From: Pavona decussata
Taxonomy: Eukaryota
Reading direction: 5' to 3'
DNA: 64,000 bases
Assembly (NCBI GenBank): GCA_977016875.1
Contig: CDRNST010000175.1
Span: 744,001 to 808,000 of the forward strand
Made by a program: the position numbers and the translations under genes. The stretch's first letter is position 1. Each line of letters opens with the position of its first letter. Of the stretch, positions 1-64,000 are shown one piece after another. The notes below the pieces were generated by a model that searched no databases, was not told the DNA's origin, and saw only the letters and a list, made by a program, of their open reading frames with translations.

Positions 1-24
1 CCAGAAATATTGTGGCTCATACGA

Positions 25-560
25 GTTACTCACTCACCACTCCTTCGCAAAGGCCATGTACAGTCGCTCTGCAGACCATCTCCTATCCTTTCTTCTTTAG
101 CTAATGACAACTCTTGCATGTGGTCTTTTATCTGTAGCCAATTACTCCAATTTTTTGTCGATGGATTTACCAGGTAACTGAAGGACTTCACATGTACATC
201 CTCCAGTGGAACCACCCTCGTACGGAAACTGAAGGTCGTCGTTTCAATTGAGTCTTTTGAGGTTCTCGTTTAGCCTCTATTGATGTCTACAGATGTTAAG
301 CCCGATCTGCGTTTAGATATTGTTGTTGAGGATCGGCGGACAAGAAAGCCAGGTTATTAGCAAAGTCAAGGCTCTGTGTGGACTAGTCTTTCTTTTAATC
401 CATTTGATAAACAGTTAAAGAAAACTGAGATGTAATGATGAAAAAGAAGATAGCCCTGTCTAACTCCAAAGTGTGCTTATGTGATGTGACATTTCTAGAG
501 AATCCTGTCTCAAGTGTTGTCGGAGACTGGAGTGGTTTTCGGATGATAATACCTACTGAT
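25..560 (-). mobile_element. Decayed RTE-clade LINE remnant
   Basis: Minus-strand frames give FGVRQGYLL, LDFANNLAFLS (cf. LDFADDLALLS), GLNI and VKSFSYL in RT order, with stops and frameshifts; short (GAGT)n-like tail near 28-38. Confidence 0.7.
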
Positions 561-2220
561 AGTTCCAAACTACCAACCACCCCACCCATCCGCCTTTTGT
601 TACATTAATAAATGCTCTAGTTATGGGGTATCTTGTTCTGTTTTGCAATTTTACTTGATGTGTTCCATTAACCTGCAGTGAACCCACAATGACATCTGCT
701 GAACACCCCAATGTTTAGTTGTCATGAAAACTGCAACAGCATAACCAACCACAACAAACAATAGTAACAAAATCAAGTCGTTAAATCTAAACACGCTGTT
801 CGTGCAAAAGACGAGGACATGGCTGACATTTTTCAACTTGGATATTGCCAGCAAAATGTTTATTCAAACCCAAAAATAACTTCGTGTGATAACATGACGT
901 CACTTAAAAACACACAAATGTTTACCTTGGTGATTGCTAATATGCTGATAAAAGACCAGGGTGGAACCATTTATTTCCAATTTTATTACATGCGCTACAT
1001 CAAATTACAACCGATGATGTGAAGAAGAGTAGGCTGGCTTTCGCATACAAGATTTTCAAGGTAGTGCCCTTTCATAAGCATTGGTTATTTATATAACGTT
1101 AGCTAACTAGGTGGTTAATTTATTCAGACCTATATGAGGTTCAGTGAACGGGTCAGTAACTGCTATCCATTGAAGTTTGGATACGAGCGAGCGGGCACGA
1201 TTTTATGCATCGGGACGCAGCGCAAAATTACTCGAGGCGATATAGCCGAGAGCAACCCAAGCTTTCTTGAGTGCTTAGCAAACATTTTGTCGATTGCATC
1301 GGCATTTTCGCGATGTTGTTTGGACCTGTTGTTTTAGTACAGTATCTTCTCTTGTTTTAAAAATCATGGTCCTCGGAAATCACTTCAGGTGGCCTACACA
1401 CTGGAAAAGGCTGTTCTTCCATTCGTCTCAATGCCTGGTTGTGCATTTCAAGCAGCGTGACTTGAAATGTTTTCGTTTAGTGGATGGGTTAATCTTAACT
1501 GACAGTAGTCAGAGATTAGGGAGTGCATTGGAAATGGCTTTTCACCATTTATATACTACCTTAAAGGTTGTCGTCTGAGTCAGAAGACGACTAAATTATG
1601 TTCCCAAACTGAAAGTAGTGTTATTCCATATTGTTTCGATGTAAGCAGAAGTTGTGAGTAACTCTTCACTCGTGATCGAAGAACAAATCAGTTGTAATGA
1701 TCAGAATTGAAGTATAAAGTGGCAAAGTTAGGTTATCAAAATATTATTAAACATCACAGGCATGTTTTAGGAGCCGCGGTCATACAAATATATACAAAGG
1801 TTGGTACGAAGAAACGGTCTAAGCAAAGTCATGACAATTACATGAGGTTTAAATGTCTTTAAATGCAACAGATACACATCCCATAAAAATTGTTTTTGCT
1901 AAATAAATGCTACATTTGGCCGAATTTCAGGCCAAGCTGTTTAAACCATAATTATACGTCGTCCTTCATCCTTGATTTGTTTTCAGCCACATTCAGTTTT
2001 CGTTCATTTAAAATTCTAATTAAAGTAACTCAGTTGGTGACACCCCTTTGAAGAGGCGAGTCTTGAAATTGACCGAGTCGTTTGCTGACTACTTTTCAGT
2101 TGATATCAATCGGTACAGTTTGTATTGGTAAAATGCTGCTGCTGCTGCTGCGGGCCGCTTACCAGAAATAAATCAACCTTTTCAGTGTTTCTAGCTTCAC
2201 TGGTTTCTTTCATGAAGGAG

Positions 2221-2417
2221 TAGCCTGCAGAAAATACGTTATTTTCTTGCGTTTTTCAGGCGAGCGGAGACAAGCGCGACGGAGGGTAGAAATAATTTTT
2301 TTGCGTCCCTTCCGTCGCGCGTGATCCGCGCTTAGCGCTCGCCTCGCACTTGCCTCCTCTCGCCTGAAAAACGCAAAAAATAAACAAATAAATAAATAAC
2401 GCCTGTTCTGCAGGCTA
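2221..2417. mobile_element. MITE with TAGCCTG...CAGGCTA termini
   Basis: Terminal inverted repeats tagcctgcagaa / ttctgcaggcta plus subterminal gcgtttttcaggcgag / ctcgcctgaaaaacgc. Confidence 0.8.
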
Positions 2418-4841
2418 ACGAAGAAGCTGAGTTTTTCATCTTCAAATAATTATATCATCTAAATGGAACCAGAATTTTACCAGAGGAAACAGTATTTGAG
2501 TGGCTAAATTTCAATATCAGTTAATGGAAGGATGAAATATTGGATACTGTAACTTCACGGTCAAAACTGACCCGAAGTAATAATATTGTACCATAGAATT
2601 TTTTCCAATTTTCTAATTTTTGATCGGAGCTCTGATAAAGGGATTTTGGAGAAAGTCGTTTGCAGTGTTCCGTGACAAGGACATGTGCACCCTATAGATG
2701 TTTATCTCAGAAATTAAATTGTCAATTTTCGGAAACTTTTCACCTGTTTATACCTCAGCGAGACACGCATGCCAGAATAGAAGAACCCTATCACGCACTC
2801 AAATCGCATCTATGCTTCAAATGAATTGCGCTGGTGCGGGGTAGCTCCGAATCTGGCAATGCATCTGTCTTATCTCACACAAGCGTAACAAACTTACCTT
2901 CTGTAAGTTGCCCTTCTTTGCAAAAAAACAATAACTGGTTTTATAGATACGCCAGGGTAGATGTAGTTTATCTGGTGGACTAGGGTTATGGTTCTAGTTA
3001 GCAAGCTTGACTCGGGATAGTCGTAAACTGAACAGTGAAGCGGCTGTTGATCTTATAAATTAGCATGAGTTTGACAGCTGGTAATGAAATGCATAACAAA
3101 ATATAAAGTTCAATTTATAGCTTTTGATTCTTATTTCGTTTTTTATTCATTTTCTTCATTTCATTAACGTATGTTTTACAGATGGTGATGAAACCCATAA
3201 GAAAACAGTTCAATTCACACATCCTTGAGTTTACTTCATTTCTATTCATAAGAGAAATGCATATAATATACAAAAGTCAAAAATTATTTTCACAAAGTCA
3301 AATTTCTCTTTTAAAGTGCGGTGATTTCACACTGTGTTCATCCTAGCAACTGTGCTTGGCTAATGAGTTTTTCATGTCCACTTCAATTACAGTGCGTGTT
3401 TATCGGAAGCTCGTACTTTATATTTATCTTTTATGTAACTTTCAAATCAGGTTATCACAAAATTCGTATTATAGGATCTGAAGCTTGCAAACTGTGATGC
3501 CAATTAGTTTGCGCAGCAGTGATTGGTAACTTTTCAATTTGGCAAATGTTTTTTCCTATATCTGTCAAAACAAGAAAAAAAACACCTTGATTGTTTTTCA
3601 AGGTTTTTGCTTGACTTATTTTCATGTCCTAAGTAAACATGTAAACGTTGGCACTCTTTCCTTCTATCTATTGTTAAAAAACATTATACCTTCTACCTTT
3701 AAAGTCCTCAGTTTGTTATTGACTGTTAAATCTTGGAAGCCGTCAAGCTTAGATTTGTTCGTGAGTAAATCTCATATGATATTCAAAGTTTCATAAGGGG
3801 AAGAGTGTGCCCTCTTGAGTGATTACAACAAAAGTCATGTGATCGAACAGGTTTGCGCTTTAAAGTAATATTTGCTTCTTCTTCTTGGCGGAAATCGTTA
3901 AATTTTACTTTCTAAAGCTGGTTTTGTAGCTGCGACAATCCATCCAAATAAACAAGCTCGTTTACTTTGATGAAAAAAATTTGCACATCAACGAACAAAA
4001 AACAGCATGAGACTGAACCTTTTGGTGACATGTGGAGTATTCAGATATCCTACAGACTGTATAATGACATAACATGTACCATTGCATCTTGTAACTACAA
4101 TAACGCTGAACAATATATCATATCATAAGCAAACCCTTATGCCCGCGTCGGTCAGTTGAAAAGTGCTTTTAAGGTATATCTTTAAATCGATTGAGAGAAA
4201 ACTCTGATGGTGATGATCTTATGATGTAAGGTGTACTTGAAAGGCCAGTGGAAACAACTGAAAACAACAATATTTTGGGTTTAAACTTTCCACTCATGCC
4301 AGAGGTTTGTGTGCAAATTTGAGAACTTTCTCAGTGTGCATTGTAGAGCTGTACGCTGCTGAACGTTCATGATTTCAATTTATCGCATCTTCTCATTGAA
4401 GTAAGTTTTTGAAAATGAATAAAGAGTCATGCAGAATTGTGATTAGTATAGCATAAATTTACCTAGTCAAATCTATCATATATCAGAAATACAAAACACA
4501 GTTAACATATATCAAGTTGTTTTTGAGGGTTCTAGACACGGTATGTTCTGATTCTTCGGTTTGGCTCTCTCCATGCTTAAATGAGAAAGAAGCTACTTCA
4601 CATTTGTCGTGATTAAAATGTGTCCCCATTACTTCTTATAGGTAAAGAAATCTTCCAACTTCAACTGAGAAATCCAAGCAAAGCGTCCATACCCAAGTTC
4701 TTACTGTTTTCGAAGACTGTCCTTATCTGAATTACATTCAGACCCAAAGCAAGGTAAGGAAACCGAGGGCTGGTAAGAATCAAGACTATTTCGATAAAAA
4801 AGTCGTAAACTCACCATTTTAACTTTCAAAGAGAATATGTA

Positions 4842-4952
4842 GCACTGTTTCTTGTCTAAGGAATTAGCACGACTGCAGAGGCTAGCCCTCGAACCACCAA
4901 CCTTCAGATCTGACGTGCAACGTACTAACCGAGAACACCACCGCGCATCCAC
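4842..4952 (-). mobile_element. tRNA-derived SINE head fragment
   Basis: Minus strand gtggatgcgcggtggtg...ggttagt...ggtggttcgaggg (A/B-box-like) followed by ccttagacaagaaac; resembles the SINE at 54030-54544. Confidence 0.6.
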
Positions 4953-5296
4953 AGCTTACGTAATGATGGTTACCAAATTGATTTTGTTTCCATCAGCCAA
5001 TGACCGTACTTCGTCTTCACGTAAAAACACTCTCGTGGATTTCTTTATCAGATGAGCCATTGGGCTCATAGGCTAAGCAAACGAATTTAGAAACGTTGTT
5101 TGCTCATGTTCTTCTGTGGCGAATAATGCGTCTCTAATTTTACATAAATTACATAAAGGATAGATTGGTCAGAAGTCCTCTAGAAGAGCCTTAAAGGTAA
5201 ATATTCATCTGGCAGAAAAGTTAAGTAATGAAATTTCTTATTATGGACGGTGTGTTTGAATGATATTCTTTAATATCAAAACTGGGATTAAATTAA

Positions 5297-5545
5297 ACAA
5301 CTCACGGATTATATTCCTTTAGATATGCATCAGCAGACTCACTAAGGACCTGAGGTCTATAACATCCTTTAATGATTTTAAATCAAAATTGCGCCAAATT
5401 TCTGATCATGTGTAACGTTTAATTTTTTGGGCTGTCTATATCATAGTTTGTTTCTTCTTTATTTTTCTTTTCTCGGAGATATTACCTTCTACAGCTACTC
5501 TGTAAATCCGAGGTTTAAATAAAGGTCATATATGTATGATGTATG
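5297..5545 (+). mobile_element. 3' end fragment of an L2/CR1-group LINE
   Basis: TTHGLYSFRYASA / LTKDLRSITSFNDFKSKLRQ* (frameshifted ORF2-like C-terminus), then AATAAA and a degenerate (TATG)n tail like that of the LINE at 61077-62613. Confidence 0.7.
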
Positions 5546-8500
5546 CAAGCAATGTTCTCGCCAAACATGTTGGGTGAACTTGTAAACAAACATTGCTCCG
5601 ATAATCTAGTATCGAACTATTCATGTTTAATTTCAAATTTCACTGATTTCACTTTAATTTCACTCATTTTTAGACTGCACATTACCCCAAGGTAAGCTTC
5701 TTATCACCTTTCCTTATCACCTTGTTAAGTTTTAAAATGTTTGGTTCTTTTAACGCGCCTTGAAAAAGAGCCAGAACTATTACATGTTACGAACTGTAAA
5801 ATATTCCATTACCTTTTCCAGCTTACCGTAAACTAAAATCTTTCATTAATTATTCATTCATTACTATTGCGGAAAAGTTCTTAGTTAAGATGTCTTTTGT
5901 CTCCTTTCTCTGTTAATAAGTTGACCTCTGATTTGCTGGGTATTGTCTTAATTCGTATTTATTCTCGCTTGAATTAAGTTTATTCCAAGAAAAAAATCCC
6001 TGTGGGTAAAAATTTTTCGCCAGTTCTTAATCTGGAGATAAAGATTCCTAATCATCATCAGTTCAATTTGTATTCAAAATGAAATGTTTTCCACGCCCTT
6101 CTTCATTTGTGCCATATCCATTAGGCTTCAATTGAGACTTCTCACCGCATAACAACGCTTGATCAAAGCCATTGACTGATGGTCTAAGATATTTGCATGT
6201 GACTTGATTGAACACAACTAATTTGCTTATACTTTGAAATTTGACTATAGACGTTCGTAGATTTTGATTCAATGGGATTCAGCGGATGCTCTAATTCTAC
6301 ATTTAGTTAACTTACAGCTGTTATTTTCAATTTACTTGTTACTTTATGGCCAAACTACACTAATGCCCTTGCCTACTACACATTAAAGAAAAGATGAATA
6401 ACAGCCTCTACTTTAATCGGAACCTTTTTTTTCTTCTTTTATGCAAGTAATCCCTCTCGATCACTCATAATCACCTTGTGCTGGAATTAAACAGGAGCCT
6501 CTGATTTTTTTTTTCCTTTGTACTTTTCACTCAGTGTGGCTGTTTTCATTAGTATAAATTTCCGATGGTCTGGATTTTGTTCCGTAAAACATTTTAGCGA
6601 CAGAAACAACCAATTTTCTGCTGATTTTTTTCCGAGTGATACCGGAGAAAATCCCCGGTGTTTTACTGATTCCAGTTATTCGTTGGTTTATCCGCTTGCT
6701 TTTAGCTTCAAAGTCCCAGAAAAAAATCAGAAACCTTAACAAGACTTCAAAATCTGCGGGAAATTTATAGTAGGTGAAGGTATAAAGCAAATCTGTTTGA
6801 ATTTCAACTCGGAATTGTACTAATCCGAAGATAAAATGTGGATGCTTTCAACACATTTTTGTCTCTGAACTATATGCATCAAGTAGGTAGCTGGATGCGC
6901 AGAGATTAAACTGAGGAATAACAAATGGCGGAGATGTGACTTGTCTATGTTACCCATAACAAAGGCAAAAAAAATCTGTGGGTAAACAACCACCATCACG
7001 CTATAATATGTTTGTTGAGGAAACTATTACACATCAGGTGTTTGCCTGTGATAAGAAGAAATGTAACAGAGGAATTGTCTGTGTTACTTTTCCTTCATGA
7101 CTGATTTTCCTCGCAGAATTCATTCTCAGGAGAGCGCCAACCATACTGTCAGTTAAGGGGTTTAATTATGAGCAATTACTAAATAAAGAACACTTGTATT
7201 TAGTTCGAGAAATAAAGCAATTCACACCCCCACGTTAAACAAGGTTGATGGCCAATAAGCTGGCGATGAAGGAAATTGCGTTTAATTTCTCGGCGCATAG
7301 ATTTCCATATTTTCCCAGCTGCTCGCGATGATACCCTGAATTTTTAATTCAACCTTTCGTTGATTTATCGCAAAAATATATATGGGAGAACAGAGAGCTA
7401 CGAATCCAGGTAAGGTTGATTAAGAAGAAATGAAATACCCTGTATGCGAAATGAGTAAGACATTGCCCGTGGTTCTTGAGCTAACAAATGATAACGAAAT
7501 GAGTGAATCGCATTGGTTTTAGAGCGTTTTTAGTGATATAATGCCGGGTTTGCCTTTGTAACATGGAAGGTCAGCCCGGGCACAAGGGCTAAGTTTTGTT
7601 TATTTCATTTTTCATTCGACAGCAATTTATTTTGATTTTTTCTTCAACTTTGTTTCCTCTTTTATTCTTGTATTACATCGTCGACCACTTTATTTTTTAC
7701 AAAACAGTCAGAAAGGATGTTTAATGTTGTTGAACAGTGTTGTAACTTCGATATCGGTTCACCCGTTGCGAGGGAGCCCGTAATCCACTTTAATGTTTGA
7801 AGGATGAACATTCAGAGGTTTCGTAAAAGCATATTTTTGGTTTGTAGATGGCAGTTGTTAATCGTACGAAAGTTTATATTTGCATGTGTACAATGCCATT
7901 AATTAGTGCGGGCTAAGTTTTACACACTGAAGCTCAACTGACGCGCGGTAATAGCTGTTTCTGGCAGCCATGAGCTCTTACTGACTGTCTTTAACAACAG
8001 GTCAACAGAAAACAGTTGTTGTCCTTAAATACAAGGCAAGTAAATGTTTAAAATTAAGGCTCATAACCAATGAAAACTGTTACTGTGTAAAGTGATTTAA
8101 AAGGACCCGAATTTCAAAGAAAGACAGCTATAGTAGTCAGGTCATTTAATGTTGCAAACACTGATTCAAGAAAAATATACTGAATAAACCGTCGAGTATT
8201 CACTTCTCGGAAACATGTTTTCCTTGGTTGTCTCCTCCCTTTCAACGACTGCATGAATTTTTCATGACGGTTTTCTGATAACACAATTTAGTTACATATC
8301 TGTTATTTATTATACAAGAAGGTTTTTCATTCACTAAATTTGAACCGCACGAACATGATGAAATTGTCACGGTCAGGGGCAATGGAAGATAGGACATTCA
8401 ACAAGAGATATGAGAAAACATCATGGAAAACCAATATATCAATTAACTGTGTTCTGCCTTAGGAAATAATTTTGCTAATTATAGTTACGGTTCCCGCAGA

Positions 8501-11335
8501 GTAATCGCGTAGATTGCTAATGGCTTAAAAACCGAACAATCCCCAACAATATTTACTGGTAACGATTGATCAAGCTCTACATAAGCTCGGATTTACCTCG
8601 AGAATTTCACCTTTTCGGCCAACATAAATGAATTCTATGTTATTGTACCTGCAATGTAATTTTGGCGAGTAATTCTTTAAACCGTGAAGCTGTTCTTCAC
8701 CGAGCTGTGATTGGCTAAGCAACCATGTGAAATAGAGCGAAAAACACCTTTGGAATAATATTGTGATTTTTATTGAAGTTTATACTTTCTTAATTCAAGG
8801 GAAAGCAAACGAACCACCAAAGGCGAGGAAACAGAATTTAAAAAGGAATTTGTAAATCTTTGCTAATATGAGTGTCTGTGTGGGCAATTGTTGAATAATT
8901 ATCATATTTCGTCAAATTAGCGGCGAAAAATAGTACAGGTAAAAAAACACACAAAAAAACTCAACCGAACCTTAGGAAGGATATAAAGATCGGTCAATCA
9001 TAACACGTTTTACATCGCTTTCCTTTGTTGATTGTCGATGATTTCGCATACTTAATTTGCTAATTCTAACCTGATCATTCCGCTCATTTTCCAATCCTTT
9101 GGGTTTTATCACTCTCTGAACATTATCTAAATCATCATTTTCAAAAAAAAATATGAAAATAAAATTTAGCATGTTCTCTTCTACCGGGTGCCAAAAAGAT
9201 CATTGTTGCTAACTATTAGTGTTTTTTTTTCCCTTTTCTAAACCTTTGCGATCTCACGGATTATCCTTACGAAAAATGAGTTATTTCTACGGTTTTACGA
9301 TTTCATGTTTTGTTATCGATAGTCACCTCCTGAGGATATTGCAAAGTGCTATTGCCAGTCCATGTAATGCAATTTTCCTTAGTTAATTATGGTTTGGCGT
9401 TTTCATTGGGTACCCTTAATTCAGCTACTTGTCTTTAATTTTACAAACTCTTGCTAAATTGGTCTAATACAGCAATCTCGAAATGCTATGGCTACAACAA
9501 GACGATACCGCCATCCAATTAATATTTAACGTAGCAGTATTTTGTGGCTTGCACTGTCGTGAAGATTGGCAAACTGTCAAAATTTTGTTATTTATTTTGA
9601 AAAGTTTAATTCCACGGTCGCTGATCTTTCTTAAGCCGAGTTGGATTGACAGATCATCCGTTTGTTTTGTTATTCTGATCGAGAACAAGAGAAAGATCGC
9701 CGAAGCCAAGTCGTACCTCCGGATGAAAAGAATTTCCATAATTCATAAATGCAACTCATTTAATACTGTCAACATTGACAAATCGAATTCTTAGTGATGC
9801 TCTATTTGAACACGAGACACTCGATGTTGACTAACAAAAAAAAAGACACAGTAGAAAAATGTCAAGGAAACAAATTTAACTTTGCTTTGAGCAAAGGGCT
9901 GTACTGATTTGAAAGCGATCCTGGGAAATGTGCGTTTCATAATTACAATGAATAGAATAGCTTTAGCCATTCAAGGAAACGCACTAATTACGAGTTTTTT
10001 CGGAAATTTAGGATAAAAACAACGGAACTAATTTAAGAAGTCGACAAGTCATTTTCTCTATCCGCATATAATTTTGCTAGTTTGTTTGCGAAAAACAATT
10101 TTTCTTTATTTTCTTCCATCGGTACATCTCATCCGCAAAATTAACAACCAAATGTTGGCACGTGATATGTTTTCAAGAGTCAAAACCCACTGGTGTGACT
10201 GATTATGATCGATGTTTTAATAAGCCCCTAAATAATCTGCTGTCTTTCACTCTAAGACCGGATTAATATATGCGCTGATTGTTAGTCATTGAAAACAAAG
10301 CACCTCGCATGTATTACCCGCGTTGTCCGTGAGTGCATGATGAATATCTGAAGTTCTAAGGTTTCCGACGAGGAAGCAGTCACCAAGTGTCCTTGGTGAA
10401 TCTATGTCGGTTATGGAAACATTGCCAGTCACTGCTTAAGACTAAAATTCTACTCAGTACAGGTATTCTGATGGTATTTGTTTAGAATCAGAGAATATCT
10501 GTCTGTTATGAATGCAATGAACGTTTTGTCATCGTGTGCTGAGAAAAGTTTTCGGTTTGCTATGATTTGCCCAGTGACATAATTCACAGGAAAATAATTC
10601 ACTCCTCTTCGCAGTTAGCGCCACATTGAACTGAACTATGTAACTTCGCTGAAATTTTTACTTCAGTGGACGATGAAGATTTCTTCGTCTGAATAACTTT
10701 ATTTTAGACAATGATTAGAAACTCAATTCTTAAAATGATCGCCAAGATCAGGTAGCTCGATCGGGTGTGGCAGTAGTCTATCTTTATTCCAATAGTGCTC
10801 AGTGCGGTGTGCACTAAAGCTTTAACAATTGTGCTTAGCTTACCTTCGGCTGTGTTTGTGAAGTTTGCATTCTTGCATGTTGTTACTCGCGTGGGTAAAT
10901 GTCGTGAATTTCATGTCAGCAAAGCAAACGACATGAACTGAATGATGCAAAATGACTGTTAAAACTGTACTTTGTTTTCCCATCACTCCAATCATTAAAT
11001 CTTTTGGTGAAAGGAAGAGTTAATCTGACTGGTTTCATTGCATGGAAGTACATGAGAACTGTCGCATTCTTATTATTCTAACATACAAAATTTGAACAGC
11101 TTTTGAACACAATTTAGCTTAAGTTAAATAGACGTGACATCCCACGGCTTCTTAGCAAAGTCGACCGCGAATATATATCAAGGTCATTTATTGGTCTTTC
11201 GTATCGAGTAACATATCTTTTTAAGTTTTCATAGTCACCGAGTGGACGCAGCGTTAATAAATTGAAATGGCTTAGTAGGTAACACCTGTTTAAGATCTTG
11301 ACATTTTCCATTTCAGTTGTCAAGGCTGTGAGAAG

Positions 11336-12406
11336 ATGAACAACTCCACAGCGGATGTGGTGGATAACAGCCCCACATTTAATACCAGTGGGGCTAATAT
11401 TGCGGCGGCATTTTTCGTGGCTGTTCTGATGTTATTGACGCTCGTAGGAAACATTATGGTGTGCGTCTGCTTTTACTGCTATCGCGACCTCAGAACAATT
11501 TGCAATTATTTCATCATCAGTTTAAGCGCAGCTGACATCCTGGTAGCGCTGTTAGCGATGCCAATCTGGTTGGTGCTACAGTTGACAGACCTGATGGATG
11601 AGAAATCAAAGAATATCTTTCCGAGTGAAGTGTATTTGTTATGGTCCAGTGTAGATATCCTAGTTGGCGTAGCCTCGATTATGAATCTTGTGGCTGTCAG
11701 TTTTGATCGCCACCTTGCCATAACTCACCCATTCTCATACAATGAGTCAATGACCTCTTTTCGTGCCATTGTTATGATCGTTGTGTTGTGGGTCTTCTCT
11801 TTCATACTCGGTGCTCTTCGATTTCCTGCCGCACATAACACGGATTTTCTTTTTTCGTATCAAATGGTGACCGTAGCAGTTGGCTTCGTAATTCCCCTGC
11901 TGCTTATGATCGTCATGTACATGAAAATTTACTTTGTGGCGAGAAATCAAGCGCTACGCATCGGACGTAACTACGCCAAAGACATTAAGGCAACCAAGAC
12001 CATTGCCATCGTAATTGGAGCGTTTGTTATTTGCTGGATGCCTTTCTTTGTTATAGTTATCGTGTTTGCTGTTGACCGCGATTTTCAGCTAACGATTGAG
12101 TTTTACAAGGCAATCAAGTGGATGGAATACCTCAATTCCTGCTTGAATCCAATCATCTACACCTGCTTAAACCGAACATATCGTCGCGCCTTCAAGAAAC
12201 TCCTCGTTCGTTCAAGATGCTGTTCAAGACTTGGCTCGTCTGAGCCTCTAAATTCCGCTCAAGCCACTCAAATGTCCTTTCACAAAACGAAGGGAGCGGA
12301 ATCGTTGTCTCACAGTTCTTCTTCCATCTCTGAGAACGGAAATGTCTGCATCACAAGGAATGACCATGCAGAAATAAACAATAAAGTACAGGGGACCTGT
12401 GTGTGA
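11336..12406 (+). CDS. Class A (rhodopsin-like) GPCR, biogenic-amine-receptor-like, 356 aa
   Basis: Seven hydrophobic segments; GN (TM1), SLSAAD (TM2), Asp3.32, DRH, CWMPFF, NPIIY; N-terminal sequons NNS/NST/NTS; polypyrimidine acceptor AG at 11315-11316 just upstream of the ATG. Confidence 0.96.
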   Translation: MNNSTADVVDNSPTFNTSGANIAAAFFVAVLMLLTLVGNIMVCVCFYCYRDLRTICNYFIISLSAADILVALLAMPIWLVLQLTDLMDEKSKNIFPSEVYLLWSSVDILVGVASIMNLVAVSFDRHLAITHPFSYNESMTSFRAIVMIVVLWVFSFILGALRFPAAHNTDFLFSYQMVTVAVGFVIPLLLMIVMYMKIYFVARNQALRIGRNYAKDIKATKTIAIVIGAFVICWMPFFVIVIVFAVDRDFQLTIEFYKAIKWMEYLNSCLNPIIYTCLNRTYRRAFKKLLVRSRCCSRLGSSEPLNSAQATQMSFHKTKGAESLSHSSSSISENGNVCITRNDHAEINNKVQGTCV

Positions 12407-13190
12407 AGAGGACTTGATTTCGCAGTGCGTTTACACGTTTAACATCAGTTTGATTCACGATCAACATCAACAACGTTAATTTTCTACAAGGTTCAAAACG
12501 GACGATTGCCTGTGGCAAAGTGAGGAGTCCCACAAAAACTCACAACTTCAATGTTGTTGATTAATTTTATTGAACAATAACCAAAAACAGTAGATGGCCG
12601 CAGACTACAGGCTAACCAAAATGTTTTCTAGATGTGAATATGCCATATTACACTTCGTTGTAGTCGGTAATGACGTTGAGTACAATGATTATGTAATGAC
12701 TATATCCGAAAGATGCTTAGATCATACTGAACAGGTGCAGGCCAATTAAAAAAAGACTAACAACTTCGGAGCCGACAAAATGGGCCGCTTGGAGTACAAA
12801 AAAAAGATGAAAAATTACCATTAATGTTTATTGCGATCTCATCAGTATTCAGAAAACTAGCATGAAAAGTAAAAACAGAAAAGCTTGCTGTATCAGACAT
12901 TACAACTTAAACTTAGACTGAAGAACTTTAGCAACAGTGTAAAATTACGCAGGGGAAAACGCATATATAAACAAATATTCCACGTAAGCTTTAGGTTTTT
13001 TAGTTCACTTTTCATATCGCTTTCAAATAGAGCGGAAAAGGAAGCTAGGACAAACTCCATAGCTATAAGCTAGGACAAAATATAAACTGTCAGATTATAT
13101 AAGTTCACTAAGCCAGAATGTTGACATGAAAATTTGGTTAAACGTCAGACTGCTGATGGCGTGAATGTGTTCTGAATATGGTGGTAGCGT

Positions 13191-13374
13191 NNNNNNNNNN
13201 NNNNNNNNNNNNNNNNNNNNNNNNNNNNNNNNNNNNNNNNNNNNNNNNNNNNNNNNNNNNNNNNNNNNNNNNNNNNNNNNNNNNNNNNNNNNNNNNNNNN
13301 NNNNNNNNNNNNNNNNNNNNNNNNNNNNNNNNNNNNNNNNNNNNNNNNNNNNNNNNNNNNNNNNNNNNNNNNNN
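13191..13374. other. Assembly gap
   Basis: Run of N. Confidence 1.
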
Positions 13375-13686
13375 CATCCCATTTGAGAAAAATTAAACCA
13401 GGCTCTCCATGAAGCACCTTTTCAGCGGCTATAAATGACAAGTTGATGCAAGTTAATTTTTGTTAGAAGGTAAAGGCTACAAACATTATTCTCGATGTCC
13501 GGGTTATTAAGCTGCGTGCACTGCGTTGCAACTGATAATTTGTGACTTAAAACACTGTGACATTCAAGAGCCTCAGCTTAAACGTAGCAAAACATGCTAA
13601 CTTACTTTTTCTCAAAACAGTAAAAGAAAGTAGCACCAGAAGAGAGTGCTGTGCAATATTATTCATATGATCTCAGTGCAGATTTA

Positions 13687-13888
13687 GGTTGCGTTCGATT
13701 GACCGTGTTCCCGAATAGGAATAATTGGAATAGCTGTTAGATTTCTCTTTTAAAGTAAATTTGGGACTCCATTCAGTTTCTAAAAACTTTCGCTGATACC
13801 CGATAATTTAGTCATTTTGTACTCAAGTAACTTCAAAAACCTCTTATGAGGAATTTCTTGTCATCAATAGGGTCAATCAAACGCACCC
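13687..13888. mobile_element. PIF/Harbinger-like MITE
   Basis: TIRs ggttgcgttcgattgacc / ggtcaatcaaacgcaccc flanked by TTA on both sides. Confidence 0.75.
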
Positions 13889-14877
13889 TTAAAGTTAGAA
13901 ACAGATTTCGTGGAGCGTGTTGCTGTACTCTCGGAGTACCCTCAATCCATCGAAACTGAAAAACACATCACAAAAAAAACTTTTCTAAATAATAGGTAGC
14001 TATGAATAGCACTTTATACACTTCGTCAATTTGTAAAACAAACTCTTTCATAATTGTTTAATTGCGTTCGACGTAGAAAGAACGCACTCCTAATACAGAT
14101 TGGAGTCTAGATTGTATGGGACAGTCGATCGATCAACGAATGGATCTTGGGACGCGTATCTGGCATCCCCCGCAGATTTTGCTGGGGCGGATGACATCAT
14201 CATCAACTTGGCAGAGACTGGGATAGAGAGCATCGAACGCACTCCCTATGTTTTGATTATTACCAGTTGTAGGAAGAATTAAAGCTTCCCAAGCTACAGA
14301 AAACTTGATGGGTTTTGGAACTGCATAGATTACAAATATACAACGTTTGTTGTTGAAATAGACACAAGAAGTAGACATTTATTTAAAATGGATGTAAGCT
14401 TAGTTTACAATTTGTTAATGGATATTACACTTTAGAGTGAAAATGAGAAAAGAAAATTTAAAAAAACAAATTTTAGTGCATCTGTCACTATTTAGCCATG
14501 GGGGGGGGAGGAGTCGAAGTGTTGTGATAGGTATTTTGTGGGATGCTCGTTAGGAAGGCATTTACTACACATTTAAACGGATTGTCTCTTTCCAGTCAGA
14601 AGTATTCACTGAAATTGTCTAGACGTTGCGAAAATGACCTAAGATTTTAATCGACGTTTAAAGTTCTCATAGATTCAAAGGAACGAAAATCACCTCTTGC
14701 ACAGGGAAAGCCCTATTAATGTCATCATTGAACTGGACTCCACAAAAGAAAAACCGGAGAAAAGTGGAAATATACGTATGTTGAAGAAAATTACAAGGAA
14801 AGAATTGAAATTTCGACGACTATGCCAAACACAATTCCAAGAAAACGATTACTCAAACGTTTCCAGTTTTCCGGCAC

Positions 14878-15825
14878 TAGCCTGCGTAGCTGGTGTAAAG
14901 TTTTGGAGGCGGAGCCGCTGGAAGCGAGCGGCGAAGCCGCGAGGAGAATAGGGAGGGGGACTTTGAAATACCGCCTGCACGAAAACCATGGGGTTTTGAA
15001 TAGCCCGCACACCAGTGTGCGGGAAAAACGGATTGGTCGAGAGAAGTACACACGTCAATCAAATGTTAGATGATCCCTCATATATTTCCCAAGGGACCCT
15101 TTGCTTTGCTTATGACAAACAAAGCGTTTAGAATGATCGACTTCGTTTGGTCGTCGAAAGAACAGTGCGAATCAATATGGCCATTCGGATTTACAATCAA
15201 TACTTTAGGGTGAGTGGTCTGTTTACCTACGGAACCCGATAAGGGTCACGAGTTGTCGCTTCTATTCCTGGAGGGACATCATTCTATTACAATGTGAGAG
15301 AGGGGGTGGGGTTGTCAGGAAAAATTTAAGAATCTAAAAGAGGTTTGTTACACTTTGTTAGCTTAATAGTTTTTTAAATCCCCCTCCCCCCCGCGTAATA
15401 TATTTTTCCAAGTTGTCGCTTCCTAGTTGTCGCTTTCAAATTGTCGCTTACATGTTGACGCTTCCAAGTTGTCGCTTCCGAGTCGAGTTGTCGCTTCCGA
15501 GTTGTCGCTTCCGAGTTTACTGGCTTTGTAGGCGTATCTCCCTTCGATGCAAATTCTCTGTTATTAACGTTATCCGCCAGCGCCATGCATGCAACAACAA
15601 CAAAGTGTACGACGGTGGCCTTCATTCGCGCGAAAATTGTCGGTTCTAATTGGTTGGTTAATGGGATCAGTTGAGGTCAATGAGGTGATAAAAGTGGGCG
15701 GCATTCAAAATACTCAAGTTCTCTGGCAGGCGGTATTTCTCGCGGCTTCGCCGCTCGCTTCTAGCGGCTCCGCCGCCAAAACTTTATTTCGCGCGCGCCT
15801 ACGACACCGCCAACTAAGCAAGCTA
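14878..15825. mobile_element. ~950-bp non-autonomous DNA transposon (TAGCCTG-type termini)
   Basis: Long imperfect TIRs: tagcctgcgtagctgg...gcggagccgctggaagcgagcggcgaagccgcgag vs ctcgcggcttcgccgctcgcttctagcggctccgc...ccaactaagcaagcta. Confidence 0.8.
15411..15517. repeat. 14-bp minisatellite (agttgtcgcttccg), ~7 copies
   Basis: Directly visible tandem units inside the transposon; one further isolated unit near 15250. Confidence 0.9.
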
Positions 15826-18273
15826 TTCTGGCACCATTCTTTCTGAGGGCATTTAATCTCGCGTACTTTTTTTTTTCTTCAATCGCAAGAATCACGAAAA
15901 TTAGCACGTAGGAAAATACGTTAAAGTAAGGTAGTTGCTTCAGGTTACAGGTGAGTCAACGGAATTGATAGATTGCAAACGAACTATACAGTACCTATTA
16001 TATCTAAAAGCACAAATAAAATTTGTCGCCAAAATTTCTGACTGTTTTAAAAACACTGCCACGTTTAATTTCTTAAAAGAGCTGATAGTTATTGGACAAA
16101 AAAATTACTTGAAGCTTGTAATCTTTACGGGAAACAAACCTATTCTACAATTTTGTACGATGCACATCAAAAAGCCCGCTATAAATAAACGACATCCCGA
16201 TGACGCAAAACTCCTTGATTCGTTTGGCTACCATGATGGATGGTGTTCGCTGATGCTGGGTAAACTTTGCTTTGCCCCTTTAAAAATTTGTCCAAACCTA
16301 CCCTGGTTGTCATTTGTCATTTTATTTTCGGACGTCACCAGGTAACTCAAACGTCCAACAACGTTTCACCCCGGTAATCCGGATTTCCCGGGAATCCAGG
16401 AAATTTTTGCCAGTGGAATCTAGAATCAAGTTCCTTGACAGTGATTTCCTAGCCTCACACGCAGTCGCATTTAAGGGATTCGTATCACCCTCGTCTCCAT
16501 GAATCGATCCAAAATCGACACAAATAGCCAGACTCCAAGGAGGTTCAGTCCCACTGTTTTTACTCTTATATTATAATACAAAATATGAAACAAGAAACAA
16601 ATAGTCGCGCAAAGGAGTTCAGGTGGGTATTTAATAATTAGTCGTAACTTTGCCGTTTTTCTCCCATAAAAAGTTTAATAGTTCGCTGTTACGTAACGGT
16701 TACCGTGATGGTAGCATTACAGAGGTCAACATAAAAGGCTTGTAGAGCTTGGGCTAACCATAGCGACATTACTTAAACATCTTCATTTTCTTTTTTCAAA
16801 CATATTAAACTTTTCTTTGTACATGCTTACTTTGTATTAAAATTATGTTTTGGATATTAGCTGAGAAAAGATATCATGGAAGTTTTCATCAGCCGCAACT
16901 CAAGCCAGCTATGAACTAAACCTTCCAGGGATCCTGTAAATAACCAAGGTTCGGAATTTGAAGCCGTATGACTACACGTTTTGCCAATAGAGAAAAAGTA
17001 CGCGCGCGTGAACCAGTGTCATTTTGGCGGGAAAACGAGATAGCCGTCGTCATTTTACTACGAGTTTTTGTGAGAACGGCGTAGTGGCGAAAACAAGTCA
17101 TTGAAACGTAGGTGATCTCGTCTTGATTTTGAGTCACGAAAGAGCTTAGCTATCAATCTTCAAAAGAACTGCGTCAAGTTCGTCGCTCAAAATAAAAAAT
17201 AAATAAATAAATAATTCTGGGACCTTTCAGGGGTTGTTTTCAAAATTTTCCACGATGGCAGCGAGTAAAATGCGAGCAATGAACAGGTAAAAAAACAAGA
17301 AAACAAGACCAAAACGGTTTTAATTCTGGTTTTAATTCATGACATAGTATGGCAAAATTGCAGCTGGAACTTGAACATTTCGAGTTATGAAAACTGGTTA
17401 AAGACACCCCGTCCGCGTTCTTTCTTCCAAGCGACACAAGCGTCCGGTAGGTATGATTCAATTACACGAGTTGCTTGATTAAAAACGTTGTGGTCTCCTC
17501 GGATATTTTGTCTCCGTTGTACTATGATTTACCTTTTCATTTGTGTAAATTAATTAAAATTGTATAGCTGTTGTATAAATGTAGCGTACTTGGCTAAAGT
17601 ACATTCGTTGGAAAGTAACATTACGTTAAGGATGTTGAGTCAGCAACTTACAGTGAGAAAATTTATCCTGCAGTCCTTTTTCCCGTTTGTCAAAGCGACT
17701 AAGTCGCATTCGCAAAAAAGAAATGATATATTTTTATACAGGTGTGCATCTAAAACAGGGATATCGCTTTGGACGAACGATTGATACATTAGGAGATAAA
17801 TGTTACATTTCTGGAAACTTCAATTGACTACTGACAAGTAATTACAAGAACAAGAGCAATGAAACTTAAATTTTTCCTAATAAACTTGTTCCCTTTTCCA
17901 AAAATTGACAGCAGCGGAAGGTATGAGTCAATTACACAAATTGATTGAAATCTTTGTCATCGCCTATCAAATGCGCTCATTTTATTTTAATTATCTCCAT
18001 ATATTGAATTATACAATTAAAATTATATAGATGTTGCATACTTGACTAAAGCATAGAGGACACCGACTTTATGCCGAGGATATTGATCCACTAACCTTAC
18101 GATAAGTCTTCTTTAGAGGTCAGTCTAATGAACAACTAATGTTGATCGCATCATATTCCATAAGGTTTTATCTCTGTTTTATTTTACAAGCAAGGTTCCA
18201 GCCATTTCAGGGGCTTTTGACGCAGATCTAATTTTGATGGAGACGCTAACACTGCCAACATAATGACAACCTT

Positions 18274-18528
18274 GGTTGCTTACCATTTACATGGAAAACC
18301 CGGAAATTCCGGTTGGAAAATCAAATGATACGCATCATTCCACTTGGAGTACTTCTGAAATTATGGGCTTCTGGTCAAAGTGATATATTTTTATTACTCG
18401 TTTTAGGATTTACAGCTGATGTTCATACATTTTGCATGTTATCCATCTTCTGTTAAGACGAGCTAACTCATTCCGTATTTATGCCGAAAATTTCCATCCG
18501 GGCGGTTTGCGTACTGATGGTAAGCACC
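18274..18528. mobile_element. MITE
   Basis: Termini ggttgcttaccat / atggtaagcacc with the internal palindrome ccggaaattccgg. Confidence 0.65.
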
Positions 18529-20756
18529 TCTCACCCTACATTTACGGTCCGGGATTGGTTTCATCTCGCGTTCGGGATATTTGCTTCTTAGTGTTTACAT
18601 GATTCCCGAATGAAATGATGTAAACAAGATACTTTTTTCTCCATCCCGTGAAAAGACTTTAACGTAAACCGGCGTCGCTTTTATTTACAGTTGTAACGAT
18701 GACATACATCTGTAATCAACACTTTTTAAACCAAAGAAACGCAAAACAATATTCAGCGTGTTCAAAACTGTGTTATTCACAACTTTATCGGACAGTATTT
18801 AGCAATGTCAAACCCTTCATTGTTTGGCGGGTTCACCCTGGAGTGGGCCAACTCCCTCAAACCCTTGTCAAATCGTGAAAAAACTTCTCCCGTTCCGGCC
18901 CAAGCATAACTAGCTGCCAGTCTGCTCATCATCGCCTCCGTATTAAAGTAAGTATACTATCAGGTCTCTCGTGTCTGTGCCTTCTTCCGATTAAATTTGA
19001 ATTTACAAATTACGCAACGATAACATCGCCGGCATGTTCCGACCGGCAATACGTTGCTTCCAATGACGAGCAGGAACGACAGAAATACGTGCTTGACGTT
19101 GCGATCTAAACAAAACACCAAGAATTGCGAAAGCCTACACGAAAACATTTCCTGGGTAAACAAAATGTGACGTTTTTGCAAACAAAAGGGTGGCCAGAGG
19201 CAGTGGCATCATTTCAGCCCTGTATTGAAGCAACTGTTGATTTGATCTTATTAGCTCTTTGGTAGTTGGGATTTTAAGAATCATTGTCGCACAAATCTTT
19301 TGTTTATGACAAATATTGTTTGGTTAAGGGATTTTCGGCTGTCTGCGTTACCTTAACTGTATTCCTTGGGTGCTATTACTCGCGTACGATAGAAGCCAAC
19401 TTTTACAGTCCTTGGGTGAATGAATGAACCACTACTGCCTTCCACAACTGCTGCAGCTGAGAAGCCTATTTTGAACTCGTTGCTAGGTAAGTGTTGATTA
19501 AATTTAAAATATTTGAGATGTGTCCAGAATATAGTCCCGGTTATGTTTACACTGCATTAATTAGTTTTAAATAAGCTTGTAAATGAATTGCTGATCTGGG
19601 TTATAAATGACCATGAATTAAATAACTGTCTTAAAGAAGTGTTAATGACAGTTTGAAGTAGGTATACAACCAATCAATTGCACAGAAATACTATCAGTAC
19701 TTTAACTACGTATTTCTAAGATAGGATCTCTCGGTATCTTCTACTTTCTCCATTTTCGCCACAAACCCATATGTATACTGCCCTCAGATACATGTCCACA
19801 CTTTCTTTGGCTAAAAGCTAAACAACTACAACTGAATCAAAAGCAAGTGTTGATCATACAGTCAAGATTAACAGAAGATTCTCAATCTTCAGTCTTGCGG
19901 CTTAAATAACTTTCTGCTCCAGGCCGGGACCTGCTGGTCGTTACCAGTGATCTCTGATGTGAATTATTCAGGTTAGAGATTTCGTGCATACGTTAACTTT
20001 AGTTTTAATAATCTTATGTACAGTAGAAGTTCATCGAAATGCTGGTGCGAAAATATTTTCTTACCAAAACAAAAACAGTTCCTTCGAAAATAACAGGGTC
20101 AATCGCACATCAAACTGTTTCGCTCGCACGCAGATTCCTAGGGACTCAGGTCATGTTTTAACAATAGTATGCTGTCTTTTATTTATTTTATTTGTTACGT
20201 TACCGCGTCAAATAATACTACGACCACCTGAACTCTTAAAATCATTTCTCGTGTTTCGAATGTAAATTTAGCAACACCAGCGAGCACTCCTTAAAATGCT
20301 TGTGGACGAGCGGACTAGCGACAGAGTCGCGAGTCCTGGTAAAAACGGACTTTAAGAAAATCTAGATTCAATCTACCGATGAACATCATTCAGTATACGT
20401 AGAATATCGTTCTTTCGTTTTCCAACATGGTTTGTTTAAATCAACAAAGTTTGATCTGCTAAGACTCTTTAAATCAATATTAAATAGGCAAAAAATTTCA
20501 GAGAACAGGAGAAATCAAGAGAAATTGCGGCTCATACTCGATTGAATCCCCACTCTCACCATTTTACGCGCCTGCCACGAATTAACGAACCTATGCAAAC
20601 CCGTAACCGGATTAACCGCGTCAACATACATTTGTTGACATTTTCAGCCCTCGAAAACAAATAACGATCCGTTTACAGTGAGGTACCCTGAGTGCACGAC
20701 GGCAAACAGAAAATCAATAGAATATATGTGATGGTATATTTTAAGCCTGGTGACTG

Positions 20757-21063
20757 AATGAGAATGATGTATTATTCAATGACACAGGCATACTCGGAAA
20801 AAGGAAATCCGAGTGCTCCTATTAGGAGTCGAGCCTAAGACCTCCTAGTTCGGATGCTCTACCACTGAGCTACAGGAGACTCGTGGGAGCTAAGGCCATT
20901 AAAGACCATTAAACTAGGTTCAAGGGACAAACATCCTGCATACTGCTAGGATTGGAATGTGATTTGTGGCATACGCACAATAAATGAGAATGATGTATTA
21001 TTCAGTGAGTGACCCAGGCATACTCAGAAAGTATGCCTGTGTCACTAAATAATACATCATTCT
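20757..21063 (-). repeat. tRNA-containing interspersed repeat (partly tandem, with foldback end)
   Basis: Reverse complement of the unit at 59872-60020 (tagctcagtggtagagcatccgaactag); a second unit starts ~20983 and folds back on itself. Confidence 0.8.
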
Positions 21064-24000
21064 TAAGGAAAATCAAGTGTGTAACTTTGGCAGTGTCCAA
21101 TTCAGATTTCAGTCCGGTATAATTCAATTCGCAATATAATAGCTGTAGATCAGCCCAAAAATTACACAAACACCAAGTGCTACAATTTAATTTGAGAGGC
21201 GGATGCCCTCGAATAAGGATTCGCTTCTTGCCTGTAACTTGAACAGTATAAATGGACGAGCGGTGTATCAATTTGCCGTAACATCCAAATGAGACATCTG
21301 AATATTAAAATGTCATAAATTAGTATTACCTGACTTAAGTATTAGAATCATATATTATTTTTGGAAGCGACCCCCATAAGTCATTGCTTTGAAATGTATC
21401 GTGTATAGCTAAAAGTTTTATGCGATGATAAAATGTTTAAAATCTCGCGTGTAAATCGTAAGTTGCATAAACAGAACAAGAGAGTAACGACGCAACTATC
21501 AAACGTATCATATGTCCATCACTAAACAGTTTTTTTTATTTTACGGACATTTAAAATATTCCACATTGGATAGTTGCTTGATAACCGGCACCATAAAAGG
21601 GGTTTGGAAAAAATAATTTTTGGTAACTTATCTAGATTGGACACAAATTTGTCTAGTTCCAGCGCATATACAGAGGAGAGAATATAATTCGCTATTGTTA
21701 ATTTCTTCTTCCTAACATATCCTACGCTACCATGACTACATGAGACACAAGTGTCTACCGTAACACAACAGCATGGTAGCAGGTGAAAAACACCGCCAAC
21801 CAACAGGACTTTTTGCTTGGTAGAAATTTCAAATGTATGCAATTGAAGCCTCCCTTTACAGAGTTTTTCAAAGCTGCATATCTGTGAAGTTGTAATACAT
21901 TATGTATAAAGAGTACCAAGGGCATAGGGAGAACAGATGCTCGCTGAAATGGGTTGGAATTAATGAGAGATCTTTGAAAAGAAACCGCTTAATGCTCAAC
22001 GTCAAGATCGGTTATTATTCAAACAGTAGGCGAAACATTTAGTAAACTGTGGGAGATATAAGAAGCATCGCATCTCGTTAATATTTTATTATATTGAGGT
22101 GCATTAATTATCATCTGAGTGTCACATATTGTCCAAACAGCCCGTGATCGGACTTCTTCGCTTAACAGCTGCAGCTGAGAAACTGCAAAAAACTATTACC
22201 AGTATTTTTACAGGAGGCTACTGCAAGGGTAAGTAAATAAGTGATGCAATGATATACACCAATATGTCGACTAAGTACAACTGAGTACCTAATGCGATAA
22301 ACAAATTATAACGTTTCGTGCGGATGAAAGGGCGATCGACTAAATAGCATCGGGCATTGAGCCGCGGTCGAAGGCAACCAAACAGAAATATCTTGCTTAA
22401 AGGAAGTCTTTAATTTATAAATTAACAAGGCCAACATTTTACGTTCCAATTTAGACTGAATAACATTGCTAGGAAGAGCAAAAAGTAAAAAAAGATTTTA
22501 TTCCAGTCGTGTACTTTGAAAATGAAGTCCTGATGATTTTTATTTTCATTGAGTGTACTGTTTCGTAGTTCAAATAGTCGTTGCGTGTGTTCATTGTAGG
22601 CTATTTACAGCTGCCTCGGTAGATGATATTCAACCGCAGTATTAGAAAAAGAACTTGAAAAAAGTACAGATATTGGTCAGTTTTGCGTGCAGAATAGTAT
22701 TCACTTGACCTTTATTAACATACAAGAAAGCTTTCAAACAGATAAACCATTTGGAAATTTTCAAGAGTTTCTTTGGTCGTTTGCCACTTTGGCAATTGAC
22801 CAATCTGGTGGCATTGGTGGCAGTTGCAGTGCAAGAAATAGCAGTGTGTATCTTTCCTTTACTGGACAGATTGGTACAAGTTTGACTGTATATTGATCGT
22901 ACATTTTACTTTGCAGTTTGTACGTATAACGCCATTGAATTTATGAATCCTGAGAAAAAGGCGGAAAAAAAAAACATCGAATAGTGTTTCTTATGCAAAT
23001 GCACATCGACGAATAGTTCCGTTCTGCTCGTTAACGAACAATAACCAGTATATAGGTGTTGTCTGTATGAGCCGAGTGTTTGAAAAATATAATACCAGGC
23101 CAAACTCTGCGGCCTCCAAATGTTATCACGGCACGAGTTTATTATCATTTACGAAATCATTGAAGCAATGTTTTCGCTTTAGCCTGCTATGGAAAATAAA
23201 CAGACTTCAAGCTGAACATTTACATACTGATTGAGTTTTTAAACTCTATTAAAATAGGTAACAGGTTTAAAGGCCAAGACTGGCTTGCTATCTATGTTGA
23301 TAGACTAAACTGAATAATTCACAATTATCCACCAACGTGGAAGTGGATAGTCTGGCGAGGTAAATATCTACGAGGTAAATAATTGTTTTAGTATATACCA
23401 ATCAAGTTAATATCTAGGCCCTAGTTGTTCAAAGACCGGATAAGTTGCTATCTAGCGGATACAATGTATTGGCTGGAATACATTTCCTCCACTGGATAGC
23501 GATTAGATTAATCGAGGGCCCAACCTAGCTTCCCCGTCGTGTGGGAAGATAGCGTGGGAGTCTAGGGGCAAACCCAACGGGCCACTTTATTCCTTTCAAT
23601 TCCCCCTCCCCCCCCCCAAAAAAAAAAAATCGCAAACGAAATCTAGTTCAACGTTAGAAGGTGAATAGGATATATTATCTGGAGCATAAGTAGTCAATCA
23701 GAACGCACGAAAACAATATCCATTGGATAGGTAATGTTATTATCCAAACGAGGCTTATTTTTTTAAAAAAAAATTGTGAGAATATTTTCGGTCGGCAATA
23801 AGTAAATTTTAGGTGCAAAGTCCACTTTATCTTATCCCTACGATTATGTTATTTTTTCCATCATTAACAAATTCTAAACAAAGCTAACAAAACAGGTCCA
23901 AAAATTAATTTTAAAGTAAAACGCATTAAAAGCCAAGATTTTTGCTATTTTGAAATGCGGGCAGGTGCAAAGCTGTTTATTTGAAAACTGCTTTTTTGAA

Positions 24001-25673
24001 AATTTTAAAATAAAATTCATTTTCATATGAATGGTGACTTCACTTTGTTAAACAGGCCTTAGGCAATTCATAATCGAAAATGGAGGCTATCGCTGGCTAA
24101 CTAGAGCCATGAGGGACAAAAATAATAGGATCGGTGATTTCATATTACGTTAAGCCTGATGTTAGCTTCCAAGATACCAGGGTTTAAGCTTTAAACTTTG
24201 GCTTCTTATATTTGTTTTCAGCTCCTCTTATATGGTTGAGTTTGGTTAAGGTCTTGTAACTCCCAAGGATGCTACAGCGATTTTTTTTGTCGCAAATGTC
24301 CAGACTAGTTTATAGCCTAACCGCATGTGAAATACAAACAATAAATATGACAGCCTGTGGAACTCATTGAACTTGTCATTTTTACACAGAACAACTTTGC
24401 ATTAGAAATCTTGTAGTAGACTGACTGAGCTGAAAAATTAGATGCCAGAAAGGTAACACATACGGGCTTGACTCTACTTCCACTCACTGAATTACAATAG
24501 TTCATTTGCAACAGTTCGTCACATGACCTCCCTTCCGTCAACACAGCGATTCAGCCCGTTTCAACAAATTTTTTCCCAGAAATGAAAATAACGGCTTAAA
24601 ATATGTTACCATGCAGATTCTCAGACTCATATTGTTTAAGCAGAAGTAGTTACGAACGCCAGAAGTTACAAGGATTTGTATGGAAGGAAGACGCTTTGCC
24701 AGTAATCTTTCATACAAATCCTTATATTTTTTCCGAGTTTCCAAACCGCCGTAAAATTCTTCCCTTGCACTTTGCAATTCCGAAAATTTCCATCCTTGCT
24801 AATTTATCCTCGCATATTCTACCTCTAATAAGAATAAGAATCCGACTTCTTTTTATAGCACTTCAATATGAAAAATTTCACTGGAGGGCAAACACTTCTC
24901 GCTTGTATACGAAAGTACTGAATTCTCGAGTTTACAAATGGTCAGAACTTCTCGACATCTAGTGGTATTTGTCTGAAAATTTACATTCTGGCTAAGTGAA
25001 ACATGATTTTCCATTTCTGGAATACATACAGCTTTAGCTGCAAGTTTACCAATTATCGATCAAGTGACTAACTGTTGCAAATAGCCCATTAAAGCCATAA
25101 CCCAGCAGAAAAAAAGCACGAAGAAATGCGGAATAAATAAATAGGAGATTAAGTTTACCCTGGGTTACATTGCCAGCAAATCCACACAAAACCACCACAC
25201 CAAGAGATCGTATTGTGCCCTGGGATTCACCGGCCTTGTGGCCTTGCACCATGACAGCAGTGTCCGATTGCCTATAATATTTTCCCCTTTTTCATTACTT
25301 GGAACAGCGCTTTAGGCTTTTGTTTTCCTTTCTCTTTTTTTTTTGTTTTCTTATCTCTACCGTTTTCATTTTAAATTGTAAATCAAAATTAGAAATTGGA
25401 ACACAAAACATCGACAGGTAAAGGGACATTTTAGCCGTCCTACCAGGTTGGAACGTAAGAACATAAGTGAATCAGTGGAGAGGGAACGCAAAACTCCCTC
25501 GCTCGAAAAAAAAATTTTATCACTAACTTTGACACTGTCTATCAATGATGTGTTTACTGAATTATTATGCACTTAAACTGTATACTGGGGCTAGAATATG
25601 CTTATCATTTTTTTTTTCGACCTCACAGGTCGTTTATCCGTGCTCTCACTGATTAACCAATCATACCACGCAC

Positions 25674-25700
25674 TGACCCACGCACTGACCCACGCACTGC
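25674..25700. repeat. Short tandem repeat (cccacgcactga), ~3 copies
   Basis: accacgcactgacccacgcactgacccacgcactg. Confidence 0.7.
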
Positions 25701-28700
25701 AGAATAAAGCACTCGTTCGATTATTCAAAATGTCTAACTGCTGCTGTTGATCACATGACCTCGCCAACCCGACTATATGAATACATGCTACTGAGCAATT
25801 ATTGCTGGGAATAAAATCTACTTATCAGAAGCAACGTTTTCAAAAAGAATTAATAACAATAATAGTAACGGAGAAATACATTTTTGAAAAAAGAAAAGAA
25901 AAGAAAGAAATTGGTTTGTACGTTGCTGTGTTCGGGGATCATCTGCACGTACCACGCCCCTTTTGTCTTTCATGTGGCTGACCATTTTCTTCTCATTATC
26001 ACATGGCTAACACGTTACCGATGGGTGTTCTGATCATCGTCAGAGCAGATCTTGATGGATTTATCCTTACAGGTTGCAAATTGATCGATAAGAAAAACAA
26101 GAGAAAGTTCATAGCTTAGGGCATTTCCGTTGATTGCTGGCTTGTTCTTTGCTGTCTGTACGTTAAATTTCTACTTAAGTTTATGGTAGCTTTTACAATA
26201 AAACTAGCTCAGTATGAAACAATAACAGAGTTGCTGGTGATAAAGCGATTCAGTACCAGTTGTCACTGAACTTTCAGCTTCCAGTTAAATTTACTGAATC
26301 AGCCTGCGTCGATAGTTATCAAACTGCCTTGGGTGAAAACGTCAACTTATTAAAAACTGTTTCATCTTAGTGAGAAAAGGTCCGGTGAAAAAAGATATAT
26401 TTGAGGATCGAGATGCATGAATAAGGAGAAACAGGTGCACAACTAAACACGTAGAAATATCCTTTGCAGTTTATTATTTCATATTTTCTGTTAAGAAAAT
26501 CTCACTTCCTTTGATGTCGATAATTCTCAGAAAGGTTGAATATTGTTATTCACTTTTTAATGTTATTCATTTCCACGACGTGTTTTCCAAAAACCCAGAG
26601 CTCTCTTTTTATCAGCGATTCTTTGCTTTTGGAGATTTTGTTTGCATACTTTGCACAATCTACGTCTTAAAGTCTCAGTTTGCTTAAAAGATGATGAACA
26701 ACCGGACGCTTTAGTAAAGATCTTAAGATACAACGAACGTGGCCTTTAATTTACGGTTAATTCCCGTTAGGTCCTTCACTCGCCAGCAAAAAACTGGCAA
26801 ATATCGAAGTAAATCCTTTTATATACACATACATACAGCAAATAATACATTTGGCTTTGACAAGTAAATGAATACAAGTGGAACTGAGTGCAGATTCCAT
26901 TTTTTCATGTCAAATCTGACGTTCATTGTAAGCCGCACTGGGGACATTACCTAAGATAACATCGAATATGCTTTTACTTTGGTAAACTGTCACTATTTTT
27001 AAAGAGATTTTTTATCGCAAAGTAAACGGATTAAAACGTTTTGCAATTGCATTACATTTCAACATTACTAATAGACCATCTATCGATAACAGGTCGATAT
27101 ATTGTTCAGAACATAACTGGCAGCATGTTGTTCAGCAGTTAAGTTCACAAAAAAAGTTATCAAAGAGAAAGAGTGCATTAGAAATTGATCAATAAACAGC
27201 TTAAACCTATTTCCATAAAAAAATGCGGAGATAATCTGCCAAAGTTAAACCAAGTTGTTACAAGGATGTTGTATGCCGACGGGCTCAAAAACACGACTAT
27301 TGTTTTTCTCTAATGTTCTGTTGCTTAGCGCTTCCATTAAAAGCTTTACTTTCCTGGCAACTGCGTCTCGCAAGAAACGACATCAAATAAAAAGAAGCCT
27401 CATTTACAATATAAACCTTTTTATACCTATTGAAAAGGTGAAAAAGAGAAGAAGTAGATCAAAAACACTCGGTAGCTGAGTTGTAGTTAAGTTAAACCAG
27501 CGAAATTTGAACGGAAGAAAACAAGATAGATTCAATTTTAAATACGTAAACAATTACATCATTTTATGCACCTGACTGTGAATTTTAACGACGTCGTAAT
27601 ATTGTCCATAAGAATACAAAGACATCCAGCTGCGAAATACCTGAATGCAGCGCGAAAAGAAACAAAATGATGCATTAATTCCTACAAGACAAGTTGCGCC
27701 TTACATCGTTATAAAAATGAGCACCTTTAAGATTTTTCTTTATTTCCGATAAATGGCAGTCGGTGTTCTTTTGTTGCACCCATTTTCAGGTTATTACATT
27801 TCTCCAACTTTTGTGCTTTGATAATCCTCGCTGTAAAATTCTCTATTAATGGCAGGATATCACTGTAAGTGCATTCCCTATTTCTTTGTGATTACAATGT
27901 TTTTTTGGAAAGTAATTTATACGTAGATTATGCCGCTTAAGCCCCGCTTGCCGACGCAGTCATTCATTGGCTGGTCAAGGTAGTTCATTTCCGACTGCTG
28001 TAGTTCACAAAAGCACTCGCATACATACTATTCAGCGGTGAATAATGAAGTTTATCCCACAGCTGCTCTCTGATGTTTTGGATGATGTTTATCTCATAAT
28101 AAAACTGATCGGTTTCCACGCTTCCACTGCTGCACAGATAAGTCAATACAGCTCTAACATACTTCCTCTTGGCAAATGCGTTGTCCAATTCCAGGCAAGG
28201 TAGGTTATCTATGTTTCCGAGGTGTACAAGATAGCAGAAAAAAATATATGAAACTTTTAGGCAAAGCATAGAACGATAAAACTGTCAGATAAGCAGCTGT
28301 ATATAAAAAACTGAAAAAACCCTCTAAGGCGTGCAGTTATAACATTTGTGCTGACGGTTAGGTTATCATAGCCGGGGATTTTCTCGTCTGTACAAAACTC
28401 CTCGCCATTTTCCTCTCGAAGATCAGGAAACAAGTCGCCTTAAGTTGCAGGTAAGCCCATTAAAATTATTCACTTATGTCCAACATTGCAGGGAAATTCG
28501 ATTCGAGAATAGAACCATAACGTAACAATAAATTTATTAACGCGAGCAAGATATCAGACTGTTGAAAAAGCGCGGCTGTTTCACGGCATTGACTTATCCT
28601 ATTTGGCTTAGTATTGATACTTGTATTTTTTAATTTTTTGGTAAAGTGTACGCTTTTTTTTTCACTCCATACTCTCTAACGTTTAAGGGTTACTATCAAA

Positions 28701-30047
28701 CTGATAAACTCATTTTAATTTGCTTGTGAAAACTCAACAAAACTTTCCTTGGCTTCGCCTTAGCCGGTCAATTTTTTAGCAGGTGGGAGAGATTCAGATT
28801 GATAATTAAATTTCTTGTGCGTTGCAGTTTGTGCTTTCCTACGAAACAAATACAATTTACTAGTTCGCCCACATTTCTCAGTACAAGCCGGAGTGTGGAT
28901 GCGATAATTTTTGTTATTCGAAACTTCTTCAGTGAAAAGGAATTTAAAATTTTTAATTACCGCTCGTGTTAAAAATTTAATACTTTAAATTAGAAAATTG
29001 TATGGTTTTCAGTCTTTCCGCCGAGACTTGTTTGTTTTCATTAATGCACCTCTGAGGTGCGCGCAAAAACAAACAGAAACAGAGAAAGCGACTGCGCAAG
29101 TCCCGTGTTTAGGCTGCTGAAACTGCAGCTAAGTCTTTTTACCATTAATTCTAAATAGATAATTAAATAATTAAAAAAAAAACCCTGAAACTGTGTCAAC
29201 GTTAGTCGCGCAAACTGAGAACGGTTTCACAAAAAATGTTGGTTCTAAAATGAACTTATTTAAGACTAAAAATTAAAAAAATTAATGTTCAATTTGGATC
29301 TTTAATTTTTTTCATTTCTCCACAAATAATATAACATCCCTTTTGAGATGATTTTATTAATTTTTTAACTCATAGATCATAAAGATATATCGATTTTATT
29401 GAAACTTGTTTTGTCTATGACGCAGGTTTTTGGTTAAAGTAATATTCTTCTTCACGGGTGGTTGAGGCTAATTTATTTTTCAAAGGTAATTGCATTCGAC
29501 ATCCGATTTTATCCAGTGATTACAGAGCTAACGTAACAACCAATACTGATTTCATACTGAGTGATAGAACACCGTTACGATGCTCACGATCTATCAGCAT
29601 TCTCACATAGCGATGAAAGGCAAAGCTGTTGCTGAATTTGATAACTGTTTATTTGTGGTAGGTAATTTAACAACATACACACACAACTTACGAATATTGA
29701 GCTTCTCTGTGTGATGCATGCCAAAAAAATTGCAACAAATAATTAAAAGTTGTTCTTTGATTTTTATGAAGTTAATTAAAATTCATATGTATTTTTTAAC
29801 AGCTTTGACAAAACCTACTTTGCTAACGTTTTTAAACTCTGTTCGCGGTGGAATTTCATGTTCGAGCTTTCAATTCAGAACAATTTTAATCTCAAATTGT
29901 GACCCTATAATAACTGATGGGCTATTTGTCTATGCTGCGATCAAGAAAATGAATCTTTAATGGTAGTTATGCCAATACGTGTAATAAAATGCCGACCAGA
30001 TGAAAGGAACGGTTATATCATGTTCGAACGGTTTAGGAAACATTTGG

Positions 30048-30340
30048 AAGTAATATATCAAACACGAGGAAGAGCGTTTCCTCCGATTTCCAAACACCGA
30101 GAAGTAGGTTAGAAAAACGAGGCGCAGCCGAGTTTTTTTTAACCAACTTCAAGGTGTTTGGAAATAGGAGTCAAACACTCTTTCAAGTGTTTGATATAGC
30201 TTCTGAAACTATTGATAATTCTTGGAGAAATTCGAGGCAAAAGTTCACAAAATTTTATGATAATTAAGATCACATTTTCAAACCTCCTCCACGGTAGGAA
30301 TTTCCTTTGTTTTGGCTTGATGAATTATTAATGAGTTTGA
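30048..30340. mobile_element. Non-autonomous repeat with a palindromic 5' portion
   Basis: gaagtaatatatcaaacac...tttccaaacac pairs with gtgtttggaaa...gtgtttgatatagcttc (about 30048-30203); 3' boundary approximate. Confidence 0.55.
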
Positions 30341-30634
30341 GGACTTCAAATGAAACGCGAAAACACTCAAAACTTGCGTGTGGTTTTCCCGAGCCACCGC
30401 ATTCTGGAGCCCAGTGCTCTTCCCTTTTGTCTCTGGGGCCACTATAGTTCCCTTTGTCTGATTTGTAATAGTTTAGACCACTCACAGAGGCGAAGTCTTT
30501 TACTGTGCAAGATTATGAAATTTATTTTGGCTGACAAAAGTTTGATTGTGAGACTGCCAGGCGTGGTAGGTTGCACCGATGAAATGCGAGAAAACTATGC
30601 ACTTATAGATAGATCAATACTGCCACTCTTAATC

Positions 30635-31045
30635 ACGTGATACAACAAAAATGAAACTAAAATAATGCATTAATATTGGTGACCAAGTGGTGGTCGATTT
30701 CTCGACAAAATGGGTAACCATAGGAACAGTAAACCTCTTAAAAACACCCCAAAGTTTACCTTTAAGTGGTTATAACTCAAAAACGAGCTCAGAGTGTGGC
30801 TCTCAACCCCTCTAATAGATATTTTGCAAACATTCCAAAAAATTGAATCTAAACATGCTGATTACAGTTTTATAATAAAAAATGAGGGACACCGAGCTCA
30901 TTTTTGAGTTATAGCCCCTTAAATGTAAAATAAAGGGGTGTTTCAATAGATTATACTGTTGCTATGGTAACCTATTATGTCGACAAATATGACCATCACG
31001 TTTTCACAAATGTTTAAACATGTTTTTGATACCACTAATTCAAAG
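30635..31045. mobile_element. Long imperfect inverted repeat (foldback/MITE remnant)
   Basis: ggtaaccataggaacagta...aacacccc...tataactcaaaaacgagctc pairs with gagctcatttttgagttata...ggggtgtt...tactgttgctatggtaacc. Confidence 0.7.
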
Positions 31046-32364
31046 TACAATTGTTGCAAAGTGATGGAGACAGTAGAAACCAGTGCCAGCTACTTCCACG
31101 GTCCGACCTACACATGACAACACAAGCGTCACTATAAATAATTCCTTCCAATAATTGTGTTATCACAAGCAGTAGTTTGTAAAAGATTCCATAATTTGTT
31201 CAAATATATAAACAAAATTTGCTTATCTGAAGAGATGTTAGAAAAAAAAATCCAAGAAAACAAAAAATACTCTGCACAAGTGCGGTGTGGAATTTTTGAT
31301 CAACGAAAGATGTTGAGGACTCTTATTTGACTTAACTGAAATCTGCATTAATAATTAAGCCTACATTAATAATACAGCCTTTGGACATGAGCAAGTCTGC
31401 TCTCTCATTGGTTCCCTTCTAACATGCCATCAGCTATTTAATTATCACATTACCCGCGGATTGATTGGAATGTTCGCGCACTCTCCTGGGTCAAACAGTG
31501 ATACCACATGGTACAGACGACAACTTTCAAACGATTTCTCCGTCTTTATAGAGTGTATCAGCGAAAATGATCGAATCAAGTCGCATTTTAAGTTCCGACT
31601 TTTTAGTTCCATTACAGTGTTAGTGAAATCGGTTGAAAGAATCAACGTACCGTTACTTTGTCACCTACAATCATGCCATGATCTAAGGTACAAAATATAG
31701 ACCAGATAGACGGCAGACTGATCCTAACGGTGGAGGTGGCGAACTTGATCGAAATAACAAAAAAAAGCTAGAATAACTGAAATACATTTTAAATTTCACC
31801 CGATATTTCGGTTTGTAATACAAACATTCCTGGGGGGCTAACGGCGTGTGGTACAAATTAAGTTGCGATTTGGTCCTCAGCTGCCAAATTTGTCCTAATA
31901 CAGGGTTTTTGAAAAACAACAGATCATTTGTCATAAACAGTTTGGCATTTGGGGACACTCAAAGATAAAAAGAGGACTCGCCTACAGCTGGCCGGAAATT
32001 TTCACACTTTCAGCCCAGTTTTTTTTTCAAATACCAGCTTGATATTTTGCATGACAGCAATGAACATTTTTTTCATTTCGATGATCTTTATTAAACGCAA
32101 AGGGTCTTTTAAAGTTGTGTTTAATGAAACTCAAACCACTTATCGGCGAAGTTGTATGCCCCCGTTTCAATTTTGAGAGACTAATAAATACTGCCAGCAA
32201 ATGGGGATATCGTAAAGGGAGTGACATGTTTGGTCTTTATTATGTTATTAAGTTATTTTTTTAAATAATTGCAACTGAAAAGATACCTAATTAAGAAGCG
32301 CGTTTCTCAAAAGTCCCGAACGCATTTCGGACCCGAAAAACTATTTGATGGGCACGATCAGCAG

Positions 32365-32760
32365 TGCGTTTTCATGTGATCTGTACCATGCAGATTATGT
32401 CAAGTACACAGCCCGATACCTTCACCAACGTATTGCACAAAAATTTGACAATCAGTAGACATTTCATAGAAGCTCACAGTTACAACAATCTTTTGAAAGA
32501 AAGCCAATTTAGAATTTTGAGAAAGCGCCAGAGTAAATTTGATTGTTTAGTTTTTAAAATGCTTTTCATCAAGACTCTCGAGCCTAATTTAAATATCCAG
32601 ACTCCATGCATACGTGCCAAACTTTTTGCATAACTTGTGCCGACTTTTTCTTATGTTACAGCTTTTTGATGACCGATAATTGTTCTTTCTAGTATTTATA
32701 GGTTTTAAAATATACACTGTTTTTGACTTCATAATGACGTTGAGCTGGCGCCGTCGTTTT
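32365..32760 (+). mobile_element. Penelope-like retroelement 3' fragment (GIY-YIG endonuclease, decayed)
   Basis: FSCDLYHADYVKYTARYLHQRI, then a frameshift to RHFIEAH...FRILRK...SKFDCLVFKMLFIKTLEPNLNIQ..IRAKLF*, the typical PLE endonuclease C-terminus. Confidence 0.8.
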
Positions 32761-35700
32761 TTAGCCATTTTTAGTCTTAAAATATTTTTTTTTTTGCAAT
32801 TTTTTATAGTCGAATGTATTTCTAAGGCACTTCTTCTCCGTACAATGTTCATTGTAAGAAATTCGATCTTAACAATTTTGAAAGCTAAACCTTTGCAAGA
32901 TGGACAAACACACGGGCATAGTTCGCACGAAAACTACTACCGATCAATTTCTCGGACCCGAGAGAGTTTTGAGAAAAGGACCCCTGAACCGGGATGAAAG
33001 CCGGTTTTAAAAGTCAGATGTTTCGGAACTGAGTTGATGAACTTTCCTTTGCTTGTGCTAATTATGGTAGGCGTGTTACTCAAGTTACTCGATTCCGTGA
33101 TTGTTTTCTTTGCACTACGTGACAAAGCGCTGGGTCGCGATAGCACGCGAAACCATCGTATTTCAAAGTGAAAATGCACGAAAAAACGGCAAACGTACGG
33201 TATCCTATATAAATGGAGATATTAATGATCGAAACGGCCTAAAATTAGCTAGCTTGAAGTACCGAGTTCACAAGTGTTAAGTATGTGGAGGAAATGATCA
33301 CGAATGAAAAACTAAAATAATAAGGTCTAACATGATAATTGAACTTAGGGGCTGCATGCTGAAACCCGCAGTACAGCTAAGTGTGCAGGAGTTAGAGAAA
33401 TCTTCAATCTGGTGACTTGGCTTGCACGGTCAAGTACACACGTTAAGTATCTTTAAGTGTTCCACTTAATGAAAGTTTCAACTGGGTTGGCCACAAGTTT
33501 TACGCGTTAAAAGAAGCTTTCGTTGAGGATCGATGGAATGTGTCGGAGAAAAAAAGTTATAACGAAATCAAAAAGGCTCCAACTCGAAGGAGGATAGGAA
33601 AATTCTGAACCTAATTACTCCAGTTGCTCCAGGGATGCGTGTTTCAACCGTTTAATTTAGTATACAAGCATTACATACTTTTAGTGATTATAAAACAACA
33701 ATTTGTTCAGTAAAAGTAGGGTCAAATGGTTATCAACGCGGCATTCCATTTTAGATTGAATTAAATTACCCTTCTTATCTTTGGAAGCATGCGTTTTTCG
33801 TTCGCTGTTACTGGGGAAAACCAAACAGGCTGAGAAGTTTCTCTAAAACTCACTACTTGCAAACTCAGGTAGGGTTATTAATTATTTACTTGTCCAGCCA
33901 TGTATTGTTTATAGAACGTTTACGAAAGTCGGGCTAGGTCATTGTTTATTGGCGACCCAGTTTAAAAAAACAAACAACATGCAGTCTCCTGATGGACTGC
34001 TCCACGTTTCTCCTTGTTGTTGCCATCAGCTGCCAGGTATTTGCTCTGTGGGAGCTTTTACCTGACTTTAGAAGTTACGAGTGCCTTCAAGGACCGCTAA
34101 AGTGCAGAACGTTCTTGAATTTTGCAGCACGTTTGTCGACTGTATGAAATTGCAACGGCTTCCGCTCTTCGACCGCTCACGATTGACCAAATATTACTGG
34201 ATACATTTAAGTAGTGTACCTCCGGGTCGTCAAATCCGCTAGCTAGGAAGGCAAAAGCAAAAAATAAAGTATTCTTCACGAAACAAATAAAAGTTATGGC
34301 ATTGTATTTCTTCGTCGCAAACGAAAATATGTCCATTATCACTTGAGCGGTTTATGTATTCATTTTTTGCCCGACGGTTCTGGATTTCAAGACAAAAATA
34401 CAATTTTCTCTGATGAAGCTTATTTGATGGTTCTTTAAGCGAACTTGCATAGCCGTCATTAGCGGACATGTCACATGTGAGTTCTACTTAACCTGAATGT
34501 TTATCCAAAACCTTTATTTGTCGCGACTGAACAGACGGTGTAGAATGTCATGTTTCTCTCCAGCCAAGCCGTGCCTTGGCTGTGTGTGCCCTCAACTCAT
34601 TTGAAGTCCCGGAGCTAATCTAATGGGCCACCAGTAATGTTTTCTACCTCCTGACTTCGGCCGTGGACGAAATCCTTAATTAAAATTAAAGCTTTTAATA
34701 AATACTTTATCTTCCAGGAGCGTTGTTTGTATTACAATATGTGGAAAAATGAGTCGTAATTTTTAGCGACAGTCTACCATAGAGCTTGGCGCCATTGGGA
34801 GTGAGTAGTTTAAGATTGTAAATGCGCTAATTGCATGACATGTCATGCTAGCAGTATACTGGTGGGTTGGATGTAAAATTTACCAAGTGTTTAACGAACA
34901 GCTGTTTGCCATCCGAGAAGACTTGGCCAGATCAGCCCACATCACGTACTGCCGGTATATGGAGTGACCTTTCCTTAGCGAGCATGCTTAAAATAACCCA
35001 AACATACACCAAACAACACCAACAAATAGATCTGGTATAGTGCAGAATAGTGCAGAACACAGAACAAATCAATTCCTATCTGGCCATGTCTATTCATTTC
35101 TTGCTACATTGATTATTTTCGAATTGATAGCCGTACATTTTGGCAATGAATTCAAACGCGTTTTTGGGCGTGGTCACGTGACCGATGACGTCACCACACT
35201 AAAGTTGATATGAGTGATATTTGTGGCAAGTGTTATTTCCATGTGGTGTGGCATTTTTCAGTTGCAAGGGATTCTGGGAAGGTTCTAAAAAATGCTTTAC
35301 AAAGATATTCACGCCAAACGTCATCTATTAGTTCATACATCTTGCTTTTTAGTTGAATAATTATCACAACGGCAACCAAAAAATAAATCAGTTTTCACCA
35401 GATCTTTAAGGCGTGACTGCGATAAGCTTCGAACTGCATGATGCCGTTCGAGGATAAAAATTATAACTGCCAACAACCCATTATAAAAATGACAAGTTGA
35501 GAGAGGTTTCCATTACAATCAGAAGATTTAATGATCTTAATTTAGATAGGCGGGCTAAAGTGTATTTATAAAACACAGGGCCGGGTCGCATTACCGGCCA
35601 ATTTTTATTTTGGCTGTCTCAAAAGCAAATTGCATCAACCGGAAATGAAAATTAACTTAGGGTCGCATTTCAACCAGGTCAAAATGCAAACGTCAATCAC

Positions 35701-36747
35701 ACAGGCAATCAGCCAGCAAATTAAAACTCCCGCCAAACTAACCATGCGGCCGGACAGAGCATTTTGCATCGCGATTGTAGTCAAAGTTTGCAATGCGACC
35801 CTACTTTTCGCTTTTTATTTGGTGGTGATAAACCAAACTGATGAATCCTTGCAAAAATGGATTCATTTATTTTTCTGTTAACGTTGTTTGTTTGTTTTCA
35901 CAATTTCTTGGAAACTCGGCAATGTCCTTTGCAGTTTTGTTTTTGTGTTTATATCGGATTTTCCTGAAAACTGCATTCAAACTTGAACAGTGTTTAATAT
36001 GTCTAGTTTGTCGCGAACTGATCGTTGCAATTATCTAAAACGATTGTAATGGTAAACAAAAAGATCAACAGATAAAGAACTTTGGGTCGTGCGCTATGAC
36101 GAATATGCGAATAGAGGCTTCACACTGCTGGCTGACTGGCAAAGGATACTTGAACTATGGCACTAGCAAACAAGAAATCACTCTTAATTCAAGTGAAATT
36201 TCCATGACTGGTACAGTTAAATTACTCGGAGCCATTATTTTTTGATCGATTTAACAATTATCTGACCTCAGCATGCATGGCGGGAAAGCAACAATGGCGG
36301 AATATAGTGGATAACGAACCAATTAGAATTTAGCGTAACTTAAAGAGGTTTTGCAAAGGAAAGATGAGGTTCAATGAATTTGTTTGTTTCACGAGTTTGA
36401 TGTGTAAGGTCAGCTGACAAGGATTTACAAATATACGCAAGGTGCAAGATAAGAGAGAAATAGCAATTACTGATATGCGAAAGTGCCTCAACCATTATCA
36501 CCAGGAGGGTAAAAAAAAAATAGTGCGACTACATACGAATATGCACATACGGACAAATAAAATAAGCACACGGATCATAACAGGATTCCTAACTGTCCGC
36601 CTTACTTTCTCACTGTTTGTTGGTATGAGAAGACAATCCTCCCACAAGTACAACAAGCAAAGGAAACTAGCGAATAATCTGAGTGAGTGACATACAACTG
36701 CTAACGTCAGGGATGCCTAAAATATTTTGAACAAACCGACTATCCAC

Positions 36748-36814
36748 CGATCTCGCCCCCAGGGTCCTCTCTCTTTTCGGGTGAGGTAAAGAGAGGGTCC
36801 TGGGATCGAGGACG
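36748..36814. mobile_element. Very short MITE/hairpin
   Basis: ctcgcccccagggtcctctct / agagagggtcctgggatcgag imperfect inverted pair. Confidence 0.55.
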
Positions 36815-37369
36815 TTTGGGAATCAGTTGAATCAGTTACGTTTGGTTCATTATTTTGCCACTGGACCTCAGGACTGCAACAAATTATCTCAAGGAATTAA
36901 AATTAAACAAGCAAGAAAGAAATTGTGATTAAAATTATTGATATGCTCAAGCTGCCCATAATTATACACCGTAATTTGCTAAATCTGCCACACACTTAGC
37001 ATAACTGACAAAAGTAAATTATTGCACTACACACATACAAGAGCACTGGACATCTTAACAGTTTGGTTTAATATTAGCGGAACTTATCCAGAGTTTTAGA
37101 GACAAAACAGTTCAGTGTTTAATAAACTTACTCGGGCGTCAGGCTATTCACATTAGTTTGCTGACTTGAGACAAACTTCAACTCCAATTAGTGGGTCAGT
37201 GGGAGCACTTACGAAACAGAGTATTGTTTATTCCTTTTCATCTCACCGACAGAAACTATCGCACCTACAAAAAGATGATTTTGATAAATACAAAGATACG
37301 ATCAAACAAATGTCGTCTTAATAGAAAAGATGCAAACGGGAAGAAACGACTTTCCGCTTACTGACTGAT

Positions 37370-37478
37370 AATGGTAGAGCATCCGGACCAGTAAACGGAC
37401 GGTCATAGCTTCAACTCCTTTTGGGAGAACTTGGATTGTTTCCAAATATGCTTGTGTTCCTGACTGACAAAATACATC
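37370..37478 (+). repeat. Degenerate copy of the tRNA-containing repeat
   Basis: tggtagagcatccggaccagtaaacggacggtcatagcttcaactccttttgggagaacttggatt aligns with 59939-60004. Confidence 0.65.
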
Positions 37479-40400
37479 CTTTTCAAATTCGAAGCTCTTT
37501 CTAACTTTAAAAAATAAACAAAAGATAGAAAGGGAAAACTGCTTAAGGAAATAAAAAGTGTTTGCCATTTGTTGATATATACAACTTTTGTTCGGCCTAT
37601 AGAATACACTTCCGTGTGTTCGCATGCGTTCCGTCTCAAAACCTTAATCACTGTTCATTGTATATAGGGAGTAATTTGTTCCATATTTGCAACCAATTTG
37701 ATTTAGCCTCAGAGATGACCAACACATCAGTGTAACGCAAACATCGTTTAGCCAAACAGCCTTTTCAGCCAGAAATTACAACTTGCCAGTAACTATTATT
37801 GCTATTTCCATTTGGGCACAGGCGGATTTATTTTCAAAAACAAATCAAACTGGACGACGACTATTTATCAGTAAATCTCTGCAAATCTCATCTTAATACT
37901 CCCAGTTGCTTTTACGACACAGAAAGTGTGAAATTCGAAACTTTATTATACTTAATTTATATTGTGAATCCACCGCAGGAATAGAGCTATTCTATGTTAG
38001 CAGATTTCAAATGTTTGGTCATTTGAATTAAATTCTGCCGTAAATTGATTGAACAACAATCAAATAGGCGGTGCCCCTGCGGGAGACATTCCAGTCTAAA
38101 TGCAATTGTATATCTAACGCGGGTTTCGAAGCCCAAATATTATTTCAAGCGCATTGGGCGGATTACAAGATAACCGAGAAAAACAGCTCTCGAAACCAAC
38201 ATTGACCAGAAAGTAGTACAGGCTAGGGGAAGGCACAACTCGAAAACTTAAATTTAAACTGGTAGGTTTTGGATTCAGCTCTGTTTTGTTTAATTTTAGT
38301 TTATACTTGCATGTAAGAAATATGTTGTATACAAATTTTGTATAGATTTTCTCATTTAAAAGGAATATCTCCTTAAATTTGAAACGTGAAAAAACTGTTA
38401 TAGGCATAATACCACGGTGATTAAAGATGAGAGGTTACAATTTCAATGTCAAGAACAAACTTGAATAATACCACATATATGTCGAGATATCTAAAAGATA
38501 AGAGATATCTAAATACGACAAAAATAATGAAATAATCCGGTGTCCAGTGACTAGTCGATTCATTTGAGCTTGTTGGTGGTCATTTTGCATCGCTTGCATC
38601 CTTACATGTTGATCGGAAATAGAGTTAAAAGTTGAAATCTCTAGACGCTTTTCATCAAATAAATAATTAAAATGTAAATTTAACTTAGAAAAATACTTTC
38701 CTGTTTATGCAGTTTGAACGGCTGACTGAAAGCGACAGTGGAAAGCAGAGTCGAGGTGAAAGCAACTCAAAAGCGATGTGAGTACGAGAGATCATTATTA
38801 CTATTATTTTGCGTATTTTATTTGAACTAAACTTAACTGTTCCTAAAACTATTAACACTTACTTGTAAAGAATATCAACTATATTTTCTGGTTTCTGAAA
38901 TTGTGTGACACTTTTTAATCAATTTACTCGTATTTGCTAACGCAACGTGCAGGTTTTAGATCGACATTAACAATCACGCTTCTTAAATTATTCGTCCGTT
39001 CACTAGCCTTTTCCCCTCTTACAAGATGAAACTATAGATCGACGTTTTTAGGTTAATCTCCCTTCCTAAATGCTAAACATCCGCTAGCTTTAATCGACTT
39101 GATGTGTCAGGCATTTCTAATTTTCAAAATCTACGTTCGGCCACCACGGAATCTCAAACTACATTGTTGACTTCCATTTAAAACGAGCACCGGTTTCCAA
39201 ACCTTGCAATTATTCGATATGATTGCCTTCGTGTTTTTTTAGTGACACAGCATGCAGCCTGAGGCGTGCTTTTTTATTTCTTTATCTTTAAAGCACCAGC
39301 TGAAAGCAATGTTTAGATCTCACCCGCAAAACAAGATTCTAGTCTCATTGTGAGTTAACCTTCTCTGTTATTGGCTGCTTAAACCCAGTTTTTATTTTTT
39401 TAATTCCTTTTTCAGAAAAAAACGAAACCACCAAACGTTTGTGCTTGAGGACAACATCCCTAAAATCAACGCAAAATTTCCTTCGAATTTCCGTTATCAA
39501 TAAGGGAACCATATAATATTTCGTTCTCTATGTAGCTTTCTCCTTTGCGAGAAAAGATAGGCAACAATGACAGCAGGACAATAAAAATCTAAGGTCAGCT
39601 GAAACTCTTGCGTGTTGCGGGGAAACATATCAATTGTAAAATGAATTCGTCGCTCGGGGCACCGGTTCGCTCATATCATTGAAGCAGGCATTTGACAGAA
39701 GAATATTACATTGTCTAGACCAGAAAATATTAAATTCGAGTGGGATATTACCAATTTTAAACGAATCGACACTGCGTCATCCGAGGAAGTTCACGTACCA
39801 AGCCAATAATGAACCATAAATGTTGACCAAGTCCACACATAGCCGTTAAATGACGCCCAAGAAACACTGAGAGCGTAATAAACCCTATCTGTGACCATCA
39901 ATAGTGCTATTCAAGTTGAATGGGTGGATAAGGCTGACAGCGGCTGCAAGACGCGACACGAAGGAATGAAGATCTCAATCTCGTAAGTTCAATCAGGTAA
40001 ATTGCGATGAACCGAAATGTGGTATCGACGCTATAAAACCACATTCAGCGACGATACTGAACTTTATAACAAGGCATTCGAGGAGTCCGTTTTTGATTTG
40101 GAGGCGTTCATTAAACCTTTTGTAATTGCTATTGAACAATGCACAACTGTGTGGCACCAAGTCATAATGTCTTCATGCGTTCAGAGAATATTCATTTCCG
40201 GGTCTTTTCCAGACAAAACATGTCTTTATCAGGCAAATCATTTGTTTACGTTAGCGTCATTAAACCACGCCCATGTTACCGGTGCCTCAATTAAAAAACA
40301 AGTCATATTTGGCAATTTTTTTTAATGACGACAAAAATGGCCAAACCTTAAAAGTGCAAAGTATGATGGCCATGAAAATATTTTGTTTAACACTGAGACC

Positions 40401-41436
40401 CTAATGCTCTCTTCGATGACCGTCAATAGCGACAGTGCAGGTGCAGTGATATTTCTGTTTTCAGATTTTTACAGGCGTCTTTCAGCGCACTGCTGTTACC
40501 CTACAATACTCTATTCGTATGCAAAATGAAAATGCTGGAGATACGTTGACAACCTCTGTTATCACGACATTTTACCTCCATAGGCGAACTATATACATCA
40601 CGAAAACTATAATTTGTTGTTTGATTGGTTTTAGTTGTTTCCACGAAACACCCCGCAATCCCTTAGTTAACGATTAGTGTTTAACAAAAGTACACGCCAA
40701 TACGAATGATCCGTCCTTGGTGTAAACTGGGTTGTGCCAGGTCACGAATCCGATACTGTCTGCTCTGATTGCTTTAACTTTCAAAGGTATTTTGCCCTCG
40801 TATATGTTTTAGCTTCACATTGCTTACAGTTCAGTTTAGGCTCCTGATAGGCAGAGGAGAACTTGGAAGAGAGAGGTGTTTTTTGAAAGCGTAATAGGTT
40901 GGATAATTTTTCGTCTAAAGTGATAAAAGACAGCGTCTACATTTTTGCTGTTATTAATATTTTTGGTAAATACCGAGCAAACAAACTTATGCTACTTTCC
41001 CTTTCAGTTGTTTTTTTTTTCCTAAACTGCGGAAAAGGCTATTGTGAAAGCCTCGCTTTCTTTGAACATTTTGTGTAAGGGATATGTGAAAGATTTTGAA
41101 GTCTCTGGTCAGTTCAGAATCTGAAACACGCCACCAAAAGTGGACATGAGGAGATTTGGCGGCAAAAAAAAAGAAAATACAGTTAACAGTTAGCCCAGTA
41201 TTAATTTTTTACCACTTCACCCACTAACTGCCAAGCGCTGACTATGACGTCAGTAAATCATATAGTTGGTAAAGATCTTTGAAAACGTGTCAAATTAATC
41301 ATACGAGAAAGGCAAGGCTGATTTCACGATTAAGGGAATACATTGATTTCAATATTTCGAAAGGCACAGCCTTTCTTTTTCAGGGCATTTTTTGTTATTT
41401 GCTTGACAATTTACTACTAATTGGGTCCTTTACTAC

Positions 41437-41586
41437 NNNNNNNNNNNNNNNNNNNNNNNNNNNNNNNNNNNNNNNNNNNNNNNNNNNNNNNNNNNNNNNN
41501 NNNNNNNNNNNNNNNNNNNNNNNNNNNNNNNNNNNNNNNNNNNNNNNNNNNNNNNNNNNNNNNNNNNNNNNNNNNNNNNNNNNNNN
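41437..41586. other. Assembly gap
   Basis: Run of N. Confidence 1.
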
Positions 41587-41767
41587 CAAACACAGTTACT
41601 TAAAATCAAGAGGAAATTTGGTCCAGTAGCACCTTTTGGTACTTTTCATTAACAATGTCTACTTCTCCCAAACTAAAGAGGCGTAGGGGGTGGGGAGAGG
41701 AGAGGGGTACATGCCAAGATACAGACTTTCGCATTGACTTGACTGTGAACGAATTTACTATTCAGTT

Positions 41768-42370
41768 AGGGCCTGTTTCCATGGAGGGTGGGTTACCGAG
41801 TGAAATGAAGGATGGATTACCGAGTTATCGTCCTATCAGAGCTAAAACATAGCCCGCCGTTACATGTGAAATGTCTAGCCCACCTATCCGGTCTGTGTCA
41901 GCGTCATCGAAGCGTGCTGCAGCATGGAAAAACGAATTACCAGTAAATACATGCTACTAAATCGTGCTTTTCCCTCCATAATCAACGCCACTTGACCTCA
42001 AAACGATATATTTCAGCGAAAATTCTGGAAGAGCGTTTATCCGAAAAATTTAACAATCGAATCAGCTCATATAACCAGTAACCAAAAAATGGGACCCTTT
42101 CTGTTTGAAAGTTACAAATTTTGACAGTGTTTAGTTCATATCTAAGTCAGTCAAAAACATGAAAAACGCGCGTAAAAACACAGCCCAGGTAGCCGCGTAA
42201 CCTTGGCTGGCAGTTTACATACAAAAACGATGACCTAGTGAGCAGAGAGGAGGACCCGGTCAAGCATGTAAACACTTCAGTTTGTTTTGTAAAGAACTGG
42301 GTGAAATATTGACCCGCACAGGGTAGCCGGGTTAGGCAGATCAGCCGCCCTCCTCCTATAAATAGGCTCT
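41768..42370. mobile_element. Degenerate Harbinger-like non-autonomous element
   Basis: Termini agggcctgtttccatggaggg / ccctcctcctataaataggctct, imperfectly inverted. Confidence 0.55.
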
Positions 42371-42532
42371 CAGAAACGATGGTTTTGGAAGCCCGACTTT
42401 CAGCCGCCTCCTCTCGTCGCTTTTTCTAGCTATGTTTTTGGCTGTTTGGTTGCAGTTTACGAAAGCGACGTCAGAAAATGTCATTTGTCGCTTCAAATTG
42501 CAGCGCCTTTTTTATGCAAGCTCAATGGTTTG

Positions 42533-43272
42533 TTCCCTGCTAGCAGAGGTCTCTGACGGCAAGAAGGAGAGAGACCTCTGCTGGCCTCCGACGAATCTTC
42601 TGTCGCTCATGCGCTAGTGTTTCCTGGCAACGACTAACATTTCAGCCGCATGTAACACGAGCTTCGCAAACCGGTTTGCGCGCAAAACAGCAGCCGCGGT
42701 AGGGCAATGTGTGAAATTACTGTTAGCTGTATGTGGAACTGCCACGGACCCCTCAACGACATCGCAAATTCAAAGAACATAATTCTCCATGGACACCAGT
42801 AAACCAGCAGCTGTACGCAAAGATGGAAACTGCCTTTTGTGCGGAGTAAATTTCGAATAAAGCGGCCAGAACACCTGACGATCGCTAAATACAGGAGATT
42901 GGAAAGCTACGGTTTGCGGTTTTTTGGATAATACTCCTGACTTTCAAAAGAAATCTTCACGGCTCTATAAGAAATGCGTTCGCAAAGTAGAATCGCGTTA
43001 ATCAAGCGAAATAAGGATTTGGAAGATGGCAAGCGCGTAACAATTGAAGTGCGAAACTTGTAAACTTAGTGGAAGCCATAACAACTGTGGGCTCAGAAAT
43101 TTCCAGCGTACAATCTGAACAGACCATGCGCATTGCATATTAACGGAAACCGGTTTTGAAAACCGGTCAGTTTCGACCAAAAATCTGGTCGGCGGCTACA
43201 TGAGAGAACACGTCGGGGGAAGGAAGAGGTCTCTCTCCCTTCTCGCCGTCAGAGACCTCTGCTAGCAGGGAA
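42533..43272. mobile_element. Non-autonomous DNA transposon with ~60-bp TIRs and a 9-bp TSD (Mutator/MULE-like)
   Basis: TIR ttccctgctagcagaggtctctgacggc is exact for 28 nt; flanks are aatggtttg (42524-42532) and aatggcttg (43273-43281). Confidence 0.85.
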
Positions 43273-44519
43273 AATGGCTTGTCTCTGTTATCACGACTTG
43301 TAAAGACAATTAGTCTTTAACCATTGGACTTACTAAAAATCAGAGACTGGGTAACACAGTGCCCGTTACAAGGCCTTCAGGCTACCGTACATTTTAAGAC
43401 TCCCAATATGAAGGGGGAAAGGTGCTAGCAGACAGAGGAGATCACTGTTGGTATATGCAAATTATTCTCATCCTGTTAATAACTATAATAAGTCTTTTCT
43501 TTGCTTAGCGTGGGGCTGATTGGCCATATATTTGTCGAGAAACGTCGTAGCACTTGTTATGTCTAGCTTTACTTACGTCTTTCATCCTGCCGAAAACAAA
43601 AACGTTTATTAAAGTTTGCTAATAAAGGACTGTGCAAAGTCAGAGAGAGATTATTTTTAAAACGTTTATAGACTGGCGATGTCAGCTTGACATGAACGCG
43701 AAAACCTCACCCCAGTAGGAAAGCTTAACTCATCACTGATGAGAAAAATTCCGGTAAGTCGTTTGATTCGATATTTCTCTATATACTAAAGAATATTCCC
43801 ATCTCATTTGTTCGAAGTTTAGTTATGTTGATTGGTATAAACCGGCGTCTTTTTATCCGCCTGTCGGGTCATTTATGCTACATCTAAATAAATGTGCATT
43901 ATTCATTGACGCTTAGTCGGAAAGAAAAAGAATCGAGAAGTAAATATGCAATCAGGTTGTTTGTCTCAAAATAAATATGCCACAAATAATGCCAAAGTGT
44001 CCGTATATGAATATCGGAACGAAATTTTTCTGACTCATGATCATTCATGGAATAGTCTAGGAGAAGACCTCGATGTTTTACTTAAGCCGAGAAGTTATTA
44101 CTGCTAAGTCTTCTGCACACAGAAATGTAATCTTGATTGGGATTTTGCTTTGAACGAATTTTGTATGTAGTGTTCAGACAACAAGAAAACTGGTACATAA
44201 CCTTGCAAACACTACTCTTAAATCTGGAAAAGTTTTCACAAAAAAAAAGATGAGAAAAAATACATTGTCCAATATACCGAAAACCAAGAGCACATTGAAC
44301 TGAATATTTTGAACTCTTCAAGGATCAACATGCATTTCTCCTTCGTGTACTCTGTATATTCGCAAATCAAAACATTCCATTTTTGCGATCAACTGCTATA
44401 TTCTCATGATCTGTAGGCATGTTATGGAGAAATGAGCTGCTGAAAATTATTGGCGATTTCCGTCGGGAGGGGTTTCGCTGCTGTAATAATCGGTAACTAT
44501 CGGATTTCCCCCTGTTCCG

Positions 44520-45102
44520 TGATGTTACCATGGCTACGTGTTTCTCCTCTTCTGTTCAAATAAGAGGCCATATCAGGCAATTCGTTAATTACTTGTCGTG
44601 AGCAGAACATGTCGGAAGCGATTTGACACCAAATTAATTTTCGCCTTTCAACGTGCCCTGCTATCGAAAATTCGGAATCAACAGACTTTGTTTCGTGGAA
44701 GACAGCATGCTGTTGTAAAATGAACACGATCAAAAGGAAGATTGGTTTTATAGCACGGTATGGCGGTATACGGCGTAACGCAAAACAGCTATTTTTGCCA
44801 CGAATAAATTTGGCGCAATGCAGCTTTCGCACCCGCAAACCAATAATAAGAATTCATATCATTATTGTTGTAAGGAGTTGATAGTAGAACGTCTTGGTTT
44901 AGCCATAGTAATTGGAATGTTCTGATTGGAGTTTCTGTGGTATATTTAAATTGCGATTTTCATGAGGTTTCTCTACTTTCAAATGTCAACAAAATGAATT
45001 AATGTTTTGATCAATTATCAGATGTTTTTACATTGCAGCTGCCACTGAAAGCAAAGCAAGCAGGGAAGAACGCAGGCAAATCCTTCCACAGGCCTCTTTT
45101 CG
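44520..45102 (+). promoter_or_regulatory. Candidate promoter and non-coding first exon of the second GPCR
   Basis: X-box-like gttaccatggctac (44524-44537), CCAAT and two ATTGG (44840-44929), TATA-like tatatttaaa (44941), donor CG|gtaagt at 45103; acceptor at 47980-47981. Confidence 0.35.
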
Positions 45103-47983
45103 GTAAGTGCACCCATGTTTAAATTTGTCTAAATTGTGTTCGTTTTCTCCACTTTCAACACAAACTCTAACAATTAACGTTATAGCTTTCGGCAAGATCT
45201 GTAAGTAAAAAACATTTACTAAAAACGTGCGCATGCATAAAGAATTGGAAATGTTCAATTATCGAAATAAGTTTTAATTTCTAGTAATGTCTCTTGTACC
45301 AGGCAGGATTAAGCTTTGGCCAGCACTTTGTCAATTATCGCCTTTAATGAATTTTCTCTACCACTTACAAACTAAATTTCGAATGAAACAGAGCGAACAG
45401 AAAATGCTGCGGTTTTGGGGGGATCACTGAAGCTTTTGCTCTGATATCTTTGATCGATGACAGACTCGCATCCTATTTCCTACCAAGTCGTACAGTGCGA
45501 TAATTGTTTCTTCACGTAATTACTATTTCACATAAAATACTACACGGACTACGGAAAAAACTTTAGTAAAACACCCCGTGAGAGAATTAATGAAAAGCAA
45601 ATATATGACAGTCACAGTACTATGTAAGAAATAATGCAAAGTAAACAATTTCACAGGTGATTATTTGTCTTGTTTGGCATTTGTTCCCTTAAAAAGCGTG
45701 AATGTGACTTTTTTTTCGCCGTGAAATTATTTACCTAAAACACAGATATGACATACAAGAGTCAAGAATTCTGCAGACATTTCTGTTAAAAGTTAGCCCA
45801 GATAAAAAGATCAACAAACACGTATATAATAACCATTAGGGTTTTTGAAAGTCGCCACTTCGGGTTATGGTCCAATAAAAATGTGGTCAGGTTTATCTTA
45901 TCTTTCATTGTACATACATCTTCTTTTAATTTTCGTGACCGTCTTAATTCCAAGTGTTATTTCTTATTACAAGCTAACCATATATTTCTCTGAGTCACAA
46001 TAAATTACGTTAGAGGGCATTAAAGACTAGTTTGGAGTTTGGTCCTCAGTACAGAAAGAAAAAACACCAACGCCACTTCACGGCGATCAATCGCAAAAAG
46101 TTAGCGTCAGTTCTGGTTCCCCGTGCCTTGCACGGAAATTTGTATCAGAGAACGGGGTAGGATCTCGGGGTAGAAACAGCTATTTCAATGAACGTTGTCG
46201 GAAAACCTACACAACAAGAATGCAAGGTGATTCGTTAATTTAATAATAAATTTACCAATCTCAGATATGGCACAACCCTGCAGAAAATAAATCACAAAAG
46301 CAAATGTTTATGGTATTTCCTCTGAGAACCTTGAATTACAGCCGAATTTCAAAAGATGATAGCTTCCCATACAACCTTTCTGTCTTGTCGCGTAAGCTCG
46401 AGGCCTGAAAATTCGAGATCGCTAATTGAACCACGATTCCCCTAAATACAACAGCAATACAAAAATTTAAAAACACCATGGGCCAACACTTGGCTTATGC
46501 AAACGCACCGTGAGGAAGAAAATTTTACGCCGAGAAAAAGAAAAAAATGTAAAGCGTTCAGTTTCTATACGTAAATAACCAACTGTCCAGCACTAAACCC
46601 GAATTACATGAAAAAATGAAAAGAAATCACTTAGCTTATATTAACCATCACATAACAACACAAATCGAAGGCCTGTGAAACTTCCGGCCTCTGGACAAAG
46701 AAGCGAATAGTAACGAATGGATCGACAAAGGCGATAACAACTTATTTACGAAATTACTACAAACCTATATCCCGATTTTAGGTTAACAAGAGGCATGATT
46801 CTTTTCGCTTTGTTACCAATTAGTAGTGTCACGCAACGGTAACACAAGAGGTGTGATGGAAATCAAAAATAAAAGTAACACAGTGGCCAAAAGAAACAAG
46901 CGTTTTTTCCAATGATGTTGCACGATGTTTTACTCCTTCCAAATCAAGATCGCGCGCCACATTTTAGTCATTTGGCAAAATTAAAAGCATTTTGCGCGAA
47001 CCATTGGTTGTGCCAGTGGTTTGTGCAAACTGGAAAAGTGAACGAGGAGGGATTGGGGAGAGGGACGAAAAATTAAGACTGCGGAAGTTTCTTTGTTGTT
47101 CAAGTTTCTGAGGAACTCAGTCACTCAAAACATAACAACCAAACGCAATTATCATATTAAATTGATCTTTTCAATGGTTCTGTTGCCTTAAATAGTAAAT
47201 TGCCCGACTATGGAAATAACATATAAGAACTATCAGCTCAAACAAATATTTGTGTTTCACGACCATAAATGATCCATCGCAATGAGAGAAAAAATTTACG
47301 TTTTAGGCAAACTTGAACATCTGATGAAAATATTACCATTTGCAAAGCGTTAACACGCTTGATTCACATAATATACTTCAAGAAAGAAACTAATATTTTC
47401 TAAATGGACACATCTTAACGGACAGCTGTACGGCAGTCGACAAAAATGAATATTTTTGCTTTTATTAAACAAAGTTGTTATTAGCACAGCAAGACTCCAT
47501 CTTTTAATGCCCTTTTGTGCGTTTCACAACAATAATTTCATGGGCTAGAACTATAATACTTATCGCACTAAACAGCAATTTAACAAAGGCTTCCGCTTAT
47601 ACTTTGCTGTTAAACTTCTTTGTACATCAGTTATCGCACATTAGGTAGCTTTGTTCAATCGCATACTACACGTGAATGGTTTTTGGCAAAATCATGCAAA
47701 TTTGCGGCGATTCCGTGTTATGAGCTACCGGTGTCATTAGTTTCACATCGATGCACGTTATTACGACGCACTTAGTGCAAACTAGAGTATATAACAGCGT
47801 ATTTATCCCGCGTTTTCAATTCTTGACGAATTTTGAAAAAAAAAATTGATTAGCAACAACTTTCCAGTCAGCAGCTAGGTTGCATCCGGTCCCGACTTGT
47901 AAGACCCTTGTTTGTTTTCCAGCGCAGGATTAACATCTGTTTATATTTGGACTGTAATACTTTTTGTGTTCTTTGATACAGGG

Positions 47984-49069
47984 ATGGATATAGGAGGGAA
48001 TATCACAACCGCCTCGCCACGTGTATTCACCGATATGTCCACTAAACTGACCAAGATTGACCCAGACGTAACACATATTGTCGCAGCCGTGTTCGTCGCG
48101 CTACAGATTTTAGTTGCTCTTGGAGGAAACTTCATCGTCATTGCAAGCTTTTGCACATTCAGGGACCTACGGACAAAATGCAACTTTTTCATCATATCTC
48201 TGGCAATCAGTGATATCCTGGTGGCTTTGATAGCAATGCCCTTTTGGCTTACGCTTCAGCTAACCAGGAATGACTGGATCTACGACAAGAGACTGAAATC
48301 GTTTTGGGATTGCATGGATATTCTGTGTGGTACAGCATCTATAATGAACCTGACTGCCGTGAGTTTTGACCGCCAATTGGCCATCACATCTCCGTTTGCT
48401 TATCCTAAGATCCTAACGACTCGGCGCGCTATTTACATCATATGCTTCGTATGGTGTTACGCTGTCGCCATTTCATGTTCAAAGCTGATTTCAGCACCTG
48501 AACAAAACTGGCCATATCCAAACTATCTATGGTTCGTATCTATGGTGAGCTTCTTTCTACCTTTGGTAATCATGTTGGTTATGTACACTCGAATCTACCT
48601 TGTGGCAAGATACCAGGCTAAACGAATTGGCAGAAACTACGCCACGGACATCAAAGCCGCTAAGACAATTGCGGTTGTGATTGGAGGGTTTGTGATCTGC
48701 TGGCTGCCGTTCTTCATAATTGTCTTATCGTATGCGAATCGTAAGTCCCCCCCAATCACTTTCCTTAACGTCGCCAAATGGCTCGAGTACTTAAATAGCT
48801 GCTTAAACCCGGTCATTTACACATGTCTAAACAGAACTTACAGAAACGCGTTCAAAAAACTGTTCCGTCGCTGTCGGATGAAAATTATGAGAGATCACAG
48901 GGACCCTTCGACAGGTACGAGCTGGCTGAGCATGGCTGAAACGCACGCGATAACCCATCGGGAGGTATCATCTGATCACAGCGCTCCCACGACTCCAAAC
49001 GGTAGGGCCATTGAGGACGTGAACGAAAACTTACCCCTAAAAGAGAACTTGAGGGAGCCGGAGACATAA
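47984..49069 (+). CDS. Class A GPCR, biogenic-amine-receptor-like, 361 aa; paralog of 11336-12406
   Basis: GN, SLAISD, Asp3.32, DRQ, SMVSFFLP, CWLPFF, NPVIY. Start placed at ATG 47984 (MDIGGNIT), just after the acceptor tttttgtgttctttgatacag. Confidence 0.96.
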   Translation: MDIGGNITTASPRVFTDMSTKLTKIDPDVTHIVAAVFVALQILVALGGNFIVIASFCTFRDLRTKCNFFIISLAISDILVALIAMPFWLTLQLTRNDWIYDKRLKSFWDCMDILCGTASIMNLTAVSFDRQLAITSPFAYPKILTTRRAIYIICFVWCYAVAISCSKLISAPEQNWPYPNYLWFVSMVSFFLPLVIMLVMYTRIYLVARYQAKRIGRNYATDIKAAKTIAVVIGGFVICWLPFFIIVLSYANRKSPPITFLNVAKWLEYLNSCLNPVIYTCLNRTYRNAFKKLFRRCRMKIMRDHRDPSTGTSWLSMAETHAITHREVSSDHSAPTTPNGRAIEDVNENLPLKENLREPET

Positions 49070-51014
49070 GACCACGACAACTCTTGTTATGACGGTCTTC
49101 AGAAAAAAAGGTGACTGTTGAAGTTAGCATTGTTCTTAAGGAAATGAAAAAATTGTGGTTGAAGCGATAACATAAACAATGACTCTGAAAGGCAGTAAGG
49201 ATAATCAAAGATCAAACAAAAAGAAATATTAAGTAAAGTTTGCGCAAGATCTCTCTTTCTACTCGAAGAGCGAAATCGTTGGACGTTTTAATACTTTCGA
49301 AAGGCTGATAACTGCTATCTCTTCTTAAACATCTCGAACATTCAGCATAAACGTGAAAATATTTTAATGCACAGTTGTTTAACCCAAGATAAGTGTAAAT
49401 AACCGAAGGGAATAACAAATAATGCAATGGAAAAGAATTTGTTGAATTCTAAAAACATGTTAATATCATATTAGAAGAATTGTATTTGCCGTATGTAAAA
49501 ATAAAGTACCGACGAAAAGATACCAGTTATTTGTGTCACCGCACTCTATCATATACCATATTAAAATTCGCTCCACAAACCAATTAAAGCTCATATAAAT
49601 TAGTCGTTTACAAATTAGCAGCGAAGCATAAACTTGAAGTACATAAATTGATTGCATTACGACCTGATACAAAACAGAATGCTCTCATAGTTTACACGTT
49701 TATCCGGCTATAGATGAAAAAATGGGTACAAACTTGGCTATACATTAGTACATCACGCACTGCTGATAGGCTCTTCGTCGCTGAAGTTCAACACTCTTAA
49801 ACGGATTTATTAACAAGCCATTTGTTTTTGTTTATCAATATTTTCATTGCTTCTAACTGTTTCAAGTTATATGGTTTAAACCTCCAAACACGTTTTGTCA
49901 ACCAAATCCCAAAAAAAGTCGAAGAATTTAAAGCCGAAACAGCGAATGCGACGTCTAAACACCTCGGACGAAAATGTCAAAGATATCAATGGATTTTCAA
50001 ACTTGTAGGATTCGTTTTAATTTCCAACACTTAAATAAACAGTTTTTTCTAACTGAAGAAACTGGAAGAAATTTCTAGATTAGTTTCAATTATTATTTGA
50101 AAATCGACCATTATTTCTTGTCAAAACTATCAATGCTTGCTTTCATAACCGGCACGCCAGTTTATGTAGATCTTTAAAATTACTTACCTACGGCAGAAAA
50201 AAGAAAGTGAAACATTTCATAATACACGATGCTAAAAAATCATGAATAAGACCGAATATAACGAAACTACGAAGGCATTTAGCAACAAGGTGGGGAATGT
50301 TTGCAATATGGATAAATACCGCCATAGCTATAATATCTGCGTTTGAATTTTGAACCTCTGATAGTTCGTTCTGCCTCGATGGAGTCAAATCAGCAAACCG
50401 GATATGATTAATGTTACAAGTCATAACTCCGAACATGTACAAATAGCAAGTTACCTATAGCCTCTGGCAACTCACATGTGTCATTCTGTGACAAAGACCG
50501 CCCGCCGGGCCCAACTGACAACATCTTCTGATTGATAATCGCACAGATGAGGTTGTATACATCCAGCGTTAAATATGTTAAAAGCTCCAGCCGCAGGCTG
50601 AAGCTGATAACACTCACGGATACCACAAAAACCGAATAAAAGAACAGTTTCATCAAACGATTTCTGTATTAAGGATACTCGCAATAGGGTTCTTGGCCTT
50701 GTTCTGTCTTTTGAAAGCAAAATTACGCATAGAAAGCAATCACCTTATCTAGCACCAGAAATGGTTCTCAAGTCTAAAACTCCGGCTCGAACGTAAAAAC
50801 TATAAAGGCACTATAATTCTAACGTCCGACAGTCAGCACTGCAAATGTCAACTAAAACATAACCATGCAGTCAAAAGCATCATTTTGAAGAACTTCAAGT
50901 TGCTGAAACTGGTACAATTTACATTCGTCCTTTAAAAATGTTAGCTTCAATCGCGTTAAAATCTTAAATTTTCACTTTTTCCCCATAAAATTCTACCCCC
51001 CCCCCCCCCCAGCC

Positions 51015-51335
51015 CCTATCGCTCGACACTTTAATCTTCGTAACCATTGTTACAAACAAGTGGCAGTCTGTGGCATTTCTCTGCTTTTGCGGCTTTCTGT
51101 GTTAACAGAAAGCCGCAAAAGTTTAGAACAAAAATTAATGTTCTAAATCGGCCCCCTTCAACCCCACGGAATCAACGAACGCTTTTCATCCGACTAATTT
51201 ATTCTTGTTTTTCCTCGTTACCATGCTCCCACCAATAGCGCAGTTCCACCACCAACCACTGATAACACACAACCCACAATTCCACGATTCGCTCTGACGA
51301 AGGGCTAACGCTCGAAACGTCAGCACTCGAATCGC
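51015..51335 (+). mobile_element. Penelope-like retroelement 3' fragment
   Basis: ARHFNLRNH..VAVCGISL / ESRKSLEQKLMF*IGPLQPHGINERFS (GIY-YIG C-terminus with a stop), followed by the 3' region carrying a hammerhead. Confidence 0.85.
51286..51333 (+). ncRNA. Minimal type I hammerhead ribozyme (Penelope-associated)
   Basis: GCU-[CUGACGA]-AGGGC-UAAC-GCUC-[GAAA]C-GUC-AGC; helix I gct/agc extended by gattc/gaatc; palindromic ACGU helix III; predicted cleavage after 51321. Confidence 0.85.
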
Positions 51336-51498
51336 TGAGGAGTTTTTGTGCTTTACTTTAGTAGTTTTCAAGCATAAATGTCAGGTTAAAAATTGCCACC
51401 ACCCAAAAAGCCCAATGTACAAAAAAATAATAGTTCTTTGAACAGAAGAGAAAGTGTTGGGTTTCATTTTTCTTCGTGAAATATTTATAAAAAAATAA

Positions 51499-51529
51499 AG
51501 AAGAAGAAGAAGAAGAAGAAGAAGAAGAA
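51499..51529. repeat. (GAA)n microsatellite
   Basis: About 10 GAA units. Confidence 0.95.
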
Positions 51530-51889
51530 CGACCGAAATCAGTCGATCCTACAGATTTTTTTCTTCACCTACCTAAACGTTTGTATAGGTTGAGTAGCTA
51601 AAGCCCTTTTAAAAAGCTTCGTCATTAAGTGTCTGACTAGATTCCAAAATAACAAATTATTTTAAATGAAGGGCTCCGCATCACCGTTGCTCTAAAATGC
51701 TGTTGTTTGGAAACCAATGAAAAACCAAACTTCAGTCAAATGTTGAAAAATGGTCTTGCAAAAAGGAAATCGAAACTTGTCTTCTATGCCGAATTATAAT
51801 TTCAAAATATACACTAAACCTGTTGCACGCCTCCTTAAATTGAGTGTCGAAAGTATTTCGCATTTGCTCATTTGCACTTTCTCAGCTAA

Positions 51890-52280
51890 TAAACCCTTCT
51901 CCAAAATGGCGGCAACAGATTTGAATGAGTTAAAATTGAACTGAATGAAAAACTGATACCAGCACTAGAAAGAGCACCTTTACTTTAGTAACCTTGCAAA
52001 GTTTCAGCATATTAAGTGTTATATCAGCTTACTAGGAAATGTAAAATGAAATTTGACAAATTTACAGACGTTGTATGACTGGGGGTATACGTCATGCCCC
52101 CAGTCATAAAAACGTCTGTAAATGTTTCTTTTTTCAACTTACATTTTCTCAGCTGATATTACACCTGATATGCTGAAACTTTGCAGGGTTACTAAAGTAA
52201 AAGTGCTCTTTCTAGTGCTTGTATACGTTTTTAATTTTTACTTATTTTAATTTTTGGCCGCCATTTTGGAGAAGGGTCTA
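51890..52280. mobile_element. Fully palindromic ~390-bp MITE with TA ends
   Basis: acccttctccaaaatggcggc / gccgccattttggagaagggt; the arms pair through to tatgactggggg / cccccagtcata around an ~11-nt loop. Confidence 0.9.
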
Positions 52281-52814
52281 TGAGAGGGCAAACCAAAATC
52301 AATCTTGGTTGTCCCCACTTGACGCCATTTACCTGTACCTGCGCCATTGTGTTGTTTGCACCCCTCGGGACCTGAAATTATTACAGTGTGATCTGCTTGC
52401 GAATTTCTGCGCAGGTATCGTGCTCACTCGTTTCGAGAGTTAACCCCAACCTGTCAGCAGGTGTGAAGGGACGAAAAACAGTTGGTGCGTCTTTAGATGA
52501 GGAGCTGGGATGAGCTGATGACGGAGTGGAAATTCAAAGAAAAGGTTTTGATTGGTAGCTATTGATCTAACTACACGGAGACAGAAATACTCCCAGAACG
52601 ATTGTGGTTTCAAACAATATGTCATGATTTTCATTTTATAGCAAATCCTTATGTTTAGTTACACATTCCATGGCTGAAAAAAAAAAACGTTTAGAAAAAT
52701 AAATGGTATAGAGTTCCAATGTTTTTAGTTCACAAAAACCCCTGCTTTAGCGGAGTTTTGGCAAGGAAACAGCGCTGTTATTAATGTTACCACAGTCTGA
52801 TGCTGCTAGCCAGG

Positions 52815-52925
52815 TCATTTGTGCGCCATATCGTAACCGAGTGGATCCAGATTGCTTCCCAGCAATGCCAGCGAGCTATCCCTGAATAACGACAGCATCT
52901 TCTGTAACTCGTCCTTCCTGAATAC
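52815..52925 (-). CDS. NUP107: NUP107 terminal coding exon
   Basis: [36 protein letters not shown]; TGA at 52817-52815. Confidence 0.95.
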   Translation of the reverse strand, partial: VFRKDELQKMLSLFRDSSLALLGSNLDPLGYDMAHK

Positions 52926-55900
52926 CTGTGAGATCACACAATCATTTCAAACAACTACTCCACAAGTTTGGCTTGTACCACGACATTGAGTTGAATCTCT
53001 GAATTGCCTTATTGCATAGACAAATACCGTGTTATGGGCCTATTTCAAGGCTTTCACGAAAGCTGAACTACAATAGGCTATAGCCTATAACAAGTAGTAC
53101 CAGGACAGGTTACTTTTCATACCAGCGAAACCAAAATTGAATTATGTCGGGCACTAAGTTATATGTTTGGTAATCTGTTTGAAACTTGACCATCGCAAAC
53201 CTCCATGACTCCAATACAGACTTCTCCCTTTTGTGTTTTCGATTACTTTAACTAGTTTTGAGGTTGATTCAATTTGAAAGAAAAGATACGTAACCGTGAG
53301 TGACTAACATAAGTGCCTTATTACTCTTCCCAGCTAGAATTTCATTCGGTGCTTGTGGGTGGAATACAGCGGCAAGTCAAAAGGCCGGGGAAGCGCAATC
53401 TTACCTCATAAAGCTGGTACTGTTCAGAGGTGATAACATCAGCCAGCTGTAAACACTGCAATGTAAATCGTAGGAGTAAAAAGCCTGTTTCTACAGCCCC
53501 TAACTCCTAAGGATGCATGTTTCATTACAAGTTACTTCAATATCCCTATATGAACTACTCCACCGCGTCTCCACAATAAAAGCAAAACCAAAACAATCTC
53601 AGAGGCGGCATAGCAGCAGTTTTCTAAGGCAACAAGCTGAGATTCATGTCGCGGAAGGTCTAATGTTCGGTTTCAGGCGCGTTGATCATTGACCATTCTA
53701 ATCTACCTAGCAAATGTTCCAAGCCATGTAGCACTAACCTGTTTGTACTGTTCAGTGGAGTGCAACACGTTATGAAGCAGAAAACAAATGAGCGGAAGAC
53801 AAAGCTGTCTCAACAGCTGCAGTTGATGAGTACGACTTGCATCATCTTCCTCCTGCAAACAAACATCTCGAACTCAACATCATCTATTACAACCCTGCGA
53901 GACTGTTCTCTCAACTGAGATGGTCGGCTGCTTGAATGTAATGGCGGAAGCGCTTTTTTCAGTGCGTTATCAAAGGATATAGAGAAGTTACATTATAAAC
54001 AGCGCAAGCTAAAGGTAGACCCTTTCAAGCCTAGTGACCCACTACAGCTTGAGTATATCCCAGTCAGTTCTGTAGGGTTCAGTGGCTAGGAGCATTGTTA
54101 CTCCTCATAGATGGAATGCAGGTTTTCTCTCCAGCACTTTGTCAAGTTTCCTTGACAGTTGTTCGCCAGTACTCATTTACAGCTGTTTCGACAAAGGTTG
54201 TCGAGAAAAGGCGTAAAAGAGTACGCGAAAAATGCCGAAAGGTAGTCTGGGAAATGCCCAATAAAATCATCCATATTGCCGGCCATCTCAAGTCTTCGCT
54301 GTACGGTAGAGGCATTATGGATTCTGAGCTTTTATTGAAATTTATTGGGTATTTCCCAGACTGCCTTTAGGCATCGTCGCGTACGCTTTTACGCTTTTTT
54401 GGACAACCTTTGTCGAAACAGCTGTATACTCCTGAGTGGGAAGGGTAATGTGAGAGGAACGTGCCTTCCCGAAGAACACAACACAATTACCGGACATCGA
54501 ATCTGGGAATCCAAGGCGCTAACCATTAGGTCACCGCGCTTCCCACCGCTCGTCAGTACTCAAGGCTATGGCTTAATGGCCGAGGTAGCTCGCAGTGGAC
54601 GCGAACAACCATTTTCGAGAGGCTAAATTAAAAATAAACGGCATGTAGTCAAGGACATTGACACCTGCTCCCAGGCATCATACATTTTAAGCTAAGAAGT
54701 GGAACTGAAACGCAAACAAATATCCAAAACTAAGCGTGTAAGACATACCGTCCTCTGGTCTACCATCCAACCTCCATCAGGGAACAAAAGAACGTTATAA
54801 ATCTTCTCCACTGTGGCCTGATAAGTAAATAAAACATCACTGAATTGAAATTTTAAACAACGAAAGGAAATCAAATTAATGTACCTTTGTATGGATGTCC
54901 AGCGAGTTCTTCCATCGTCCAAATTCCACCTGTTGTAAAAAATGAACATTGATATAAATAACGAAAACACTAAAATGAACACTGGAAACTCAGACTGTGT
55001 GAAGAGAAATGGGCACATATATCACAACAAAATAGAAACCAGCCAGTCTCCATTAATCTCTCCCGCTTCAAAGACTGAACTGTAAATTTGTCAATGTTGT
55101 TACTTAAAATTGTGAAAGAGTTAAAGACTGCGGTTGGCGTTCTTTAATTCTTATGTTAGTACGTCTGAGGTTTTGTTATGGTGCCCGTTTGGTTTATTCT
55201 GTAATGCTTATTTCATTTTCCAAGTGTCAATACTCTGATAGCATATAACAAAGACTTCTTACCTCGTAATGTTTGAGGCGCTGCTCAAATGCCACCTTCT
55301 CGGTGAAATTAGCGTGCGCTTCGTGTCGTGGTTTTGGCTATAACACAAATGAAATGGAAAGAATAACAATTCCTCTTCTGATTTAATGTTCACGTTTGCA
55401 AAAACTTAAGGCGTTTGTAATACTTACTGGTACACTGTGATGAAAGTGCTGAAACCAGTCGTTGAATGCATCCAGAGCCTCCTACAGATTAACAATTGAC
55501 CAAGAATCAGTCTTCACACGTTGGTCACAATTAGATTACACATAAACCTCGTGTCACTTTATCTGGGTAAAGTTTCATGGTTGCTGGCGTTCAGACCTTA
55601 AGCAGAGACAACGACGACGCCAACGCAAAAGAAACTTAAAAATTACATTCGCTTTTTCTGAATAAATTTGCCATGATTTCTACTCATTTAGTTTGTCATG
55701 ATGTGGCCGAACTATGTGATGTGGCTTTAAAGTTCAGGAAGAGAAATCATGCGTTCACGCTTTCCATAAAACCTTGAATGTGGTCATTTCACGATGTTGT
55801 TTTGCAGAGGGCGGCAAAGAAATGTACCAAAGTGTATAACGCACGTGCAGAGCCAGTGGTTTTTTTTGTGTGTGTTAATTAAGGCCCGTTTGAACGGTTT

Positions 55901-58900
55901 CAACATTGGCTTCAACATGCCGTTCAACACAGTTGTTGAACCAAATGTCGGGGGCGTTTGAACAGGTCGTTCAACATTGTTGAAAGTGTAAGAAGGAATG
56001 TTGAAAGCTTGTTGAAAGTGTGTTGAATCAAGTTAAAATTGGTTTAAACTTTCATTCAACATCGATTCAACAGTTCCTTTGTTCTTGAAAATGTTGAAAG
56101 GCGTTGGAACCGTTTGAACACTCCGTTCATTCGCCAACACCCGTGCAACTTTTGTTGAACGAACGTTGGTCAAATGTTGAAACCGTTTAAACGGGCCTTT
56201 AGAAAGTGTTTTCTGACGTAAAGGTCTCTAATAACTAGAGAAAGATGGTACGCCCAGGCGTCCTTTGGAGGTTTCAAATTACGCGCTAACTTTCAGCAAT
56301 ATAATGGACGACCAAATTATATTATCGCCAAATAAAAAGTCATTAAAATAACAAGGAAGGTCAGCCAAAAATTAAAGTTTGCGCTTGAAGTCTGGCCGCA
56401 AGCTACTAGGACATGTCAAGTCACGTGTTATAATCTGACCAAGTATCTCACCAGGTAAGCTTTGATGCATAGGTATTCCCTTATGGCATTGTCATCTCCA
56501 GCAGGTAACGCACTGGATCCACCCTGAAAGACGCACAGAAATAAACACACCTCAACAGCGCAGCCTGGACTTCTCACGACAAACAGGCAGTCTTCAGTGC
56601 GGTGAATGTCATAACAGGAAAGAGCTTAAGCATTAATTAAGTTTTTATTTTCGTTAGTTTCTTTCAAAGACCCGTAAAATTCTATCTGCAAAATGTATCC
56701 CAGTGAAAAAATTACCATTTGAACGTCACCATCCCAAGCTGGATGCTAATGGACTGAGTTCTGTTACAACCAGGTTTAAAGGACACCATCTATAGTCGAC
56801 GTTTTGCGATGAGTAAGAGTGCTTTCCATTTGTCAGAACTGTCCAGACTGGCCAATCAGTTTGAAACTTTCCATCGAATGGAATGAGAATTTTTTGAAGA
56901 GTTAGCTTTAAAGAATCTTCAAATGCACATTTTGGAAATAATTTGCGCCATTTTAATGGAACTCGAAGGACTAGCAACGGAGCCAGTTCTTGAAAATGGT
57001 GCCTTAAGTCTGCGGAAAAACCAGTCTGGCCAGCCAGTTCTAACAAAATGTGTGGAAAAAAGGAGAAGAAAAGAAAAAGCTACTCCCTAAGTAAAAGTTT
57101 GGCAAATATTTTACGCAAGTTGTAGAAGAGAACTGTTAGACGTTCAATAAGTGTCACACTTAGACATTAACCGCTTTCTAACAAATTAATGGAAATCGAC
57201 AATCAACAAGGTACCCACCCTAAGCTGCCATTCTTTGTGAATCACGTGCACAGAGTCCACTGGAATCTTTTGGAACACTTCTCGGGCTGCAGCGTGTTTT
57301 CTCGTGGCTATCCAGGGAAATTGTCACAAAAACACAAATTAAAAAGATCAGAAACTCGAGTATGGAGGTAGCAAGGGCACAAGTATGTTACAACATTGTC
57401 GCGAGAGGTTTCAAGCCTGACAAAACTTTCAAATTCTAATGCCAAGATAGAGCACTTCTTGTTTATATTGATTTACTAGTAAACAGGTTTTAACGTCGCA
57501 CCCAGAGTTATAACTTTGCCCTGAAGTACCGCCTTCAGCTTCAGAAACTTTTTACTCCAACCAAATTACACGTAATGCTTCCAACTCTCAGTAAGAAATG
57601 CTTCTTAATTTTTTGATACGAAAGAAATTTCGAGTTGAAAACTCACCGATAAAGCAGCGCATGATGGCATTGCTCTGCTTCAAAGCTTCACTTCGCTGAG
57701 ATGGATCAAACATCAGCCACTCAATGGCTTCTATCTTTCTACGGTCCTCCTAGGAAATACATACAACAACTTTACGTGAACAAGTGTGTACTCACAGCAG
57801 CCAGTGAGTACTGCACTATAACATATAGGTTTGTTAGTAGAATAGGGTAAGCATTTTTGAATTGCAAGTAAGTAATAAGACGTTATGTCTATTTAATTTT
57901 TAAATATTTTATCACTGATGATACATGTATATGACGATACCATATAAAATTGAAATATACTTTATCTGACACCGCGTTCATCATCATCAGCAAGGACGAC
58001 CATGACCTGTTGGACTGCCACCAACACATAGCTTGACCAGCCTTTCCCAAAGGCTTTCCTTTCCTGACTTTCAAACTTATTACCGCTGGGAGGTTTAACG
58101 AGCTATACTCTCCTTCCGAACTACACCCTTCTCTAATTTGTTCTTTTTTTATATCAAACATTGTGGCCAGGTGAAATACAACACTTTTTTTTCAAAACTG
58201 ACTTCTTGTTGGTCTGGCAAAAATACTACATGCAAACTTAACCCAGCTCCCTTTTCATCAGATTGGGCCAAGTTACTTTGAACTGTTGATTCTCAAACGC
58301 GGAATTTTCGCAGAGGTTGGTTTGGACTAAAGGTTAAGGCAAAGTGTCTTGGCACAGCCTCGCCTACACAAACACTCTGTTGTTGTTGTTGTTACTGATG
58401 TAACAAAGTCGCCTTATTGTTTGAGATTGTTGGTACAGACAAACCTCAATAAGGTAAAGTGAAGGCAGACCTCAGTCTGTAGAGATGTCTGTGTTAAGAT
58501 AAAGTCATTTCGCAGATTTGTGTCTTTTCGAGATCAATTCGAGTGTCCGAACGGAGAAGCTTCACTGTGGATATTTTAAACAAGGGCGGCCATGCTATTC
58601 ATTCGACCATTGCTCCGGATAAATGATTTGCAACAACATTCCCATTTCCTGTTGGGCCAGTAGTATTGTAAACACTAATTGCTATAATTGTTTTTGGTAT
58701 TGTTTACGTGTTACGCTGTGAGCTAGTTTGTGTGTTTGTTAAGAACCTGACTTACATTTGAAGTAGCAGCTTCCAGAGCAGGTGACAAGTCTCTATCGAT
58801 CTTAAAATCTTCCTACAATGAAAGGAAAAAAATGAAAAGCATGACAACCTTGTAATAAACTGAGCTTCGTAATCTAATATGGATTTCGCTTTTGTTTGTG

Positions 58901-61900
58901 TTGTATACATCTCTTTTCTATGCATGTCCTATCGTTTCCCGTATTTTGATATCAAATTAACGCGATAGATGGAAGAGAACAGCTTTTTATGTCCTCGTGA
59001 CATTATTGCCATCAAAGAAAACTTCATTTCATGTCATGAACACATTTCTCGAGTAGACAATAAACCGGCCAATACGACGTCAGAAAAGTAACAGTTTCAA
59101 ATTTGTACAGATGATCAATATTCTCCTGAGCTAATCAAACAAGCAGAAAACATCAGCAAATATATCTAACAAGGGCAGTGAACATGAAGTATCTGATAAA
59201 CAATCTTACCTTTCCTCGAATATTCTCAACAACAGTCTTGGTTATCAGAGGAACATCAAGACCTTGAGAAACGAGAAATGTTAGGACAGTAAGATAAGCA
59301 ACAACCACAGTCACTCTTTGGAGCAGACTCACACCCTATTCAGTCCTTTTCTTTATTTGCTGTCTAGGACGGACACCTTTCTAAAGGCCAATTTGGACAG
59401 TAGAACTTTGTGGGACTTGGTTGCCATTCATGAGTGCAATCCCGAAGAATCCATTTTAATTCACAAGAAGAACGGTTATTTTCACAGCAATTCCTAAATT
59501 TCCTTCAATTACAAAACGTACTTCAAACACATTCAGTGAAAACATGAAAGCGTTATTATACAAACCAGCACTGCTCGCCAAGTCCAAGCATTTTTGTCTG
59601 TCTTTCATGTCAACTATATCTAGAATAAAAGGTTTTATGTTTTGTTAAAGACTGTTGCTTAGACTGTTCTTCACGTTTCTGAGAACAAGACGTTTTCAAC
59701 TAAACAGTTACCTTCTAAGAAATAAGCATACGTCTGTGTTTGGATTTCTGCCGGAAGAGTAGCGGTGTATGTTGCCACAAGGTCGATCTGCTTCTCATCA
59801 ATAAGAGCCTAGGGAAAAGAAATTGCAGCTCGATTCACGATTGGAGGCTTTCCTAAGCTAAGATGAATCCTATGCAGGATGTTTGTCCCATGAACCTAGT
59901 TTAATGGCCTTAGCTCCCACGAGTCTCCTGTAGCTCAGTGGTAGAGCATCCGAACTAGTAATCGGAAGGTTATAGGTTCGACTCTTGTTGGGAGAACTCG
60001 GATTTCCTTTTTCTAAGTACGACTTAGGATTTATCAGTCCTAAGCATTGTTTCTAAAAATTAAGTTTGTGATGATGTACTATGGCAATACAGTGACATAC
60101 AATGGGTGAACAGATTCTTACATAGGAGAACGACAGAGGCAGCCTTTCTTTGGGACAAAATAAAATGGTTGTGCTAATGAGATGACCGTATGAACGAGCT
60201 GGATGTGAGGTAGGGTGTTACTTGAAGCTGCAATGCTGTTGTCTAGCAGGGACCTTATAGAACAGGCCAACCAAAACACAGTGTACCCTACCCACTGCTC
60301 TTAGGCAGCAACCTGTACCTGAGATCACATGACTATTAAATCTAAAATATATTAACAATAATTCTACAAGTTGCTTTTCTTATTTGGAGTATTTTGGTCC
60401 CACTACATTAAATGTCTGGATTCGTGTCAGTAACAGGTAAAACAGGTATCATAAAAGAAACAAGGTAAGGAATTGGAAATATTGGAAATGGATGAGGCAT
60501 GAATGAAACGCACCAGGGCAAAAGTTTGATCGTTAATGTAAAAAAACAGAAAAAAAAAACAAACAAACAAACAATGAGCGTGCAAGGAATTCATATGTTT
60601 GGTTTTATATTTGTTTGTACTCCCCCACCGACGCAGCACCACAGCTCCTTTAGAATACATGGCCAATGTGGTGTGCAGCACCAAGCTAGCCACAATTTCA
60701 CGTACGGCTTAATTGAGTGGAATTAATTTATATAGACAGATGCTATATCATGAGAGTATTATTTATTAAACTAACATGCACCAAAAGAAACTTTTTCTGT
60801 TCAGTGAAACATTTTTTTCACTATGTATCCATTTCACGTAAAATCTACTGACAGGAAATGACCTGATGGTCTATCAGGAAGGAGCCAATCAGAGCACTTG
60901 CGTGCAATGTCTTTATGATAAATTGTGATAACGTATTGTTTTTGGGACACATTCAGCATCACTTTTTAGTCTTACAAGAGGTGATAGATACCTGTACATA
61001 AGCCTTCAAGATGGACACACACTGCTCCAGATCAGTCTGTGGTAACAGCAAAATAATAATCCAAGTTAACAACAACAAACATACATACATACATACATAC
61101 ATACATAATCTTTATTTAAACACGATGATAATTAAAGCTGTTAGTTTGTGGGGTCGTGTGTTTACTTCTAAACTAACCTAATCTACTTTACATTAGAATA
61201 TGTCAGGTATGATAATAGTTAATAGTAGACAAAATTCTGTTGTTTATATCGTGTGGTTGATGCAGATGTGCAGTTAAACTTAAAATCTTTAAAAAAGTTC
61301 TCAGCGCTGACCCGCTTTCTGAGGTAGTTAAAGTTCGGGGACGCCGCTGCCTCCTTGTCGTTGTAATTAACAAAATTCCATAAGGATGAGCCTCTATATG
61401 AGAGAGAATCTTTCATATATCTTGATTCGCACCTTGGTACGAGGAGACAGTTCTGCTCTCGAGTGAAATAAGTGTTAACGCGGTTTTGACAAATAGTCTC
61501 AGACAGCGTATCAGGTAAAGATTCACTATGAGCCTTATAAAAAAGTCTGAGAACGTCTAGCTTATAGTAAAGGAAAAAGGTGGGCCACTGAACACGCCTA
61601 AGGACTTCATCAGAAGCCATATCCTTTGGTAAATTGTAGATTATACGTGCTGCTCTACAGTGTAGTCTCTCTATTGAATTAAGAAGGTCGGACTTACAAC
61701 ACGAGCCCCACAAAACTAAACCGTACTTAACAGCTGGAACGATCACTTTAAAATAAAAGTCTTTTAAAATGCCTCTAGGAAAAAAACGAGATCGTTTAAG
61801 CAAATCAAGTTTTTTAGCGAAGGTTCTCTTTATCTCAAGCACGTTGGCTACCCAGGTGAGTTTCTGGTCCACTGTCAGTCCTAATAATCTCGTCTTCGTA

Positions 61901-63981
61901 ACCAAACTTAACACTGAATTTCCTAAGTACACAGGGGCGATGGGTCCCATCGGTGTCCCCTTTGTGAAAAGAATGACCTCGCTCTTGCTGGGGTGAGGTG
62001 TCAACCGGTTGTTTAGGCACCAGTTGTAAAACTCTCGTAAGGCCTTATTTAGTTTCGCAATCGCCAAATCAGCTGTTTCACCGATGCAAAATACGGTAGT
62101 GTCATCCGCGTACATGTAGACGGATCCGGTAGGTACCGAAGAAGGTAAATCGTTCGTAAATAACACGAACAGCGTTGGTCCTAGGACTGATCCTTGTGGG
62201 ATCCCCATACGCACGGGTAACAGTTCCGACTTTACACCGTTTAGTACAGTGAATTGTTGTCTGCCACTGAGGTAATTGCGTATTAGGTCAAGGAGAGAGC
62301 CAGTAACTCCAAAATCACGGTTCAGTTTCGTCAACAGAATATCATGAGGCACACTATCAAACGCTTTTTTGAAATCGACAAAGGCTGCTGCGACTGCCTT
62401 TCCAGAATCGAGAGCTCTTCTCCACGTCTCTGTCAGGTGGATCAGCAAGAGTTCTGTTGAATGCCCAGCGCGATATGCCCACTGCTTATCCGACGCAAGG
62501 TTGTTACTCTTGAAGATGTGTTGTACAAGGTTGTCATTGATTTCAGACTCCATAATCTTGCCTGGGACACTGAGGAGGGAGATCGGACGGTAGTTTCCCA
62601 TGTCCGTCTCGTCGTAACATAAGACATGTAACAGACATGTAACATAAGACATGTAACAGGCAATTAAGTTTGATAATTAACAGAACTGTGTCCCTATGTA
62701 GCTACTCACCTCAGACTCAATTCCAGCTGACCTCAGAAACAGAACTAAATGAGCCTAGACAACAAAAAACAAAAATAGGTTGTAACAGATCAGTCAGTGC
62801 AAGCTCAGAGTTTTCCTCACATGATCATCGTGAGACAAGGGACAGAGGAAGACCAGGCAAGATGGGGATGGTTTAACTAAAGAAGACTAAGATAAATTCA
62901 ATCAATTGAAGGGTTTTCGGTAAGACTAACAGGCCGGTTATCATGTAAGAAAGTTGCATATTTTATATTTTAATTTTTAAGCAAAATGCTAAATAAACAA
63001 GAAATAACTTATTATGCAAGCGACCTACACAAAAGGGATAGCAATGCTCGACTGATTTCTTTTCTGTGGAACACTGAACCACGTTGAGTGAAGCATTGGG
63101 AGTTGCGAAGAAATTTATGAAATCAGTAAAGCATCGGTTTCCTTTGTATAGGTCACTTGCATTTTCTAGTAAGGACAGGAGTATAAAGCTAACAATTAAG
63201 TTTCTTACATGCTAACCATTCTCCGTCAAAATAGAGCTTATCTGGAGCAATTTCGATTTCAAGGCAAGAAAAGGCACTTGCTCAAGTCTTGCCAAACTTA
63301 CCATGAATCGTAATATTTGCGTTATTGGTTTCTCCTCGTTTTGAAGCCAACTGTACATCTTTTCTATCAAACCTGAGTCACACAAACAACACAGCATTAC
63401 ATACATGAATGTTTTAGATAATATACAGGAAGCTCTAGATAATGTCTAATCCTCCGCGTTCATTGCAGTCATAAAATACCAGAACTACCATCACAATCAG
63501 GCCTTGTTTGTAAGGTTATCCTTTAGTAACAATACTGTTCTCACTGAAGAAATGTTGGCCCCTGTGAGATGAGTGGAAGGGACTGTTTTGGCTGCACTGC
63601 ACACGAGAGAAACTTGCCAACTATCATTTATGCTCAAAAAGAAGAATACAAAAATTATGCAATAAAGTTTTCAATAAAAATATAAAAAATCCAGTACATG
63701 TATTTAAAAGGGCACCTCATTAAAATGGTTCAAACAAGTACAATGTATCTGTAAAGCCTATGATTATATTAGTGCTGGTACTTGTTTTCCATGGTATATT
63801 TTAACAGCTGTAATGTTGATTTCCCTGTATCATAGATGGAGACTATAATCCACCCACTATGGAGAATGCTCTTAATTTACCAAGCATTCACTGAGCAAAG
63901 GCTGCACTTACCATTTGTGTCATTAAGAATGATGTGCTTTTGCATGACATGATGGAATTCATCTGCTTGATTTCTGATGGA
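52815..63981 (-). CDS. NUP107: Nuclear pore complex protein Nup107, 3' 18 exons (5' part outside the window)
   Basis: 18 GT-AG exons with consistent phases total 1275 nt. The translation is colinear with the vertebrate NUP107 C-terminal half as recalled ([66 protein letters not shown]). Confidence 0.96.
53405..53455 (-). CDS. NUP107: NUP107 exon
   Basis: [17 protein letters not shown]; cag/gtaaga. Confidence 0.94.
53739..53852 (-). CDS. NUP107: NUP107 exon
   Basis: [38 protein letters not shown]; cag/gttagt. Confidence 0.95.
54030..54544 (-). mobile_element. tRNA-derived SINE interrupted by a MITE
   Basis: Minus-strand head gggaagcgcggtgacctaatggttagcg, body ttgtgttgtgttcttcgggaaggcac...ccactcaggagta|taaatgagtactggcgaa; 3' boundary approximate. 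Confidence 0.7.
54180..54424. mobile_element. Tc1/mariner-type MITE (TA TSD)
   Basis: ~85-bp TIRs starting cagctgtttcgacaaaggttgtc / gacaacctttgtcgaaacagctg; TA at 54178-54179 and 54425-54426. Confidence 0.9.
54749..54817 (-). CDS. NUP107: NUP107 exon
   Basis: [23 protein letters not shown]; cag/gtatgt. Confidence 0.96.
54885..54929 (-). CDS. NUP107: NUP107 exon
   Basis: [15 protein letters not shown]; cag/gtacat. Confidence 0.92.
55263..55337 (-). CDS. NUP107: NUP107 exon
   Basis: [25 protein letters not shown]; tag/gtaaga. Confidence 0.94.
55428..55481 (-). CDS. NUP107: NUP107 exon
   Basis: [18 protein letters not shown]; tag/gtaagt. Confidence 0.94.
55590..56230. mobile_element. Older MITE-like element (agacctt...aaggtct termini) hosting a nested MITE
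   Basis: Short inverted termini and a body interrupted at 55882-56198; boundaries approximate. Confidence 0.55.
55882..56198. mobile_element. PIF/Harbinger-like MITE (TTA TSD)
   Basis: TIRs aggcccgtttgaacggtttcaacatt / aatgttgaaaccgtttaaacgggcct; TTA on both sides; many internal ttcaac/gttgaa motifs. Confidence 0.9.
56452..56523 (-). CDS. NUP107: NUP107 exon
   Basis: [24 protein letters not shown]; cag/gtgaga. Confidence 0.95.
56817..57050. mobile_element. Degenerate MITE
   Basis: catttgtcagaactgtccagactgg / ccagtctggccagccagttctaacaaaatg inverted ends. Confidence 0.6.
57219..57307 (-). CDS. NUP107: NUP107 exon
   Basis: [30 protein letters not shown]; tag/gtgggt. Confidence 0.92.
57647..57749 (-). 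CDS. NUP107: NUP107 exon
   Basis: [34 protein letters not shown]; tag/gtgagt. Confidence 0.96.
58756..58812 (-). CDS. NUP107: NUP107 exon
   Basis: [19 protein letters not shown]; tag/gtaagt. Confidence 0.9.
59210..59262 (-). CDS. NUP107: NUP107 exon
   Basis: [18 protein letters not shown]; aag/gtaaga. Confidence 0.94.
59566..59619 (-). CDS. NUP107: NUP107 exon
   Basis: [18 protein letters not shown](G); tag/gtttgt. Confidence 0.9.
59712..59808 (-). CDS. NUP107: NUP107 exon
   Basis: [32 protein letters not shown]; tag/gtaact. Confidence 0.93.
59872..60020 (+). repeat. tRNA-containing repeat (pseudo-tRNA at 59924-59996)
   Basis: Cloverleaf-like: TCTCCTG/TGGGAGA acceptor stem, GCTC-AGTGGTA-GAGC D-arm, TCCGA/TCGGA stem with an 8-nt loop, GGTTCGACT T-loop; flanks shared with the copy at 20757-20960. 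Confidence 0.8.
60992..61036 (-). CDS. NUP107: NUP107 exon
   Basis: [15 protein letters not shown]; cag/gtatct. Confidence 0.9.
61077..62613 (-). mobile_element. Young 5'-truncated LINE (L2/CR1 group) with an uninterrupted RT ORF
   Basis: [28 protein letters not shown] and YADD motifs; stop at 61219; 3' UTR; AATAAA at 61116-61111; (TATG)n tail. No endonuclease domain is present. Confidence 0.95.
62710..62754 (-). CDS. NUP107: NUP107 exon
   Basis: [15 protein letters not shown]; tag/gtgagt. Confidence 0.92.
63302..63372 (-). CDS. NUP107: NUP107 exon
   Basis: [24 protein letters not shown]; cag/gtaagt. Confidence 0.92.
63912..63981 (-). CDS. NUP107: NUP107 exon
   Basis: [23 protein letters not shown](G); tag/gtaagt. 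Confidence 0.9.
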
Positions 63982-64000
63982 CTAATACAAACCAATAGAA

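Follow-up and report, generated by a model that had tools for sequence, protein, structure and literature searches.

The window, a 64,000-nucleotide stretch of the Pavona decussata genome, carries two class A G protein-coupled receptor (GPCR) genes related to monoamine receptors, R1 and R2, in which the aspartate of the amine site (D3.32) is accompanied by a lysine at 7.39 and a glutamate at 7.42. Comparison with homologs indicates that K7.39 is the mark of a large receptor clade spanning cnidarian classes, and not of R1 and R2 alone. We tentatively interpret the two as cnidarian K7.39-clade GPCRs with a built-in K7.39-D3.32 salt bridge; taken as a whole, this reading has slightly less than an even chance of being correct.

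Two receptor genes in the window

The coding part of each gene is a single exon, and for R1 this exon by itself served as the query in all searches. The features of the two loci are as follows.

4722-4753, + strand: 3' end of the non-coding 5'UTR exon of R1 (RNA contig; donor GTAAGG from 4754)
4754-11316, + strand: 5'UTR intron of R1, 6563 nt, GT..AG (RNA contig joins 4753 to 11317)
11317-13108, + strand: coding exon and 3'UTR of R1, at least to the contig end (contigs of runs X5 and X9)
11336-12406, + strand: R1 coding sequence (CDS), 356 aa, class A GPCR with D3.32/K7.39/E7.42 (ORF, PF00001, AF2 model)
13191-13374, no strand: assembly gap, N run downstream of the R1 3'UTR, outside both CDS
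41437-41586, no strand: assembly gap, intergenic N run 6.4 kb upstream of R2, outside both CDS
47984-49069, + strand: R2 CDS, 361 aa (ORF; start at the ATG used by named orthologs; PF00001)

R1 is transcribed, as an RNA contig splices the 5'UTR exon, ending at 4753, onto 11317. Contigs of X5 and X9 span 11261/11315 to 13108 at this locus, and the 5' part of the X5 contig (record 2) is an exact match to 4722-4751, its sole site in the window. The exon/intron border at 4753/4754 reads AG/GTAAGG, a polypyrimidine tract precedes the acceptor, and the R1 exon ends ahead of the first N gap (13191). Read exon by exon, the frame running into the R1 ATG contains a stop codon and then no further ATG, which indicates that the 5'UTR exon is non-coding. 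Transcript support for R1 comes from runs X5 and X9; X19 and X20 gave no contig, which is not evidence of absence. The R2 frame is open from 47912 (ORF 47912-49069), and just inside it, near 47916-47923, is a likely splice acceptor (ttttccag).

Both N gaps sit between R1 and R2 and touch neither reading frame, so that they bear on the estimated 36-kb spacing alone. The Desmophyllum pertusum counterparts (locus tags OS493_022826 and OS493_022824) also share a contig, of 1.40 Mb, and this independent assembly argues that R1 and R2 are true neighbours. Searching the window with R1 and R2 by tblastn recovered these two genes and no further copies. No Pfam match was obtained for eight ORFs (102-136 aa), of which seven lie between the receptors and one just upstream of R1, and a tandem-repeat search returned a 14-nt array only.

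Class A membership and fold

Both proteins match Pfam PF00001 (7tm_1), R1 with an E-value of 2.7e-50 (38-275 on profile positions 1-260) and R2 with 1.7e-52. They retain N1.50, D2.50, R3.50, W4.50, P5.50, Y5.58, CWxP and NPxxY, and D6.30 is also kept in the intact ORFs. The AF2 model of R1 (pLDDT 80.5, pTM 0.76) shows seven helices and helix 8, and its top Foldseek matches are beta1AR (E 4e-14; TM-score by target 0.80-0.87), D1R and 5-HT1D. By sequence, the closest solved relatives are the alpha1A, D2, H2 and beta1 receptors. With 46% identity between R1 and R2, these results bear out the preliminary description of the pair as paralogous and amine-receptor-like.

Pocket residues of R1 and R2

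Residue numbering was set from R3.50 of DR(H/Q) and P7.50 of NPxxY. In a six-frame translation, the K-W-(M/L)-E-Y-L-N-S motif was found exactly twice, on the + strand each time: once at 12116-12139 and once at 48776-48799, inside long ORFs (11336-12406 and 47912-49069). Each receptor has D3.32, K7.39, W7.40, E7.42 and Y7.43, as first described, and the additional D3.29 reported for R2 was likewise located. The codons concerned are listed here.

11654-11656, + strand: R1 D3.32, codon GAT
12116-12127, + strand: R1 K7.39-W7.40-M7.41-E7.42 (K7.39 AAG at 12116-12118; E7.42 GAA at 12125-12127)
48308-48319, + strand: R2 codons D3.29 to D3.32 (D-C-M-D), from the alignment
48308-48310, + strand: R2 D3.29, codon GAT
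48317-48319, + strand: R2 D3.32, codon GAT
48776-48787, + strand: R2 K7.39-W7.40-L7.41-E7.42 (K7.39 AAA at 48776-48778; E7.42 GAG at 48785-48787)

The D-C-M-D stretch (3.29-3.32) is invariant in 8/8 aligned sequences, comprising R2, five stony-coral relatives and two from sea anemones. At 3.25, R1 has Y and R2 has K; ECL2 of R1 is short and has no Cys, and the sole nearby Cys of R2 lies at the end of TM4. Since C3.25 is absent, receptors of this type are expected to have no TM3-ECL2 disulfide. TM5 carries T5.42, V5.43 and G5.46 in R1, and V5.42, S5.43 and S5.46 in R2. The D3.32/K7.39/E7.42 triad has a net charge of -1, the same as D3.32 alone, and the pocket therefore remains compatible with a cationic ligand.

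R1 and R2 share with bilaterian monoamine receptors the fold, D3.32, I3.40, F6.44, W6.48, F6.51, F6.52, W7.40, Y7.43 and NSxxNPxxY. The original contrast with classical receptors was well founded, as C3.25, G7.42 and an uncharged residue at 7.39 (T/F/L/V/M) are shared by 74/74 amine-receptor representatives. Where bilaterian monoamine receptors have T/F/L at 7.39 and G7.42, R1 and R2 have K and E; C/S3.36 and S/A2.61 are replaced by G and W, and the C3.25 disulfide is missing. DRY is replaced by DRH/DRQ, with an ICL3 a few residues long, and 5.42, usually a Ser in bilaterian receptors, is V or T (S5.42 occurs in 78% and S5.46 in 81% of the 74 representatives).

The K7.39 clade across cnidarians

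D3.32, K7.39 and Y7.43 are present in 118/118 of the closest full-length homologs and E7.42 in 103/118, a retention that places the signature far beyond chance. The proposed conservation of the charged pair in orthologs is thus complete for the lysine and partial for the glutamate; some members, among them sea-anemone co-orthologs of R1, have A, H, Q, T, G or K at 7.42. Judging from these alignments, E7.42 is under less constraint than K7.39; with Ala or Gly there in some members, it appears not to be essential for the fold.

With K7.39 a single turn above the lysine position of opsins and carboxylates nearby, the receptors might be retinal pigments whose Schiff-base lysine has moved to 7.39 from 7.43, the counterion being D3.32 or E7.42; lysine relocation is tolerated in rhodopsin. 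This is barely conceivable. An opsin-like pigment was rejected as unlikely because 7.43 is Tyr in R1, R2 and all 118 homologs and the entire pocket is amine-type; sequence and fold searches return amine receptors and not opsins, and each genome carries dozens of paralogs.

K7.39 also occurs in 27 of the 30 best paralogs of this genome, with H at 7.42 in 18, E in 5 and Q in 3, and His is usual at 7.42 in the wider K7.39 clade. Members of this type were seen in the scyphozoans and cubozoans Rhopilema, Aurelia and Tripedalia. Named K7.39-type matches are all cnidarian (Scleractinia, Actiniaria, Scyphozoa, Cubozoa), a statement that refers to named matches, most unnamed ones carrying no taxon assignment; the named entries in the homolog cluster listing are one Aurelia and one Exaiptasia.

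Across 290 aligned sequences, K7.39 never occurs together with C3.25 and G7.42. In one row (P0189), K7.39 and C3.25 coexist, with Pro at 7.42; this exception aside, K7.39 goes with loss of C3.25, and usually also with W2.61 and G3.36. C3.25 is found in 0% of 109 rows with K7.39 and E7.42 versus 100% of the 74 classical representatives. Similarly, G3.36 accompanies E/H7.42 and C/S3.36 accompanies G7.42, with W2.61 in the K type and S/A2.61 in the classical type. The pairs 3.36/7.42 and 2.61/7.39 distinguish two clades, and their association may stem from common descent instead of coupling. Constraining the K-type rows to one group was not rejected (p-AU 0.778, likelihood higher by 14 lnL) in a tree made without the sequences of Goulty et al. 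The pocket rim is variable among diverged paralogs, at 3.29, 5.39, 5.43, 7.35 and 7.36.

The K/E pair had been suggested to define a receptor subfamily. A distinct E7.42 subfamily does exist, with support in two trees (SH 99; SH-aLRT 97), but K7.39 runs through the larger, mostly-His7.42 clade and does not delimit it. Among named matches, to which this range applies, its members come exclusively from stony corals or sea anemones. The subfamily splits into five old orthogroups. R1 and R2 fall in different ones, which predate the split between stony corals and sea anemones, so the two are not a recent pair. Named bilaterian amine receptors form their own clade (SH-aLRT 95), and R1 and R2 lie in a separate one (97).

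Four E-type genes lie within about 140 kb on contig C175 of this genome, and K/H-type tandem clusters are found on contigs C148 and C436. Such tandem clusters of genes with intronless coding parts, in a large and lineage-specific family, would suit a chemosensory function, with amino acids, glutathione or betaines from the water as ligands in place of an internal transmitter. Cnidarians respond to zwitterionic feeding stimulants, and these would fit a pocket with Lys and Asp/Glu. However, the age and strong conservation of the five orthogroups, and a TM3 of R2 that does not vary between stony corals and sea anemones, are unlike what fast-evolving odorant-type receptors show. A chemosensory role is highly improbable.

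A proposed built-in salt bridge and its alternatives

In the mechanism proposed here, R1 and R2 would be functional GPCRs in two of the five E7.42 orthogroups, within a monoamine-receptor-related cnidarian clade putatively defined by D3.32 with invariant K7.39, no C3.25, usually W2.61 and G3.36, and a polar 7.42 (usually His). The K7.39 ammonium is predicted to meet the D3.32 carboxylate in an aromatic cage of W3.28, W2.61, W7.40, Y7.43 and F6.51, the cage that holds the ligand amine in classical receptors. The outcome would be a built-in TM3-TM7 salt bridge, effectively a tethered cation, with the 7.42 side chain probably occupying the pocket-floor space left free by G3.36. A ligand would then have to bridge or break the pair. 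One candidate is a small molecule whose acidic or hydrogen-bond-accepting group would meet K7.39 and whose cationic group would meet D3.32/E7.42; another is a cation of sufficient strength to push K7.39 onto E7.42. The binding mode would be unlike that of a classical monoamine. In the E7.42 subfamily, the extra carboxylate would restore the pocket net charge to -1, a value that ordinary amine binding would fit equally well.

Judging from generic numbering and the precedent of CXCR1, a direct salt bridge between 3.32 and 7.39 is plausible on geometric grounds. In that receptor, a functional K3.32-E7.39 salt bridge links TM3 and TM7, and a charge-swapped E3.32/K7.39 double mutant rescues signalling (PMC10425996). 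The opposite charges occupy the same generic positions, and the mutant has the polarity of R1 and R2. CXCR1 is, however, a chemokine receptor from an unrelated class A branch with the native polarity reversed, and its bridge is a structural and signalling element below a protein ligand. The more specific proposition, that K7.39 acts clade-wide as a tethered cation on the D3.32 amine site and is switched by acidic or zwitterionic small molecules or by peptides, is possible but doubtful.

Retention of D3.32, W6.48, F6.51, F6.52, W7.40 and Y7.43, best sequence and fold matches to adrenergic and dopamine receptors, and the triad charge of -1 would equally be expected of ordinary monoamine or trace-amine receptors, in which the amine sits on D3.32 and K7.39 pairs with E7.42, a helical turn away, or acts as an ionic lock broken by the agonist amine. 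The latter variant is modelled on the TM7 lysine of alpha1-adrenoceptors; alpha1A has Lys at 7.36 in the alignment, and Porter and Perez reportedly proposed a Lys-Asp3.32 lock in alpha1B in 1996. This explanation is unlikely. Position 5.42 is V or T and not Ser, the TM3-ECL2 disulfide and lid are absent, and R1 and R2 fall outside the bilaterian amine-receptor clade (SH-aLRT 95). Goulty et al. raise, as speculation, a role for the cnidarian clade in responses to monoamines, whereas most monoamine-pathway enzymes are missing from cnidarians (PMC10244343). True monoamine signalling in cnidarians is itself disputed (PMC10244343 versus bioRxiv 10.1101/2025.04.18.649542). Also against amine receptors of the ordinary kind, Ren1 and Ren2 of Renilla koellikeri (Bouchard et al. 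2003, 2004) are described in PMC10533100 as amine-like with no identified amine ligand. Like R1 and R2 these are anthozoan amine-like GPCRs, but they are octocoral genes and are compared here by description only.

Signalling in cnidarians is mostly peptidergic, and a very short ECL2 without a disulfide would leave the pocket open. R1 and R2 could accordingly be neuropeptide receptors, with D3.32/E7.42 binding a basic residue or a free N-terminus and K7.39 a backbone carbonyl or a free C-terminus; opioid and somatostatin receptors use D3.32 to bind peptide amines. A further point in favour is that Thiel et al. name unscreened monoamine-related receptors as candidates for receptorless peptides (PMC11087051). 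The pocket and TM7 are nevertheless amine-type in sequence, and the short extracellular loops and N-terminus offer little surface for peptide recognition, which makes a peptide ligand of this kind distinctly unlikely.

Members of the E subfamily have H, Q or M in place of the DRY tyrosine. This replacement, together with a report of constitutive activity of Renilla Ren1 (known here from the title of reference 70 in PMC10533100), would favour high ligand-independent activity, in which K7.39-D3.32 mimics a bound amine and output is set by expression or inverse agonists. Yet D/E6.30 and R3.50 are kept, as an inactive-state lock needs, and many diverged paralogs with variable rims form a pattern that ligand discrimination, and not ligand-free signalling, would predict. 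Output of this kind is very unlikely.

Relation to known receptors and implications

A large cnidarian-specific orphan clade adjoins the canonical monoamine receptors (Goulty et al. 2023, PMC10244343). R1 and R2 fit this published clade and would be ordinary members, with no difference in kind. By homology these are the same proteins, R1 and R2 being 44-74% identical to named anthozoan entries, and they share with the clade its cnidarian-only named members, its position apart from the bilaterian clade and its orphan status. Neither the pocket signature nor the His7.42/Glu7.42 split was found in the literature searched. What is new here is the signature of K7.39, a polar 7.42, no C3.25, W2.61 and G3.36, together with the division between a majority with His7.42 and a subfamily with Glu7.42.

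Members in Stylophora, Exaiptasia, Actinia, Montipora and Nematostella carry the NCBI labels 'alpha-1A adrenergic receptor-like', 'tyramine receptor 1-like' and 'dopamine receptor 2-like'. Names such as the first are an unsafe annotation on coral and anemone proteins. The value of the finding lies in a testable hypothesis on why amine-like receptors may lack the usual mode of binding classical amines, and not in a new kind of system. A pocket signature invariant across the clade would redirect screening towards acidic, zwitterionic and peptide ligands, basal activity and defined point mutants.

If K7.39 is indeed a tethered cation, these receptors would be switched by acidic or zwitterionic small molecules resembling amino acids, betaines or glutathione, or by peptides, with the Lys-Asp pair broken or bridged in the process. 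Cnidarian amine-like receptors would then not recognize classical monoamines in the canonical manner, which would account for their remaining ligandless in amine screens. In that case, a 'proto-monoamine' receptor ancestor shared by cnidarians and bilaterians would have given rise to two chemically different ligand systems.

A conserved charged pocket in a receptor pair

The charged pocket of R1 and R2, the two class A GPCR genes of the window, is real and conserved. Six-frame translation of the window places the TM7 motif K-W-(M/L)-E-Y-L-N-S at 12116-12139 and 48776-48799 only, both on the plus strand; three long ORFs are present, and the motif copies fall in two of them, one copy per ORF. 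Pfam 7tm_1 covers the seven helices of both proteins (R1, E 2.7e-50; R2, E 1.7e-52), which are 46% identical. A tblastn search with R1 and R2 returned no further receptor copy in the window.

11336-12406, plus strand: R1, ATG start, 356 aa
47984-49069, plus strand: R2, frame open from 47912; the Met at 47984, used by named orthologs, gives 361 aa

The third long ORF (61219-62652, minus strand, 477 aa), downstream of R2, has a reverse-transcriptase domain (PF00078, E 1.9e-32) and is probably a LINE-type retrotransposon fragment. A short intergenic tandem array occupies 15406-15517 (unit 14 nt, 7.6 copies, 78% matches).

With generic numbering anchored on R3.50 (DRH in R1, DRQ in R2) and P7.50 of NPxxY, both receptors have W3.28, D3.32, G3.36, K7.39, W7.40, E7.42 and Y7.43; R1 adds Y3.25 and S3.29, and R2 adds K3.25 and D3.29. 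The preliminary description had read these residues correctly in every detail, and its term 'aminergic-like' is fair for the fold and for TM3, TM6 and TM7. Among proteins of solved structure, sequence comparison ranks alpha1A, D2, H2 and beta1 receptors as the best relatives (E 1e-44 to 1e-38), and a confident AlphaFold2 model from 56 homologs (pLDDT 80.5, pTM 0.76) has beta1AR, D1R, 5-HT1D and alpha1A as its top Foldseek matches. In the model, ECL2, which links helix 141-160 to helix 169-209, comprises about 8 residues, and ICL3 only a few. The ECL2 partner cysteine of the disulfide is absent: R1 has none, and the sole nearby cysteine of R2 is at the end of TM4. One reading, that R1 and R2 are ordinary amine receptors whose lysine lock can be broken, is unlikely; pocket positions are compared below.

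Pocket positions in the Glu7.42 group (K7.39 with E7.42), the His7.42 group (K7.39 with H7.42) and classical (bilaterian-type monoamine) receptors
2.61: Glu7.42 group, W 100%; His7.42 group, W 89%; classical, S or A
3.36: Glu7.42 group, G 100%; His7.42 group, G 60%, else small; classical, C or S
5.42: Glu7.42 group, V, I or T; His7.42 group, V, I, L or T; classical, S 78%
3.51: Glu7.42 group, H, Q or M; His7.42 group, mostly Y or F; classical, Y

The rim positions 3.29, 5.39, 5.43, 7.35 and 7.36 are constant inside each orthogroup of the Glu7.42 group and vary among orthogroups; D3.29, for example, is found in 8/8 aligned sequences of the R2 orthogroup (R2 counted). That R1 and R2 serve as external chemoreceptors is distinctly improbable.

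Expression and gene structure of R1

An RNA contig from sequencing run X5 aligned at 11315-11840 and carried 108 extra letters on its upstream side, the final 30 of which match 4722-4751 exactly and at no other site in the window. The genome reads AG then GTAAGG across 4753/4754, and ttttccatttcAG ends at 11316/11317, giving R1 a canonical 5'UTR intron of 6563 nt. Because a spliced contig can arise from RNA only, R1 is transcribed. Read separately, with the exons unjoined, the upstream-exon frame running into the R1 ATG has a stop and then no ATG; the whole 356-aa coding sequence therefore lies in a single exon. R1 contigs reach 13108, so that the 3'UTR is at least 700 nt. Close upstream of its ATG, R2 has a pyrimidine-rich acceptor-like site resembling that of R1.

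Within the R1 3'UTR, the 91 bases at 12836-12926 are replaced by 11 other letters (TAACATCAGTA) in contigs of two independent runs (X5, X9). With its AT..AC ends, this difference looks like an indel allele and unlike a GT-AG intron. Contigs from X9 and X5 also lie inside the 5'UTR intron, at 9500-10218 and 10888-11061, and could represent unspliced RNA, another transcript or DNA carry-over in the library.

Distribution of K7.39 and of residue 7.42

Sequencing runs containing the window derive from one organism and from samples labelled 'coral metagenome'. Named homologs of R1 and R2 come from stony corals or sea anemones only (Desmophyllum, Stylophora, Oculina, Montipora, Exaiptasia, Actinia, Nematostella). 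Among the best 120 word-search matches, 118 were full-length proteins, and every one of these has D3.32, K7.39 and Y7.43; position 7.42 is E in 103, A in 9, T in 2, and Q, H, K and G in one each. An exhaustive representative search found the next tier, at 31-45% identity, to read K-W-(L/M)-H-Y, that is K7.39 with His7.42, keeping D3.32 and lacking C3.25. K7.39 is present in 27 of the 30 best paralogs in this coral's 602-Mb genome, with H (18), E (5), Q (3) or T (1) at 7.42; His7.42 paralogs are clustered on contigs C148 (2.93-3.02 Mb) and C436 (3.60-3.61 Mb). With a jellyfish member as query, K-W-M-H-Y was found again in Rhopilema and Aurelia (Scyphozoa) and Tripedalia (Cubozoa).

Each of the 74 classical amine-receptor representatives carries C3.25 and G7.42, with T, F, L, V or M at 7.39; the same pattern holds for named receptors of fish, molluscs, annelids and arthropods, save one fish TAAR1 (N7.39, A7.42). 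Across 290 aligned sequences, K7.39 never accompanies the classical C3.25 and G7.42 combination. K7.39 goes together with loss of the disulfide; the single row joining it with C3.25, P0189, has Pro at 7.42.

Within the K-type clade (cnidarian receptors marked by K7.39), P0151 has Y7.39 and a lysine at 7.42, displaced three residues along TM7, and P0310 (V), P0161 and P0176 (I and Q) likewise depart from K7.39. These four are natural variants usable for probing the role of the lysine. A separate anthozoan family (L017, at G000:C65:2105407-2106441 in this genome, with P0325, P0335, P0353 and P0377) has C3.25, D3.32, Y7.39 and Pro7.42, with TM7 reading F-V-Y-V-L-P-L-L-N-S. Strongly conserved from Orbicella to Nematostella and grouping weakly with bilaterian amine receptors (SH-aLRT 80), it may be the cnidarian group set beside muscarinic receptors by Goulty et al.

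Phylogeny and genomic context

Glu7.42 proteins and a few substituted members form one clade in FastTree (SH 99, 156 rows), recovered again in a quick IQ-TREE search under LG+C20 (SH-aLRT 97, 88 rows). The proposal that K7.39 and E7.42 define a receptor subfamily thus holds for Glu7.42; for Lys7.39, which spans several cnidarian classes, it was too narrow. The named bilaterian receptors group separately as a clade (SH-aLRT 95), and the deep branching among K7.39 groups is not resolved; a constrained tree uniting all K7.39-type rows scored 14 log-likelihood units above the free quick tree and was not rejected (p-AU 0.778).

The Glu7.42 clade comprises five well-supported orthogroups, each with exactly one gene of this coral, and named sea-anemone members occur in four of the five; the duplication separating R1 from R2 is thus old, predating the split between stony corals and sea anemones. 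Four of the five coral genes lie inside about 140 kb of contig C175, which contains the window:

C175:652400-653311, plus strand: Glu7.42 gene
C175:715148-716014, minus strand: Glu7.42 gene
C175:755336-756403, plus strand: R1 locus
C175:792071-793027, plus strand: R2 locus
C143:3258521, plus strand: fifth Glu7.42 gene

K7.39 is invariant across the Glu7.42 orthogroups; E7.42 is conserved unevenly. Stony-coral orthologs of R1 and R2 retain E7.42 with a lone exception (Q). Among sea-anemone sequences co-orthologous to R1, Nematostella has H and Exaiptasia A at this position; among the sea-anemone orthologs of R2, Actinia and Exaiptasia keep E and Nematostella has A.

Two N runs (13191-13374 and 41437-41586) lie between R1 and R2 and touch neither reading frame, so the continuity and frame of both genes are independent of the gaps; the spacing of the genes, about 36 kb and the sole quantity affected, is an estimate. 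Other assemblies support the adjacency: the Desmophyllum pertusum counterparts, OS493_022826 (R1) and OS493_022824 (R2), share a 1.40-Mb contig, and additional pairs of matches likewise sit on common contigs.

Discussion

Positions 3.32 and 7.39 are expected to oppose each other across the orthosteric pocket. CXCR1 function requires a K3.32-E7.39 salt bridge, and the swapped E3.32/K7.39 double mutant, which has the charge polarity of R1 and R2, rescues signalling (PMC10425996). On the strength of this geometry and precedent, we propose that K7.39 pairs with D3.32. K7.39 would act as a tethered cation within the aromatic cage that otherwise holds the ligand amine, here strengthened by W2.61, and the 7.42 side chain would occupy the pocket-floor room freed by G3.36, beside W6.48. 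A ligand would then have to bridge or break the K7.39-D3.32 pair. His7.42 would leave the triad roughly neutral, and Glu7.42 would bring its charge back to -1. Renewed cation affinity in the Glu subfamily is thus one possibility; another is zwitterion binding, in which the amine would meet D3.32/E7.42 and the acid K7.39. Taken as a whole, we give this tethered-cation reading a little under an even chance; the preliminary suggestion of a salt bridge or a non-classical ligand for R1 and R2 is plausible and has structural precedent. A relocated-lysine pigment is scarcely credible.

The tethered cation and its alternatives partly overlap and are not fully exclusive. Thiel et al. (PMC11087051) left Nematostella monoamine-related receptors out of their screen and proposed them as candidates for receptor-less peptides; for R1 and R2, a peptide ligand seems rather doubtful. 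One account (PMC10533100) gives no amine ligand to date for Renilla Ren1 and Ren2 and reports Ren1 as constitutively active, a behaviour we consider improbable for the present pair. Yanez-Guerra et al. (bioRxiv 10.1101/2025.04.18.649542) identified ligands for placozoan amine receptors and none for cnidarian ones. Within the papers covered, a full-text search for K7.39 or Lys7.39 listed only one study of chemokine-receptor design and one of CXCR1, and none was found to describe this signature in cnidarian receptors.

Goulty et al. (PMC10244343) described a cnidarian clade beside canonical monoamine receptors whose function 'is yet to be determined'. K7.39 is the mark of this published clade, which spans several classes and has no known ligand, and R1 and R2 are ordinary members of it. 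What is new here is the pocket signature, together with the experiments that it suggests.
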